DNA of 64,000 bases from an uncultured Armatimonadetes bacterium. Lineage in GTDB: Bacteria > Armatimonadota > UBA5829 > DTJY01. Position numbers and translations under genes: made by a program. The notes beneath the pieces are model-generated. The model did not search any database, was not told the origin of the DNA, and saw only the letters and a list, made by a program, of their open reading frames with translations. Where the stretch lies: contig OY970325.1 in NCBI GenBank assembly GCA_963717145.1, forward strand, positions 3,072,001 to 3,136,000. The letters run 5' to 3'. Below are positions 1 through 64,000 of the stretch, piece by piece. How positions within the stretch are numbered: the stretch's first letter is position 1; each line of letters begins with the position of its first letter.

Positions 1-114
1 GCGACGGCATACGATCCGATGACCGAGGCGCCCTCGCCGGTCACCGAGGAGCAGCTCAAGGAGTTGCACATCAAGCTCCGCGAGGGAGCGGCATCGGATA
101 TTCGGACAGTCTGA
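1..114 (+). CDS. aspS: Aspartyl-tRNA synthetase, C-terminal end (partial, begins before window)
   Basis: Frame 1 reads ATAYDPMTEAPSPVTEEQLKELHIKLR...*, matching the AspRS C-terminal D-x-MT-x-APS-x-V-xxx-QL-x-EL-x-I motif; rarA and mnmA follow downstream. Confidence 0.8.
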   Translation, partial: ATAYDPMTEAPSPVTEEQLKELHIKLREGAASDIRTV

Positions 115-116
115 GC

Positions 117-184
117 GGAATGGTTGATGGTTCATGGGGCGATCCGCCGTTAGCCATCAACCATCTCCCCATTGACCATTCCCC
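117..184. repeat. ATGGTTG-heptamer hairpin element, copy 1
   Basis: GGAATGGTTGATGGTTCATGG...CCATCAACCAT...CCATTCC; same arms recur at 12270, 14632, 22901 and 34692. Confidence 0.85.
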
Positions 185-275
185 TGAATGTACCCCTTGA
201 TTTTCGTGGCATCCCCTGCTAATGTGGTATCGAGCCGGTTGGCAGACGGCGATCATCCCAGCAGAGGTGACATGA

Positions 276-1880
276 ATGAAATACACTACGACGGCATCCC
301 TCGGTATTCTCATGCTGCTTGTCGCGAGCTTAGGCCTGGCGCAAGACGCCGACCCGCGCCTGGATCAGAAGATCGGCACAAAGGCGCTCGGACAACCGCT
401 GGGCAGCTTCGTGACGGCGCTCGGCATCCAGACCGGAGTCACTGTGAAGGCCGACAAAGGCGTGGCAGACCACAAGATCACTGTCCTGACCAAGGACCTC
501 CCACTCTCCCAGCTACTCTCGGGAATCGCCGACGCCCTGCATATCCAACTCAGAAGCGCGAAGAGCGACAACGGCACACTGGTCTACGAGTTCTACGAGG
601 AAGCAGCTTCCAAGAAGAAGGCTGATCAGCTCTATAGAGATTCCAAAACCGGGCTTCAGAGGCAGACGGACCATGCCGCCGATGTGCTGAGGCTCAACCT
701 GCCGGCCGATGAGCTTCAGAAGAAGATCGAAGCCGACCCCCTGGCTTCGCCCTACCTCGGCGACGCGAGTTTCCGGACCGGGATCGAGGTGTACAGCAAG
801 CTTTCCGACAAAGACCGCGCGAGGTTGTGGAATGTGGGCTCGCTGCCGGTCTCGCTGGACAAGGTGCCCGAGGACACCCGCAAGAAGATCGTCGAGATGT
901 ATGACCAGAACCGCAAGCAGCGCGAGGAGGCGGACAAGGTCAAGCTTACGGACACAGTGGCGTCCCTGGCCTTCGAGATGCAGGACGATCCGCTGGCTGG
1001 AAGATCGCTCTCGTTCAACATAGTCGGCAGTGGGACACACGGCATGACCTACATGTATATGCAGGTCGAGGAATCCGGCCCTGATCTGCTTGGCAACGAC
1101 GAGTTCTTCACCGTCAAGGAGAACAAGGATACGGGGGAGTATGAGACTGAGACCAAACAGATCCCCGAGAAGCTGAACGTCGATGCCAACATCGAACTGC
1201 CGGACGTCACTATGCTCCAGGCGATGCAGCGACTCCACGACGCAACCGGGGTGAACATCATCGCCGACCACTATACTCCTCGCTATTCCGCTCAGGCCTA
1301 TATAGACAAGTGGGCGATCACCCGAGGCGAGACCATAGCGCATGAGGTCGAGAAGATCACAGAGGTATACGGGTGCAAGTGGAAGCTCGCGGGCGACGCA
1401 TGCGTCATTTGGAGCAAGTCCTGGTACGAGGATCGCAACGTCGAGATACCGATGTCGACCATTCAGCGATGGCAGTCGGCGTACCAGAAACTCCTGCAAT
1501 TCGGATTGCCTGAGCTTGTCGAGATGGCTCTTCTGAGTGACAAGCAGCAGAGAACGTTCCGCTACTATGGCCTGTCAGTCCCCGACTCGTTGTACCCGTC
1601 AATGCGCGCGCTCAGGTTCTATTCGTCCCTCGCTCCATCCGAGCTGGAGCAGGCGGCCTCCGAGCAGGGACTCTCGGCGGACAAGCTGGCGGAGGATCAG
1701 AAGCAGGCCTTGATCCACTGGCTGACATCGCCCGTGGGCCCGGAACGGAAGCCGTCGCAGTTCTCAGACGAATCAGCGCCGGGAGCGAACATCCGGATCT
1801 TTGAGAGGGACGCGGAGTGGGTTTTCCGCGTGCAGACATCAAAGGGACCAGTGCGAGAGGATATCTTGAAGCTCAAGTAA
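276..1880 (+). CDS. Secreted protein with N-terminal STN-like (secretin/TonB N-terminal) domain; paralog of 19443..21239
   Basis: Signal peptide followed by DPRLDQKI...GQPLG...QTGV; several motif blocks shared with 19443..21239. Confidence 0.65.
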   Translation: MKYTTTASLGILMLLVASLGLAQDADPRLDQKIGTKALGQPLGSFVTALGIQTGVTVKADKGVADHKITVLTKDLPLSQLLSGIADALHIQLRSAKSDNGTLVYEFYEEAASKKKADQLYRDSKTGLQRQTDHAADVLRLNLPADELQKKIEADPLASPYLGDASFRTGIEVYSKLSDKDRARLWNVGSLPVSLDKVPEDTRKKIVEMYDQNRKQREEADKVKLTDTVASLAFEMQDDPLAGRSLSFNIVGSGTHGMTYMYMQVEESGPDLLGNDEFFTVKENKDTGEYETETKQIPEKLNVDANIELPDVTMLQAMQRLHDATGVNIIADHYTPRYSAQAYIDKWAITRGETIAHEVEKITEVYGCKWKLAGDACVIWSKSWYEDRNVEIPMSTIQRWQSAYQKLLQFGLPELVEMALLSDKQQRTFRYYGLSVPDSLYPSMRALRFYSSLAPSELEQAASEQGLSADKLAEDQKQALIHWLTSPVGPERKPSQFSDESAPGANIRIFERDAEWVFRVQTSKGPVREDILKLK

Positions 1881-1905
1881 GCGGTCACACCTGGAGCGCT
1901 ATGGA

Positions 1906-1933
1906 GTTTTGCGCACCGCATATGAGGGCATAA
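1906..1933 (+). promoter_or_regulatory. Candidate SigB-type promoter
   Basis: GTTTTG-N14-GGGCAT(AA), resembling GTTTAA-N12-14-GGGWAT. Confidence 0.4.
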
Positions 1934-1978
1934 AGATATTGACGCAGGGCTCCACGCATCCTGCGGAGGAGACCCTGA

Positions 1979-2446
1979 ATGAGCATCGGCAGCTACATCG
2001 TAGTATTGATCGTATTGGGAATCGTCTCCGGACACCTGACGCATATCATGGTTTCCGGAGTCATCTTTCGTGGATTGCGTCATAAGATCAAGAAACTGGG
2101 AGAGACAAGAGGCGGCAAGTGGGAGTTCTTCAGCGAAGGGTTCCGCTGCCAGTTGTGCTCGGGAATCTGGTACTCCTCAATCATCGCGCTGTGGTTGACG
2201 ATCGCGATATACGTCCTCAAGCCTTCCTTGTGGGCAACCATTGCTGAGCACCCGCTGGGCCGGTTGGTGCCGTTTGCGTGGATCAGCCTATTCATCATGC
2301 AGGCATTCTTCATAGCGGCCGTGGGGCACTTGTTCCGCGAAATCGTCGGCCTGGTGGAGGATCAGCGGACTCACCAGGAAGGCGAGACCAACATGCTGGA
2401 GCAGACGATGCGCCGCATGAGTTCAGACGAGCCTGCGGACAAGTAA
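1979..2446 (+). CDS. Membrane protein, DUF1360-like
   Basis: Three hydrophobic segments and a C-x-x-C-x-x-x-W motif (CQLCSGIW); GGAGGAG RBS. Confidence 0.6.
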   Translation: MSIGSYIVVLIVLGIVSGHLTHIMVSGVIFRGLRHKIKKLGETRGGKWEFFSEGFRCQLCSGIWYSSIIALWLTIAIYVLKPSLWATIAEHPLGRLVPFAWISLFIMQAFFIAAVGHLFREIVGLVEDQRTHQEGETNMLEQTMRRMSSDEPADK

Positions 2447-2595
2447 TGGCGTGCTGAGCAGCATCCCCGCCTACCCGTCGATCTCTTCTCCTCGGGGCGC
2501 ATCTTCATCGGCGACGATCTCACACTATCCCAACACCACGCACAGCAGGAAAAGGACGCAACGGCGCCGCAACCTACATACGGAGGTCGTGACCT

Positions 2596-3459
2596 ATGGT
2601 ACAACTCGACGAGAACCAGAACTGCAACCTGTGCGGAAGCCCTGATCGAGATATTATTATTGACGGACAATTCGGCAAGGTCGCAAAATGCGGTCAGTGC
2701 GGGCTGATGTTCCGGACAACGAGCATCCGCGACACAGCCGAGCAATCGGGAGGCCGTGCGCGCTTCGCCGTGCAGTACGAGGCTAAGCAGAGGAATCAGC
2801 TTGCCGACTACGAGACGTGCTTCTCCGTCATCGATAAGTACCCACTCCCTCCGGATCCACATATGCTCGAGATCGGATCGCACACAGGGCACTTTCTGAA
2901 CCTGGCTCGAAAGAGAGGGTGGAGAGTCAAGGGTGTTGAGCCCAATGCTGAGCTTTCCCATCGAGCGATGGAGCAGTTCGATCTCGACGTTGCCATAAGC
3001 TTCCTGCGAGATGCCCAGTTGCCGGAAAACGAATTCGACGCCGTGGTGCTGTTCCACGTGATCGAGCACTTCTTCGACCCCCTGGCGGAACTGCGCGAGA
3101 TGCACCGCGTTATGCGGCCGGGAGGTATACTGGTGGCCGAGACTCCGCGTTACGACACGATTTTCTTCAAGCTGTTGAAGGAACGCGAGCGAAGCGTCAT
3201 CCCGAACCATTACTTCTACTTCACGCGACGCTCGCTCACAGATATGGTGACCAAAGCGGGCTTCACCGTGCTGAGGCTCGATAGCGTCGGACGTACGCTC
3301 TCACTAGATCGCCTGCACTTCAATGTTAGCAAGATGCTCGGCTCCAAGTCAGCAAACCGCCTGTTCCTGCGACTCTCGGACAGCCTGCATTTCGACCGCA
3401 TCAAGATACACTTGAACATGCACGACATGATGCGGATATATGCTCGCAAGAACGAGTAG
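2596..3459 (+). CDS. Class I SAM-dependent methyltransferase with N-terminal Cys pairs
   Basis: CNLCGS/CGQCG, LEIGSHTG, GVEPN, FDAVVLFHVIEH, MRPGG. Confidence 0.85.
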   Translation: MVQLDENQNCNLCGSPDRDIIIDGQFGKVAKCGQCGLMFRTTSIRDTAEQSGGRARFAVQYEAKQRNQLADYETCFSVIDKYPLPPDPHMLEIGSHTGHFLNLARKRGWRVKGVEPNAELSHRAMEQFDLDVAISFLRDAQLPENEFDAVVLFHVIEHFFDPLAELREMHRVMRPGGILVAETPRYDTIFFKLLKERERSVIPNHYFYFTRRSLTDMVTKAGFTVLRLDSVGRTLSLDRLHFNVSKMLGSKSANRLFLRLSDSLHFDRIKIHLNMHDMMRIYARKNE

Positions 3460-3536
3460 AGGGGAGAAGCGGCCCCAACCACCTGGTTTCGAGCACAGAT
3501 AGCCACATACCCCAGTTAGCTGGTATATTTGCGAGG

Positions 3537-3565
3537 TTGTAAGAACGCCGTTCTTGTGGTATGAT
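3537..3565 (+). promoter_or_regulatory. Sigma70 promoter of the 6S RNA
   Basis: TTGTAA-17 bp-TATGAT with extended -10 TG. Confidence 0.65.
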
Positions 3566-3589
3566 AGGGGCGTGCAGAGTTTGAGCAAA

Positions 3590-3772
3590 CGACCCTGCTG
3601 TGTTCGTGATAGCTGAGGGGGTTTTGAGCCGACACTCAAAACATAAGGAGCCGGATTCGTCCGTGGAGTGGTAGCCCTGTAGTACTGGGGATTCGCGAAA
3701 GCGTACGTGAAGGCATCCGCCCGTTTTTCTACGGGTTCAAAAACTTGTTAGGCACACGGCATGGCGGGGTTT
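3590..3772 (+). ncRNA. ssrS: 6S RNA
   Basis: About 180-nt rod: 5' CCCTGCTGTGTTCG pairs with 3' CGGCATGGCGGGG; TTGAGCC/GGGTTCAA inner stem; AGGAG...GGCATCC bubble flanks; directly upstream of rarA and downstream of aspS as in Bacillus. Confidence 0.8.
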
Positions 3773-3799
3773 TTTGCGCCCCCTACTTAAGGACCACTC

Positions 3800-5197
3800 A
3801 TGCGACGCTCCAGCGATGATCAGCCCGTCGACCTCTTCGACCATGCCGTCGAACTGGCAGCGGGCACGGAAATGCCTCTCGCGGCACGCATGCGCCCGCG
3901 GAACCTCGACGAATTCATCGGCCAGGAGCACATAGTCGGACCGGGCAAGCTGCTCCGCCGAGCGATCGAGACCGACGAGCTGCGATCGGCCATCTTCTGG
4001 GGACCGCCCGGCTGCGGAAAGAGCAGCCTCGCATCCATCATCGCACAGACAACCAAGAGCCAGTTCGAAAGCTTCAGCGCCGTCACGTCAGGCGTCGCAG
4101 ATATCCGCAAGATCATCGAAAAGGCCAGGGAGCGCAGGAAGCTCTACGGCCGCAGAACAATCCTCTTCGTGGACGAAATTCACCGCTTCAACAAGGCCCA
4201 GCAGGACGCCTTTCTGCCCCACGTCGAGGACGGCACCATCGTCCTCATCGGGGCGACCACCGAGAACCCCTACTTCGAGGTCAACTCGCCGCTGATCTCC
4301 CGTTCCCGCATCTTCAAGTTCGAGCAGCTTGGAGACGAACAGATCGAGCGTATTATCCGCCGCGCGATCGAGGACAAGGAGCGCGGGCTCGGCGGCTTCA
4401 ACGTCGAGATGACGGACGAGGCCATGGAGTTCATCGTCGGGATTGCGAACGGTGATGCGCGCGGGGTGCTGAATGCGCTCGAACTCGCGGCGCTGACCGT
4501 CCCTCCCGACGAGAACGGCAGGCGGCTCGTGACGATGGAGATCGCCGAGGAAGCGGTTCAGCAGAGGGCGCTGAGTTACGATAAGGACGGCGACAATCAT
4601 TACGACATCATCTCGGCATTCATCAAGTCCATGAGGGGATCCGACCCCGATGCGGCGCTTTACTGGCTCGCCCGGATGATCTCTGCGGGCGAGGACCCGA
4701 GATTCATCGCGCGGAGGATCGTCATCCAGGCGGCGGAGGACATCGGGAACGCGGACCCGATGGCGCTGGTGGTGGCGACGGCGGCGGCACATGCGGTCGA
4801 ATACGTGGGGATGCCGGAAGCGCGGATACCGCTCGCCCAGGCGACGGTCTACCTGGCGTGTGCGCCCAAGAGCAATGCCTCCTATGTCGGTCTCAATCGG
4901 GCGCTGAAAGACGTCGCCGAGAGGCGCATTCAGCCGGTGCCGCTCCATCTCAGGGATACCAACTATCGGGGAGCGCGCCAGATGGGCCACGGCAAGGGGT
5001 ACAAATACCCGCATGATTTCCCAGGCGGCTATGTCGAACAACAGTACATGCCGGATGGCGTTCAGTCTCAGCCGTACTATGAGCCGACCACCAACGGGCG
5101 CGAGGCGAAGATCAAAGAACGGCTCGACCGGCTGCGGAGACACGGAGACGCGGAGACTGGGGGACGCGGGGACGCGGGGACGGAAGCATCCGAGTAG
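3800..5197 (+). CDS. rarA: Replication-associated recombination protein A (AAA+ ATPase)
   Basis: PLAARMRP, GPPGCGKS, DEIHRFNKAQQD, GATTENP, SAFIKSMRGSDPDA, YKYPHD. Confidence 0.97.
   Translation: MRRSSDDQPVDLFDHAVELAAGTEMPLAARMRPRNLDEFIGQEHIVGPGKLLRRAIETDELRSAIFWGPPGCGKSSLASIIAQTTKSQFESFSAVTSGVADIRKIIEKARERRKLYGRRTILFVDEIHRFNKAQQDAFLPHVEDGTIVLIGATTENPYFEVNSPLISRSRIFKFEQLGDEQIERIIRRAIEDKERGLGGFNVEMTDEAMEFIVGIANGDARGVLNALELAALTVPPDENGRRLVTMEIAEEAVQQRALSYDKDGDNHYDIISAFIKSMRGSDPDAALYWLARMISAGEDPRFIARRIVIQAAEDIGNADPMALVVATAAAHAVEYVGMPEARIPLAQATVYLACAPKSNASYVGLNRALKDVAERRIQPVPLHLRDTNYRGARQMGHGKGYKYPHDFPGGYVEQQYMPDGVQSQPYYEPTTNGREAKIKERLDRLRRHGDAETGGRGDAGTEASE
5136..5183 (+). repeat. GG(A/G)GAC(A/G)C octamer tandem repeat forming the RarA C-terminal tail
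   Basis: ggagacac ggagacgc ggagactg ggggacgc ggggacgc ggggacgg; encodes RHGDAETGGRGDAGT. Confidence 0.75.
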
Positions 5198-5403
5198 TGG
5201 CCGCGCCTCGGTGCCGGCCTACCTGTAGGGGCGAAGCATTGGCCCATCGGACTGCACCGACCTGCCGTACAGATCGCCAATGCTTCGCCCGGACTTGAGT
5301 GGGAGTAGGGGCGAAGCATTGGCCCGTCGGACTGCGCCGCGTTTCGGCAGACATCGCCAATGCTTCGCCCGGCTTTGAGTAGGAGTATGAGTAGGAGTAT
5401 GAG
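5194..5403. repeat. Cluster of GTAG-type REP elements and GAGTAG/GAGTAT hexamers
   Basis: GTAGTGGCCGCGCCTCGGTGCCGGCC at 5194; two direct copies of GTAGGGGCGAAGCATTGGC...GCCAATGCTTCGCCC (5225, 5305); hexamers 5377-5403. Confidence 0.85.
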
Positions 5404-6520
5404 CGGGCAGAAGGTCCTGGTGGCGATGAGCGGCGGAGTCGATAGCTCCGTCGCGGCGGCGATGCTCGTCCAGGAGGGATACGACGTCATCGGCGCGACG
5501 ATGCAGGTCTGGCCGACCGAGAGCGGTCCCGAGGGGGAGTTCGCTCGCGCGTGCTGCTCACTCAGCGCCGTGGAGGACGCCCGCAGAGTCGCCGCACGGA
5601 TCGGCATCCCGCACTACGTTCTAAACTTCAAGGATATCTTCCAGGAAGCGGTCATCGACAACTTCATCGAGGAGTATCGGCGCGGACGAACCCCGAATCC
5701 CTGCGTCAGATGCAACCGGTTCGTGAAGTTCGAGTCGCTGCTCGGGAAGGCTCGGTCGCTCGGCGCGGACCACGTCGCCACCGGACACTACTCGAGGATC
5801 GTGTTCGATGAACAGCGCGGACGATGGATGCTCAAGCGCGGAATCGACCGCTCGAAGGACCAGTCGTATGCGCTGTACAGCATGACCCAGGAGCAACTCG
5901 CGCACACCCTGATGCCGCTCGGCGGGATGGCGAAGGACGAGACCCGCCGCCTGGCCGCCGAACTCGGGCTGGCGGTTGCGAGCAAGCCGGACAGCCAGGA
6001 GATCTGTTTCGTCGAGGGGCGCGACTACCCGGGTTTCTTGCGCAGGACCGTGCCTGAGATCGCGACTCCCGGGCCGATTCTCGACACCTCGGGCGCGGTC
6101 GTCGGCGAGCACAAGGGGATCGCTTTCTACACGGTCGGGCAGCGCCGCCGACTGGGGATCGCCGCCGGGGAGCCGCTATACGTGGTGGAGATAGACCCGG
6201 CGAGAAACGCAGTGATCGTTGGCAGGGACAGCGATCTCTATGCGAGTGAACTCGTCGCGACGGATCTGAATTTCGTCCCTTTCGAAAAACCAGCAGGGAC
6301 AATTGCGGTCACGGCGAAGATCAGGTATAATATGAACGATTCGCAGGCTCTGCTCTCTCTCCGGGGAGAGGACCAGGCGCTGGTCAGGTTCGATTCGCCG
6401 CAGAGGGCGATCACTCCGGGGCAGGCCGTGGTATGTTATGATGGCGAGGACGTTGTCGGAGGCGGAACGATCGACGCCGTCCATCCTTCGATACACGCCC
6501 AGAGGCGCACTCAGGACTAG
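5399..6520 (+). CDS. mnmA: tRNA-specific 2-thiouridylase
   Basis: AMSGGVDSS, TPNPCVRCN, ATGHY, KDQSY, DSQEICF, YTVGQR, AITPGQ. Confidence 0.97.
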   Translation: MSGQKVLVAMSGGVDSSVAAAMLVQEGYDVIGATMQVWPTESGPEGEFARACCSLSAVEDARRVAARIGIPHYVLNFKDIFQEAVIDNFIEEYRRGRTPNPCVRCNRFVKFESLLGKARSLGADHVATGHYSRIVFDEQRGRWMLKRGIDRSKDQSYALYSMTQEQLAHTLMPLGGMAKDETRRLAAELGLAVASKPDSQEICFVEGRDYPGFLRRTVPEIATPGPILDTSGAVVGEHKGIAFYTVGQRRRLGIAAGEPLYVVEIDPARNAVIVGRDSDLYASELVATDLNFVPFEKPAGTIAVTAKIRYNMNDSQALLSLRGEDQALVRFDSPQRAITPGQAVVCYDGEDVVGGGTIDAVHPSIHAQRRTQD

Positions 6521-6590
6521 CGGAGCCCGTTTGCCCTGAGTGTTCGCTCCGGCGAATGTATCGAAGGGCAATCGAGATCGGGGGGCGATT

Positions 6591-7025
6591 GTGCAGGTAC
6601 TTCAGGCGATTCTTCTTATAGTAGCGACCATCGCAATCGCGGCGATCGCCTGGGCGGCCGTGAATCTGGCGCAGGGAATCCTGCGGGAGATCCGCAAGAT
6701 CGGTCAGGCGACCGAGGATATCTCGTGCGTGCTGAGAGCCGCCGAGGAGGAGTTGAGGCCGGCGATCCGGGATACGCGGACCGCCATCAACGACGTGGAC
6801 CGCCTGATCGTGTGCGCCACCGAGACCGTACACCGAGTGGATCGGCTCACTGGAGGAGTCGAGGGCCTGCTCGAGGGATCGGTTGCAGGACTTACCGCAA
6901 GCAAGACAGTAAGGTCGGCATCCGCTACCCTCCTTAGTGTTTATGAGGGAGTCAGGCAGGGAATAAGAGTCCTGCGCGGATCGCCCGATGAAATCCACCA
7001 CCAGGGAGGTGCTACTGATGAGTAA
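6591..7025 (+). CDS. DUF948-like membrane-anchored general stress protein
   Basis: N-terminal TM helix then amphipathic helices; precedes a YtxH-domain gene (ytxG-ytxH arrangement). Confidence 0.65.
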   Translation: MQVLQAILLIVATIAIAAIAWAAVNLAQGILREIRKIGQATEDISCVLRAAEEELRPAIRDTRTAINDVDRLIVCATETVHRVDRLTGGVEGLLEGSVAGLTASKTVRSASATLLSVYEGVRQGIRVLRGSPDEIHHQGGATDE

Positions 7026-7353
7026 CGATGACGAAAGAAACGTATTGATGAACGTGCTCGCGGGGATCGGCCTTGGCGCTGCAATCGGAGCCGCCTTTGG
7101 TCTCCTCATGGCCCCGAAAGCAGGTCTGGAGACACGTCAGGACATCAAGAGAACCGCAGAGGATCTGAAGGTAAAGGCGGAAGAGCTTGCCGGACAGGTC
7201 ACCGAGACGGTAGATGACCTGATGCAGAAGAGCAGGGACCTCGTAGACACGGCCAAGACCCGGGTGCAGCAGGCCGTTGATGCCGGCAAGCAGACGGTGT
7301 CGGAGAAGCGACAGGAACTCGAGCAGCAGATCGAGGGAACTACCGAGGCCTAG
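7018..7353 (+). CDS. YtxH domain protein
   Basis: GIGLGAAIGAAFGLLMAPKAGLETRQDI motif. Confidence 0.9.
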   Translation: MSNDDERNVLMNVLAGIGLGAAIGAAFGLLMAPKAGLETRQDIKRTAEDLKVKAEELAGQVTETVDDLMQKSRDLVDTAKTRVQQAVDAGKQTVSEKRQELEQQIEGTTEA

Positions 7354-7424
7354 CAGTTTTGTGTGCATGGGTACGTGCCGACAGGCGCGTGCCCGTTTTC
7401 AACTTCCTGGAAAGGTGGAGTGGA

Positions 7425-7784
7425 ATGAACCTCAAGATGAATACTCGCGCATTCGACGATCACACCTCCGTTATCGAGCTTGAGGGGGAGGTCGATGTCT
7501 ATACCGCGCCCCAGTTGAAGCAGCAGATCATCAGCCTGCTCGACAACAACACCACGAAGGTCATAGTCGACCTTACGAGTGTGGACTACCTGGATAGTAC
7601 AGCGCTCGGCGTGCTCATCGGCGGCCTGAAGCGGCTACGGGAGCGCGACGGCTCACTCGATCTGGTCTGCCCGAATCCCAGAATCAGGAGAATCTTCGAG
7701 ATAACAGGGCTCGATAAGATATTCGACATTCACCAGACTCAGGATGAAGTAGTGAGCGCTGGGAAAAGCAAGGGGGGTTCGTAA
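7425..7784 (+). CDS. rsbV: Anti-sigma factor antagonist (STAS domain)
   Basis: GEVDVYTAPQLK, VDYLDSTALGVL with phosphorylatable Ser, FEITGL. Confidence 0.9.
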   Translation: MNLKMNTRAFDDHTSVIELEGEVDVYTAPQLKQQIISLLDNNTTKVIVDLTSVDYLDSTALGVLIGGLKRLRERDGSLDLVCPNPRIRRIFEITGLDKIFDIHQTQDEVVSAGKSKGGS

Positions 7785-8228
7785 GTGGCATCTCAGAATC
7801 AGGCTGCGGTGGTCGAGCTGAAGATCCCATGCAAGCCCGAGTTCGTTGGAGTAGCCAGGCTGGCGATTCTGGGAGTTGCAGGCAGAATGCCATTCTCGTA
7901 CGACGAAGTTGAGGACATCCGCCTCGCGGTAGGCGAGGCGTGTACAACCGCTGTCGAACGGGCCACGAGGACCAATCAGACCGGCGCCTCTTTGGTAATC
8001 CGAAGCGAGATCCTCGACTCCAAGCTGACGATCGACATAACCGACGACGTAGCGCAATCGCCTGCGCCCCCGCCCGCGTCATCCGAGTCGGCGGAGGAGT
8101 TCGACGAGGAGAATATCGGCGCACTCCTGATGGAACTGCTGGTGGATGAGATCAAGATAGAAGCGACCGCCGGGCACGGCACCCGGGTACAGATGATCAA
8201 GTACGCAGGACAAGAGAATCATGGCTAA
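7785..8228 (+). CDS. rsbW: Anti-sigma factor / serine kinase
   Basis: PCKPEFVGVARL, EDIRLAVGEACT, LMELLVDE, GTRVQMIKY; GTG start. Confidence 0.85.
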   Translation: MASQNQAAVVELKIPCKPEFVGVARLAILGVAGRMPFSYDEVEDIRLAVGEACTTAVERATRTNQTGASLVIRSEILDSKLTIDITDDVAQSPAPPPASSESAEEFDEENIGALLMELLVDEIKIEATAGHGTRVQMIKYAGQENHG

Positions 8229-8991
8229 TCGGAAAAAGGGCTTGGCGGGCTGGGCCGAAGATGACGCCGAGACCCTTTTCGCGCACTATTCGGAAACAAA
8301 AGACCTGAAAGTCCGAGATCGCCTTGTGTTGATGCATCAGAACCTGGTGCGGTTCCTTGCGGGCAAGTTCATGAACCGCGGCGAGCCCATTGAGGACCTG
8401 GTTCAGGTAGGCACAATCGGTCTCATAAACGCGATAGACCGCTTTGACCCGGAAAGAGGGACGAAGTTCTCGACATATGCCACACCGACAATCGTCGGTG
8501 AGATCAGGCGGCATTTCAGGGACAAGGCCTGGAGCCTCAAGGTCCCACGTCGCCTTCAGGAGTTGAATCTGGCCGCGAACAAGGCGGCGGAGAATCTCTC
8601 CCAGAAGCTCGGACGCGTGCCAACCATCCAGGAGATCTCACAGGCCGTCGGGGCGAGCGAGGAAGAGACGCTGGAGGCGATCGAACTTGGGAACGCCTAT
8701 GACACCGTCTCGCTGGACAGCAAGCTGGCATACGAGAGCGAATCCGCGCCGCTCAGTCTCGCCGAATTCGTCGGAGACACAGACGGCTCGCTCGATAACC
8801 TGGAGAGATACGGCGACCTGAACCAGGCGATGGATTGCCTGGATGCCCGCGAGCGGTCCATCATCTACCTCAGATTCTTTCGAGACATGTCGCAGACCGA
8901 GGTCGCAAAGAAGCTCAGCATATCGCAGATGCACGTGTCGAGGCTTCAGCAGAAGGCCCTGCGCCGGCTGAAGGAACTACTCTCGGATTAG
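8221..8991 (+). CDS. sigB: RNA polymerase sigma factor, SigB/SigF/SigG family
   Basis: EDLVQVGTIGLINAIDRFDPERG, FSTYATPTIVGEIRRHFRD, ISQMHVSRL; third gene of an rsbV-rsbW-sigma operon. Confidence 0.9.
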   Translation: MANRKKGLAGWAEDDAETLFAHYSETKDLKVRDRLVLMHQNLVRFLAGKFMNRGEPIEDLVQVGTIGLINAIDRFDPERGTKFSTYATPTIVGEIRRHFRDKAWSLKVPRRLQELNLAANKAAENLSQKLGRVPTIQEISQAVGASEEETLEAIELGNAYDTVSLDSKLAYESESAPLSLAEFVGDTDGSLDNLERYGDLNQAMDCLDARERSIIYLRFFRDMSQTEVAKKLSISQMHVSRLQQKALRRLKELLSD

Positions 8992-9000
8992 CTATCGAAG

Positions 9001-9100
9001 TCCGTAGGGGCGATCCTTCTACGGTCGCCCGGTTCGTAGCGGTAATCGTTTGACAGCAGCCATGCCAACCGGGCGACCGTAGAAGGATCGCCCCTACGGA
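9001..9100. repeat. GTAG REP doublet (REPIN-like)
   Basis: Perfect 34-bp inverted repeat TCCGTAGGGGCGATCCTTCTACGGTCGCCCGGTT (9001-9034 / 9067-9100). Confidence 0.9.
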
Positions 9101-9130
9101 CCTCGATTCGGCAATCCATAAAGGTACCCC

Positions 9131-10231
9131 ATGACCTGCAGCCGCTGGTATACGGCAGGCGCTGTCGCCGCCATCGCTACGCTCATTGCGGTCCTGTACG
9201 CCGTCAGAAGCACTCTCCCACCGTTTCTGATAGCATTTGCGATCGCCTGGTTGCTCGACCCGGTGCTCGATCGGCTGCAGAAACGTGGAGTCAGCCGGAT
9301 AATCGCCGTCGTGGCGATCTACGGCTGCTTTCTCATCGTGTTCGTGATCGGCCTCTTCTATCTCGTTCCCGCCGTAAGCTATCAGGCCACGCAGCTCGGG
9401 GCCGACTACCCGAAGTACTCCGCTCGTTTCACGCAGTTTGCCGGCGAGACGTTCGAGAGACACCATGACACGCTCGTGCGCTTCAAACTCCCGACTACTC
9501 TGCGGGAGGCCTTCTCCAGATACGGCGACCAGGCGAACGTCCAGATCGGAGCCGGAGTCAACCTGGCGACGGGTTTCATCGCCGCGAACATCTCGAGGGC
9601 ACTCTGGATCATCCTCGTCCCGATCATCGCATTCTACTTCCTAATGGATATCGACCGCATGAGAAAGAAGGCGACGCTCCTGATCCCGGAGAGCGTCCGA
9701 CCGCGCGCGACGGAGGTCCTGTCGAGGGTCGGCACGGTGTTCAGCAGCTATGTACGCGGGCTCGTGATCGTCTGCCTGATGTATGGCATTGCGACGACGG
9801 TCGTTCTGGAGATCCTGCAGATGAAGTACGGCATCATCCTGGGGCTGCTGGCGGGGATACTCTATGCCGTCCCTTACCTCGGCGCTATCCTGACGATGCT
9901 GCTGGTCTTCCTGGTAGGGCTCGCGACCTATCCGCATGGGGTCAGCCAGGCGATCTGGCCCACGCTGGCGATGGTCGCCCTGAACCAGGGCTTCGATCTG
10001 GTGATCACTCCGAGGATACTTGGCAAGTCCGTCGGGCTGCATCCCGTGATGAGCCTGTTTGCACTGCTGGCGGGCGGGCAGTTGTTCGGGCTGGTGGGGA
10101 TGATCCTGGCGGTCCCGGTAGCGGCGAGCATCCAGGAGGTCGTCTTCGAGTTCTACCCGCAGCTCAAGTCCGACCCGAAGCCGGCCAAGACGAAGAAGAC
10201 CAAGCCAAAGAAACCGCCCGTGACTGAGTAG
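9131..10231 (+). CDS. AI-2E family transporter
   Basis: PFLIAFAIAWLLDP, FYFLMD, SSYVRG, VPYLG, PRILGKSVGLHP, GMILAVPVAA. Confidence 0.92.
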   Translation: MTCSRWYTAGAVAAIATLIAVLYAVRSTLPPFLIAFAIAWLLDPVLDRLQKRGVSRIIAVVAIYGCFLIVFVIGLFYLVPAVSYQATQLGADYPKYSARFTQFAGETFERHHDTLVRFKLPTTLREAFSRYGDQANVQIGAGVNLATGFIAANISRALWIILVPIIAFYFLMDIDRMRKKATLLIPESVRPRATEVLSRVGTVFSSYVRGLVIVCLMYGIATTVVLEILQMKYGIILGLLAGILYAVPYLGAILTMLLVFLVGLATYPHGVSQAIWPTLAMVALNQGFDLVITPRILGKSVGLHPVMSLFALLAGGQLFGLVGMILAVPVAASIQEVVFEFYPQLKSDPKPAKTKKTKPKKPPVTE

Positions 10232-10237
10232 GTTGAC

Positions 10238-10927
10238 CTATCTGTAGAGGACTTCGGCGAAGTTGATATGGTCCCACTCTCCCACCGGTTTCCCCTCATA
10301 CAGAAATCTAACACCATCAACCCAGTCACCCCGGTATTTCCTTTGAAGGAACGTGTACACTAGAGTGGTCTGCGTAAGTCCGCCGCCTATCGAGCCTTGG
10401 AAGTAGCTAGTCCGCCACATGGTTTGGCGAATGTCGTGGGATATCTCCTGCAAATCGATGGTGGCGATCCGCTTCCCTTTGACTGACTTGATCCCCACGA
10501 TATTGATCGGCAGTCCGGAAAACCTCTGCTTCGACAATCTGGACGCCAGAATCTTCAGCTTTTCGATCACGGCAAGGTTCTCCCGCACAGCAATGTAGTA
10601 GTCGGGGATCGGATTGTCCGGAGCTTCGTCGGTAGAGGTGTAGACCGTCAAGAGATCCAGCGGAATCTGACCGCCCTCTGGGTACTCGCGCAGGGTCCTT
10701 ACCTCATTCTCGAGTTCGCGAACCCGCTGCTCCATTGGAACTGCTTTTTCAGCATGCGCCATGTTGCTTGTGCCAAGCTCCCCTCGCAGCTCACTGAGAT
10801 CATAGCTCAGTGTTCCGATCTCGGCGGAGAGAGATCGCACTCTAGCGTGCTGCCATGCGTAGACTCCACCGCCGACGATGATCGCGGTCAGGACGGCGGC
10901 GATGATGATCTTGCTTCGGTAGTTCAT
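10238..10927 (-). CDS. Membrane-anchored hypothetical protein
   Basis: 229-aa ORF with N-terminal TM helix and coiled coil; GAGG RBS; convergent on AI-2E gene. Confidence 0.7.
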   Translation of the reverse strand: MNYRSKIIIAAVLTAIIVGGGVYAWQHARVRSLSAEIGTLSYDLSELRGELGTSNMAHAEKAVPMEQRVRELENEVRTLREYPEGGQIPLDLLTVYTSTDEAPDNPIPDYYIAVRENLAVIEKLKILASRLSKQRFSGLPINIVGIKSVKGKRIATIDLQEISHDIRQTMWRTSYFQGSIGGGLTQTTLVYTFLQRKYRGDWVDGVRFLYEGKPVGEWDHINFAEVLYR

Positions 10928-11042
10928 GGGCGCACCTCATGTGATGCCGATATGGAGCTTCCAAGCATGATTACGCCGGCAGGCACGGATTTGTTATGTG
11001 ATACCCATTCTTGAGTGCGAGTATGAGCGGGAGTAGGAGCGC

Positions 11043-12263
11043 TTACAGGTAGACCCGGGGGATGCGGCTCGAAGTGGTGGTCCGGCGGGCGGGGACGATG
11101 ACTTCGTCGCCGAGTTCGACTCCGGGGATGTCGGTCACATCGATGGTCGTCATCTGCATCGAGACGCGGCCGATGACCGGGGCCTTTTGACCTCGAATGG
11201 TGACGCAGGTCGCTCCGGGGACCATCAGCGTGCGGGCGAGCAGTCTCAGCGGGGATGCGGCGCGCCGGGCGACGCTCTCCGGGATCACAGTGAAGCCGTC
11301 GCAGTAGCCGATCGGGATCACGGCGGCTCTCGTCGCTCGTCCGGTGGTATACTCGCTCCCGTAGCCGACCTTCGAGCCCGCGGGGAGCGACCTCAGCGCC
11401 ACGATCCGCGTCTTCAGCCGCCAGGTATCCTCCAACTGGATCTTCCGCTCGGTGTGGGCGGTCGGGAACTGCCCGTACAGGATCGTCCCGGGGCGGACCA
11501 TGTCATAGTGGGAGTCCGGCATGTTGAGGATCGCCGAACTGTTCGCGGCGTGCCTCGATCCGGTCGGCAACCCGAGTTCGTCGAGTTGCGCGAGAAGCCG
11601 GGAGAACCGCGCGTTCTGCTCCCGAGCGCTCGACAGGTCCTTCGCACCGGCGTTGGCGAAGTGGGTATAGACGCCGGCGATTTCGATCCCCGACGCATGC
11701 ACCGCCAACGAGATGAAGTCCGGGCACTCGGACGGCATGAGTCCGAGCCGACCCATGCCGGTGTCGACCTTCACGTGGATGCGGGCGGTCTTCCCGACTC
11801 TCCCGGCGGCCTCCGAGATCAGTCGCAACGATTCGGATGAGCAGACCGTCTGATCGAGGTCGGCTTCGATAGCAGCTTCCATCTGATCGGGGAGAAGCGG
11901 GCTGAAGATCAGGGTTGGGGTCTCGATCCCTGCCTGACGAAGCTCGAGCGCCTCCTCGATAGTCGTCACGGCGAGATAGTCCGCGCCCGCTATCTGTGAG
12001 CCGGAGACCCTCACCCCCGACCCCTCTCCCTCAGAAGGGCGAGGGGAGTCCGCCTCCCCTCGCCCTTCTGAGGGAGAGGGGTCGGGGGTGAGGGTCTCCC
12101 AGCACGCCGTTGACAGGGCTCTTGCCGTCTCGACTGCGCCGTGCCCGTACGCATCGGCCTTCACGACGGCCATGACCTTGACCGCCGGCCCGACGAGCGC
12201 CCGGATCGCCTCCAGGTTGTGGACGACGCTCCTGAGATTCACCTCGACCCAATGTGTGTGCAT
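11043..12263 (-). CDS. alr: Alanine racemase carrying an in-frame palindromic insertion
   Basis: MAVVKADAYGHG (PLP Lys), HVKVDTGMGRLG, HAANS, MVRPG, PIGYCDG, GRVSMQ. Confidence 0.95.
   Translation of the reverse strand: MHTHWVEVNLRSVVHNLEAIRALVGPAVKVMAVVKADAYGHGAVETARALSTACWETLTPDPSPSEGRGEADSPRPSEGEGSGVRVSGSQIAGADYLAVTTIEEALELRQAGIETPTLIFSPLLPDQMEAAIEADLDQTVCSSESLRLISEAAGRVGKTARIHVKVDTGMGRLGLMPSECPDFISLAVHASGIEIAGVYTHFANAGAKDLSSAREQNARFSRLLAQLDELGLPTGSRHAANSSAILNMPDSHYDMVRPGTILYGQFPTAHTERKIQLEDTWRLKTRIVALRSLPAGSKVGYGSEYTTGRATRAAVIPIGYCDGFTVIPESVARRAASPLRLLARTLMVPGATCVTIRGQKAPVIGRVSMQMTTIDVTDIPGVELGDEVIVPARRTTTSSRIPRVYL
12003..12099. repeat. Perfect 46-bp inverted repeat inside alr
   Basis: GGAGACCCTCACCCCCGACCCCTCTCCCTCAGAAGGGCGAGGGGAG, 5-nt loop, exact complement; encodes ETLTPDPSPSEGRGEADSPRPSEGEGSGVRVS. 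Confidence 0.95.
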
Positions 12264-12269
12264 CGTGCA

Positions 12270-12358
12270 GAATGGTTGATGGTTCATGGTTGATGGTTAA
12301 TGGCGGAATGCCGGATGTCCCCCATTAACTATCAACCATGAACCATCAACCATTCCCC
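12270..12358. repeat. ATGGTTG-heptamer hairpin element, copy 2
   Basis: GAATGGTTGATGGTTCATGGTTGATGGTTAATGG...CCATTAACTATCAACCATGAACCATCAACCATTC fills the alr/peptidase spacer. Confidence 0.9.
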
Positions 12359-13309
12359 CTACCTCTTCCGCTGCTTATTTCGGGAGGCGAGAAGCCTCTG
12401 ATCCCGCACCTGCCTCCATTCGGCGATCCGGGTGACCAACTCGCCCTCGCGACCGGCCAGGTACTTCGCGATGGTCATCGTCCCTATAATGTGCAGGTTG
12501 ATCCGATAGTCGAGCTGATCGGATCGAGCGCCCGCCTGACGTGTCTCGAACAGGAAGGTCTTCGTGTCCGCGTGGATCGGGAAGTACCGATGTGCCAGCC
12601 TGGCGGGGCTGCTATCGTGAATCTGGTAGCTGCTGACCTCCATGTCATGGGTGTTCAGCATCCCGACAATCAGTCCCTGGATGTGAATCGATTCCTTCGC
12701 GACTTCCTGGGGCGCTCCACATAAAGGCCCGGCGCACTGCAGGTAATCTGTGCCTCGGTTGCCCGGGCTCAACTCGTGCTCGTCGATGACCACTTCCGGA
12801 TCGAACCGGTCGATCGCGGCCCGGACCGCCTTGATCTCGGGCTGGCTCAAGGTGAGCCAGTCGCGGTTCAGGTCCGCTCCCCTCGCGTTTCGTCGCGTAG
12901 AGCGTTCCGCGCCATCCGGGTTTGTCATCGGAACGATGAAGAATGAAACCCTGTTCAGCAGATCGGCGTCGTCCTCGCTCGCGCTGAGGACGAGGTCGGT
13001 GATCAGTTTGAGCATCGCCTCGGTGCTCGCGGGCTCATCTCCGTGCTGCCGGCAGATGACGAATACGCGGCGGGTATCCGCCGTCGCGACGTCCCGGTTG
13101 GCGAGGATGACGAGCGGGATCTCCCTCCCCTGCACGGACTTGCCGATCGATATGACGCACATCCGCCCGTTCCCGATGGCGTTGTCGGCCAACTCCAGGG
13201 ACGCGAGGTTCGACATCATCTGCTTGTGAGACGTGAGGCCGGGCACCGCTGAGCAGGCGCTCGCGATCAGGACGGCCAGCAGGATACAGGCCGGTACTAC
13301 TCTTCGCAC
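12359..13309 (-). CDS. Secreted M14 zinc carboxypeptidase
   Basis: IGKSVQGR, QHGDEPAS, NPDG, RRNARGADLNRD, IDEHE; signal peptide. Confidence 0.88.
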   Translation of the reverse strand: MRRVVPACILLAVLIASACSAVPGLTSHKQMMSNLASLELADNAIGNGRMCVISIGKSVQGREIPLVILANRDVATADTRRVFVICRQHGDEPASTEAMLKLITDLVLSASEDDADLLNRVSFFIVPMTNPDGAERSTRRNARGADLNRDWLTLSQPEIKAVRAAIDRFDPEVVIDEHELSPGNRGTDYLQCAGPLCGAPQEVAKESIHIQGLIVGMLNTHDMEVSSYQIHDSSPARLAHRYFPIHADTKTFLFETRQAGARSDQLDYRINLHIIGTMTIAKYLAGREGELVTRIAEWRQVRDQRLLASRNKQRKR

Positions 13310-13346
13310 TTCTTACTCCTTAATTACTACTACAGTCACGTGTCTC

Positions 13347-13436
13347 CGATGCTGCCGGAATGCTCTTCTTTCCGGCAGCAGAGTCCTCGTATATACATCC
13401 TCTGCTGCCGGAAAGAAGAGCATTCCGGCAGCATCG
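13347..13436. repeat. Palindromic doublet (37-bp inverted repeat)
   Basis: CGATGCTGCCGGAATGCTCTTCTTTCCGGCAGCAGAG and its exact complement; each arm is itself a hairpin. Confidence 0.9.
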
Positions 13437-13478
13437 CAGAGCAGAAGGCGCCCGTGAGGACACGGGCGCTCCCTGTGT

Positions 13479-14558
13479 CTACATGTCGGCGGACACTTGG
13501 ACCTTCGACCTTCGCTTCATGAGCGCCGTGACCCGCGGCTTGGCGGTCACCCATAGCCAGTACCAGGGCTTCGAGTACGGCAGGTCGAACTCGCCGATGA
13601 ACTCGACGAACTGAGCGCCGAACCCCTCCTTGAACCTGTTCAGGCCCTGCAGGTGATCGTCCGGGTCGGACTCCCGCTGAGGTGAGACGCCCCGAAAGTC
13701 ATAGACGACGCAGCCGGCTTCCTTCGCCCACTCGATCATCCTCCACTGCATCAGGTGGTTCGGCATGACGTTCCGGTGCTGGTTGCTCGATGCGCCGTAG
13801 GTGTACCAGCACTTGTCGCCGAAGATGAATGAGAGCGCCCCCGCGATCGCCTGCCCCTCGAACTCCGCGAGGAAGAGCTTTGCGTATCCCGGCTCGACGA
13901 GGTGAGTCCACATCTGCTCGTAGTACGTGTAGCCGCGGACGAGGAAGCGGTCGCGCTGGGCGGTTTCCTTGAGGATGGCATAGAAGGATTTGAGGTCGTC
14001 GCGCGCGCAGTCGGACCGGACGGTGACGCCCTTCTTCTCGGCGAGGCGGATGTTGTAGCGCCACTTCGGCTTGCACCCGGCCATCAGCTCGTCCATCGTG
14101 GGTCGGAGGTCGAGTTGCATCACGCATCGGGGTTGAATGCCGCCGAAGCCGTCCTCGTCGGCGATCTTCCTGAAGCCCATCTGATCGAACGGTGGCATCG
14201 GCTCCTCGATCCTTACGGCGGGATCGACTTTGAGGAGAATCGCTCCTTCGAGGGATGCTCGTTCGCGAACCGCATCGAAGAGGGCCGAGAGCACTTCTGG
14301 GGAGGTGAAGTCAGACACAGGGCCCCGTGGGGCGTAGAAGATACACTTGTTCGTCCGGGGAATCCGACGCTTGAGGATCGAGACCGCGCCGACGATCTCG
14401 CCGCCGTCCTCGACCGCGAGTCGGATCGGCTGCCACCCGCCGCTTGCCTGCTTGAGATCGCCCCACTCGAAGGATTGAAGGAGGTCGCCGGTCGGGTGCC
14501 GGGCGACGAACTCGTTCCAGCGCTTCCTTTCGCTTTCGGGGATCTCTCGTACCTGCAT
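13479..14558 (-). CDS. FemABX-family peptidoglycan bridge aminoacyltransferase (FemX-like)
   Basis: LLQSFEWG, YAPRGPV, KWRYNIRLAEKKGV, YTYGASS, MPNHLMQW, YDFRG, GLNRFKEGFG, EFIGEFD. Confidence 0.92.
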   Translation of the reverse strand: MQVREIPESERKRWNEFVARHPTGDLLQSFEWGDLKQASGGWQPIRLAVEDGGEIVGAVSILKRRIPRTNKCIFYAPRGPVSDFTSPEVLSALFDAVRERASLEGAILLKVDPAVRIEEPMPPFDQMGFRKIADEDGFGGIQPRCVMQLDLRPTMDELMAGCKPKWRYNIRLAEKKGVTVRSDCARDDLKSFYAILKETAQRDRFLVRGYTYYEQMWTHLVEPGYAKLFLAEFEGQAIAGALSFIFGDKCWYTYGASSNQHRNVMPNHLMQWRMIEWAKEAGCVVYDFRGVSPQRESDPDDHLQGLNRFKEGFGAQFVEFIGEFDLPYSKPWYWLWVTAKPRVTALMKRRSKVQVSADM

Positions 14559-14631
14559 CAGACCTGCCTTTGCCAGTCACGGCGATCGGTCGTCATTCTA
14601 GCACAGAGCCCCCACGGTGTCAAAGCCCGGA

Positions 14632-14692
14632 GGGAATGGTTGATGGTTCATGGGAGCCCGCGAGCCATTGGGCATCAACCATCAACCATTCC
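14632..14692. repeat. ATGGTTG-heptamer hairpin element, copy 3
   Basis: GGGAATGGTTGATGGTTCATGG...CATCAACCATCAACCATTCC. Confidence 0.85.
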
Positions 14693-14874
14693 ACCAGGGC
14701 CTGTCAGGAATACCTGAAGAATCCTGGTAGAAATGCCGAGAATTCAATTGCGGCATTATGTGTGTCGCATCGTTTTCGTCGTCAAGTTTGGGCTTGTCGC
14801 TTGTGGTCCATTCGGAGGCCACCCCGAATGGACCGTCAGAGCAAGCCCATCATTAGCACAGGAGGGGAAGAAGC

Positions 14875-17150
14875 TTGAAGAAGGGCAGATTGGTCCGCAT
14901 CGTCGTGCCGATCGCGTTTGCATTGCTCATGGTGATCGCGATAGGCATGCCTGTTCATGCAGGCACCACCGGTATCATCTCCGGTACGGTGACCGACTCG
15001 GCGACCGGCGAGAAGCTGGCGGGAGTCAACGTTATTGTCGAGGGCACGACCCTCACCACGGTAACCAACGCAGAGGGTTACTACGTCATCACAAACGTCC
15101 CCGTGGGCGACTACACCGTCACCACCAGCCTGGTCGGTTACTCGGACGCCCTGGTGGAGAAGGTCTCCGTCCTTATGGACGTGACGTCCGCGGCCGATTT
15201 CCCGATGGAGACGGCTGTTGCTGCGGAGGAGCAGGTCATCGTGACCGGCAGCCGGCCGATGATCCAGCCAGACGTCGTGCCGACGATGCACGTGGTCACC
15301 TCCGAGCAGGAGAAGAACATCCTCGGACAGCCCGCAAACCGCTACCAGGCGCCGTCGATCGTCCTCACTCAGCCGGGTGTTGTCGCCGATGCGGATGGGT
15401 TCCCGCACATCCGAGGCGGCCGCGTGAACCAGATCGCCTACCTGCTCGACGGCATTCCGATCACCGAGCCGGTAACTAACGGATTCGGCACGAACCTGAT
15501 GACCATCGGCATGGACAAGATGGAAGTCTTCACCGGCGGCTACAGGCCGGAGTACGGCAATGCCATCAGCGGCGTCTTCAACCAGGTCATCAAATCGGGG
15601 CGCACATCCCCCGGCTCTCAACTCGAGATGACCGGCGGATCCAGCGCCTATTCGCTCATCTTCCCTGAGATCGGCGGTTACACCGATAACGGACTCGACT
15701 ACTACGTCGGCGCTTACATTCAGAAGAGCGACCTCGAGGACATGTACTTCACAACCTCCGACAATATGGACTCGGTCGGGAAGTTCTCGTATGCGCTCAG
15801 CCCGAAGGACACCCTGACCCTTCTGACTGCGAGCGGTGACGGCGTGTACGGCTTCGAGTCGACCCACACCATGACTTACGGCAAGGACGGTCTGGTGGAT
15901 ATACCTCAGCAGCAGGATCATCAGCATCAGAGCTATCTGCTGAGCGCGTTCACGTACAACCACACGATCAATTCATCCTCATTCTTCACCGTCCGGCCCT
16001 ACTACTTCCGGAACAGGTGGATGATCGATGCGATTTCGGACGACATCGGCTACTGGTGGGATGCTGAGTCCGCGACGACCGGCCTTCTCTTCGACTACAC
16101 GAACCAGTTGAGCGACAAGCACCTGGTCAAAATGGGCGGCCAGTGGATGAACAGCAGCAACAGGTACTGGGCGATTGTCCCGGCATACGGTGACTATGAG
16201 TACACCGCCGACACGGATACGCTGCAGACGGCGTTCTTCATCCAGGACCAGATGAAACTCACTTCGAAACTCGGACTCGAGGCCGGCCTGCGATACGACC
16301 AGATGAAGTATGACAGGGTCATCAATCAGGACACCAGCGAGTCACAGGTCAGCCCGAGACTCGGACTCACCTATGCCGCAGACGAGAAGACGAACTGGCG
16401 GTTCTCCTGGGGCAGGATGATCCAGTTCGTGTACACCCAGGCGATCGAGCGGAACTACGTCAACCCGGACTGGTACGACTGGATGGGTCTCGGCAATGCT
16501 GATGTCCGACCGGAGCGCGCGACTCAGTGGGACATCGGCTGGGAGCGACAGGTCGGCGAGGACGCGGCGCTCAGCGTGACGCCGTTCTATCGGAAGTTCA
16601 ACGACATGCTTCAGGTCCGCTCGCTCGATCCCAGCGACCCGAACGGCTATCCGCAGACGTTCCAGAACCTGGGCGAGGGAGTCAGCAGGGGCATCGAGTT
16701 CCAGATTCGCAAACGGCCGAGCAACAACTGGTCCGGATGGCTGTCATACACGCTGTCCAGCGCGAAGGCACAGGCCAGCAACGACCGCCAGGCGATCACC
16801 TCAACCGCGTCGAACTACGTGGACTGGGATCAGCGCCACACGGTCGTCGGCGTGTTGAACCTGATGCGCGGCCCGTGGATGTACAGCTTCATGGGCGAGT
16901 ATGGCAGCGGTCTTCCGTATACCCTCACGGCGGACACCACGCCTAACACCAATCGTGTCAGCTCGCACATGCTCTTCAACGTGAACGTGAGTCGCGAGGT
17001 CAAGGGCGGATGGCTCCTCAGGGCACCATGAGCCTGAGCATCGCGAACCTGTTCAACTCTCACTCGGTCCTCAGCAGAGACGGCGATGGGGAACCTCTGG
17101 TCCGGGTGCAGCCGAGGTTCCTCTCGCTGTCCTTCGCGAGACCGTTCTAG
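14875..17150 (+). CDS. TonB-dependent receptor with N-terminal carboxypeptidase-regulatory-like domain; frameshift near 17015
   Basis: Signal peptide, GTVTDSATGEKLAGVNV, HIRGG, YLLDGIPI, GGYRPEYGNAISGVFN, SPRLG; shifted frame continues PQGTMSLSIANLFN...PRFLSLSFARPF*, restoring a C-terminal Phe. Confidence 0.88.
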
Positions 17151-17171
17151 TACCTGCGCTTCTCTCCTCCG

Positions 17172-17210
17172 AAGAAGCCCCGGGAGCACTTTCCCGGGGC
17201 TTCTTTGTTT
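17172..17210 (+). terminator. Rho-independent terminator
   Basis: AAGAAGCCCCGGGA-loop-TCCCGGGGCTTCTT followed by TGTTT. Confidence 0.85.
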
Positions 17211-17361
17211 GCCCCCCTGCGAAGGTCAGGCGAGACCCCGAGTCGAACACTCCTTGGTGTGAACACTTTGCGTGGGGACCATGCCTGCTCGTTGCTCATT
17301 GTGGCTTTGATCTTGCCTCGAATTAGTGGGCACCGGATAATAAGAGATGAGGTGACCCAAG

Positions 17362-17643
17362 ATGAAGAGGCAGTATTCAGAAAGCTTCAAGGCGGAGGCG
17401 GTGAAGTTGGCCTTTTCCGGCAGGGCGAGCAAAGCTCGGATCGCAAAGGAACTGGGAGTCAACATCAACAGCCTGGACGCCTGGATCAGGAAGTACAAGG
17501 AGAGCCTGGGAGAGATCGATCCCAGGAAGAGAGAGTCCCTTGAGGACGAAGTGAAGCGTCTCCGCAAGGAGAACGATCTCCTCCGAGAGGAGAGAGACAT
17601 ATTAAAAAAAGCGGCGGCGTACTTTGCGAGGGAGCAGCAGTGA
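17362..17643 (+). CDS. IS3 OrfA (HTH)
   Basis: YSESFKAEAV...IAKELGV...LREERDILKKAAAYFA. Confidence 0.95.
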   Translation: MKRQYSESFKAEAVKLAFSGRASKARIAKELGVNINSLDAWIRKYKESLGEIDPRKRESLEDEVKRLRKENDLLREERDILKKAAAYFAREQQ

Positions 17644-18509
17644 AGTACGCCTTCATCGCTGCTCAAGACGGCCGCTTCAGGATCGGGACGATCTGCGGGG
17701 TGCTCGGTGTGAGCCGGAGCGGCTACTACGCGTGGCAGGGGCGTCCCGAAAGCGATCGCGCCAGGAAGAACGAGAAGCTGCTCACACGGATCAGGGAGGT
17801 CCACGCCGAGAGCAGAGACACCTACGGTAGCCCGAGGGTTCACATACGGCTTCGGCAGGCGGGTGAGACCTGCAGCAGAGGCCGTGTGGCCAGGCTCATG
17901 ACAGCAAACGGAATCCGCGCAAGACAGAAACGGAAGTTCCGTGTTACGACTAACTCCAGGCACAACCAGCCTGTGGCGGCGAATCTGCTCAAGAGAAACT
18001 TCGAGGTAGCCAGACCGAACAGTGTCTGGGTAAGCGACATAACGTATGTGCATACCCGTGAGGGTTGGCTCTATCTTTCGGCGGTGATGGATCTTTACTC
18101 GCGCCAGATAGTGGGCTGGTCGATGAAAGAGACGCTTGGGAGTGTGCTCGCAAGTGAGGCGCTCAGGATGGCATACAAGAACAGAAGACCGGTCGGCGAA
18201 GTCATCCATCATTCGGATCGAGGGTGTCAGTACGCGAGCGGCGAATTTCGTAGGCTTCTCGAAGCCTACGAAATTCGAGCCAGCATGAGCGGCGCCGGGA
18301 ACTGCTATGACAACGCCCCGATGGAGAGCTTCTTTGCGACGCTTAAGGCCGAGCTGATACATCATCGAACATACTCCTCACGAGAGGAAGCGAGATCTGA
18401 TATCTTCGAGTACATCGAAGTGTTCTACAATCGGCAGCGACTCCACTCGAGCCTCGGCTATCGGAGTCCCGCCGACTTCGAGGCGGCCGCTCTCGAACGA
18501 GCGGCCTAG
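17640..18509 (+). CDS. IS3 OrfB (DDE integrase core)
   Basis: YGSPR, WVSDITY, DLYSRQIVGW, HHSDRGCQY, GNCYDNAPMESFF, YNRQRLHSSLGY. Confidence 0.96.
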   Translation: MKYAFIAAQDGRFRIGTICGVLGVSRSGYYAWQGRPESDRARKNEKLLTRIREVHAESRDTYGSPRVHIRLRQAGETCSRGRVARLMTANGIRARQKRKFRVTTNSRHNQPVAANLLKRNFEVARPNSVWVSDITYVHTREGWLYLSAVMDLYSRQIVGWSMKETLGSVLASEALRMAYKNRRPVGEVIHHSDRGCQYASGEFRRLLEAYEIRASMSGAGNCYDNAPMESFFATLKAELIHHRTYSSREEARSDIFEYIEVFYNRQRLHSSLGYRSPADFEAAALERAA

Positions 18510-18546
18510 GTGATCTGTCCACGAAAACGGGGCAGGATCACTTATC

Positions 18547-18580
18547 GAGTATGAGTATGAGTAGGAGTAGGAGTATGAGT
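18547..18580. repeat. GAGTAT/GAGTAG hexamer tandem repeat
   Basis: gagtat gagtat gagtag gagtag gagtat gagt; similar runs at 5377 and 11012. Confidence 0.8.
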
Positions 18581-18585
18581 TCGTA

Positions 18586-19356
18586 ATGCACCTTGAGCTT
18601 TGGCAATGGGCGATGGGAGCCGGGGCGGCTCTGCTTGTGGGGATATCGAAGACCGGCATCCCCGGCGTGGGCATCCTCGTGGTGCCGCTGCTCGCCAGCA
18701 CATTCGGCGGGCGGCCGTCGATCGGCATCATGCTCCCGATGCTCATCATGGGCGACATCTTCGCCGCCACCTGGTACAGACGCCACGTACAGTGGAATAC
18801 GCTGATCGGCCTGCTCCCGTGGGTTGTCGTCGGGCTCGCGATCGGGACGGTCACCCTTCAGTGGACCGCTAAGCTGCCCGTCTCGAAAGACGTGATCGGG
18901 CAGATGATGGGCGCCCTCGTGCTGGTCATGATCGCGGTCTACTTCCTCCAGAAATTCCTTGGCGATAAGCTGACCCCGAAGTCGAAGATCGGTATGGCAG
19001 GCACAGGCATCTCAGCCGGTTTCTCGACGATGGTGTCGAACGCCGCCGGACCGATCATGCAGATCTACCTCGCCGCTCACAGGCTCCCGAAGCAGCAGTT
19101 CATGGGCACGATCGCCTGGTACTTCTTCACCATCAACCTGAGCAAGCTGCCGGTGTACATCGTGCTCAGCGTGATGAATCCCGGCAACCCGATCGTGACC
19201 AAGTCCTCGGGGCTGTTCAACCTGATGATGTTCCCGGTGATCGTGGTCGGGGTGTATATCGGCAAATGGCTGCTCCCCCGGATGTCACAGAAGCAGTTCG
19301 ACGTGGCGGTCTTCGTCCTAGCGGCGGCGGGCGCGATCAAGCTGCTGATCGGGTAG
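18586..19356 (+). CDS. Sulfite exporter TauE/SafE family membrane protein
   Basis: GISKTGIPG, LPMLIMGD, SNAAGP, GTIAWYFFTINLSKLP; multiple TM helices. Confidence 0.88.
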   Translation: MHLELWQWAMGAGAALLVGISKTGIPGVGILVVPLLASTFGGRPSIGIMLPMLIMGDIFAATWYRRHVQWNTLIGLLPWVVVGLAIGTVTLQWTAKLPVSKDVIGQMMGALVLVMIAVYFLQKFLGDKLTPKSKIGMAGTGISAGFSTMVSNAAGPIMQIYLAAHRLPKQQFMGTIAWYFFTINLSKLPVYIVLSVMNPGNPIVTKSSGLFNLMMFPVIVVGVYIGKWLLPRMSQKQFDVAVFVLAAAGAIKLLIG

Positions 19357-19442
19357 CCGGAAAGAAGTGGTCTGTGAAACCGAAGATTCCCCCGCCTCAC
19401 CGCGTCTAACATATCGGGCAATCTGCCACCTCGAGGGATCAG

Positions 19443-21239
19443 ATGAAGCGATCTGTGCTCGTACTCTGCATGCTGGCTATGATTGGAATGGATGCGCTCT
19501 CCGCATCTGAGCCTGCAGACGCGCGCCTGGATCAGAAGGTCACGATCGAGTCCATCGGGACGCCGCTGGGCGACTTCCTCAGAGATGTCTCGGCGCAGAC
19601 AGGCGTCCGGTTCAGCGCGCGGAAAGACGCGTCCGACATCAAGATCGCCGTCTTCATCAAGGATGTGCCGCTATCATCGCTACGAGACGCCCTCAAGGAT
19701 TGCCTGCACCTCCAGTGTACGCGCGAGGGCAAGAAGGACGAGTGGACGTACAGCTTCTGGGAGGATCTGAAGACGAAGCAGGCGGCCGAGCAGCTCAAGC
19801 AGGAGGAAATCAAGAAGCTTCGGGCATTCATCGAGAAGCTGATCAAGCAGGCTGACGATATCGAGGCCGAGGGAAAGGAGCCGGTAGAGTTTGCGAAGGA
19901 GATCGGCGCGCTGAGCCTCGAGAAGAAAGAGCAGTTCATCCACGGGAGCCCGGAGCGCTATGCCGCGGCGATGGCATTTGCAGCCGATGGAACGCTCCCG
20001 GCGATCACAGCGTACTCGGCCCTTAGTCAGGCTCAGGTACGGGCGTTGTGGGCCGGAGAGAAGGTGACGATCCGCAGCGCAGATATGTCTCCCGAACTCG
20101 GACAGAGGTTCGACAAGAGACTGGAGCCCTGGATAAGGCATATGCTCAGTCTGGGCAGTTGGGGCGGCCAGGACGTTGCACCCGCAGACCCTGGTGAGAC
20201 CGGCCAGGTGGTATTCAGCATTGGAGAGAGCGAGTGGAACAACAAGCCGAGCCTGAAATACATGTTCGGCAACGGCGGTTCGTCCCTGACCGTGCCACTG
20301 GAGGAGAAGACCAATCCGCCTCAGGAAGATGTGGGCAGCGAAGCAGATAGCAGACCGGACCTCAGGCTGAAGGATGCATACACGTCTACCTGCTATCAGG
20401 TCATGGAGCAGGCGCACGATCTGACCGACGTGGGCATCGTCTCGGACTACTACACGCGCCTCGACCAGAAGAGCATCATGCCCAACATAACCGCAGGGAA
20501 CTTCCGGCCGTTCAAGACAGGCGATGACGTCCTGCGACAAGTGGCCGTTGATACGGAGTGCGATCTCGGCGCTATGGGCGAGATTCGGCTGATCTCACGG
20601 AAGACATGGCCTGGCGACCGCGACCGAGAGATCCCCGAGCGACTTCTGGTTAAGTGGCGGAAGGCCCGGAAGGATTACGGCGGAGCCCGCATCGAGGAGG
20701 CGTTAGAGATGGCCGGCCTCAGCCGCCTCCAACTCGGGGACCTGGACATGTACAAGACCGGTTACGGGGAGTCGATCATCGCAGGCGGCCACATGGCGCT
20801 ACGGATGGCCGCCTCGCTCAGCGCCGGCCAGTGGCAGGCGGCCATGACGGAGCAAGGTCTCCCAACTGCGGGCATGAGCAACGCTCAGTTGGCGCTGATT
20901 CAGTCTTGGGCGAAGGCATCGGAGGAGTACGGCTCGTCCACCAGACTGAGCGACGAGTTGAGCGATCCCCAGAGACTGAGATCATGCCTCTTCAAGGTCA
21001 GGTACAGGGGTCCTGGCGGCAAGAACGACGTCCAGGGCCGGTGGGAGTTCGAACTATACCCGCCGAGCTACTACGAAGCAATCAGGAAGGGCGCATCAGA
21101 GGCGACAAGCAAGGATCAGGGGTTCGCCGTGCCGTCGCCCGAATGCCGTGGATACATCCGCCTGGCGGACCTGAATCAGGGGCGTGGCTGGCCGTCGCCA
21201 TCGGACGAGAAGGGAGAAGATACACAAGCGTCTAAGTAG
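19443..21239 (+). CDS. Secreted protein with N-terminal STN-like domain; paralog of 276..1880
   Basis: Signal peptide, DARLDQKVT...GTPLG...QTGV, GIVSDYY, DRDREIP. Confidence 0.65.
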   Translation: MKRSVLVLCMLAMIGMDALSASEPADARLDQKVTIESIGTPLGDFLRDVSAQTGVRFSARKDASDIKIAVFIKDVPLSSLRDALKDCLHLQCTREGKKDEWTYSFWEDLKTKQAAEQLKQEEIKKLRAFIEKLIKQADDIEAEGKEPVEFAKEIGALSLEKKEQFIHGSPERYAAAMAFAADGTLPAITAYSALSQAQVRALWAGEKVTIRSADMSPELGQRFDKRLEPWIRHMLSLGSWGGQDVAPADPGETGQVVFSIGESEWNNKPSLKYMFGNGGSSLTVPLEEKTNPPQEDVGSEADSRPDLRLKDAYTSTCYQVMEQAHDLTDVGIVSDYYTRLDQKSIMPNITAGNFRPFKTGDDVLRQVAVDTECDLGAMGEIRLISRKTWPGDRDREIPERLLVKWRKARKDYGGARIEEALEMAGLSRLQLGDLDMYKTGYGESIIAGGHMALRMAASLSAGQWQAAMTEQGLPTAGMSNAQLALIQSWAKASEEYGSSTRLSDELSDPQRLRSCLFKVRYRGPGGKNDVQGRWEFELYPPSYYEAIRKGASEATSKDQGFAVPSPECRGYIRLADLNQGRGWPSPSDEKGEDTQASK

Positions 21240-21279
21240 GATGCCGACAGAGCTTTTCGACATCATCGGAGGTTTCACC

Positions 21280-22311
21280 ATGAGAAGACTGACCGGCATT
21301 TGTGCGCTTTCCGCACTTCTACTCACTGTCTGCTTCGCCGAATCCGCCGGCCCGAAGCTTTGGGAAGTCAAGACCACCCCCCAGCTACTCTCGGCCGCCG
21401 CGAAGGTCGGTAAGGACGGCGGAACCATCCGCCTGGCAACCGGCCAGTATGTCATCACCAAGCCCATCGTCTTCAAGGGCATGAACCGCATCAACATCGT
21501 CGGCACGGGCTGGGACGTAAACATCCTGATGTCCGGCAAGGGCGACGCATTAGTCTTCGAGGACTGCGGCCACTGCTGCGTGAGAGACCTGATGATCACC
21601 GGCAGCAAGGACGCGGGCTCGGGGATAGTCTTCAAGGGCGCATGCGGATCGGACACCGTCGACTTCTGCCGGATCGCTGTGTTCCCGGTGAGCGGAATCC
21701 GCTTCGAGGGTCCGGAGAAGAGCGCGCAGTCGTCCAACACCGTCAGCCGATGCCACTTCATCGGCAACCTGCAGGATCAGCTCTACAGCCTCAACAACAA
21801 CGACTTCTACATCCTGCAGAACCAGTTCGGCACGCACGGCGGCACCCCGAAGACCGGCGTTCGGCTCGACCATTCGTCCGCCGGAACGTACTCCTTGAAC
21901 TACCACTGGGGCAACGAGGTCGCGCTCAGAATGGGTCCGCACTCCCATTTCAACCGCATCGAGAACAACCGCTTCGAGAACTCGCTCAAGGAGGGCGTGA
22001 TCATCGGCGGGCCGGAACCCTGGTCGTGCATGATGACCATCTTCACCGGCAACACCGTCCACACCAACTCGGAGTCGGAGTTCGGCAAGTACCCAGCGGT
22101 TACCGCCACCAACGCTACGAGCACGACCTTCACCTCCAACCAGGTTTTCAGTTGGAACGCGGGCACGGCTAAGCACAGCTCGAGCCTGATCGTCGGAGCC
22201 GGGTGTCGTGGCTGGATCGTGAAGGACAACATCTTCGCCCACAACACCGGCAAGTCGCTGATCTACGATGAGAACAGCGGCCACATCGTGAAGGACAACA
22301 TCACGGACTGA
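21280..22311 (+). CDS. Secreted right-handed parallel beta-helix protein
   Basis: Signal peptide; GGTIRLATGQY; repeated N-x-I-x-x-N strands (NRIENNRFEN, FTGNTVHTN, VKDNIF). Confidence 0.8.
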   Translation: MRRLTGICALSALLLTVCFAESAGPKLWEVKTTPQLLSAAAKVGKDGGTIRLATGQYVITKPIVFKGMNRINIVGTGWDVNILMSGKGDALVFEDCGHCCVRDLMITGSKDAGSGIVFKGACGSDTVDFCRIAVFPVSGIRFEGPEKSAQSSNTVSRCHFIGNLQDQLYSLNNNDFYILQNQFGTHGGTPKTGVRLDHSSAGTYSLNYHWGNEVALRMGPHSHFNRIENNRFENSLKEGVIIGGPEPWSCMMTIFTGNTVHTNSESEFGKYPAVTATNATSTTFTSNQVFSWNAGTAKHSSSLIVGAGCRGWIVKDNIFAHNTGKSLIYDENSGHIVKDNITD

Positions 22312-22352
22312 CCGCACTGGCGCGACGCCAACCATCCTGCTACAATAGCCGC

Positions 22353-22922
22353 ATGAGAGACTTCATCGTCACCGTGATGGCGCGGGACCGGGTGGGGATC
22401 GTGCGGGATGTCAGTTCGGCCCTCGCGGGACTCGGGGGGAACATCACGAACCTGAGCCAGACGGTCGTGCGCGAGTACTTCACGCTCATCATCTCCGTCG
22501 AGATGCCCGACGAGCACACTGAGCCCGAGATCCGAGAGGCGGTCGCGGGCAGTGGTGCGCCCGGTGAGATTGAGGTCGGGGTGAAGCCATTCCACGAGGC
22601 GGCGGAGGTCAGCAAGGTCGGGACGGAGCCGTTCACCCTGACGATGCAGGGAAGGGACCGGCCCGGGATCATCGCGCGGACGACCTCCTACCTCGCCGAG
22701 CGCGGCATCAATATTGACGACTTCTACTCCTACGTACACGATGGCATCCTCCTCATGCTGGCGGAGGTGTCGATACCCACGGGGATCGATGTCGAGGCGG
22801 TTCAGGCCGGATTGGAGGGCGTCGGCGGCGAGTTCGGGCTGATAGTCCACCTCCAGCACGAGAACATCTTCCGCGCAACAAGCGACGTGCGACCGGTCGG
22901 GGGAATGGTGGGAGATGGTTGA
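22353..22922 (+). CDS. Tandem ACT-domain protein (GcvR-like)
   Basis: ARDRVGIV...GGNITNLSQT and GRDRPGII...GINIDD; usual partner of DUF711. Confidence 0.85.
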   Translation: MRDFIVTVMARDRVGIVRDVSSALAGLGGNITNLSQTVVREYFTLIISVEMPDEHTEPEIREAVAGSGAPGEIEVGVKPFHEAAEVSKVGTEPFTLTMQGRDRPGIIARTTSYLAERGINIDDFYSYVHDGILLMLAEVSIPTGIDVEAVQAGLEGVGGEFGLIVHLQHENIFRATSDVRPVGGMVGDG

Positions 22923-22993
22923 TGGTTTATGGTTAATGGGGGATGGAGATCTGCTCCCCCATTGACCATCAGCCATGAACCATCAACCATTCC
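22901..22993. repeat. ATGGTTG-heptamer hairpin element, copy 4 (overlaps ACT gene end)
   Basis: GGGAATGGTGGGAGATGGTTGATGGTTTATGGTTAATGGGG...CCCCATTGACCATCAGCCATGAACCATCAACCATTCC; contains the TGA stop at 22920-22922. Confidence 0.88.
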
Positions 22994-23005
22994 GAAAGGT
23001 TTTCC

Positions 23006-24374
23006 ATGGGTCGAGAAGAGACTTTCCAACTGATAGATATGCTCCAGAACGAGCACCTGGACGTGCGCGCGGTGAACATGGGGATCGACCTGTTCGACTG
23101 CGCGGACCGGGATATCGAGCGCGTCTGCCGGCTCGTCCGGGAGAAGATCGTGCGGTATGCCTCTCCGCTCGTCGGCGCGTGCGACTCGATCGGGCGGCGC
23201 TACGGCATCCCGATCGTCAACAAGCGCGTGGCGGTCAGCCCGATCGCCGATGTCATGGCCGGGCATGACCGGGATGCGCTCCTCCAGCTTGCCCACGCCC
23301 TCGATGAGGCCGCCGAGGACGCCGGGATCGACATCATCGGCGGCTACTCGGCACTCGTCCAGAAGGGGATGAGCGACGGCGACCGGAGCCTCATCGAGAG
23401 CCTGCCCGAGGTGCTCTCCCAGACATCGAGGCTCTGCGCATCGGTCAACGCCGCGAGCACGAAGGCGGGGATCAACGTCGAGGCGCTGCTCCTCCTCGGT
23501 CGAATCGTCGCTCGATATCGCCGCTCGGACCGCCGAGCACGACGGATTCGGCTGCTGCAAGCTCAGCGTCTTCGCCAATATCCCCGAGGACAATCCGTTC
23601 ATGGCGGGCGCGTACAAGGGCATCGGCGAGCCGGAGACGGTCATCAACATCGGGGTCAGCGGGCCGGGGGTCGTGAAGCGCGCCATCGAGCGGCTGAGGG
23701 AGACGACACCCGACTGCACGCTGGGCGACATTGCCGAGCAGATCAAGAGCACCGCGTTCCGAGTCACCCGCTGTGGCGAACTGATCGGTCGTGAGGTCGC
23801 GAGGGCAGTCGGCGCGGAATTCGGGATCGTTGACCTCTCGCTCGCCCCCACCCCGGCGGTCGGTGACAGCGTCGGCGAGATATTCCAGGCGATGGGGATT
23901 CCGTGCATCGGCGGGCCGGGCACGACCGCGGCGCTCGCGATGCTCAACGATGCCGTCAAGAAGGGCGGATCGTTCGCGTCTTCGTCGGTCGGCGGGCTCT
24001 CCGGCGCGTTCATCCCGGTCGCGGAGGACTCGGCGCTCGCGAAGGCGGTCGAGGACGGGCATCTTCGACTGGAGAAGCTCGAGGCGATGACGAGCGTCTG
24101 CTCGGTCGGGCTCGACATGATCGCGCTCCCCGGCGACACGACCGCCGAGACGCTGACGGCGATCGCGATGGACGAGCTGGCGATCGGCGTGATCAACCGG
24201 AAGACGACCTCGGTTCGCCTGATCCCGGTCCCGGGCAAGAAGGCGGGCGACCGCGCGGTCTTCGGCGGGCTCTTCGGCGAGAGCCCGATCCTGGCGGTCC
24301 CGAACCACACCTCGGACGCCTTCGTCTCCCTCGGCGGCCGGATTCCGGCCCCGCTCACGAGTTTGAATAACTGA
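23006..24374 (+). CDS. PFL-like DUF711/UPF0210 protein; frameshift near 23510
   Basis: [25 protein letters not shown]; shifted frame gives [46 protein letters not shown]. Confidence 0.9.
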
Positions 24375-24403
24375 TTCATCGCTATCAGGTTAGGAGGTGG
24401 CAG

Positions 24404-25279
24404 ATGCCAGCTGAAAATGCGATTGACCGGTTGATTGGTGAGGGCGAGCAGATCAAGTCGGATATTGACTGTCTGATAGCCTTCTGGCCAACCGATGACG
24501 GCACACCGACGGGATGGCCTAAGGATCGAGAGCAGTTGGGCGTATTCGACAAGGAGCGGCTGAGAGAGTTACGGATACGCTTGAGGAGTTGGCAGAACCT
24601 GATCTACCAAGAGATCCGCGACAGGACTCCATATGATGCGGAGTCCATCAGAGGACTGTTCGACAGGGTAGAGGATGTGGCGGAATTCGATGTGTTTGGC
24701 ATTTCCAAGGAGGTCCAGGATCGGATGACAAACACGGGTGGAGTGAAGGACCCCGCCAAGGCAATGGCTCAGGAACGGGTAGACAAGATCATTGATTTGA
24801 TTCGATCAGTTCCAGAGAGATCAGAAGCTGATGTTCCGACATCTGGGACTGAGCAGGTTCAGGTGCAGCCAGCGTCCAGACCGAACACTGCTTTCATCCT
24901 AATGTGGATGGACAGGACGAATGCTGAGTTGGACGACATCTGCAATGGGATCAAGGAAGTATGCGGACGATTTGAAGTCAAGGCGCTGAGAGCGGATGAT
25001 GTGGAGCACCAGGAGTTGATAACTGATGTGATCCTCGATCATATCCAGCACTCAGAGATACTCATAGCCGACCTCACCGGTGAACGTCCGAATGTTTACT
25101 ACGAGGTGGGGTACGCTCATGCTCTGCAGAAGCGTCCAGTCCTGTGCCGAAAGGCCGGTACGCACCTTCACTTCGACATCGCTGGCTACAATGTCATCGA
25201 ATATAGAAACATAACAGAGCTGAAGACTCAGCTTGAGAACCGTCTCACAGCCATGACAGGTCGCAATCCCTCTGTCTAG
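24404..25279 (+). CDS. Protein with C-terminal nucleoside 2-deoxyribosyltransferase/TIR-like domain
   Basis: AFILM, RADD, IADLTGERPNVYYEVGYAHAL, HFDI; AGGAGG RBS; visibly more AT-rich than flanks. Confidence 0.75.
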   Translation: MPAENAIDRLIGEGEQIKSDIDCLIAFWPTDDGTPTGWPKDREQLGVFDKERLRELRIRLRSWQNLIYQEIRDRTPYDAESIRGLFDRVEDVAEFDVFGISKEVQDRMTNTGGVKDPAKAMAQERVDKIIDLIRSVPERSEADVPTSGTEQVQVQPASRPNTAFILMWMDRTNAELDDICNGIKEVCGRFEVKALRADDVEHQELITDVILDHIQHSEILIADLTGERPNVYYEVGYAHALQKRPVLCRKAGTHLHFDIAGYNVIEYRNITELKTQLENRLTAMTGRNPSV

Positions 25280-25318
25280 ACCTGTTCGTATTGTATCAAG
25301 GAGAAGGATGAGGCGTCC

Positions 25319-25579
25319 ATGCGCAAGTATGTGATCCGAGGAGAAGGCAAGATCCTGCCGAATCATGAACTGGTGATCAAGGTTCCGGACGAGATCCCAG
25401 AGGGAGTCTACCCCTACTCGATCACCATCGAGCCTGTGCACAAGGAAACGGAGCAGGATCGCGCGAGAAGACGAACTGCGATTGCAGAGATGAAGGAGTT
25501 CGGAAAGGGCCGGAAGCTGGACGGACTCAGTATCCGAGAGATGATTGAGGATGGAAGAGAACCTGACGGCGGTCGTTGA
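25319..25579 (+). CDS. Small hypothetical protein, possible antitoxin
   Basis: 86 aa; C-terminal LDGLSIREMIEDGR resembles antitoxin tails. Confidence 0.5.
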   Translation: MRKYVIRGEGKILPNHELVIKVPDEIPEGVYPYSITIEPVHKETEQDRARRRTAIAEMKEFGKGRKLDGLSIREMIEDGREPDGGR

Positions 25580-25724
25580 GAAGCACGGGGAATGGTACGT
25601 GGCCTACATCAGGGAACTGCCCGGTGTGAACACCCAGGGCAGGACCGAAGAAGAGGCCCGCGCTAATCTGGACGATGCCCTGCGGGAGTTCCGCGCGGCC
25701 GACGTTGAGCAGACCAACACATAA
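25551..25724 (+). CDS. HicB-family antitoxin (short form; not in ORF track)
   Basis: MEENLTAVVEKHGEWYVAYIRELPGVNTQGRTEEEARANLDDAL. Confidence 0.8.
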   Translation: MEENLTAVVEKHGEWYVAYIRELPGVNTQGRTEEEARANLDDALREFRAADVEQTNT

Positions 25725-25748
25725 CGTCCAAACGAGGAGGTTTCAGGT

Positions 25749-26243
25749 ATGGTGTTACCGGATGTACTGGTGGAAGACCTCAGTGTGGTGTTCTGTGGCA
25801 CGGCAGTCGGACAGAGGTCGGCTGAGCGCAAAGCCTATTATGCAGGTCCGGGCAACCAGTTCTGGCCTACTCTGTGGGAAGTGGGTCTCACCCCCGTCAA
25901 GCTCCTGCCCGAGGAATATGCGATGTTGCCTCACTACGGGATCGGTCTTACCGATCTGGTAAAGATCAGTTCCGGCAGCGACCAATCTCTCATCAAGTCC
26001 CACTATGATGTTCCAGGATTCCGTGCCAAGATCGAGGCATACGCGCCAAGAGTAGTGGCTTTCAATGGCAAGAAGGCTGCAGAGACTGCGCTGGGCTGCA
26101 GTGTGGAGTACGGCAAGCAGTTAGCAGTGATCGGGACTTCAGAGGTGTGGGTGCTGCCGTCCACGTCCGGAGCAGCACGGGGGTTCTGGGATATCACGTA
26201 TTGGCAGCGACTGGCCGACTCACTTCAGAAAGGAAAGCCATGA
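25749..26243 (+). CDS. mug: Mismatch-specific uracil/thymine DNA glycosylase (MUG family)
   Basis: LPDVL, VVFCG, YYAGPGNQFW, GIGLTDLVK, AFNGK, LPSTSG. Confidence 0.88.
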   Translation: MVLPDVLVEDLSVVFCGTAVGQRSAERKAYYAGPGNQFWPTLWEVGLTPVKLLPEEYAMLPHYGIGLTDLVKISSGSDQSLIKSHYDVPGFRAKIEAYAPRVVAFNGKKAAETALGCSVEYGKQLAVIGTSEVWVLPSTSGAARGFWDITYWQRLADSLQKGKP

Positions 26244-26983
26244 GTTCAGAATACAGAACCCCTGACTGGGAGACATACCGCATGGACGTCCGGCAGCCGC
26301 ACGAGACGCTGGAGCCGGTCGAGCGGGAGATCGAGGTCGTCGATGCGGCGCTTCGGGCACTCGTGGAGGCAGGCATCATCCCGCACGCTGAGTACGATCA
26401 TGGCAAGTTCCTCGCTCACCGGCAGGCCGTACGCGACCTCTTCGAGATCCCCTGGACCGCGATCACTCCCCGCATGCAGCGGCTGATCTGGGCGATCAAC
26501 GCGATCACCAGGCCGAACAACATGATCGCCGCCGGGATCTACTGCGGCAACACGTTCATCTCGAACGCGGGAGCGGCGGTCGGGCCGGGCGCGTGCTACA
26601 CCGCCGAGAACCTGATCGGCATCGAGATCGAGCCCGAGGAGGCCGAGCGCGCCGAGCGGAACGTCCGGCGCATCGACCCCACGGGAGTCGCCCGGATAGT
26701 CGCCGCCGACGCCGTGGATGTCGTCCGTGACTTCGATGGCCGGATCGACCTGCTCTACCTCGACGCCGACGGCGCGGGCGGCAGGGGCAAGGGAGTCTAC
26801 CTCGACATCCTCGAGGCGTGCATCAACCGCATCAGGCCGGGGAGCATCGTCCTCGCCCACAACAGCGTGAATGCCGCCGAGCGCCTCCAGTTCTACCTCG
26901 ACTTCGTCCGCGACACCGCCAACATGCAGGCGTCCGTCAACGTCGTCTTCGACCCAGAGGGACTCGAAGTCTCCGTCCGCTAA
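26240..26983 (+). CDS. Class I SAM-dependent methyltransferase-fold protein
   Basis: IGIEIEPE, IDLLYLDAD, IRPGSIVLAHN; ATGA coupling with mug. Confidence 0.7.
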   Translation: MSSEYRTPDWETYRMDVRQPHETLEPVEREIEVVDAALRALVEAGIIPHAEYDHGKFLAHRQAVRDLFEIPWTAITPRMQRLIWAINAITRPNNMIAAGIYCGNTFISNAGAAVGPGACYTAENLIGIEIEPEEAERAERNVRRIDPTGVARIVAADAVDVVRDFDGRIDLLYLDADGAGGRGKGVYLDILEACINRIRPGSIVLAHNSVNAAERLQFYLDFVRDTANMQASVNVVFDPEGLEVSVR

Positions 26984-27027
26984 CAGCACATACGCCAATC
27001 CGGTATAATGGCGACGGAGGACGGACA

Positions 27028-29112
27028 ATGCTCAGATACTGGCTCCTCATACTCGCCATCGCGTCCTGTGCGATCGCATCCGCCGATGCACTGGATATCA
27101 AGCCCCCGATCCGCCATTTGTCGGACAAGTCGGGACCGGTCGGCAGGCGGATGCACTACCTGATGCTGCGTCAGTTCGGCGCCGATCTGCGGGAACAGCT
27201 CCCGAATTCCAGTCTGCCGCAGAAGTTCGTCAGCGCTCCCGACGGCACGCGGTATCGCGAACGCGATATCAGGCCGATCGTCTCACTGATCTCCGCGGGT
27301 GCGATCACGATGCGATACGGCGACTATGATCAGAAAGCGGCTGGGATATCACGTGAAGAGGCCGAGCGGGTTCTGGTCTCACTCATCCCTGATTTCGCCG
27401 CGCACCACGTGATCAACAACCCGGAGAAGAAGTCCTGGTGGTGGGGCGACGAATGGCAGTCGGCATTCTGGGCGGCTGAACTCGCCCGTGGCGCATGGAT
27501 TCTCCTCGACCGTCTCTCGCCTGAGACTCGCCGTGACGTCGCGCGGATGATCGAGTTCGAAGCCGACAGGTTCCTCGACGTCACCGCGCCGTTCAACGAG
27601 TTCCGGGATACCAAGGCGGAAGAGAACGCCTGGAACTCCCAGATCCTCGTCCTCGCGGCATGCATGCTCTCAGACCATCCGAATCGCGCCGGGTGGGAGA
27701 ACAAGGCCAGGGAGTATATGGTCACCGCCTTCGCCGCCCCGCAGGACCTGGGGCAGGACCGCATCATCGACGGCAAGCCGCTCAAGGACTGGCTCAGAGG
27801 GGCCAACCTCCACCGCGATTACACTCTCGAGAACCACAACATCTTTCACCTCGACTATCAGACTACATTCGGGCTGAGCGTGGCGAACGCCGTGGCCTAC
27901 GGACTCGCCGGACTCCCCGTGCCGGAATCCGCGCTGTTCAACGCGGCCAACTGCCGGGCCATCTCCGAGTTGTTCACGCTTCCCACCGGCTGCATGATGT
28001 ACCCCATGTCCACGGACTGGAGTCTGTACCGGAACGACGTCACCCTGCAGTCACAGAGCCCGGCGGGATTGCTCCCGGACCCCGTCGGCGCGCGGTGTCT
28101 GATCTGGGCGCTCGATTCCCTTCAGCGGGCGGACAAGCCGGGCCCGCCTCAGAACCTGTTCGGGTTCAGCTTCGAGTGCACGGGCCTGCACATCCTGTCC
28201 AACGCCTGGATGATCCACCGTCTGTATGGCGATGGAGCCGAGCCTGCGTCCCATGATGAGGCGCTCCGCCGTCTGAGCGGGACACGGCTCCTGCCGAACG
28301 GGCGCGTGATCGTCTGCCGCTCGATGAAGGGCATCGCCTCGTTCTCGTGGTTCAACACGGACAGGCAGTTCGGCGGGCTCGTCATGCCGATGTCGAGCGC
28401 CTACGCGACTACGGCCGGGGTACGGAGTCTGATCGGCACTATCGGCGGCAAGGTCGATCCCATCCGCATCGTCCGGCGGGAGATCGGTCCGATGTCCGGC
28501 GGCTTCTCCGTGGGGTTGAAGCTGGAGCGCGGGCCTGAGTATGCGGTGAAGGAACGCGTGATGATGCTTGCGCTCCCGGATGGGCGAGTCGTCTATGGCG
28601 AGTGGTTCGATCCCGCCACCGCGAAAGACGCGGGCGACATCCGAACCGGGCTGCTGTACGTGCAGGACAAACCCTTCTGGCTCGGGGACGACAAGCTGCG
28701 CATCGTGTATCCCCAGGGCATCTGGGAAGGCGATCCTGCCTCATGGGAGATGGATGGCGACAAGCTCCCATGGCTCAACATCGCCAACCGCCTCGGCATC
28801 GTCCTCCGGGGCGCGAAACGCATCAGCTACTCGGATCGCCAACTGGCCCTGAACAGCGTCAACGGCGGCGAATCCCCGGCTTGCATGATCGCCGTCTTCT
28901 ACCCCAACGCCGACCGGGATGCCACCATCCGGGCGAACGCCCAGGTCCGGGTTGAAACCCAAGCAGACGGATTGCTGCTCGTCGATCTCGGCGACACCGA
29001 GGTGATCTTCAATCCCACGGATCAGCCCGTAGACGTGACTCTCGACGGCGGATCAACCAGTCTCCGCCCCCTGCACGGCATGGCCGGGACGAAGTGCTCG
29101 ACACGCCGCTGA
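27028..29112 (+). CDS. Large secreted protein, possibly carbohydrate-active
   Basis: Signal peptide; WGDEWQSAFW, DTKAEENAWN, TLENHNIFHLDY; GGAGG RBS. Confidence 0.6.
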   Translation: MLRYWLLILAIASCAIASADALDIKPPIRHLSDKSGPVGRRMHYLMLRQFGADLREQLPNSSLPQKFVSAPDGTRYRERDIRPIVSLISAGAITMRYGDYDQKAAGISREEAERVLVSLIPDFAAHHVINNPEKKSWWWGDEWQSAFWAAELARGAWILLDRLSPETRRDVARMIEFEADRFLDVTAPFNEFRDTKAEENAWNSQILVLAACMLSDHPNRAGWENKAREYMVTAFAAPQDLGQDRIIDGKPLKDWLRGANLHRDYTLENHNIFHLDYQTTFGLSVANAVAYGLAGLPVPESALFNAANCRAISELFTLPTGCMMYPMSTDWSLYRNDVTLQSQSPAGLLPDPVGARCLIWALDSLQRADKPGPPQNLFGFSFECTGLHILSNAWMIHRLYGDGAEPASHDEALRRLSGTRLLPNGRVIVCRSMKGIASFSWFNTDRQFGGLVMPMSSAYATTAGVRSLIGTIGGKVDPIRIVRREIGPMSGGFSVGLKLERGPEYAVKERVMMLALPDGRVVYGEWFDPATAKDAGDIRTGLLYVQDKPFWLGDDKLRIVYPQGIWEGDPASWEMDGDKLPWLNIANRLGIVLRGAKRISYSDRQLALNSVNGGESPACMIAVFYPNADRDATIRANAQVRVETQADGLLLVDLGDTEVIFNPTDQPVDVTLDGGSTSLRPLHGMAGTKCSTRR

Positions 29113-29251
29113 AGTACATCCGAACGCCGCAATAAGGGGCGAGACCTCGCTAGGGAAAAGGTGTCTGGCCCATGCCGTGCTCATTGCGGAAACCGCCCCT
29201 CTGGCAAGTGGTGGGGAAAACGAAGGAGAGGCTTATCACGTGAACCCGAAG

Positions 29252-29278
29252 GAAGGAACAGATATCTCTATGTCGAAT
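29252..29278 (+). promoter_or_regulatory. Candidate SigH-like promoter
   Basis: GAAGGA-17 bp-GAAT. Confidence 0.3.
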
Positions 29279-29343
29279 GAGATAGCATGTCCCGTTCTTT
29301 GATTTGCCAGGAGAAATACGGCGCGGGACGCCAACAGGGATCT

Positions 29344-30568
29344 ATGAATGAGGTGCCGGTAGTGAGTTTGGTGCTTGAGCAGCTTTCGGATGACGCGGCC
29401 ATTGTCGAGCTCTGCAGTCGTTACTGGCAGCTAGATAGTGACGGGGGATTCGTATACAAAGTCAGTGAGCTACCGGTCCCGCCAGGGTACACGTATCGTG
29501 GAGTCGCCGGTTACGTGGCTGAGCATTGCCATGCCTATGACGTAGAGAACCTATGTCCCGAGTGTGGTAAAGGCAGGTTGCTCACGAGCCGCACTGACTA
29601 CCAGCAGCGGAAGTCCTGGCGTTTTGCTGCGCAATGTGATTCCTGCCGACATGCGCAGAAGGAACGAGACGCTGCTGCCGCTGAAGCTGCACTTGAGGCA
29701 AAGCGCCATGCAATTGAGCAGAGATTCGGGTCGATAGAGCATGCTCCTCTCAATCCGCACGAGGATCTGACTCTCAGGGAAGCTGTTGCGCTACTGGCCT
29801 TGTTCCGTAAGTGTGCATCGGAGGATCTGACTGTATTGCAGCCCTTGCGGCAAGTTTGTAGCACATTTGGCCCAACAGAAGAACTTGCGGTTGACCTAGT
29901 GAGATGCCTCTTCCACACCCGATGCATACATGTTCACCCCCAGTCACCGCCGTCCGCGTTTGCAGATGATCTTGAGAGTTTGGATCTCTTTGATGTCGCA
30001 TGGCTACCCCCCGTCCATCATTCGGGAGATCCCCGTGGTATCGTTACTGATCTGACCGCAATCTTCCGTAGTGGCGAGTGGCCTATCGAATGGTATGACG
30101 AGGAGACGCCTTTATGGCGTGAGATTGCCCTGCATGAATGTCTGCAATACCTGGGCATGTGCATGCACGAGCACGGCCTTGACCTTAGCCCAGGCGATAA
30201 GACGAAGCAGGTTTTGGCTACCCTACTGCATTCGTACTCGGTTGGTCAGATGTTTGTGTTCATCTGGCGTGCTGCCAAGGATGCGGCTGCATACTCGGTA
30301 AGAGATCGAGTTTCAAAGAGCCATGCAGCAAACACCGTAGTTGGGAGCATTCAGCGTTCTGCCGAACGAGCCTTAGCAGAGGGGTGGGAGATCAAGCCGT
30401 ATCGGCGTGATCGTCGTTTGCCTGAAGTCCATGTGTAGTCATATCCTGTATCACCTTGTCCTAGGTTTCGGAGACAGAGCGATAGAGTGTATTCCAGGCG
30501 ATATGTCACCAGCACTCCCAGAACTCGATGAGGTCTCCGATGATGCGAGAATCGATCCCACAGACTGA
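29344..30568 (+). CDS. Hypothetical protein with zinc-ribbon Cys pairs; probable frameshift near 30425
   Basis: CPECG and CDSC; ORF stops at 30438 but another frame continues SMCSHILYHLVLGFGD...PTD* to 30568; lower GC than flanks. Confidence 0.55.
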
Positions 30569-31851
30569 CGTCAATCGCGCTGGGAGGACTGTACTATGAA
30601 ACCCTGGATTCTTCCGGTCGTCTGCGCGGCAGCAGCAGGAGTTGCTACCTATATACTGATGATGCGCCTGAAACCAAGGCTAGATTCATGGAGCCCGCTC
30701 GGTCTCAAACTGACATTCAAAAAGAGGCCCATGCCGCCAACGACTCTGGCCAGTATGATGGCTATTGTGGTATTCTGCGCCCTGCTCTACTCACTGCAGT
30801 CACTATCTGGTGCCCCAGGACAGATGCAGCTCAGCAAGACAGTCGCACTTCTTGAGAAAGAGCTCCAGATAAAGAATACCCAGATTGAGTTCCTGCAGGA
30901 TCTGGTTACCCATGGGGGAGTAGTTCCATCCGACCGCGCTCGGCAATTGGCTGCAGAGATACCGGGGAACGCGGCCCCATACGCTCTCGGACTGAAGGCA
31001 ATCGCAGAGAGCCGCTTCGATGATGCAAGGAAGCTTCTCCGCGAGGCTATGGAAGACAGGGAAGCCAATCTGGCCAAGGTCTATAGTGCACTCGGATGGG
31101 TGGAATTATATGCAGGACGCTACCCGGAGTCTGCAGAGCATTACCTGAAAGCGCTGAGATTCTCGCCGGACGATTCGATACTGCTTGCCAACAGAGGGAC
31201 TGCTCTGCAATATGCAGGCCGATATGACGATGCTGAACCGCTCCTTAAGCGGGCGCTGAAGATTAGGGAGAGAGCCCTCGGGCCATATCATCCGGATGTA
31301 GCCACATGCCTCAACAACCTAGGATCGCTATACCACACTGAGGCCAGATATCGGGATGCCGAACCGCTTTACAAGCGGGCGCTGAGAATTTGGGAGAAAG
31401 CGCTCGGGCCATATCATCCGGATGTAGCCGCATGCCTCAACAACCTGGGAGAGCTCTATTCCAGGCAGGGAAGATATGAGGCCGCAGAACTATCATTGAG
31501 GCGGGCGCTGAGCATTGTAGAGAAGTCCCCCGAGCCGGATCTCCGAAATCTAGCCTTATCCCTCAGCAACCTAGGATCATTTTATCGAGAGCAAGATAGA
31601 TATCCAGATGCGGAACCCCTCCTTGAGCGTGCGCTGAGGATTCAGGAGAAAGCGCTCGGGCAAGATCACCCCGAGGTAGCCGTAAACATCACCGGCCTGG
31701 GAGCGCTTTACTATGAGCAGGGTAGATACGAAGATGCCGAGCTACTCTTGAGGCGTGCGCTGAGGATTCAGGAGAAAGCGCTCGGGCCAGATCATCCGGA
31801 TGTGGCCATATGCCTCAATGGCCTTGGAATGGTTTACAACGAAGAAGCTAG

Positions 31852-33439
31852 CAGCCTGTCCATGAAATAACCTCTGGCGCAAGGTGCCAGGTATGTAGTA
31901 AAATACGGGTATGAGCAAGCCATACCTTCCTTATCAACCTGACCAGATATTGCTGTTGCCGCCCTTGATGTCGGAGTGGCTGCCCGAGGGACATCTCGCA
32001 TACTTTGTGAGCGATGTCGTAGACAGTCTCGACCTTTCCGCGATATACGCCTCATACGAGAAAGAGGCCCGAGGAGCGCCGCCGTTCCATCCGGCAATGC
32101 TTACAAAGATCATATTCTACGGTTTGTGCCGGGGAGTGTATTCATCTCGAAAGCTCTCCCTGGCCACGTATGAAGATGTAGCCTTCCGGGTGCTTGCGGC
32201 AGGAAATCATCCCGACTTCCGCACGATAAGCGAGTTCAGGAAGAGGCATCTCAAGTCCCTTGCGGACCTGTTTGTGCAAGTGCTCAGGCTATGCGCAAGC
32301 GCCGGGCTTGTGTCGATGAAACACATAGCCATAGACGGAACAAAGCTGCTTGCCAACGCAAGCAAGCACTCCGCCATGAGCTACTCTCGGATGGTCGAGA
32401 AAGAAAAAGAGCTTCAGGCTGAGATCGAGGCGCTCCTTGCGAAGGGTCTTTCTGTGGACGACCAGGAAGACGCGGAATATGGTCTTGACCGCCGAGGAGA
32501 CGAACTCCCGGAGGAACTCGCAACCAGAGAGAAGCGGCTCGCCAAGATCAGGGAAGCAAAAGAAGCGCTGGAGCGCGAGGCCAAAGAGCGAGCATCAGCC
32601 GAAGAAGCGATGCGAGCCCAAGAGAAGGCGGAGCAGGAAGCATCCGGGAAGAAGCCTCGCGGCAGAGAGCCGGGGCCCGTAAAGACAGAGCCGGAAGGGA
32701 AGGCACAGCGGAACTTCACAGACCCGGAAAGCCGGATAATGAAGGACGCAAAGAAAGCCTTCGTGCAGGCATACAACGGACAAGCTGCGGTAGACGCAGA
32801 TCATCAGATTGTAGTGGCGTGTGATCTCACGAACCAGGCAGCGGACTCACCGCATCTTAGTGACATGATCGAGGCAATCAAGGAGAACACCGGAAAGAAA
32901 CCGGAAGAACTATCCGCCGATGCCGGATACTTCAGCAGCGACAACATAGAGATGGTCGAGCAGCAAGGGATCGACGCTTATATACCGCCTGACAGACAAC
33001 GTCATGGCAAAGAGCCGACGGCGCCTTCCTGCCTTGATCCGGCAAAGCAATCCGCCGCAGATCGCCAGAGAGCAAAGCTCTTGACTCCTCTTGGCCGAAA
33101 GATCTACGGGAGGCGGAAGGAGACGGTAGAGCCGGTGTTCGGCCAGATCAAGAGCGCACGGAACTTCCGAGGCTTCCTACTCCGAGGCCTTGCGAAAGCG
33201 AAGTCGGAGTGGACGCTTGCGTGTCTTGGGCACAACATGCTGAAGCTATACCGATACGGCGACCGGAAATCGATCTTCGATACGTAGATATATGACCTGG
33301 ATCAGGCTGATTATCAAGGTACAAGGGGTCTTTACAGACCCTCGCCGGAAATCCGGCGAAAAACACTATCGAACAGCAGCCAGCGCGACCCCGCAGATGG
33401 GAAACTCACCCACATAGCGGGGAATTCTCAGACAGGCTG
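31852..33439 (+). mobile_element. IS1182-family insertion sequence, copy 1 (1588 bp)
   Basis: Terminal IR CAGCCTGTC/GACAGGCTG, CTAG duplicated at 31848 and 33440. Confidence 0.96.
31911..33287 (+). CDS. IS1182-family transposase
   Basis: PDFRTISEFR, IDGTKLLANASK, NFTDPESRIMK, QAYNGQ, ADAGYFS, VEPVFGQIK. Confidence 0.96.
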   Translation: MSKPYLPYQPDQILLLPPLMSEWLPEGHLAYFVSDVVDSLDLSAIYASYEKEARGAPPFHPAMLTKIIFYGLCRGVYSSRKLSLATYEDVAFRVLAAGNHPDFRTISEFRKRHLKSLADLFVQVLRLCASAGLVSMKHIAIDGTKLLANASKHSAMSYSRMVEKEKELQAEIEALLAKGLSVDDQEDAEYGLDRRGDELPEELATREKRLAKIREAKEALEREAKERASAEEAMRAQEKAEQEASGKKPRGREPGPVKTEPEGKAQRNFTDPESRIMKDAKKAFVQAYNGQAAVDADHQIVVACDLTNQAADSPHLSDMIEAIKENTGKKPEELSADAGYFSSDNIEMVEQQGIDAYIPPDRQRHGKEPTAPSCLDPAKQSAADRQRAKLLTPLGRKIYGRRKETVEPVFGQIKSARNFRGFLLRGLAKAKSEWTLACLGHNMLKLYRYGDRKSIFDT

Positions 33440-34091
33440 CTAGGTATTCTGATGCCGAACCTCTACTCAAGCGCGCGCTGAGGATTCAGGAGGAGGCGCT
33501 CGGGCAGGATCATCCGGCTGCGGCCATGTGCCTCAACAACCTGGGATTGCTATACCTTAATCAGCACAGATCCCAAGATGCCGAACCGCTCTTGAGGCGG
33601 GCGCTGAGGATTTGGGAGAAAGCCTGCGGACCGGACCATCTCGATGTGGCCCGATGCCTTAACAACCTGGGAGTCCTTTGCAGCACAGAGCGTAGATTTC
33701 GGGAGGCCGAGTCGCTGCTTAAGCGGGCTCTGAAGATCAGGGAGAAAGCCCTCGGGCCGGATAATCTCCGTGTAGGCAAGTCCGTCAGCGATCTGGCAGG
33801 TTTTTACTACACGCAACGCAGATTCCGGGAAGCCGAACCGCTGGCCAGGCGTGCGCTAGAGATCGCCGAGAATGCGCTGGGCCCGGACCATCCGAATCTG
33901 GTATCATGTCTAAGTAACTACGCTACTCTCCTCCGAGATATGAAACGGCCGGCTGAGGCCCGGAAGTACGAGGAGCGCGCAAAAGCGATTCAAATGAGAT
34001 ACGAGAATACCGGATTGACCAGATACCCAGGTGACCGGGTCTAGCTCAGCACCCGGGTTCTGGGGCAGCGCAGATCATTTGGCGTCCTGCT

Positions 34092-34139
34092 GTAGGTGTT
34101 GGGTGTTGGGGCGCGCTGACACCCGACACCCAACACCTT
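34092..34139. repeat. GGTGTTG-heptamer hairpin element
   Basis: AGGTGTTGGGTGTTGGG...CACCCGACACCCAACACCT just downstream of ilvB. Confidence 0.8.
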
Positions 34140-34143
34140 CTGC

Positions 34144-35880
34144 TCAGTCCAACTCCAGGATCATATCGTCCGTCGAGCCGCCGGCGGGGATCATGGGGAG
34201 GACGTTCGCCTCGCGGGCGACGAGGAAGTCGATGAGGCACGGGCGGTCGGTGATCTTCATCGCCGCCTCGAGCGCCGGCATGATCTCCTCCGACTTGGTC
34301 ACCCGCAGCCCCTCCGCGCCGTATGCCTTCGCCAGCATCACGAAATCCGGCTGGCACGAGATGTCGGTCGAGGCGTATCGTCGGTCGTAGAAGATCTGCT
34401 GCCACTGACGCACCATGCCGAGGTAGCCGTTGTTGAAGAGCGCGATCTTGATCGGCAGGCGCTGCTCGACCGCCGTCATCAGCTCCTGGTTGTTCATCAG
34501 GATGCTCCCGTCGCCCGCGATGACGAACACAGTCGCGTCCGGCATCCCCATCTGCGCGCCGATCGCCGCCGGGAGTCCGTAGCCCATCGTGCCGAGCCCG
34601 CCGCTGGAGAGGAACTGCCTCGGGCGCTTGGTCAGGATGCTCTGCGCGGCCCACATCTGGTGCTGGCCCACGTCGGTGCAGACGATGGCTGAGGGGGAAT
34701 GGTTGATGGTTGATGGTTCATGGTTGATGGGGGATGGGGGATCGATGATCGCGTTGATCGCGTCGAAGATCTCCTGCGGCATGATCCGATCGCCGTCTGA
34801 GGGCTGCCGAGTCACATGAGTCTTCTTCCAATGGGCCAACTGCTTGATCCACTCGACGTGTTTCGCCTCACGCACCTTCGTCCCGAGCGAGTGGAGGATG
34901 TTCTTCGCGTCGCCCACTATCGGGACCGTCGGGCGGCGCATCTTGCCGATCTCCGCCGGATCGACGTCGATGTGGACGATCTGTGCCTCGGGCGCGAAGG
35001 CCGATGTCTTGCCGGTGGATCGATCGCTGAACCGCATCCCGACCGCGATGAGGAGGTCGCACCCCTTCGCCGCGTGGTTGGCATAGGGCGAGCCGTGCAT
35101 GCCGAGCATCCCGAGGTTCATCGGATCGCCGTCGGGGAACGCGCCCTTGCCCATGAGCGTGTAGACAACCGGCATGTTTGCCTTCTCCATCAGCCGCCTC
35201 AACTCGCCCGACGCATCGGCGGCGATCACTCCTCCGCCGGCGATGATGAGCGGTCTCTCGGCGGCGTCGATCAGCGCGACCGCCTTCTTGATCTGGCCCG
35301 GGTGGCCGATGACGGTCGGCTTGTACCCGAGCATGTTGATCTTCGGCGGGCGCTCGTACTCGATCTCGGCGAAGGAGAGGTCGAGCGGGATGTCGATCAG
35401 CACCGGGCCGGGACGACCGGTCGAGGCGACGTGGAACGCCTCCTGCACGACCGCCGGGATCTCGCTGACGTCCTTCACGAGGTAGTTGTGCTTCACGATC
35501 GGATCGGTGACGCCGGTGGTGTCGGCCTCCTGGAACGCATCGGTGCCGAGCTTGAACGTGGCGACCTGGCCGGTGATCGCGACCATCGGCACGGAGTCCA
35601 TGTAGGCGGTCGCGATCCCGCAGACGAGGTTGAGCGCGCCGGGACCGGACGTGGCGAGGCAGACCCCCACCCTTCCGGTCGCGCGGGCATATCCATCCGC
35701 CGCGTGGGCCGCTCCCTGCTCATGGCGTACAAGGACATGGTGGATCTTGCCCTCCATCAACACGTCATGGATCGGGATCGTGGCCGCGCCCGGGTAGCCG
35801 AATATGATCTCGACTCCCTCGTCCGCGAGCGCCTCGATGAGCACCCGAGCGCCGTTCATCTTTTCACCTGTCATGTGCAT
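34144..35880 (-). CDS. ilvB: Acetolactate synthase large subunit with in-frame heptamer insertion
   Basis: FGYPG, RHEQGAAHAADGYARATG, TSGPGA, DAFQEAD, TDVGQHQMW, SGGLGTMGYG, GDGS, LGMVRQWQ. Confidence 0.96.
   Translation of the reverse strand: MHMTGEKMNGARVLIEALADEGVEIIFGYPGAATIPIHDVLMEGKIHHVLVRHEQGAAHAADGYARATGRVGVCLATSGPGALNLVCGIATAYMDSVPMVAITGQVATFKLGTDAFQEADTTGVTDPIVKHNYLVKDVSEIPAVVQEAFHVASTGRPGPVLIDIPLDLSFAEIEYERPPKINMLGYKPTVIGHPGQIKKAVALIDAAERPLIIAGGGVIAADASGELRRLMEKANMPVVYTLMGKGAFPDGDPMNLGMLGMHGSPYANHAAKGCDLLIAVGMRFSDRSTGKTSAFAPEAQIVHIDVDPAEIGKMRRPTVPIVGDAKNILHSLGTKVREAKHVEWIKQLAHWKKTHVTRQPSDGDRIMPQEIFDAINAIIDPPSPINHEPSTINHSPSAIVCTDVGQHQMWAAQSILTKRPRQFLSSGGLGTMGYGLPAAIGAQMGMPDATVFVIAGDGSILMNNQELMTAVEQRLPIKIALFNNGYLGMVRQWQQIFYDRRYASTDISCQPDFVMLAKAYGAEGLRVTKSEEIMPALEAAMKITDRPCLIDFLVAREANVLPMIPAGGSTDDMILELD
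34692..34740. repeat. Single arm of the ATGGTTG element in-frame in ilvB
   Basis: GGGGAATGGTTGATGGTTGATGGTTCATGGTTGATGGGGGATGGGGG encodes PPSPINHEPSTINHSP just before AIVCTDVGQH. Confidence 0.9.
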
Positions 35881-35892
35881 TCCTCCGAAAAA

Positions 35893-35958
35893 GGTATTAG
35901 GTGTTGGGTGTTAGGTGTTAGGGTGCCCCAACACCCAACACCTAACACCCACAACCCC
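35893..35958. repeat. GGTGTT(G/A)-heptamer hairpin element in the ilvB leader
   Basis: GGTATTA GGTGTTG GGTGTTA GGTGTTA GG...CC CAACACC CAACACC TAACACC. Confidence 0.85.
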
Positions 35959-35961
35959 CAT

Positions 35962-36306
35962 GCAAAAAGCCCCTCATCCCCTAGCAGGGACGAGAGGCTC
36001 TTGAACCTTTCGTGGTACCACCCCGATTCGCCAATGCCTCACGGCACCAACCTTCACGGGCACTTGGATCTGATCCGCATGCCACGGTCCTGTAACGGGA
36101 ACCACCCGGGGGAGACTACTCGGTGATCAGTGATCGGTGATCGGTGATCGGTGATCGGTTTTACTGATTACCGATAACTGATCACTGATGACTGCTTTTC
36201 GTCCGCCCGGCTCGGAGGCGACATTCGACCTGCTTTCGGATGCCGGCTCTCAGCAACCCGGCTCTCTGGAATCGCTCCGGCAGGTCTACTCTTCCTCGTC
36301 AACGCC
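35962..36306 (-). ncRNA. T-box riboswitch, predicted Val (GUC) specifier
   Basis: Minus strand: GA motif GCGTTGA, AG box CAGAGAG, GCTGAGA loop, specifier loop GAAT-GTC-G-CCTC (36220-36222), AGTA, CCGTTA, T-box AATCGGGGTGGTACCACG, then terminator hairpin and U tract. Confidence 0.92.
36121..36190. repeat. TGATCGG-heptamer hairpin inside the T-box
   Basis: GGTGATC AGTGATC GGTGATC x3, TTTT loop, then ACTGATT ACCGATA ACTGATC ACTGA. Confidence 0.85.
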
Positions 36307-36335
36307 ATTCGTGGGCCTATGCGATTGTTAGCCGA

Positions 36336-36365
36336 AATATACCACACCCCTGGCTGAATTGTCAA
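36336..36365 (-). promoter_or_regulatory. Sigma70 promoter for T-box/ilvB
   Basis: TTGACA-18 bp-TATATT with extended -10 TG on the minus strand. Confidence 0.75.
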
Positions 36366-36409
36366 CCTCTCGACTACTCCCCAAGGGTCGCACCGCCTGC
36401 ACATCGCAG

Positions 36410-36437
36410 GTTTAAGACATCAGGAGTTCGCGCATAA
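36410..36437 (+). promoter_or_regulatory. Candidate SigB-type promoter
   Basis: GTTTAA-N14-GCGCAT(AA) upstream of a cluster containing an lmo0937-family gene. Confidence 0.4.
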
Positions 36438-36528
36438 TCCTAACACAAGTGCCGGTTGCCCGGCGTAGGCTGAACCGCTACAGGTGATGCCGTCTTCGGC
36501 AGTAACCTGGGAGAGGATGGGAATTACT

Positions 36529-37095
36529 ATGGCCAATAACAAGCAACTGACCGATGAAGACGTAGATGAGATTGTCGAGGAGGCAGTCGATGAGGCAGTC
36601 GATGCCTCGATAGAGCGTGACGTGGCGGTCAATGTCGCCGCACGTGCGACGGCGAACGAGGCCGCCGCCAGGGAGGTCGCAAGGGAGCAGGCAGTGGCTG
36701 CCCACAGCGCTGAGGCGAAGGCAGCCGAGATGAACGCTCTCAGGCATGCCGCAAATGCCAGGGCGAACCAGGAGGCGGCGAGCGCCGAGACCTCGAGGTT
36801 CGGATTGTACCTCGTGCTCGCGCTTATCCTGGTGGCGCTCGTTGTTACGGCGGTGTGGCTCGCGACTCGAACGCCGGAGACGACCGTGATCACCCCGGAT
36901 GTGTCCGTCCCAGGACAGTCCCAGCAAGTCCCGGTAACGCCGCCGATTGAGACACCCGCGCCGCCTCCCGTGATCCAGGGCGCACCGGGCCCTCAAGGAC
37001 CTGCGGGAGCGCCGGGGGCTCAGGGACCCGTGGGAGCACCTGCTCCTGCGCAGCCGGCTGCTCCGGAGACCCCGGCAGCGCCGAGCGACCAGTAA
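36529..37095 (+). CDS. Single-pass membrane protein with Ala/Glu-rich N-terminus and short collagen-like tail
   Basis: TM FGLYLVLALILVALVVTAVWL; GAPGPQGPAGAPGAQGPVGAP. Confidence 0.75.
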   Translation: MANNKQLTDEDVDEIVEEAVDEAVDASIERDVAVNVAARATANEAAAREVAREQAVAAHSAEAKAAEMNALRHAANARANQEAASAETSRFGLYLVLALILVALVVTAVWLATRTPETTVITPDVSVPGQSQQVPVTPPIETPAPPPVIQGAPGPQGPAGAPGAQGPVGAPAPAQPAAPETPAAPSDQ

Positions 37096-37173
37096 CCCGA
37101 GCCTGAGCCCGGACCTATTGGGCAAACAATGCGGGCTGGTTGCCGGCCCGACTATTGAAAGGAGATCAACAAC

Positions 37174-37464
37174 ATGAACGTTAACACAGAAGGCTCCCCA
37201 TCGAGTGAGAGTTCTGCATGGGCAGCGATAGTGGTCGTCCTGCTGGTGGTCATCGCCATTCTGATGATCGGCTACTTCGCCTGGTATGTCCCGAGCCGGC
37301 AGAACACCATCGTAATAACGCCACCGGTGGAAACGCAGCAAGCGCAGCCGCCGATCCAGATTCAGCCGGGTGCGCCTGGTCCCCAGGGACCTGCCGGTCA
37401 GCCTGGGCCTCAAGGACCCGCCACAGAGCCGGCCCCGCCGCCAAAGACCCCGGCCGGCGAATGA
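37174..37464 (+). CDS. Small membrane protein with collagen-like tail (related to upstream gene)
   Basis: AGGAG RBS, TM helix, VITPPVET, GAPGPQGPAGQPGPQGPA. Confidence 0.75.
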   Translation: MNVNTEGSPSSESSAWAAIVVVLLVVIAILMIGYFAWYVPSRQNTIVITPPVETQQAQPPIQIQPGAPGPQGPAGQPGPQGPATEPAPPPKTPAGE

Positions 37465-37513
37465 TGAGTCGGGCATCGGCCCTGTTGTTTATTGACGAAG
37501 GAGGTAACAACAG

Positions 37514-37663
37514 ATGATATGGACCATATTCGTGATCCTGGTCATCCTTTGGCTGCTCGGCTTCCTCGGGCATGTCGGCGGAAACCTGATTCACATTCTA
37601 CTGGTCGTTGCGCTGATCGTAGTGATATACAATCTGCTGACCGGTAGGAGAGGCGGATCTTGA
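37514..37663 (+). CDS. lmo0937-family small membrane protein (not in ORF track)
   Basis: MIWTIFVILVILWLLGFLGHVGGNLIHILLVVALIVVIYNLLTGRR; AAGGAGGT RBS. Confidence 0.9.
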   Translation: MIWTIFVILVILWLLGFLGHVGGNLIHILLVVALIVVIYNLLTGRRGGS

Positions 37664-37704
37664 GAGCCTCTGACATCAACTCACCAGGAAAAGAGGTTAT
37701 AGCG

Positions 37705-38861
37705 ATGTTACGATATGCCAACCGTGGCCCGATTGGGCTCAGAGCGATTCTGCCGGTTCTGGGGCTGTTGTCGCTCGCATTGTCGATGGTGATGCTAACG
37801 GGCTGCGCAAAGCAGTCGTCCGAGGCAACTGCGGAGATGCGCGACATCATCGCGTATCTCCCGGCCGAGGGAACGGTCGTCGCCCCGGCGTCGGCTCGGG
37901 CGGACATCTATTCCCCTTACACCGTGCCCGTGGACAAGATAAACGTGACCGTGGGGAAGAGCGTCCGCCGTGGGGAGGTGCTGATCGTCTTCTCCGCCCC
38001 GCAGAACGAGGCGTACTACGACCAGGCGACCGCGACGCTTGCTGCGGCCAAGAAGTCGCTGGATCACGCCCGCAGTCAGTTCAGCCAGGAACTCAAGGCC
38101 GCCCAGAAGCAGCTCGCGTTGTCCCGCTCGACCGAGAGGAAGGCAAAGGCGACTCCCCCGGACGATCCCTATGCTGACACCGGCGTACCATCAGCGAACC
38201 GCAGGCCGACGAACAGGCGGTGATCGACGCTCAGGCCAGGATGGCCGAAGGAATGGTCCCGTACCAGCAGGCCGTGGTTGCGGCCCAGGAGCAGTTCGAT
38301 GCGGCAAAGGCCGGCAGCAAGTCCGCACAGGTCACATCACCGATCACCGGCACAGTTCTCGCGGTGAACGTCACCGTGGGGCAGACGCCCAATCCGGAGC
38401 ACAAGAAGCCGCTGGTTACGGTGGTGAACCTGGAGGCTCTGAAGGTCGCGGCCGGAGTCGCGGAAGACCAACTGAGCCTGCTCAAGCCGAAGAACCCGGC
38501 CCTCGTGACGATCAAGGAAGTGCCGAACGTGGAGTTCGCCGGTTCGCTGGATGAGATCTACTCGGAGAAGGCCGGCTTCCTGCGTGGGAAGAAGTACGTG
38601 GCCCTCATGGACTTCAGAAACACCAACGGCCAGGCGAAACCGGGCATGGAGGCGACGGTCTCGATCAAGATCGGCGAGGTACACGATGTGCTTGCCGTGC
38701 CCGCCAACGCGGTGTACGAGGTGGACAAGCAGTACGCGGTCAAGCTGAAGAATGGCAAGGAATGGGCTCAGACGATCGTCGAGATCGGCCTGAGCGACGG
38801 CGAGTACACGCAGATCAAGTCAGGCATCAAAGAGGGCGACATAGTGAAGACCAACCCGTGA
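37705..38861 (+). CDS. Efflux periplasmic adaptor (membrane fusion) lipoprotein; frameshift near 38200
   Basis: Lipobox LTGC, VTVGKSVRRGEVL, VTSPITGTVLAVNV, KPGMEATV, VLAVPANAV, IGLSDG, SGIKEGD. Confidence 0.85.
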
Positions 38862-38871
38862 TCGCAGCGCA

Positions 38872-38969
38872 AGATGTCCCCCTTACGAAGGGGGACCGGC
38901 CTCCGAGCGAGGACGCGGACGGAGATGTCCCCCTTACGAAGGGGGACCGGCCTCTGGGCCGAGGGGGTT
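38872..38969. repeat. Two tandem copies of a TCCCCCTTACGAAGGGGGA hairpin element
   Basis: Direct copies at 38872 and 38923; 38924-38969 is identical to the reverse complement of 61939-61984. Confidence 0.9.
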
Positions 38970-39004
38970 TATGTTCGAGTCGCCAATCCCGTCGCACACA
39001 TAAG

Positions 39005-39050
39005 AAGGGGATGCCGGTCATCAGACCGGCATCCCCTCCCCGTTTTGTTC
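39005..39050. terminator. Probable terminator between convergent genes
   Basis: AGGGGATGCCGGTC-ATCA-GACCGGCATCCCCT followed by T-rich tract. Confidence 0.7.
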
Positions 39051-39065
39051 TTGTTCTTCTCTGCC

Positions 39066-39734
39066 CTACGCCGCGATCGTAGCCGTCTCCAGCTCACCCC
39101 ACTGGCCCGCCTCGCGCTTGCCGTAGAGCCACCGCATCTTGTAATGCGCCTGCTTGTTGCCGTCCTCCGGTAGGAAGGTCACGACGAACGGCCGCGGGGA
39201 AGCCAGTCCGACGTAGCGCATTTCGCTGACATCGGCGGGGGCCGTGCCGACCTTGACCCAGACCTCCGCGCCGGTCGCGCCCTCGGGCATCGCCTTGGTC
39301 GTGCCGCTCTCACCCTGGTTCTCGACCCGGAGCGTATGCCTCAGAAGCCCCCGGATGTCGATCAGGGCCGACGGCCTGTCGGGCAATGCTTCGACATCGA
39401 GGGCCATCTGCCCGGCGCCGCGCGCGGGGATCTCCAATGCCTCGCGGTCCTGGCTCGTCGTCGCGGGATTCGCCTGAATGCGCCCGATGAGCTGTCTGGC
39501 GAGCTGCTCCGCGGTCGCGCGCTTCACCTGCTTGTCGGCGGATGCGACCTTCGCGGCGTTGCGCGCCTCATCGAAGGCGACGCGCGCGGCACTGAACTCA
39601 GGCTCGGCGGTGGACAGCGGGATAAGATCGGCCGCCACCAGGCCGAAGTGCGCCAGGTTCGCGCCCACGTAGGTGGTAACGCGGCTGATCCAGAGCTGGA
39701 ACGCCACGTCGTTGGCTGGAACATAATCACCCAT
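39066..39734 (-). CDS. Hypothetical protein: helical N-terminus, beta-rich (Ig/Fn3-like) C-terminus
   Basis: AAGGAGG RBS; MGDYVPANDVAF...PEGATGAEVW...YKMRW...GQWG. Confidence 0.7.
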   Translation of the reverse strand: MGDYVPANDVAFQLWISRVTTYVGANLAHFGLVAADLIPLSTAEPEFSAARVAFDEARNAAKVASADKQVKRATAEQLARQLIGRIQANPATTSQDREALEIPARGAGQMALDVEALPDRPSALIDIRGLLRHTLRVENQGESGTTKAMPEGATGAEVWVKVGTAPADVSEMRYVGLASPRPFVVTFLPEDGNKQAHYKMRWLYGKREAGQWGELETATIAA

Positions 39735-40002
39735 GATCATGTCCTCCTTGTTTGAATAGGCCGCCGGCCACCGATTCGGCAGGATCAGCCCGAGATGTGG
39801 CGGCAGACCGATGGTCTGCTCGCTGGTACCATTATCGGTAAGCGGTTTTCGAATCTCTAGCCAAACAGTGCGAGTTGTGGAACAATGATGTATGAATATT
39901 GCCACTCCTCCGACGAGGAGACGCCTTATTCCTTACCTGGCAGAGACTGGCATGCATATGGGCGTACAAGGGGAAGGCGCGCTCCCGGACGACGTTCCGA
40001 GG

Positions 40003-40170
40003 CTCGCAGGTGTCACCTCCGGGCCCGGAGTCGAGGCCCCGGAACTCGCAGGTGTCACCTCCGGGCCCGGAGTCGTCGTCCCGGAACTCGCAGGCCTCAC
40101 CTCCGGCCACGGAGTCGTCGCCCCGGAACTCGCAGGCGTCACCTCCGGCCCTGGAGTCGTCGCCCCTGCC
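40003..40170. repeat. Four tandem 42-bp units
   Basis: CTCGCAGG(T/C)xTCACCTCCGGxCxxGGAGTCGxxGxCCCGGAA x4 between divergent genes. Confidence 0.9.
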
Positions 40171-40293
40171 CGCTTGAGGCATGCCGCCGAAGGGACAGAT
40201 CAGTAGTTGACAGCCCTCAGGGCATCCTGATAGACTGCCCGTGTAAGCCGATCCACAATAAGCACCACTACCGCCCACCGCTGAGGCACAGAG

Positions 40294-43200
40294 ATGACAG
40301 AGACGTTCGAGTACGACGTATTCCTGAGCCATAGCTCGAAGGACAAGTCGGTTGTGCGCAAGCTTGCCAAGCGGCTGAAGAAGGACGGACTGCGCGTCTG
40401 GTTCGACGAATGGGAGATCAAGCCAGGGGACCCTATCTCCCTGAAGATCGAGCAGGGACTGGAGCGGTCGCGCACGCTCATCCTGTGCATGTCGAAGAAC
40501 GCCTTCGCGTCGGAGTGGGTTACCCTCGAGCGCCACACCACCCTGTTCCGCGATCCCGCGAACGCCGATCGCCGATTCATCCCCCTGCGTCTCGATGATT
40601 CCGAGATCAGAGAGACGCTCAGGCAGTTCGCATATATGGACTGGCGGGAGGAGTCGGAAGAACAGTATGCGCGGTTGCTGGCGGCGTGCAAACCCGCATC
40701 GTCCGAGATTGTGCCTTCAGCCCGAGAAGGGGAAGAATCCGCGCCATCTAGAGTCCTTCTGGGTCATACCAAGGCTCTGAACTGCGTGGTCGTCACGCCG
40801 GACGGTCGAACAGCGGTCTCCGGCTCCGATGACAAGACCGTCCGGGTGTGGGATCTCGAGGCAGGTAGGCTCACCGCCACCCTGGAGGGACATACCGGCG
40901 AGGTATGGGGAGTAGCCGTGACCCCGGACGGACGGCTCGCGGTCTCCGGCTCTTATGACAACACCGTCCGGGTGTGGGATCTTGAGGCAGGCAGGCTTGC
41001 CGCCACCCTGAAGGGGCATACCCGCGCGGTATGGGGCATGGCCGTGACGCCGGACGGTCGAACAGCGATCTCCGGCTCTGTGGACAAGACCGTCCGGGTG
41101 TGGGATCTCGAGGCAGGCAGGCTCACCGCCACCCTGGAGGGGCATACCGACCGGGTATACGGTGTGGCCATGACGCCGGACGGTCGAACAGCGGTCTCCG
41201 GCTCTAGCGACGACACCGTCAGGGGCTGGGATCTCGAGGCAGGCAGGCTTACCACCACCCTGAAGGGGCATACCGAGCGGGTGTGGGGTGTGGCAGTGAC
41301 GCCGGACGGTCGAACAGCGGTCTCCGGCTCTGTGGACAAGACCGTCCGGGTGTGGGATCTCGAGGCAGGCAGGCTCACCGCCACCCTGGAGGGGCATACC
41401 GGCGCGGTATACGGTGTGGCCGTGACTCCGGACGGTCGAACGGCGGTCTCCGGCTCCACCGACGAAACCGTTCGGGTGTGGGATCTCGAAGCGGGCAGGC
41501 TCATCGCCACCCTGGAGGGACATACCGGCGCGGTATACGGTGTGGCCGTGACTCCGGACGGTCGAACAGCGGTCTCCGGCTCCACCGACGACACCGTCCG
41601 GGTGTGGGACCTGCCGCCCATGGGCACGGCACCCACGCAGGAAGCCGATACCCCGCGCTACACCAACGCTAAGGTGCTGCTTGTAGGCGAAAGCGGCGTA
41701 GGCAAAACGGCGTTGTCAATCCGACTCACGGAGAACAGGTTCGAACCCGCAACCAGTTCGACGGATGCAGTGAGGGCGAAGCGCCCTGACTGGGCAACGC
41801 AGCTGAAGCTACCGGGGGGTGATGCGAGAACTGGGATCGAGCGCGAGATCTGGCTCTGGGATTTCGCGGGGCAGGCGGACTACAGGCTCATCCACCAGCT
41901 CTACATGGACGAAACGGCACTTGCGGTACTTGTCTTCAACCCGCAGAGCGAGAACCCGTTCGAGGGCTTGGGCCAATGGGACCGCGACCTACGGCGTGCC
42001 GCGCGGAGATCATTCGGGAAGCTGTTAGTCGCAGGCAGGTGTGATCGCGGCGCTCTTATGGTCAGCCGAGAAAGCGTTGAGCGCTTCCAGACCGACAGAG
42101 GATTCGCCGATTACATCGAAACCAGCGCACTGCGCGGCACCGGCTGCGACCGACTCCGGCAGGCAATCGTCGACCATATTCCATGGAATGATATCCCATG
42201 GACAGCCTCGCCGCGGATCTTCCGCCTGCTTAAGGAAGAGATCGTTAGGCTGAAGGACGAAGGCAAAGCACTCCTGAGAATGGCAGAGCTGAGGCAACAA
42301 CTCGAAATGCGTCTGCCGCGAGAGGTTTTCACGCCAGAGCAGTTGCGCGCCGTCGCGGGCCTGCTTGCCGGACCCGGCGTTGTCTGGCAACTGGAGTTCG
42401 GCGACTTCGTACTCCTCCAGCCCGAGCGCATTAACTCCTACGCGGCCGCCGTCATCCGATCCGTCCGCGCCCACACAGAAGAGATCGGCTGTATAGCCGA
42501 AGAGGATGTGCTGGCCGGACGGCTCGACTACCAGGATGTGGACCGACTCCCCCCAGAGGAAGAGCAGATCGTGCTACGAGCGATGCACCAGACCTTTGTG
42601 GACCACGGGTTATGCCTGCGCGAGCACACCGATCAGGGCACACTTCTTATCTTCCCGAGCTACTTCAAGAGGGAGCGGCCGGAGTTGGTGGGGCATCCTG
42701 CCGAGTTTGTGACCTACCAGTTCAACGGAGCACTCGACGAGATCTACTACTCTGGTCGTCAGACTCCATAGCACATTGGCTTTCGAGCGTGACCAGCTCT
42801 GGCACTTTGCCGCGGATATGAGAACGCAGGACGACAAACGCCTTGGCTTCAAGATGAGCAAGAAGGCCGAAGGTGCTGCGGAACTCGCCGTGTATTTCGA
42901 TCCAGGCATCTCGGATGACACCAAGGTTACGTTCATCAAGTATGTACACGAGCATCTGCTTGAGAGGGCCCACGATGTCGTTCGCCTCCGACATTACGTC
43001 TGCCCAAACTGCCACAAGGCTGTGAAGGATAGTGAAGCCGCCTGGGAGCGGCTGAACAGCGGCAAGAAGGACATTCTGTGCGTCAACTGCGAGAAGCGCG
43101 TGCCCTTATGGGATTTGATCGAGAAGAAGTTCGCTTCGGAGGAGTCCCAGCGAAAGGTACGTAGGTTGGAGGAGGAGGCTAAGAGGGCAACCGACAATGA

Positions 43201-43633
43201 GAGCCTCGAACTGATCCTGGTAGGACATGCGTTCTCGATCGCCGGAGAGGCAGGGCAGATCTTCAGGCCCACTCCGAACTCCGACTGGGGTATCGACGGC
43301 GAAATCGAGTTCAAGGATTACGATGGGAAGGCGAGTGGACAACGGGTTTACCTCCAGCTGAAGTCGGGCGACTCATACCTACGCCAGCTTCGCCGTGACG
43401 GCACGGAAGTCTTCACAATCAATAAGCCGCGGCACGCCGATTACTGGCAGAAGCAGGCCTACCCCGTGATGCTGGTCGTCCGTACCTCCGACGGAAGAAT
43501 CCGCTGGATGAACGTGACCGAACGCCTGGAGAGTCTGGGGGCCTACACAAAGCAGATCGAATTCGACGGCGAGCCGTTCACGGCGCTGAACCTCCAGCGG
43601 ATGCGGGACAAGCTCGTCGGCCTGCCGGGGTAG
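40294..43633 (+). CDS. TIR - 7xWD40 - Roc GTPase - COR - zinc ribbon - DUF4365-like nuclease-fold protein; frameshift near 42748
   Basis: YDVFLSHSSKDK/WVTLE (TIR); GHT...WD x7; GESGVGKT, WDFAGQ, ETSA (Roc); shifted frame IY|TLVVRLH; CPNC/CVNC; DWGIDGEIEF...LQLKSG (PD-(D/E)XK-like). Confidence 0.88.
40761..41610 (+). repeat. Seven near-identical 126-bp WD40-coding repeats
   Basis: Recurrent CCGGACGGTCGAACAGCGGTCTCCGGCTC...ACCGTCCGGGTGTGGGATCTCGAGGCAGG. Confidence 0.92.
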
Positions 43634-43657
43634 GTATTCCAGCAGGCCGGACTGCGC

Positions 43658-45001
43658 TTACACCTGATCGGTGGCCTTGCGGGGGGCGGTGACCGTGCGG
43701 TGGCGCGGGAGTCCCTTGCAGAGCGCCTTGCCCCGGCCGATGTACCGGTAGCTGAGGTTCACCAGCAGGCGCGGGATGATCTTGCCTCGCAGGGTGCACG
43801 CCCGCCACAGGATCGACTGGATCGAGTAGAAGCTCCGGTAGGTCGCCCGCTGGCCGGCGCGAAGCTCCTCCGCGGTCATGTTCTTCGGCTCGAACGCGAC
43901 GTTGCTCATCGTGTAGTGCGACCAGTCCCCATCCGTGATCCTGCCCGCATCCTCGAGTTCGCGGCGGGAGACCGTGCCGGGGAACGGGGTCAGCACCGAG
44001 AACTGCGCGGCGGCGAGCTTGTGCTTCTTCGCGAAGTCGGCCGTCCGCTTGAAGACCTCCTGCGTGTCCCCATCGAGCCCCAGCACGAACGACCCGATGA
44101 TCTCGATCCCCGCGCGGTGGATCTTGCCGATCGCGTCGCCGATGTCGAGCCCGATGTTCGGCCGCTTCGAAGTGGCGCGGAGGTTCTCCTGCGAGACGGA
44201 CTCCAAGCCGACAAACAGCGCCTGGCAGCCGCTTCGGACCGCGAGCTTCATCAGTTCGGGGTCCTTCGCCATGCTCAGGTCGCCCTGCCCCACCCACTTG
44301 ATCTTCAGCGGGATGAGCGCCTCGAAGAGTGCCTTCGCGCGCTTGGGTGAGCCGACGATGTTGTCATCCACGAAGCCGATCCAGCCGCCCAGGGACTTGA
44401 CCTCCGCGATGACCTCGGGAATCGGACGGAAGCGGTACTTCTTGCCGGAGATCGCGGTCACGGAGCAGAAACTGCAGCCGTTCGGGCATCCGCGCGCGGT
44501 CTGCACGTTGTTCAGCGTGAGGTATCGCTCGCCCCTGAGGAGATCGCGCCGTGGGAGCGGCATGTCCTCCATGGTCGCGAGCCCGCAGTTCTCGTAGCGC
44601 GGCTTCAGTCGGTTGGCTTCGAGATCGTCGAGGATCATGTGCCAGACCGGCTCGGCCTCCCCGACCACGACTGCGTCGGCATGCATCGCGGCCTCGTCGG
44701 GCAGGACGGTGGGATGGATGCCGCCCATCACGACGGGGATTCCGCGCCGTCGGAAGGCGTCCGCGATCTCGTAGGCCCTCGGCGCGGAGGCGGTCATGCA
44801 TGAGATGGCGACCCAGTCGGCGTCGGCTTCGAGGTCGGTCTTCTCGACGTTCTCGTCGATGAGCTGAACGTCGATGTGCGAGGGAGTCATTCCGGCGATC
44901 AGAGGGAGCGCAAGCGGTGGGGCGAGAACCTTTCCGCCCTGCCACCAGGTGTGCGTCCACGAGGGAGATATAATAAGGAGCTTCGGTCTCCTATCGGTCA
45001 T
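43658..45001 (-). CDS. B12-binding domain radical SAM protein
   Basis: MGGIHPT, VGEAE, RGCPNGCSFC (CxxxCxxC), FVDDN, GLES, SFVLGLDGD, LTPFPGT. Confidence 0.92.
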   Translation of the reverse strand: MTDRRPKLLIISPSWTHTWWQGGKVLAPPLALPLIAGMTPSHIDVQLIDENVEKTDLEADADWVAISCMTASAPRAYEIADAFRRRGIPVVMGGIHPTVLPDEAAMHADAVVVGEAEPVWHMILDDLEANRLKPRYENCGLATMEDMPLPRRDLLRGERYLTLNNVQTARGCPNGCSFCSVTAISGKKYRFRPIPEVIAEVKSLGGWIGFVDDNIVGSPKRAKALFEALIPLKIKWVGQGDLSMAKDPELMKLAVRSGCQALFVGLESVSQENLRATSKRPNIGLDIGDAIGKIHRAGIEIIGSFVLGLDGDTQEVFKRTADFAKKHKLAAAQFSVLTPFPGTVSRRELEDAGRITDGDWSHYTMSNVAFEPKNMTAEELRAGQRATYRSFYSIQSILWRACTLRGKIIPRLLVNLSYRYIGRGKALCKGLPRHRTVTAPRKATDQV

Positions 45002-45170
45002 ATGCTATTGCCCAACCTTCCTTGGCGAATCCGTGCCTGCCTGGCAGTCGCCTAAGGCGCGGTTGATTGCCGCGGTCGGGCTACAAGCATCATCAAAGCC
45101 AATTGAAGCATAGCACATTCCACGGCCCGACGCAAGGAATATGTTACCCACAGCGAGCGGATCTAATCCT

Positions 45171-45265
45171 CGGTATGGAGTGCGATGGCTCGACACGACG
45201 GAGGGACCGGAGGGCGTCGAGCCGCCCGCGACCAAAGCGATGTCGAGCCATCGCACTCCATACCG
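45171..45265. repeat. GGAGTGCG-type palindromic doublet
   Basis: Perfect 25-bp IR CGGTATGGAGTGCGATGGCTCGACA (45171-45195 / 45241-45265). Confidence 0.85.
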
Positions 45266-45325
45266 GGCCTCGACCGCATGTGGGATGTGTGCTATCATGC
45301 CTGAGTAGAATCGGAGGAACCGCAC

Positions 45326-48300
45326 GTGTCTGTGACATCCAAGATCAGCAAACCGTCGCTAAGAAGATTCGACTTCGAGGCCCTTGTGAGGATCGGCCCG
45401 CTGGAGACAGTGAGGCGCGGACGACTGTACTACGCCCAGGGGCGCGCCACGGTCGAACATGCGGATGATGAGAAAGCCACCATCCAGGTCGACGGCAGTC
45501 AGGAGTACCCCTATGAGGTGAACGTCTGGCTGGATGATCTCTATCCCGAGCGGCGGGTCCATGCGCAATGCGATTGCCCGCACGCAGAGAATCAGCCCGG
45601 AGTGATGTGCAAGCACAAGGTCGCCGGCTTCCTCGCGCTGTACCACTACTACCGGACCCAGCGCAAGGTGCACTGGGCGGACATGATGCAGAGAGTCCTG
45701 GAGGCCGCCGAGATACCTCAGAAGAGCCGCGCCGAAAGCATCGTGTTCTTCAACCTGCTCAATTGGGGAGGCCGCTACCAGATACACCCCTACATGCTGC
45801 CGGTGAAATCCTTCACCGATGCGGCCATCGGCGACAGGGATGCGATGGCCGCCGAGATCCTCCGTATGGGTCTGGGAAGGAAAGCCCGCCGCGTACAGGG
45901 CACGCGAGGGCTTGGGAAGGCCGTATCGGCATCACCCGGCGAGATCGCCGCCGCCGGGATGCTGGCGGATTCGTGGCGGTATTATTCCGACATGTCGCTG
46001 AATGTCGTGCTGCCATTGCTCACGGACAGTATCGTCCTCACCGGGAACCACAATGCGGAGTTGAAGAAACAGGTGAGAGTCTCCACCGCTCCGGAACACC
46101 TCGATCTGGAGATCCAACGCCAGGACGGCGACCTGAAGATGATCGCATCGCTGTCATTCCAGGGCGCAAAACTCCCGTTGACTTCCATACGGCCGCAGAT
46201 CATCGAGAAGTCGCCGATGTGGTTGCTGACCGAATCGACGGTCTTCCCGGTGGAGGGCGAGTTCGCGCTCGTCGAGACGTTCCTCAAGCACCCGGAGATC
46301 GTCATCCCGGAGGCCGATGCGGACAGGTTCGTCGACGAGTACCTGCTTCCGATTGTGGAGCGTGTGTCCGTCAAGCTGGACGGCGTCGGCGAATGGCGGG
46401 ACGTCAGTGCGGAGCGGTCCCCGAGTATACTTGAAGGAGTCTCAAGGCGAGTTGGGGGCCGAGCTTCGGTTCGGCTACGACACATTCGAGGCGACGTTTG
46501 ACGAATCGCTCCCCAAGCTCAGCTTCGGTCGCGGCTCGGAGATGCTCGAGTTGTTCCGAGTACACCGGGATCCGGACGCCGAGCGCCAGGCATGGAAAGC
46601 GCTGTCCTCACATGGCCTGAAGCGCTCACTCGATGGCCGGACCTTTGTCTTGCGGCAGAACGTGAGCGCGGTCGACTTCCTGATACATCGCGTGCCGGCG
46701 CTCTCGATGGCGGGCTACGAAGTGTATGGCGAGGAGGACCTGAAGTCCGTGCGGGTGAACCGCAACCGGCCGAAGGTCTCGCTCTCGGTCTCGTCGGGGA
46801 TAGACTGGTTCGACGTGCAGGCGGTGGTAAGCTTCGGCGACCTGGAGGTCCCGATGGCGGCGCTACGTCGGGCGGTGAAGAAGCGCGAGAAGTACATCAA
46901 GCTCGCGGACGGGTCGATAGGCGAGGTCCCGGAGGAGTGGGCCCGGCAGTACCGGCATCTCTTCGAACTCGCCGGTGAGTCGGAGGGCGGCGTCCGGCTC
47001 ACGAAGTCCCAGGTCATGCTGCTCGATCAGGCTCTCTCGGAGGCGGATTCCGCCGAGGTCGACGAGGAGTTCGAGCGCCAACGTTCGAGGCTCAAGGATT
47101 TCGCGCAGATCGAGTCGAAGCCGCTGCCGGATGGTCTCTGCGGCGAACTGAGACACTACCAGAAAGCCGGCTACGACTGGCTGCATTTCCTGCACGAGTT
47201 CGAGTTCGGCGGCTGTCTGGCCGACGACATGGGGATCGGGAAGACGGTTCAGGCGCTCACCCTCCTGCAGTCACTGCGGGAGAGCGGCCATGCGAAGTCA
47301 GCCGACCTGATCGTGATGCCGCGATCGCTCCTGACGAACTGGGAGCGGGAGGCGGCCAGGTTTGCGCCGAGCCTCAAGGTCCACATGTACGCCAACCTCG
47401 ACCGGATACGCGATGTCTCGGAGTTCGAGAGATACGACCTGGTGCTGACGACATATGGCCTGATGCGCCGCGACATCGACATCCTGAGCAAGTACCGCTT
47501 CCACTTCGTGGTGCTAGATGAATCGCAGGCGGTGAAGAATCCTCTGTGCCAGACCGCGAGGGCGGCTCGCATGCTCGAGTGCGACCATCGGCTCGTGTTG
47601 ACGGGAACGCCGGTGGAGAACTCGACGACCGAGCTTTGGTCGCAGTTCGCATTTCTGAACCCCGGCATGCTCGGCTCGCTCGACTACTTCAAGAGGGAGT
47701 TCGTGAACCCGATCGAGCGCCATCAGGACGACGAGACCGCGCGATGTCTTCGTTCGCTGGTGTATCCGTTCATCCTGCGCCGAACCAAGAGCCAGGTCGC
47801 CCCCGAACTCCCGGCACGGACCGAGCGGATCGTCTACTGCGACATGGACCCGGTCCAGCAGAGGACTTACGACCGGCGGAGGGACGAGTATCGCGCCCTG
47901 CTCCTCGGAATGATCGACAGCGGAGGAATGAATAACGCGCGGATGAAGATCCTGGAGGGGCTGCTCCGCCTGCGCCAGATATGCGACCATCCGGTGCTGG
48001 CGGACAAGAGTTATAGGGGCGAGTCGGCGAAGATCGAGGTCCTAATGGAGACGCTGGAGACGCTCCGAGCGGAGAACCACAAGGCGCTGGTGTTCTCGCA
48101 GTTCACGCAGATGCTCAAGCTGATCAGGAACGACCTGGATATGCGCGGCATCCCCTACCTCTACCTCGATGGGAAGACGAAGGACCGCCAGGCGTTGGTC
48201 GACCGATTCCAGCAGGACGCGGAGATCCCGTTCTTCCTGATCAGCCTGAAAGCCGGCGGCGTGGGACTGAACCTGACGGCGGCGGATTACGTGATACACG

Positions 48301-48530
48301 TGGACCCATGGTGGAATCCGGCGGTCGAGGCTCAGGCGAGCGACCGGACCCACCGCATCGGCCAGGAGAACCCCGTCTTCATCCACAAGCTGATCGCGCG
48401 CGGCACGGTCGAGCAGAAGATGATCGAGCTTCAGGACCGGAAGCGCGACCTCGTGGACAAGCTGATCAGCACCGAAGGCAGCTTCTTCAAGTCGCTCACT
48501 GCCGAGGACGTCCGCGATCTGTTCAGCTAG
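45326..48530 (+). CDS. SWIM zinc finger + SNF2-family helicase; frameshift near 46420
   Basis: CDCP...CKH; LADDMGIGKT, LDESQ, LTGTPVEN, ILRRTK, LRQICDHP, FSQF, SLKAGGVGLNL, DPWWNPA, DRTHRIGQ. Confidence 0.92.
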
Positions 48531-51500
48531 TCCCCGTAGGGCGAACCGCGAAGAGCCGCGTCTGGCCGGGATCGAAGGGGCAGTCGATCTCCTGCCCTGA
48601 GCCCTCCCAACCATCGAAGAGGTCGCGGATGGTGACTGGCGTCGGCCACGCGAGCTTCACGCTTCCGGCTTTCGGACTCGTGACGCTGACGAGTTCGCGG
48701 GAAGAGTAGACGCAGTATTCCTGCGGCGCGTAGAAGTGAACTCCCGCCTCCTGTGCCCATTGCCGGATCAACGCGGTCGAATGAGGCGGAATCCCACACC
48801 AGATCAGCCGCCCGCCGTTCGCGAGAGGCCGCTCCGCGCCGGCGGACTTCCCGTCGGAGTAGCGGAGGAATCCCTCGCCCTCGATGAAGGCGCGCGGTCG
48901 GACCGTGGCGTCGGTGTCGGTGATGGGCGTGCCGTCGGTCAGGGTCATTCGGGCGGGCAAGGAGGCGTCCTCGATCTGGATCGGGAGGCCGAGGAGACCG
49001 GATACCGCGTCCGGCTGCCATACGCCCTGGACGGGATTGACCAGTCCGGGAGCGCCGACGACAATGATCGTGCGCCCGCCCTTCTCGATCAGCCGCTCGA
49101 GCCGGGCGATGTCCTCGGGCTTCGCGGCGGTGGCACAGGCGATCACGACGAGCTTGATCCGCTCGGGCAGGCGATCGAGGTCCGAGAGCAGCCACACACC
49201 GACCGGAGCGCCGGTCCGCCCGCAATGGAAGAGCAACTGCGTGTTCGTCCAGCGCAGGTACTCCGACTCGGGGCATGACCAGGCGAACGTCGGGCCGTCG
49301 ACGACGAACGCGATCTCCTCGGTCGGCGTCCGGTCGTACTTCAGAGCCTCACCCGCGACCCGGATCTGGCGCGCGAAGTCGGCCTGCAGACCGGCGTCGT
49401 GATGCCAGCTCGGCATGAGGGAGAACCACTCGTTCCCCGCACCGTGGACCGCGTTGTTGGCGGTCTCGCGCCTCTGCATCTGGATCGCGCCGTTCTGCGG
49501 ATTGCCCGGGTCGTACTCCCGATACCAGTGGAGCGGATGAAGCCACGAGAAGAGATCGTTGCTGTCACAGTAGATCTTGCCCGCCGCGAGGACGCTCTCG
49601 GTCGCCGAGATGTAGACGCTGTAACCGTTGAGGAAGTCGCGGAAGTTGTGCAGGGGGACGCCGCCGATCACATCGACGTTCGGATCGGCGAGCACCTTCT
49701 CGACCGCGAAGTTCCCGCCGATCGGGCCGCGGAACTCGCCGGCGAGCTGGATGACGTAGCCGAAGAAGACGGCGTTGATCGAGCGCCCGCCGGTCTCCTC
49801 CTTCGACACCTTCGCGAGCCGGCAGATCGTTTCCGAGGTGAGGTCGGCGTAGTATTGGTTGTATGCCGCTGCCATCTTTCGCTCAGGCGGGTAGAAGTCG
49901 TAGCCGGGACAACTGCGCTCCGAGGGAGGCGGGATCGGTGCGCCGAAGCGGTCCTCGTTCGGCTGACTGTAGTCGCCGAACAGCTTGTCGTTGCTGCCCC
50001 ACGCGAACCACTCCGACGTAACCTCGCCCATCAGCCACATTCCGAGCAGGCGGCTCGCCCACGGTTGGGCCTTGCAGTACCGGAGGAGCTTCCGCAGCTC
50101 GAGTTCCTGGTCGCGATACCACTCCTCGGAGGCGATCGATCCGGCACGGTTGCCGATTCCCTCTTCCCAGATGAGGCCGTTGATGCGGACGAGCTGATCC
50201 TCGTGGGTCTGATCCCAGATCGGTGGGAGGCGGAGGTTGATCGCGAGGAAGATCATAGCGTCGGGGTTGGCGGCGAATGCGCTTGCGACCTGCTCATCGA
50301 CCGAGCCGTAGTCGTAGACGCCGGGCCTGGGACAGTAGCGCCCGAGGTCGCACTGGATGGTGAGCACGCTCGCGCCCGATCGGCCGAAGTCGGCGGCGTT
50401 GCCGGGTTGGAAGTCGGGGGACTGGTAGCCGGTCCATGGGAATGGCTTGCCATTGACGAATAGCGTCGGCCGGCCATGATACATCCGCCGCTCGACGCGC
50501 GGGAGTTCGTTGGCGACGGATTGTGTAGTGGCCGTGCCTCCGTGCCGGCCAAATCCGCCATCGCATGTAGTGGCCGTGCCTCCGTGCCGGCTAACCACGT
50601 CGCTGGCCGGCACGGAGGCACGGCCACTACATGCGATCTCGACCTCGGCCTCCGGTCCATCGGCGCGGTATCCGTCGGCCACCAACCCGACCGTCGCGGG
50701 ACCGGGCGCGAGGTAGAATGGGACCGTCCGCTTCACCCGGCATCGGCCCTTCGCCAGATCGTCGATCTCCCCCGGAGTTAACCGGATGCGCCACACGACC
50801 CACGGCTCCCGCCGCACCTCCAGGTCGATCACCCGACCACCCGGCTGTAGGGGCGTGCCTTGTGCCGCCTGCGACGGCGTACCGGGCGGTGCAAGGCACG
50901 CCCCTACGGCGTGAGAATCCACATCCGGCGGCACAAGGCACGCCCCTACAGCGTCGATGGCGAATTCGGCCTTCTGCCCCGGATGGAGGATCGGCGGACA
51001 CCTCAGCTTGGTCACCTGGAGGCCGGGTGCGGGCGGGTAGTGGTATGTGCAATCGTTGAGGAAAAGCTCGTAGTCCGCATCCTTCTCGAGACCCTGGATG
51101 GAGAGCCGCATCACACCGGGATACCTGGGCGTCGGCGGCTCGGTACGGTCGGGCCAGCGCGCATCGGCGAACCGGAACTCGACCGTGCGCTCGGTCATCG
51201 GCTCGACCTTCTGCGGCTCACCGAGCACCCACTCCACCGCCTGATTCGCGGATCCCGGATGCCAGGGGAACTCCGCATACTGCGCCTTGACGAGGACCGA
51301 CTTGGCGGAGTTGTTGCGCACCCGGAAAGAGAGGCTGGTCGGCTCACGACGGATCAGCGGGCACTCGGCACTGAGGGATGCCGTGTCCGTGCCATTCGAC
51401 CTGATCCGCCAGCGCGTGCTCCATCCGCCACTCCGCCTCACGAGCGACATCTCGTTCACGGCGAACATCGACGCCCGCTCGAAGACGCCTTCGCCCGGCG

Positions 51501-51642
51501 AGCAGGCCCGCATCTCGAAGGTCGGGAGCCGGTCCACCATCGACCGGGAGTATGCATCGTCAGGGTATGTGGTCATCGCCGATTCCCCCTGGATACCAAG
51601 CAGGCATAGAAGCGCCACCAGCACGATCCGGTTCTTGTGCAC
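48523..51642 (-). CDS. Large secreted putative glycoside hydrolase (beta-galactosidase-like) with two in-frame REP insertions
   Basis: Signal peptide; GRPTLFVNGKP, GVYDY, SIASEEW, EWFAW, DYSQP, FFGY, AQEAGVHFY; family assignment tentative. Confidence 0.7.
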   Translation of the reverse strand: MHKNRIVLVALLCLLGIQGESAMTTYPDDAYSRSMVDRLPTFEMRACSPGEGVFERASMFAVNEMSLVRRSGGWSTRWRIRSNGTDTASLSAECPLIRREPTSLSFRVRNNSAKSVLVKAQYAEFPWHPGSANQAVEWVLGEPQKVEPMTERTVEFRFADARWPDRTEPPTPRYPGVMRLSIQGLEKDADYELFLNDCTYHYPPAPGLQVTKLRCPPILHPGQKAEFAIDAVGACLVPPDVDSHAVGACLAPPGTPSQAAQGTPLQPGGRVIDLEVRREPWVVWRIRLTPGEIDDLAKGRCRVKRTVPFYLAPGPATVGLVADGYRADGPEAEVEIACSGRASVPASDVVSRHGGTATTCDGGFGRHGGTATTQSVANELPRVERRMYHGRPTLFVNGKPFPWTGYQSPDFQPGNAADFGRSGASVLTIQCDLGRYCPRPGVYDYGSVDEQVASAFAANPDAMIFLAINLRLPPIWDQTHEDQLVRINGLIWEEGIGNRAGSIASEEWYRDQELELRKLLRYCKAQPWASRLLGMWLMGEVTSEWFAWGSNDKLFGDYSQPNEDRFGAPIPPPSERSCPGYDFYPPERKMAAAYNQYYADLTSETICRLAKVSKEETGGRSINAVFFGYVIQLAGEFRGPIGGNFAVEKVLADPNVDVIGGVPLHNFRDFLNGYSVYISATESVLAAGKIYCDSNDLFSWLHPLHWYREYDPGNPQNGAIQMQRRETANNAVHGAGNEWFSLMPSWHHDAGLQADFARQIRVAGEALKYDRTPTEEIAFVVDGPTFAWSCPESEYLRWTNTQLLFHCGRTGAPVGVWLLSDLDRLPERIKLVVIACATAAKPEDIARLERLIEKGGRTIIVVGAPGLVNPVQGVWQPDAVSGLLGLPIQIEDASLPARMTLTDGTPITDTDATVRPRAFIEGEGFLRYSDGKSAGAERPLANGGRLIWCGIPPHSTALIRQWAQEAGVHFYAPQEYCVYSSRELVSVTSPKAGSVKLAWPTPVTIRDLFDGWEGSGQEIDCPFDPGQTRLFAVRPTGTS
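50524..50631. repeat. Three GTAGTGGCCGTGCCTCCGTGCCGGC REP units in-frame in the hydrolase
   Basis: Two direct and one inverted copy; encode CSGRASVPA...RHGGTATT...RHGGTATT; same family as 5194. Confidence 0.92.
50846..50950. repeat. Three GTAGGGGCGTGCCTTG(T/C)xCCGCC REP units in-frame in the hydrolase
   Basis: One forward and two inverted copies; encode VGACLVPP...VGACLAPP...AAQGTPLQ. Confidence 0.92.
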
Positions 51643-51759
51643 AATTCGGTCCTCCTCCGTTTCGGCCAGTATAGAGGATAAGCGCGCGCGTATCAACCGG
51701 GAGGATACGGAGGGTCACCGGCGGAACAGTGAGATGACCGATGACGAAATGGAGAGCAT

Positions 51760-53532
51760 ATGACTTCGCAAGCATGTCTGATGGCAACCCTGGTCCTGCT
51801 GCTGGTGTCCGGGTCAGTAGCCGGCGTGATGAAAGACGGAGGCGGCATGGTAGTAGCATCCGGTGGCAAGAGCAGTTGCGCGATCATCATCCCCGACGGT
51901 GCAAGCCCTGTCGTCAAGTACGCGGCGCAGGAGCTTCAGCACTACCTGGCCGAGATATCCGGAACGACGCTGAAGATCGTGTGTGAACGTGATGCAGTCG
52001 GACAGCACGGATTCGTCCTGGGCCGATGCGATCGAAACGGGGAGTTACAGAAGAGGCTCGGCGAACTGCGCGAGGATGGGGTTCTCATCAAGACAGTCGG
52101 CGAGGACATCGTGCTTCTCGGACAGAACGATCGCGGCCAGATCTACAGCGTCTACGTCCTGCTCGAACGGTTCCTCGGAGTGAAGTTCTTTGCGGGCGAC
52201 TGCACATTTGTCCCGAAACAGTCGGAGATCGTGCTGCCCACGATCGACTATGCCTATACACCGCCGTTCATGTACCGGGAGACGCTCTATTGGGACAGCT
52301 TCCCTCGGGATATCGCGACGAGTCAGCGGCTGAACGGCCCATACACCAAGTGTGATGCAGAGGTCGGCGGGAAGATTCAGTTTCAGCCCTACGTCCACAG
52401 CTTCAACAAGCTCGTGCCGCCTGAGAAGTACTTCGCCGAGCATCCCGAGTACTTCAGCCTGATCGAGGGCAAGCGGACGAACCTGACCGTCCACGGCCAG
52501 CTTTGCCTCACCAACCCCGATGTGCTCAAGATCGCGACCGAGCAGGTGCTCAAGTGGATCGAGGAATACCCGGAGGTCCCGATCTTCGACGTCTCCCAGA
52601 ACGACGGCAACGGCCCCTGCGAGTGCGAGAACTGCATGGCGGTGGTCAACGAGGAGGGCTCGCAGCACGGGCCGATCCTCCGATTCGTCAACGCGATCGC
52701 CGATGAGGTCGGCAAGAAGTATCCCGACAAGTGGGTCGAGACCCTCGCCTATGCGTACTCGACTAAGCCGCCGGCGATCACCAGACCGAGGAAGAACGTC
52801 ATCATCCGCCTGTGCCACGCGGGATGCTACTTCCACGGCTTCGAGGAATGCGGACTCGGCGCGAACCTTGCGGCGAACCTGAGCGAGTGGAGCAAGGTGA
52901 CCGACAACATCTTCATCTGGCACTATGCGACCAACTTCGCGCACTACATCGCGCCGTGCCAGAATCTCAACGGCCTGGTCAAGGACATCAGGTATTACGC
53001 CACGCACAACGTCCGGGGGCTGATGGTGCAGGCCGACTACCAGAGTCCCGGCGGCGACATGGCCGAACTTCGTCAGTACCTCGCCGCCCAACTGATGTGG
53101 GATCCGAGCCGCGATCCGGGAGTCATCCGGCGGGAGTTCTGCAACGGTTACTATGGGGCGGCGGCCGGCGACGTGCTCAGGTACGTCATGCTGCTCGACA
53201 AGGCCGCCGAGGATCCGAACGTCCACGCGTTCGGCGCATGGGATCCGAAGGGAACGGCGTCCCCCGCGCTCGTGAAGGAGGGCCTGAAGCTGCTCGACCG
53301 TGCGCGGTCGAGGCGACTGAGCGCCGAGGAAGCGGACCGGGTGGACAGGCTGTTCCTGCCGCTGTGGTACATGCAGTTGAGCTATCCCGACGAGTATGGA
53401 CTGGCATCCAACAAGGCACCCGCCATCGTGAAGGAGTTCAGGCGAATCGCAGAGGCGAGCAAGATCACACATATCAACGAGGGCGCTGAGATCAAGCCGT
53501 GGCTCGGAGGTATGGAGTCGAGGTACCCATGA
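51760..53532 (+). CDS. DUF4838 domain secreted protein
   Basis: AAQELQHYL, YSVYVLLERFLG, HPEYFSL, QLCLTNPDV, SQNDG...CECENC, LAYAYS, LMWDP, YYGAA. Confidence 0.88.
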   Translation: MTSQACLMATLVLLLVSGSVAGVMKDGGGMVVASGGKSSCAIIIPDGASPVVKYAAQELQHYLAEISGTTLKIVCERDAVGQHGFVLGRCDRNGELQKRLGELREDGVLIKTVGEDIVLLGQNDRGQIYSVYVLLERFLGVKFFAGDCTFVPKQSEIVLPTIDYAYTPPFMYRETLYWDSFPRDIATSQRLNGPYTKCDAEVGGKIQFQPYVHSFNKLVPPEKYFAEHPEYFSLIEGKRTNLTVHGQLCLTNPDVLKIATEQVLKWIEEYPEVPIFDVSQNDGNGPCECENCMAVVNEEGSQHGPILRFVNAIADEVGKKYPDKWVETLAYAYSTKPPAITRPRKNVIIRLCHAGCYFHGFEECGLGANLAANLSEWSKVTDNIFIWHYATNFAHYIAPCQNLNGLVKDIRYYATHNVRGLMVQADYQSPGGDMAELRQYLAAQLMWDPSRDPGVIRREFCNGYYGAAAGDVLRYVMLLDKAAEDPNVHAFGAWDPKGTASPALVKEGLKLLDRARSRRLSAEEADRVDRLFLPLWYMQLSYPDEYGLASNKAPAIVKEFRRIAEASKITHINEGAEIKPWLGGMESRYP

Positions 53533-55058
53533 AAGCTGTTGGAGTGATGATCATGCTGATCGCTGTGACATGCATCGGACGGGGAAACGCCCGGACGATC
53601 CTGCTCGTGGACGATCATGATGTCCTCTATCGCTCCGGCACCGAGCGCGTGCTGAACCCCGCAGAGCGCTTCGAGGGCAATCCGGTCATCAAGCAGGACA
53701 AGCTCTGGGAGACTGCGCTCGGATGGGTCAGCGCCTATCGTGACCCCACGAGCGGGAAGTACCAACTCTGGTACCAGGGCTATGCGGGAGGTCGGGCGCA
53801 GCAGAAGACTCACCGATGTGTCGTTTGCTATGCCGAATCGGACGACGGCGTCCATTTCAGGAAGCCGAACCTCGGCCTCTTCTCGTTCAATGATATCAAA
53901 GAGACGAACATCGTGCTCATAGCAAACGGCGGCTACTCCGACCGCTATGGGAACGCGGTGGTCTTCGATCCGCGCGACAAAGATCCGAGCCGCCGGTACA
54001 AGATGGCCTACACCGATTTCGCGATCGACGAGGGCAAGGAATACCCCGGCCTGAACGTGGCGTTCTCTCCCGACGGCATCCATTGGACGAAGTACCCCAA
54101 AGCGCCGCTCCACAGGACGTCATATGGACACTATGAGATCCCGGTTCCCTATGAGGATGAGACCGGCGGCGAGCTGTGGCCCAACCCGCTCACGATGTCC
54201 GATGCGGTCGATGTCTTCTATGATCCCGTGCGCAAGGCCTTCGTCAGTTACGCCAAGATGTGGATCGACGGCCCGGCCGGCGGAATGCACTGGAAGCACG
54301 CGATGGGCCGGATCGAGAGCAAAGACTTCATCCACTGGGACGACCCCGAGCTGGTGCTCACGCCGGATGACCTCGACCCGCCGAGCGTCGAGTTTCACAC
54401 CTCGCCGGTCTTCTACTACAACGACCGCTATTTCTGCCTGAACCAGATACTGAACCGCGCGGTCGGTGGCGGGGTCATGGACATCGAACTCATGGTCAGC
54501 CACGATGGTTACGCGTGGGAGCGGCCGTTCAGGAAGGAGTTCTTCCTGCCACGCAGTCAGCCGGGAAGATTCGACAGCGGCTCGATCCTGACGAATTCGA
54601 CGCCGGTGATCCTCGGAGACGAGATGCGATTCTACTACGGCGGCTACCAGGGCGGCGCGACGGGTGGCGACGACGAGAACATGCCGAGCGGGATAGGGTT
54701 CGCCTCGATCCCGCTCGATCGGTTCGCCGGCATCAGACCTGTGGCAAAGAGCGATCAGCCGACGCTCCGGAAGCCTCTGGAGCACATCGGGCAGGTCACG
54801 CTCAAGCCGATCGATTCGAGTAAGGTCAAGAGCATCACGCTCAACGCCGACGCGTCCAACGGCTCGATCCGCGTGGAACTGCTCAACTCCCGAGGCCGGA
54901 GAATCCGAGGCTTCTCGGCAGACGACTGTGTCCCGATCAAGGGCGATTCCCTCGCGCACGAGGTGGCGTGGAAGGGCAAGACTGACGTGCCCCACGAGCG
55001 ATGCATGATCCGCATCCACCTCGACAATGCGACGGTGTTTGCACTCTCAGTCCTGTAG
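53529..55058 (+). CDS. Secreted beta-propeller glycoside hydrolase-like protein
   Basis: GNPVI, YAESDDGVHF, FSPDGIHW, SKDFIHW, SHDGYAW (Asp-box-like), FYYGG. Confidence 0.7.
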   Translation: MKAVGVMIMLIAVTCIGRGNARTILLVDDHDVLYRSGTERVLNPAERFEGNPVIKQDKLWETALGWVSAYRDPTSGKYQLWYQGYAGGRAQQKTHRCVVCYAESDDGVHFRKPNLGLFSFNDIKETNIVLIANGGYSDRYGNAVVFDPRDKDPSRRYKMAYTDFAIDEGKEYPGLNVAFSPDGIHWTKYPKAPLHRTSYGHYEIPVPYEDETGGELWPNPLTMSDAVDVFYDPVRKAFVSYAKMWIDGPAGGMHWKHAMGRIESKDFIHWDDPELVLTPDDLDPPSVEFHTSPVFYYNDRYFCLNQILNRAVGGGVMDIELMVSHDGYAWERPFRKEFFLPRSQPGRFDSGSILTNSTPVILGDEMRFYYGGYQGGATGGDDENMPSGIGFASIPLDRFAGIRPVAKSDQPTLRKPLEHIGQVTLKPIDSSKVKSITLNADASNGSIRVELLNSRGRRIRGFSADDCVPIKGDSLAHEVAWKGKTDVPHERCMIRIHLDNATVFALSVL

Positions 55059-55154
55059 GGAACGTGCCGCCGTGCCGTTCCGCTCTGTTGGAAGTCTGCA
55101 GACACTGATCGCATGCGATAGAGAGCGGAACGGCACGGCGGCACGTTCCCTACA
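55054..55154. repeat. GTAG REP doublet overlapping a stop codon
   Basis: Perfect 33-bp IR TGTAGGGAACGTGCCGCCGTGCCGTTCCGCTCT; its TAG is the stop of the upstream gene. Confidence 0.9.
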
Positions 55155-55183
55155 TATCCAGTTCTGCAGAAAGGTGAAGGACC

Positions 55184-56230
55184 GTGACATCACGTGAACG
55201 CATACTTGCGGCGATGAGGTTCGAGAAGGTCGACCGAGTGCCGGTTTCGCCCTGGCACTTCTGCAAGGTCGATCGGGAGAGCCCGCTCGGCCGGGAGCTT
55301 CTGGCCAAGACCGACCTCTTCCAGGACGTCCCCTCCGGCGGCGACCCGATTCTCGGCAAGGCGGTCAGGAGAGACTCCGAGAAACAGGGCGATACCACCA
55401 TCACGACCGTTCACACGCCCAAGGGGGACCTCGTGAGCAGGATGAGGCGCACGGAGATCACCAGCGCGCAGGTCGAATTCTTCCTCAAGGGGCCGGAGGA
55501 CGTCGAGAAGATGCTCTCCGTCCCCTACGATCCGCCGGATTTCGACCTCTCCGGTTACCATGCATGGCAAGACTTCATTGGCGACGAGGGGCTGGTGCTG
55601 ATCGGGCTCGTCAACGGCGTCGCGGTCCCGGCGTCGTGGTTCTCGCCCGAGGGTTTCTGCATCACATGGGCCGATGACCCTGACCTGATCGAGCGGATGA
55701 CGGCGATCATGACCGAGCGGATCATCAGCTACGTCGAGCGCCTGTGCGAGGCCGGAGTCGATGCCTTCAGGATCGTCGGCGGGGAATACGCCTCCGTCCA
55801 GCTCGGCCCGGATGCGTTCAAGCGGCTCTGCGTGAAGTACGACCGCGAACTGGTCGCTGCCATGCACAGGCACGGCGCGATCGCTCACTATCACAATCAC
55901 GGGCCGGTGATGCCCTACCTGGAGGACTTCGCGGCGATCGGGATGGACTGCGTCGACCCCCTCGAGTCGCCTCCGTGGGGGAATGCGGACCTCGGCGAGG
56001 CACGGCGGCGGCTCGGCGACCGAGTGTGCTTCCAGGGCAACCTCGACGACATGGAGGTCGTCGACAAGCTGCCGACGGCGGAGGTGCTGGCGATCGCGCG
56101 CGAGCGGCTCGATTCGGCGGGCGACCGGGGCTTCATCCTCGGCGGCACGACCTCCGGCACGTTCGGCGAGCAGGGAGCGCGGAACTTCATCGCCATGGCG
56201 GAGATGGTGGCGGGTGTAGGCGTTCCCTGA
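55184..56230 (+). CDS. Uroporphyrinogen decarboxylase (URO-D/MtaA)-family protein
   Basis: TSRERILAA...DRVPV, TPKGDL, HNHG, DPLESPPWG, GNLD, GFILG. Confidence 0.82.
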   Translation: MTSRERILAAMRFEKVDRVPVSPWHFCKVDRESPLGRELLAKTDLFQDVPSGGDPILGKAVRRDSEKQGDTTITTVHTPKGDLVSRMRRTEITSAQVEFFLKGPEDVEKMLSVPYDPPDFDLSGYHAWQDFIGDEGLVLIGLVNGVAVPASWFSPEGFCITWADDPDLIERMTAIMTERIISYVERLCEAGVDAFRIVGGEYASVQLGPDAFKRLCVKYDRELVAAMHRHGAIAHYHNHGPVMPYLEDFAAIGMDCVDPLESPPWGNADLGEARRRLGDRVCFQGNLDDMEVVDKLPTAEVLAIARERLDSAGDRGFILGGTTSGTFGEQGARNFIAMAEMVAGVGVP

Positions 56231-56232
56231 CG

Positions 56233-57708
56233 GTAACAGTTCAGGCTTGTGGATCATTTTGCGAGAGCAGTGAGAGTTTTTCCGACATTGTCGGCTTGCA
56301 ATAGGAAGGACCCTTGGCCGGGCGGGTGGAACATGCCTGTGTGGAAGAGTTCGACGGTCTGACAAGAGAAGAATTGGTGGGCATTGTCCTGGAGCAGCGG
56401 GAGATGATCCAGCGTCTCGTCAAGGAACTGGAGGATCTCAAGGCAAAGCTCTCGGGTGGCGGCAGTTCCACCCCCATACCTGACTGGGTCAAGCCGAACC
56501 GCAAAGAGCGCCGGGCAGCCGAACGAAAGAAGCGCCAGAAGTCGTTCGTGCGCAGGCGGGAGACACCCACCCGTGTAGTCGAGCACGCGCACTCGAAGTG
56601 TCCGGACTGCGGCCGAGCGCTCACAGGGGGCACGGTAAAGAGACTCCGCCAAGTCATCGACATCCCCATCGTGCCTGTGGACGTAGTCGAGCACAGGTTC
56701 ATCGCCAGAAGATGCGGATACTGTGGCAAGAGTCATGTGCCGAAGGTTGACCTTTCCGGCCAGGTTGTAGGCAAGCATCGGGTAGGCGTGAACCTGATGA
56801 GCCTGATATCGTATCTTTCGACGGTAGGTCGCATGACAAAGCGGACGATACAGGGATTGCTGAAGGCTCTGTATGGTCTTCAGCTCTCTGTGGGAGAGAT
56901 AAGCGAGATATTGCACACGGTGGCAGACTGTGGCAAAAAAGAGAAAGAGCGGCTACTCTCGCTTGTACGTGGAAGCCCATACATAAACGCAGACGAGACG
57001 GGCTGGAGAGAGGATGGGCTGAACGGATACATCTGGACCTTCTCCACTAAGAACGTGCGATACTTCATCTACCGGCGGAGTCGGAGTGGAGAGATCCCGA
57101 AGGAAACGATAGGCGGCGACTACGAAGGGGTAGTGGTAACGGATTGCTATGCCGGATACAACCCGGTAGTTGCAGACCGCCAGATATGCTGGGCACATCT
57201 GGCCAGGGATCTGCACAAACTGAAGGAGAGGAACGCGGACGACACGGGCGTCATCGCATGGGCGGATGCGGTGAAGGGTGTTTACGATCGGGCAAAGGAG
57301 TTCCGGAGCAAGAAGGCGGAGGTTCGCAAGTGGAAGCGAGTACTCTTCGAGGAAGAGGTAGAGGCGCTCTCAGGTCCGTATGTCGGCTCAGATGCTCCAC
57401 AGCAGACGCTGGCAAAGAGATTCATAGATCGCTTGCACGAGTTGTTCATGTTCGTAGAGTACCCGGAAGTACCGTCGGACAACAATGGCGCAGAACGAGC
57501 GCTGAGGCCGTGTGTGATCGCCCGCAAGGTATGCGGAGGCACACGAAGCGCGAAGGGTTCCGAGACAAAGATGACGCTCATGAGTCTGTTTGGCACATGG
57601 CACGTCAGGGGTCTGGACATGCTCGAATCATGCAGGCAACTGCTCGCAGGCAAGTCTGTCCTCTTCCCTGCCTGATCAAACTCGTTATCCCCAAGCGTGA
57701 ACTGTTAC
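56233..57708 (+). mobile_element. IS66-family element, single-ORF type (1476 bp)
   Basis: IR GTAACAGTTCAGGCTTG / CAAGCGTGAACTGTTAC; 8-bp duplication CCCTGACG (56225, 57709). Confidence 0.96.
56314..57675 (+). CDS. IS66-family transposase (start uncertain)
   Basis: CPDCG, CGYCG, ADETGW, VTDCYAGY, QICWAHLARD, DNNGAERALR. Confidence 0.94.
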   Translation: MAGRVEHACVEEFDGLTREELVGIVLEQREMIQRLVKELEDLKAKLSGGGSSTPIPDWVKPNRKERRAAERKKRQKSFVRRRETPTRVVEHAHSKCPDCGRALTGGTVKRLRQVIDIPIVPVDVVEHRFIARRCGYCGKSHVPKVDLSGQVVGKHRVGVNLMSLISYLSTVGRMTKRTIQGLLKALYGLQLSVGEISEILHTVADCGKKEKERLLSLVRGSPYINADETGWREDGLNGYIWTFSTKNVRYFIYRRSRSGEIPKETIGGDYEGVVVTDCYAGYNPVVADRQICWAHLARDLHKLKERNADDTGVIAWADAVKGVYDRAKEFRSKKAEVRKWKRVLFEEEVEALSGPYVGSDAPQQTLAKRFIDRLHELFMFVEYPEVPSDNNGAERALRPCVIARKVCGGTRSAKGSETKMTLMSLFGTWHVRGLDMLESCRQLLAGKSVLFPA

Positions 57709-57717
57709 CCCTGACGT

Positions 57718-57746
57718 TTGACACTCCATGGCACGGGTGATATACT
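57718..57746 (+). promoter_or_regulatory. Sigma70 promoter for thiC
   Basis: TTGACA-17 bp-TATACT with extended -10 TG. Confidence 0.8.
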
Positions 57747-57764
57747 CCGGGTGGAAGCATGTAG

Positions 57765-57800
57765 ACAGCCGCCAGGGGTGCTCCCATGTCAGGCATCTGA
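57765..57800 (+). other. Possible 5' remnant of a TPP riboswitch
   Basis: CCAGGGGTGC...CTGA at the expected place before thiC; the rest of the aptamer is absent. Confidence 0.4.
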
Positions 57801-57857
57801 CTCCATCTGTTCCATCCCTTTTCTATCTGTGCTATCTGTGTTCTGAAGGACTAAGTT

Positions 57858-59156
57858 ATGACTCAACTTGAACAAGCGCGGGCAGGCAAGACGACGCCCG
57901 AGATGAAGATAGTCGCCGAGCAGGAGCGGCTCGATCCGGAGTTCATCCGATCGGGGGTCGCCGCTGGGACGATCGTGATCCCCGCGAACGTCAACCGCGA
58001 GCTTCCGAAGCCCTGCGGGATCGGTGCGGGACTGCGCACGAAGGTCAACGCCAACATCGGCACCTCGGGCGACTTCCCGAACGTCGAGGATGAACTGGAG
58101 AAGCTTCGGGTCGCGGTCGAAGCAGGCGCTGACACTATGATGGACCTCAGCACCGGAGGCGATCTCGCCGCCGTGCGCCGGACGATCACCGACAACTGCC
58201 CCGTGCCGCTGGGGACCGTCCCGATCTACGAGGTCGCGGTCAAGGCGGCGGACAACGGCTCGGTCGTCGGCATGTCGGAGGACGATCTCTTCCGCGTGAT
58301 CGAGCGAAATGCGACGGATGGGATCGATTTCGTGACCGTCCATTGCGGCATCACTCGGGAATCGCTCGGACGCCTGCGGGAACAGGGACGGGTCGCCGAT
58401 GTGGTGAGTCGGGGCGGCGCGTTCCTGATCTGCTGGATGCTCGGCAACGACCGGGAGAACCCGCTCTACGAGCGGTTCGATGACCTGCTCGATATCTGCC
58501 GCGCACACGATGTCTGCCTGAGTCTCGGCGATGGGATGCGTCCGGGATGCCTCGCCGATGCGACCGACCGCCCGCAGATCCAGGAGCTGATCATCCTCGG
58601 AGAACTGGTCGATCGCGCCCGGGCCGCCGGAGTCCAGGCAATGGTCGAAGGGCCGGGACATATACCGCTGAACCAGATCATCACCAACGTACAGATCGAG
58701 AAGACGCTCTGCAAGGGCGCGCCGTTCTACGTGCTCGGCCCGCTGGTGACCGATGTCGCGCCGGGTTACGACCATATCACGGCGGCGATCGGTGGAGCGA
58801 TTGCGGCGGCGGCGGGTGTCGATTTCCTGTGCTATGTTACGCCGTCCGAGCACCTCGGGCTTCCGGGCCCGGATGAGGTCCGGCAGGGGGTCGCCGCCTC
58901 ACGGATCGCGGCACATGCGGGCGATATCGCGAAGGGGATTCCCGGCGCGATGGACTGGGACCGCGAGATGTCGGTTGCCCGCAAGAAGCTCGACTGGGAG
59001 CGCCAGGCGGAATTGTGCATCGACCCAATCATGTTCCGCAAGTTCCGCTCCGAGCGCGCGACCCACGAGGACGACGTCTGCTCGATGTGCGGCAAGTACT
59101 GCGCGATGAAAGTCGTGGAGGCGTATCTCAGGCCTGATGTTAAAGCATCAGGCTAG
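57858..59156 (+). CDS. thiC: Phosphomethylpyrimidine synthase
   Basis: [57 protein letters not shown]. Confidence 0.97.
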
Positions 59157-60744
59157 CAGCCTGTCTGAGAATTCCCCGCTATGTGGGTGAGTTTCCCATC
59201 TGCGGGGTCGCGCTGGCTGCTGTTCGATAGTGTTTTTCGCCGGATTTCCGGCGAGGGTCTGTAAAGACCCCTTGTACCTTGATAATCAGCCTGATCCAGG
59301 TCATATATCTACGTATCGAAGATCGATTTCCGGTCGCCGTATCGGTATAGCTTCAGCATGTTGTGCCCAAGACACGCAAGCGTCCACTCCGACTTCGCTT
59401 TCGCAAGGCCTCGGAGTAGGAAGCCTCGGAAGTTCCGTGCGCTCTTGATCTGGCCGAACACCGGCTCTACCGTCTCCTTCCGCCTCCCGTAGATCTTTCG
59501 GCCAAGAGGAGTCAAGAGCTTTGCTCTCTGGCGATCTGCGGCGGATTGCTTTGCCGGATCAAGGCAGGAAGGCGCCGTCGGCTCTTTGCCATGACGTTGT
59601 CTGTCAGGCGGTATATAAGCGTCGATCCCTTGCTGCTCGACCATCTCTATGTTGTCGCTGCTGAAGTATCCGGCATCGGCGGATAGTTCTTCCGGTTTCT
59701 TTCCGGTGTTCTCCTTGATTGCCTCGATCATGTCACTAAGATGCGGTGAGTCCGCTGCCTGGTTCGTGAGATCACACGCCACTACAATCTGATGATCTGC
59801 GTCTACCGCAGCTTGTCCGTTGTATGCCTGCACGAAGGCTTTCTTTGCGTCCTTCATTATCCGGCTTTCCGGGTCTGTGAAGTTCCGCTGTGCCTTCCCT
59901 TCCGGCTCTGTCTTTACGGGCCCCGGCTCTCTGCCGCGAGGCTTCTTCCCGGATGCTTCCTGCTCCGCCTTCTCTTGGGCTCGCATCGCTTCTTCGGCTG
60001 ATGCTCGCTCTTTGGCCTCGCGCTCCAGCGCTTCTTTTGCTTCCCTGATCTTGGCGAGCCGCTTCTCTCTGGTTGCGAGTTCCTCCGGGAGTTCGTCTCC
60101 TCGGCGGTCAAGACCATATTCCGCGTCTTCCTGGTCGTCCACAGAAAGACCCTTCGCAAGGAGCGCCTCGATCTCAGCCTGAAGCTCTTTTTCTTTCTCG
60201 ACCATCCGAGAGTAGCTCATGGCGGAGTGCTTGCTTGCGTTGGCAAGCAGCTTTGTTCCGTCTATGGCTATGTGTTTCATCGACACAAGCCCGGCGCTTG
60301 CGCATAGCCTGAGCACTTGCACAAACAGGTCCGCAAGGGACTTGAGATGCCTCTTCCTGAACTCGCTTATCGTGCGGAAGTCGGGATGATTTCCTGCCGC
60401 AAGCACCCGGAAGGCTACATCTTCATACGTGGCCAGGGAGAGCTTTCGAGATGAATACACTCCCCGGCACAAACCGTAGAATATGATCTTTGTAAGCATT
60501 GCCGGATGGAACGGCGGCGCTCCTCGGGCCTCTTTCTCGTATGAGGCGTATATCGCGGAAAGGTCGAGTCCGTCTACGACATCGCTCACAAAGTATGCGA
60601 GATGTCCTTGGGGAAGCCACTCCGAGATCGACGGCGGCATCAAGAATATCTGGTCGGGTTGATAAGGAAGGTATGGCTTGCTCATACCAGTATTTTACTA
60701 TATATCTGGCACCTTGTGCCAGAGGTTATTTCGTGGACAGGCTG
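59157..60744 (-). mobile_element. IS1182-family insertion sequence, copy 2 (1588 bp)
   Basis: Same IRs as copy 1; CTAG duplicated at 59153 (includes thiC stop) and 60745. Confidence 0.96.
59309..60685 (-). CDS. IS1182-family transposase
   Basis: Matches 31911..33287 apart from several N-terminal substitutions. Confidence 0.96.
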   Translation of the reverse strand: MSKPYLPYQPDQIFLMPPSISEWLPQGHLAYFVSDVVDGLDLSAIYASYEKEARGAPPFHPAMLTKIIFYGLCRGVYSSRKLSLATYEDVAFRVLAAGNHPDFRTISEFRKRHLKSLADLFVQVLRLCASAGLVSMKHIAIDGTKLLANASKHSAMSYSRMVEKEKELQAEIEALLAKGLSVDDQEDAEYGLDRRGDELPEELATREKRLAKIREAKEALEREAKERASAEEAMRAQEKAEQEASGKKPRGREPGPVKTEPEGKAQRNFTDPESRIMKDAKKAFVQAYNGQAAVDADHQIVVACDLTNQAADSPHLSDMIEAIKENTGKKPEELSADAGYFSSDNIEMVEQQGIDAYIPPDRQRHGKEPTAPSCLDPAKQSAADRQRAKLLTPLGRKIYGRRKETVEPVFGQIKSARNFRGFLLRGLAKAKSEWTLACLGHNMLKLYRYGDRKSIFDT

Positions 60745-60756
60745 CTAGTGGGGTGT

Positions 60757-60803
60757 AAGCATGCTGAAGCAAGCTCTTCGTATTAGCTTGCTTCAGCATG
60801 CTT
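60757..60803. repeat. 19-bp perfect inverted repeat
   Basis: AAGCATGCTGAAGCAAGCT-9 nt-AGCTTGCTTCAGCATGCTT. Confidence 0.8.
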
Positions 60804-60847
60804 GATATGCGCTAGGCCCATTATTGATGATGGGACGGGGGATCGGC

Positions 60848-61855
60848 GTGAAGCTCTCCGAACTCGGTGAAGAAGCGCTGATAGAGAGAATCGTGAAGGA
60901 GCACGGACTCCCTGTGTCCGGGCCGGGACTGATCGTCGGCGTGGGGGATGATGCCGCTGTACTCGATACAGGTGCGAATGACTACATCGTCGTCACCACC
61001 GACATGCTCATCGAGGGCACGCACTTCCGCTTCGACATCAACACGCCCTACCAACTCGGCTGGAAGTCGGTCGCCGCCAACATCAGCGACATCGGCGCGA
61101 TGGGCGGCCTCCCGACCTGGACCTTCGTCTCCATGGCATTTCGTGCGGAGATGGATGTCGCGTTCGTCGACGACCTCTACCGAGGCATGACGGAGTGCGC
61201 CCGGCGGTTCGGTAGCATGGTGGTCGGCGGCGACACGAACGCGGTCGATGCCGAGTCGGTGATCAGCATCACCCAGATGGGGACGGTCGAGCCGGAGCAC
61301 GTCGTTCGGCGCGTCGGCGCGCGTCCGGGTGATCGGATACTCGTCACCGGGCGGCTCGGTGACTCGCGCGGAGGGCTCGAACTGCTCCTCAGGTATGGGC
61401 TGGATGAGGCAACCCGTATGCACCCCCGGCTCGCGGAGGCCCACCTGATGCCGATCCCTCGAGTCCCGGAGGCCCGTGCGGCGGTTCAGACCGGCGGCCT
61501 GCGCGCGATGATGGACCTGAGCGACGGATTGGGCGCGGACCTGCCGAAGTTGTGCAAGGCGAGCGGTATCGGAGCCGTCGTCTACGCGGACCGGCTCCCG
61601 ATCAGCGAGGACCTGCGGGCTGCGGCGGCTCTCCTCGGCAAGGATGCGGTGGACCTGGCGGCGGGCGGCGGTGAGGACTTCGAGTTGCTCATGGCGGTCT
61701 CACCGGATGGTGTCGAGCAGGTGATTGAGGCCATTCAGGAAGCCACCGGCACCCGCGTGACGGAGATTGGCGAGATCACCGATGGCCGCTCGGTGGAGAT
61801 CGACCGCAACGGCGACAGAAAGCCGCTCAAAGGCGGGTGGGAGCACTTTGCATGA
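60848..61855 (+). CDS. thiL: Thiamine-phosphate kinase
   Basis: GVGDDAA, TTDMLIEGTHF, NISDIGAMGG, VGGDT, MDLSDGL, GGEDFELL, GWEHF. Confidence 0.96.
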   Translation: MKLSELGEEALIERIVKEHGLPVSGPGLIVGVGDDAAVLDTGANDYIVVTTDMLIEGTHFRFDINTPYQLGWKSVAANISDIGAMGGLPTWTFVSMAFRAEMDVAFVDDLYRGMTECARRFGSMVVGGDTNAVDAESVISITQMGTVEPEHVVRRVGARPGDRILVTGRLGDSRGGLELLLRYGLDEATRMHPRLAEAHLMPIPRVPEARAAVQTGGLRAMMDLSDGLGADLPKLCKASGIGAVVYADRLPISEDLRAAAALLGKDAVDLAAGGGEDFELLMAVSPDGVEQVIEAIQEATGTRVTEIGEITDGRSVEIDRNGDRKPLKGGWEHFA

Positions 61856-61857
61856 AG

Positions 61858-61984
61858 CTCCCCTCCTTGATGAGGAGGGGTTGGGGACGGTCCGCTTGGC
61901 GGCTTGGCGGTTCCATCTCCGGATGGCGACGCCGTGGGAACCCCCTCGGCCCAGAGGCCGGTCCCCCTTCGTAAGGGGGACATC
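61858..61984. repeat. Hairpin elements CCCCTCCTT...AGGAGGGG and TCCCCCTTCGTAAGGGGGA
   Basis: 61939-61984 is an exact inverted copy of 38924-38969; a related hairpin lies at 61858-61886. Confidence 0.85.
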
Positions 61985-62019
61985 CAGTCCGACCCCTACG
62001 ACGGGTGAGAGAGACCAGC

Positions 62020-62458
62020 TTGAAGAGGCTTTCTTTTCGCACAACCAGCCCTGATGAGACCGAGGCCCTCGGCGAGCGGCTCGGGCGCGCGCTCGAGCCG
62101 GAGACCGTCGTCGCCCTCTTCGGCGAACTGGGGGCGGGCAAGACGACGCTCACGAAGGGAATCGCGCGCGGACTCGACGTGCCGGACCTCGTCCACAGCC
62201 CGACGTTCACTCTGATCCACGAGCACGAGGGCCGCGTGCGCATGAATCATATCGACCTCTACCGCCTCGACACATCACACCTGCCCGATCTGGGGTACGA
62301 GGAATACGTCTACGGCCCGGGAGTGACCGTCATCGAGTGGGCCGAGCGCGCGGGAGACCTGCTCCCGGAAGACCGCCTGGAGATTCGGATCACGGGCGAT
62401 GGTGACGAGCGCATCATTGAGGTCGTCGCGACGGGTCCGCATTCCGAGGGGATGATCG
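62020..62458 (+). CDS. tsaE: tRNA threonylcarbamoyladenosine biosynthesis ATPase; IS3 inserted before the native stop
   Basis: GELGAGKTTL, SPTFTL, HIDLYRL, IEWAE; frame reads on into the IS to 62694. Confidence 0.92.
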
Positions 62459-62936
62459 TGATCTTGCCTCGAATTAGTGGGCACCGGATAATAAGAGATG
62501 AGGTGACCCAAGATGAAGAGGCAGTATTCAGAAAGCTTCAAGGCGGAGGCGGTGAAGTTGGCCTTTTCCGGCAGGGCGAGCAAAGCTCGGATCGCAAAGG
62601 AACTGGGAGTCAACATCAACAGCCTGGACGCCTGGATCAGGAAGTACAAGGAGAGCCTGGGAGAGATCGATCCCAGGAAGAGAGAGTCCCTTGAGGACGA
62701 AGTGAAGCGTCTCCGCAAGGAGAACGATCTCCTCCGAGAGGAGAGAGACATATTAAAAAAAGCGGCGGCGTACTTTGCGAGGGAGCAGCAGTGAAGTACG
62801 CCTTCATCGCTGCTCAAGACGGCCGCTTCAGGATCGGGACGATCTGCGGGGTGCTCGGTGTGAGCCGGAGCGGCTACTACGCGTGGCAGGGGCGTCCCGA
62901 AAGCGATCGCGCCAGGAAGAACGAGAAGCTGCTCAC
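62459..62936 (+). mobile_element. IS3 copy 2, left part (orfA 62513..62794, orfB start), interrupted by copy 3
   Basis: Matches 17308 onward for 478 bp, then a new left IR begins. Confidence 0.93.
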
Positions 62937-64000
62937 TGATCTTGCCTCGAATTAGTGGGCACCGGATAATAAGAGATGAGGTGACCCAAGATGAAGAGGC
63001 AGTATTCAGAAAGCTTCAAGGCGGAGGCGGTGAAGTTGGCTTTTTCCGGCAGGGCGAGCAAAGCTCGGATCGCAAAGGAACTGGGAGTCAACATCAACAG
63101 CCTGGACGCCTGGATCAGGAAGTACAAGGAGAGCCTGGGAGAGATCGATCCCAGGAAGAGAGAGTCCCTTGAGGACGAAGTGAAGCGTCTCCGCAAGGAG
63201 AACGATCTCCTCCGAGAGGAGAGAGACATATTAAAAAAAGCGGCGGCGTACTTTGCGAGGGAGCAGCAGTGAAGTACGCCTTCATCGCTGCTCAAGACGG
63301 TCGCTTCAGGATCGGGACGATCTGCGGGGTGCTCGGTGTGAGCCGGAGCGGCTACTACGCGTGGCAGGGGCGTCCCGAAAGCGATCGCGCCAGGAAGAAC
63401 GAGAAGCTGCTCACACGGATCAGGGAGGTCCACGCCGAGAGCAGAGACACCTACGGTAGCCCGAGGGTTCACATACGGCTTCGGCAGGCGGGTGAGACCT
63501 GCAGCAGAGGCCGTGTGGCCAGGCTCATGACAGCAAACGGAATCCGCGCAAGACAGAAACGGAAGTTCCGTGTTACGACTAACTCCAGGCACAACCAGCC
63601 TGTGGCGGCGAATCTGCTCAAGAGAAACTTCGAGGTAGCCAGACCGAACAGTGTCTGGGTAAGCGACATAACGTATGTGCATACCCGTGAGGGTTGGCTC
63701 TATCTTTCGGCGGTGATGGATCTTTACTCGCGCCAGATAGTGGGCTGGTCGATGAAAGAGACGCTTGGGAGTGTGCTCGCAAGTGAGGCGCTCAGGATGG
63801 CATACAAGAACAGAAGACCGGTCGGCGAAGTCATCCATCATTCGGATCGAGGGTGTCAGTACGCGAGCGGCGAATTTCGTAGGCTTCTCGAAGCCTACGA
63901 AATTCGAGCCAGCATGAGCGGCGCCGGGAACTGCTATGACAACGCCCCGATGGAGAGCTTCTTTGCGACGCTTAAGGCCGAGCTGATACATCATCGAACA
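62937..64000 (+). mobile_element. IS3 copy 3, nested (orfA 62991..63272, orfB 63269..>64000), runs off window
   Basis: Starts TGATCTTGCCTCG; near-identical to copy 1 with two visible substitutions. Confidence 0.95.

Follow-up and report, generated by a model that had tools for sequence, protein, structure and literature searches.

Small palindromic repeats, probably of several known kinds, load the genome of a member of the Armatimonadota

The small palindromic repeats in the 64,000-nt stretch of DNA analysed here (the window) most probably belong to several known kinds and are part of a load that extends over the whole genome, that of a member of the Armatimonadota; the window would be a rich example of described repeat kinds rather than a new system. 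The source genome (G000, 5.37 Mb) is that of a soil-type Armatimonadota, and its nearest ThiC matches were titled as Armatimonadetes/Armatimonadota MAGs (82-86% identity). A search for palindromes whose arms match exactly over 14 nt and whose loop is no longer than 110 nt gave 22 distinct axes in the window, versus a mean of 0.05 (maximum 1) in 20 triplet shuffles and 1 in a plain-reverse control. In the whole genome, 1215 axes with exact 14-nt arms were found, versus 31 in the control; 1236 palindromes had at least 14 paired positions, and at least 32 families had three or more doublets each. An origin by chance or as an assembly artefact is extremely improbable, given the shuffled windows, the reversed-pattern controls (0 matches) and the presence of the same flanks on independent metagenome contigs.

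All the palindromes named in an initial annotation of the window were found where it had placed them, or within a few bases, and its families were multi-copy genome-wide. Arm matches, counted on both strands with at most four mismatches, numbered 324 for F1 (5194 type), 165 for F4 (50846), 92 for F2 (5225), 89 for F3 (9001), 52 for F10 (38872), 41 for F8 (45171), 32 for F9 (60757), 26 for F6 (12003), 7 for F5 (55054) and 5 for F7 (13347). Several families co-exist, as that annotation had proposed, and their elements are missing at the orthologous sites of relatives, of which G001 and G006 represent the nearest genera. The repeats were neither low in copy number nor fixed at the same sites, and they were not terminators devoid of empty sites. 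The description of the families as unrelated was too strong, since F1 to F5 are all of one GTAG-tagged type.

Families F1 to F5 are short, GC-rich, imperfect palindromes, one end of which carries an unpaired GTAG. An F1 singlet (5194-5220, forward strand) starts at the stop codon of a MgsA/RarA-type gene; beyond it lie two F2 doublets (5225-5370; an 80-nt unit present twice), which are absent from the G001 spacer. The spacer between this gene and mnmA measures 198 nt here versus about 56 nt in G001, where the elements are missing. An F3 doublet (8994-9107) lies between sigma-factor and AI-2E transporter genes, which in G001 are separated by 12-15 nt and no F3 doublet, and an F5 doublet (55054-55154) begins on the stop codon of the gene preceding it. 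A family-2 palindromic element (6482-6574), overlooked in the initial annotation, overlaps the mnmA stop and supplants it together with the final codons of this gene; no element was found there in G001.

The copies of F1, F4, F2 and F3 are numerous, dispersed and mostly extragenic, as in REP/REPIN elements. Among the 116 head-to-head F1 doublets in the genome, 100 were 64-66 nt long (the REPIN form), and 33 of 66 F4 doublets had a 15-nt loop. The GTAG doublets of F1 to F5 are classical REP/REPIN elements. Both variable positions were common to the two arms in 88 of the 116 F1 doublets, versus 25% expected. In the 72 F1 doublets whose loop measures 15 nt, the arms were 95% alike, a value inflated by the mismatch limit used in finding arms, and the loops 54% alike (32% after shuffling). 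Identical 'master' copies are reported for Pseudomonas; here, by contrast, all 116 F1 loops differed and no two doublets had a loop in common. These figures do not support the earlier suggestion that perfect arms imply recent spread. REP arms would stay intact far longer than REP loops, so that intact arms would indicate maintenance rather than recent arrival; this maintenance may involve selection, RAYT-dependent turnover or hairpin-templated correction.

Bertels and Rainey reportedly described REP/REPIN elements together with RAYT genes in 2011. In the present genome, seven genes matched the PF01797 profile and an eighth was found through its repeat flanks. Five of these eight scored above the 80-bit cut-off of NF047646 (NCBIfam), two fell short of it (at 74.7 and 59.3 bits) and one was of the IS200 type according to NF033573 (88.4 bits; cut-off 55). 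All seven RAYT-like genes lie outside the window, and the one scoring 59.3 bits is interrupted by two F2 copies. A survey of flanks paired GTAG families with RAYT genes: F1 arrays flank a RAYT gene on both sides (genome position 3783800), F4 flanks its cognate RAYT (827030-827575), F2 its cognate RAYT-like gene (4204934-4205650), and an F3-like array flanks another RAYT gene (241896-242408). For F7, only a weak similarity linked it to a RAYT (4478919). No cognate RAYT was found in the genome for F5, the only F5-flanked gene being hisB-like. The presumed mobilisers of F1 to F5 would be RAYTs at single loci elsewhere, each with its own REP family (a REPtron). These RAYTs may act on the REPs described here, and work on other species suggests that they would do so on single-stranded hairpin DNA.

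The F9 hairpin (60757-60803) recurs as pairs on both sides of the IS200-type TnpA gene (genome 1557593-1558141). F9 corresponds to the hairpin that flanks a TnpA of the IS200/IS605 type, which is a putative mobiliser of solo F9 hairpins. The initial annotation saw no cognate mobiliser; this holds within the window but not in the genome, where F1, F4, F2 and F3-like repeats have RAYTs and F9 has a TnpA. Another palindrome of the window (18242-18277, with a second copy at 63871-63906; 10 exact copies genome-wide) was rejected as a micro-element, being part of IS3-family elements.

The repeats might instead be several non-autonomous elements that together form a system not yet described, with as yet unrecognised mobilisers, as the initial annotation had proposed. 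We consider this quite unlikely: cognate Y1 transposase genes exist for the most abundant families of the window (F1, F4, F2 and F3-like) and for F9, F6 (12003) matches the described BoxC/PIT motif, and multi-family GTAG REPs with RAYT loci and intragenic copies are already in print. It gains some weight from the survey of this genome, in which no flanked candidate mobiliser was found for F5, F6, F8, F10 or any heptamer family, and from two small genes bracketed by other repeat families elsewhere, a GIY-YIG gene (4323478) and a four-helix-bundle-like gene (3157745). Passages of Di Nocera et al. 2013 (PMC3733652) report multiple GTAG REP families, RAYT loci that are each specific to a repeat, and REPs lying within genes. 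The elements of G000 share with the REPtrons of those passages the GTAG tag at one end, the GC-rich stem, the fixed-size head-to-head doublets, the presence of several families per genome with a flanked RAYT, and copies at stop codons and in genes. They differ in the phylum of their host; a literature search for 'repetitive extragenic palindromic' sequences in Armatimonadetes returned none.

Genes and an RNA leader do carry insertions for which relatives show empty sites. The targets include alr, a 1057-aa protein, an acetolactate-synthase-like protein and the mnmA stop, as well as a T-box Stem II. In line with the initial annotation, which inferred added peptide and RNA segments, the elements lengthen the products of real genes and add a hairpin to the T-box leader. 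According to gene calls from a crude home-made caller, on which all in-frame and gene-distance counts rest, 141 of the 1236 palindromes sat within an open frame whose flanks were coding, versus 75 of 2312 intergenic and 443 of 500 genic controls. The shares of doublets in frame within genes (10/128 for F1, 0/41 for F2, 21/65 for F4 and 12/23 for family 13) are, for F4 and family 13, high compared with known GTAG REPs. Across 32 families, stop-codon content was not significantly correlated with entry into genes (Spearman 0.25, p = 0.16), and F2, despite its 4.4 open frames, had no doublet in frame. In the 1057-aa protein, three F1 REPs (50523-50633, reverse strand) add 36 aa and three F4 REPs (50842-50955, reverse strand) add 32 aa in comparison with G013, which has neither insert. 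This protein belonged to no Pfam family and had a match in only 3 of the 12 relatives searched. Elements would persist where they are harmless, namely in intergenic spacers, at stop codons, as in-frame additions to surface loops or linkers of proteins, and in a dispensable T-box apical loop.

The alanine racemase gene (alr) carries an in-frame insertion of 114 nt (11991-12104, reverse strand; +38 aa), which contains a perfect 97-nt F6 palindrome (12003-12099) with 46 of 46 arm positions complementary. The insert was absent from 30 of 30 relatives (split matches) and from 7 of 7 aligned N-termini. In a structure model, insert residues 54-90 had a pLDDT below 50 and no secondary structure, with the flanking barrel elements predicted intact. 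E. coli intergenic sites matching the F6 arm over 46 nt (87.5% identity) occurred in 25 of 5426 genomes. By its sequence, F6 is the widespread BoxC/PIT 'triplex-motif' repeat in the form of an inverted dimer: the block order CCCTCGCCC - GGGAGAGGG - GGGTGAGGG agrees with the TMECO sequences printed in a section of PMC4666352, where BoxC/PIT/TMECO intrastrand-triplex motif repeats are described as single units and tandem inverted pairs in many bacteria. F6 differs from these in that 12 of its 24 doublets lie in frame inside genes and in the full arm complementarity of the alr copy; triplex formation is putative.

This mode of insertion resembles another known system in behaviour only. Rickettsia palindromic elements (RPEs) are in-frame palindromes in genes of known proteins, to which they add a peptide segment. 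The insertions in G000 likewise add peptide without breaking the frame. RPEs carry a CGTC tag, as mentioned in a passage of PMC3733652, whereas F6, F1 and F4 have no such tag (GTAG or none) and no sequence relation to RPEs.

The least explained part of the repeat load consists of heptamer hairpins, of which those built on ATGGTTN are lineage-specific and turn over fast. The pattern ATGGTTNATGGTTNATGG (at most one mismatch) occurred 482 times in G000 and its reversed control 0 times; about 60 occurrences were found in each of G007 and G009, and at most 3 in the other relatives (1 in G001, 3 in G006) except for one single array in G013. The 158 ATGGTTN loci of G000 have 2 to 5 units each, and at least 86 are inverted array pairs forming a hairpin. 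Period-7 tandem arrays (169) outnumbered those of period 8 (62) and period 9 (6). By the gene calls mentioned above, 13 of the 158 loci fell inside genes, and 105 of 170 adjoining gene ends were within 20 nt (median 8.5 nt), versus 409 of 2078 under random placement. In the window, ATGGTTN hairpins were observed at 117-164 (family 6), in the gap that separates the alr start from the stop of the M14 peptidase gene (12270-12359, or 95 nt at 12264-12358), in the divergent spacer between a FemAB-like gene and a TonB-dependent receptor gene (14625-14700), and at 22909-22993, where the hairpin gives an ACT-domain gene its last codons and stop. At this ACT/DUF711 site, neither G006 nor G001 has a hairpin. 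A GGTGTTG hairpin lies between convergent genes (34089-34143).

Cyanobacterial STRRs have the heptamer units CCCCAGT, TTGGTCA and CAACAGT. These were not the units found here (ATGGTTN, GGTGTTG, CAGTGAT and others), ACCCCAG occurring once. In passages of PMC4679880, Beggiatoaceae TAACTGA arrays are described as 7-nt tandem units, almost entirely non-coding and near gene borders; in the Beggiatoa genome, 169 heptamer sets are direct and 1 inverted, placed before start codons. The arrays of G000 are like both in being tandem 7-nt units that are almost entirely non-coding and near gene borders, of several types per genome and patchy among relatives; unlike the Beggiatoa arrays, they are often inverted hairpins, stand behind stop codons and have one copy in a T-box Stem II.

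Insertion sequences of the IS1397/ISKpn1 type target REPs. Similarly, all 12 genome copies of an IS481-family element, none of them in the window, sit in repeats, here ATGGTTN arrays instead of REPs.

The T-box leader of the acetolactate-synthase-like gene (35983-36311, reverse strand) scored 85.2 bits against RF00230, versus 92.1 in G006 and 82.7 in G001; all three are below the gathering cut-off of 93, full-length and with E ≤ 2.6e-17. Stem I, the T-box sequence and the terminator are readable in the leader. A TGATCGG/CAGTGAT hairpin (36120-36192, reverse strand) forms a 67-nt insert in the apical loop of Stem II; it is absent in G006, and in G001 a hairpin of a related unit occupies the same place. 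Between the terminator and the ribosome-binding site lies a GGTGTTG hairpin with a U-run (35893-35956, reverse strand). In the gene itself, a lone ATGGTTN-type run (34684-34742, reverse strand), overlooked in the initial annotation, is in frame and adds 10-15 aa to a linker.

The ATGGTTN, GGTGTTG and CAGTGAT/TGATCGG hairpins are tandem-heptamer (STRR-like) arrays set as inverted arms, mainly just past stop codons, which vary between close relatives and change size by whole units. They may possibly be immobile, with local growth of hairpins already present through slippage of the 7-nt units during replication, and with arm complementarity kept by selection on an RNA or DNA hairpin. This reading, of appreciable though less than even probability, is suggested by the T-box leader: at two places the hairpins of G000 and G001 are co-located, with related units that differ on both arms (CAGTGAT versus CAGTAAC; GGGTGTT versus GGGTTAT), and the second of these places holds a non-heptamer hairpin in G006. 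The range of unit numbers and the lack of a bracketing transposase also fit. The 158 loci with one unit in G000 argue against it, the nearest genera having almost no matches. Moreover, contigs of about 93% identity have a 32-nt array of the unrelated heptamer AAGTCYR in place of the 12264-12358 hairpin, which looks like an arrival rather than local growth.

Alternatively, though this is doubtful, the host could have selected the hairpins as functional RNA elements that stabilise 3' ends, terminate transcripts or block translation, their repetition being a by-product. Their closeness to gene ends (20% expected at random), the TGA in the ATGGTTN unit, which the 7-nt period puts in all three frames, the U-run after the hairpin at 35893, and the proposal, in a passage of PMC3733652, that REPs downstream of genes act as RNA elements are all consistent with this. 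Divergent spacers without transcript ends, such as that of 14625-14700, nevertheless hold 14 of the 107 lone-arm loci and 8 of the 59 hairpin loci; orthologous genes in relatives lack the hairpins, and most hairpins lack a U-run.

A bolder reading, which we regard as speculative, is that the heptamer hairpins are a distinct fast-moving class with its own 7-nt-unit copying process. If so, the hairpins would land at stop codons, oust older arrays, enter RNA switches and protein linkers, and provide landing pads for the IS481-family element. Another bold and likewise speculative reading is that REP arms are actively homogenised, in a RAYT-dependent or hairpin-templated way, while their loops drift; the intact REP population would then be old rather than recently spread.

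Other repeats of the window included an F7 doublet (13343-13440; family 27, four doublets genome-wide), an F8 doublet in a divergent spacer (45171-45265; the hairpin is TTTGGAGTGCG-tagged), and two direct F10 units after a HlyD-like gene (38872-38956, forward strand), with a third, reversed, at 61939-61970. Two simple runs were observed on the forward strand: six copies of the octamer GCGGAGAC at the 3' end of the MgsA/RarA-type gene (5134-5182), and a GAGTAN hexamer run immediately upstream of mnmA (5376-5403), a position that similar runs also occupy in G001, G006 and G004.

The genome under study is a single contig of 5.37 Mb with a G+C content of 60.6%, of which the window covers bases 3072001-3136000; its closest relatives are genomes G001 and G006 (Alr identity of 82% and 80%, respectively). 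Pfam annotation of 56 window frames returned ordinary housekeeping genes, among them those for a MgsA/RarA-type ATPase, mnmA, a sigma factor, alr, a FemAB-like gene, a TonB-dependent receptor, an acetolactate-synthase-like TPP enzyme, thiC, thiL and tsaE, together with insertion sequences of three families: IS3 (17356-18509 and 62459-64000), an IS5/IS1182-like pair (31911-33287 and 59309-60685) and IS66 (56314-57675). A 6S RNA (3589-3774) was the sole Rfam match in the window at gathering level. No tRNA genes were present in the window, and no TPP riboswitch was found upstream of thiC.

All the palindromes named in the initial annotation were present in the window. Requiring exact 14-nt arms and allowing loops of up to 110 nt, we counted 22 palindrome axes, versus a mean of 0.05 and a maximum of 1 in 20 triplet shuffles, and 1 in a plain-reverse control. 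Over the whole genome, exact 14-nt arms gave 1215 axes versus 31 in the control, and a looser census, requiring 14 or more paired positions, yielded 1236 palindromes, corresponding to 32 families of at least three doublets, 10 pairs and 234 singletons. Fourteen of the census families had members in the window, where palindrome density was near the genome average. The genome is unusually rich in palindromic repeats, and this finding is real; almost every repeat component fits an already described kind, and no new kind of system came to light. The list of families first drawn up stood, except that the 18242/63871 palindrome is part of the IS3 copies; the description of the families as unrelated did not hold, as F1 to F5 (represented at 5194, 5225, 9001, 50846 and 55054) are all of one GTAG-tagged type. 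That list lacked two elements: a heptamer run read in frame (34684-34742), and a family-2 element (6482-6574) that spans the stop of mnmA. The genome offers a dense natural case of repeat load outside the usual proteobacterial hosts.

A search of the genome with Pfam Y1_Tnp gave seven matches, and a gene-flank screen added an eighth gene. According to NCBIfam, five of the eight are REP-associated tyrosine transposases (RAYTs) above the curated cut-off (91.5-101.6 bits versus 80), two fall under this cut-off (74.7 and 59.3 bits), and one is an IS200/IS605 transposase (88.4 bits versus a cut-off of 55). A repeat family of its own flanks each Y1-type gene. The RAYT gene at genome positions 3783800-3784330 has F1 arrays on either side, F4 flanks that at 827030-827575, and family 3 that at 4878239-4878751; the RAYT gene at 241896-242408 is flanked by family 13 and by an F3-like array, which departs from F3 through paired changes that keep the stem. 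F2 flanks the RAYT-like gene at 4204934-4205650, the 59.3-bit match under the family cut-off. F9 hairpins (represented at 60757) bracket the IS200-type gene (genome 1557593-1558141), and F9 is the end of an IS200-type element. For F5, the gene-flank screen of the genome revealed no flanked partner RAYT gene.

The passages of Di Nocera et al. (PMC3733652) on GTAG repeats describe several families per genome with repeat-specific REPtrons (RAYT genes flanked by their own REP family), as well as REPs that supply TAG stops or lie within genes, and the F-family/RAYT loci show the same arrangement as the systems in those passages. F1-like REPs were detected in 6 of the 30 relatives, with fewer copies (5-28 matches versus 320 in this genome). 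A literature search returned no paper combining "Armatimonadetes" with "repetitive extragenic palindromic". With the GTAG families, REP/RAYT systems gain new members, in a phylum for which we found none reported; this one non-proteobacterial genome carries seven RAYT-like loci, each with a REP family of its own.

Several observations were made beside these loci. The frame of the RAYT-like gene at 4204934-4205650 (L006) itself contains two F2 copies, and the gene may have been inactivated by its own repeats. Dozens of G006 copies match the family-2 arm (window 6482-6523) at 90-98% identity, and many of these stand at intervals of about 150 nt on contig 67; such conservation between genera is unusually high for a repeat. 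The gene of a 114-aa GIY-YIG protein (L112, genome 4323478-4323822) is flanked by three and one copies of family-17 repeats. AAATTCG-type arrays lie on the flanks of a small gene (genome 3157745-3158137), whose product we take to resemble a four-helix-bundle protein.

The initial annotation had taken perfect arms as a sign of recent spread. The 116 head-to-head F1 doublets, 100 of which are 64-66 nt long, share both variable positions between their two arms in 88 cases (25% expected), and their 116 loops are all different. In doublets with a 15-nt loop (n = 72), arm likeness was 95%, a value inflated by the mismatch limit used for arm detection, versus 54% for loops (32% in shuffled loops). 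The same pattern was obtained for F4 (arms 98.5%, loops 53%) and F2 (arms 96.8%, loops 50.5%), and decayed F1 arms were nearly absent (278 matches at up to two mismatches versus 324 at up to four). Judged by sequence, the loops look like diverged descendants of a single ancestor, with the arms kept intact; with such a combination, perfect arms do not imply recent spread. Maintenance of the arms, by a mechanism that we infer, is the simpler reading. Insertion into older hairpins, which might have left a trace in the flanks past the REP core, failed for F1, where complementarity was at background after three positions; in F4 flanks, extra complementarity was partly seen at positions 4-8. Conserved arms with scrambled loops constitute a data set that speaks to the question of maintenance versus mere youth of REPINs (head-to-head REP doublets).

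One arm of F6 (represented at 12003) shares its three-block order with the TMECO sequences that Holder et al. 2015 (PMC4666352) print; tandem inverted pairs are also reported there. In 25 of 5426 E. coli genomes, unannotated intergenic sites match this arm at 87.5% identity over 46 nt. By its sequence, F6 is assigned to the BoxC/PIT-type dimers.

In alr, a 114-nt insert (about 11991-12104) lengthens the protein by 38 residues and contains a perfect F6 palindrome of 97 nt. It is skipped in all 30 relatives, each of which matches as two pieces, and is absent from the seven N-termini aligned; in a contig of about 87% identity, 22 other letters replace 139 at this site. In an AlphaFold model of the alanine racemase (11-row alignment, mean pLDDT 72.5), insert residues 54-90 were unstructured (pLDDT < 50) and sat between an intact helix and strand. 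A 1057-aa frame (48523-51696) matched no Pfam family, and is considered a real gene because G013 encodes a protein 62-68% identical, which lacks both the 32-aa F4-REP stretch and the 36-aa F1-REP stretch. The acetolactate-synthase-like protein gains 10-15 residues from the lone ATGGTTN-type run at 34684-34742, in the linker that joins the middle to the C-terminal domain, and the last codons and stop are supplied by the family-2 element in mnmA and by a heptamer hairpin in an ACT-domain gene.

Genome-wide, 141 of the 1236 palindromes lay in an open frame with both 150-nt flanks scoring as coding, a test passed by 75 of 2312 intergenic and 443 of 500 genic controls. The in-frame share varied sharply between families: 12 of 24 doublets for F6, so that half of the BoxC-type dimers in this genome are translated, 12/23 for family 13, 11/22 for family 14, 21/65 for F4, 10/128 for F1, and none for F2 (41 doublets), the F5 type (20 doublets) or ATGGTTN hairpins (53). 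Stop-codon content fits the case of the ATGGTTN hairpins, not that of the other families, and the proposal that stop-free families are those entering genes was unsupported over 32 families (Spearman 0.25, p = 0.16).

The initial annotation was right in placing elements in RNA leaders as regards a T-box leader (35983-36311, minus strand), predicted upstream of the acetolactate-synthase-like gene by a relaxed Rfam scan (85.2 bits, E 4e-19, full-length, below the cut-off of 93). The apical loop of Stem II carries a 67-nt insert, a TGATCGG/CAGTGAT heptamer hairpin. In G006, the orthologous leader lacks this insert (92.1 bits, 267 nt), and that of G001 bears in the same place a longer hairpin of the related CAGTAAC unit, changed in both arms (82.7 bits, 373 nt). 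Behind the terminator, which was read directly in the sequence, sits a GGTGTTG hairpin with a U-run, replaced by a related GGGTTAT hairpin in G001 and a non-heptamer hairpin in G006. Compared as sequences, the two leader sites appear to show units changing in place, in both arms. Clean before/after pairs of this kind bear on the tolerance of proteins, and of a T-box riboswitch, to inserted hairpins.

Period-7 arrays are over-represented in the genome (169, versus 62 for period 8 and 6 for period 9). The ATGGTTN type occurs at 158 loci, 59 with two clear arms, the ATGGTTN arm always first, and 99 with one, of which 27 fold onto a degenerate partner. These loci are non-coding (13 of 158 within predicted genes) and adjoin gene ends, 105 of 170 ends being at 20 nt or less (median 8.5) versus 409 of 2078 for random placement; gene starts near the loci showed no enrichment (30/146 versus 445/2546). 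Among relatives the pattern is patchy, with 482 matches in G000 (this genome), 60 in G007, 61 in G009, 28 in G013 (one array) and at most three in each of the other 26.

No ATGGTTN hairpin was found upstream of alr in G006, G004, G007 or G003, and no hairpin in the ACT gene-DUF711 spacer of G006. At this site upstream of alr, contigs about 93% identical (three runs, two studies) have a 32-nt direct AAGTCYR array in place of the 95-nt hairpin, and G001 has a short CAGGAGT hairpin, of a unit type common to G000, G001 and G006 (34, 33 and 16 matches, respectively). Since other unit types occupy this orthologous site, the ATGGTTN hairpin seems to be a recent replacement of an older array. The contigs compared break off on either side of the hairpin at 14625-14700 and near F7 (13347). 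Heptamer arrays in intergenic positions have a precedent in the TAACTGA repeats of Beggiatoaceae (169 direct sets and one inverted in the account of PMC4679880), from which the arrays described here differ, as far as that account goes, in their hairpin form and their position behind stops. The heptamer hairpins, the least explained component, can be traced at orthologous sites from an empty state to one unit type and then another.

Genes bracketing ATGGTTN hairpins in the gene-flank screen of the genome included none suggestive of a mobiliser. Outside the window, an IS481-family element of 1.08 kb (L111; NF033577, 217.5 bits, slightly under the 224-bit cut-off) occurs 12 times (genome 442016-443100 and 11 further sites), the copies being 99.7-100% identical; all 12 lie within ATGGTTN arrays, in either orientation, which makes the arrays a landing site for the element. 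As a candidate mobiliser it was rejected, weakly given the fragmented assemblies, on finding no match (E 1e-30) in G007 or G009, each with about 60 pattern matches. Hexamer runs of GAGTAN (window 5376-5403 and 18547-18580) lie directly 5' of start codons; runs similar to that of mnmA occur in G001, G006 and G004, so that this feature, in contrast to the remaining repeats, is conserved between genera.

Elsewhere in the window, the DUF711 gene (23006-24374) is read in two overlapping frames (profile positions 2-166 and 189-412), which suggests a frameshift or sequencing error. TPR-repeat frames (30596-34044) flank the IS5/IS1182-like copy at 31911-33287, which may have split one TPR gene; the copy at 59309-60685 scores identically. 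In the IS3-type region, a 478-bp unit is present twice at 99% identity (62459-63414), indicating that the IS3 orfA part was duplicated in tandem. Finally, a protein of 825 aa combines TIR, WD40 and Ras-like domains and, with the DUF4365 protein encoded after it (40294-43633), may form a defence-type pair.
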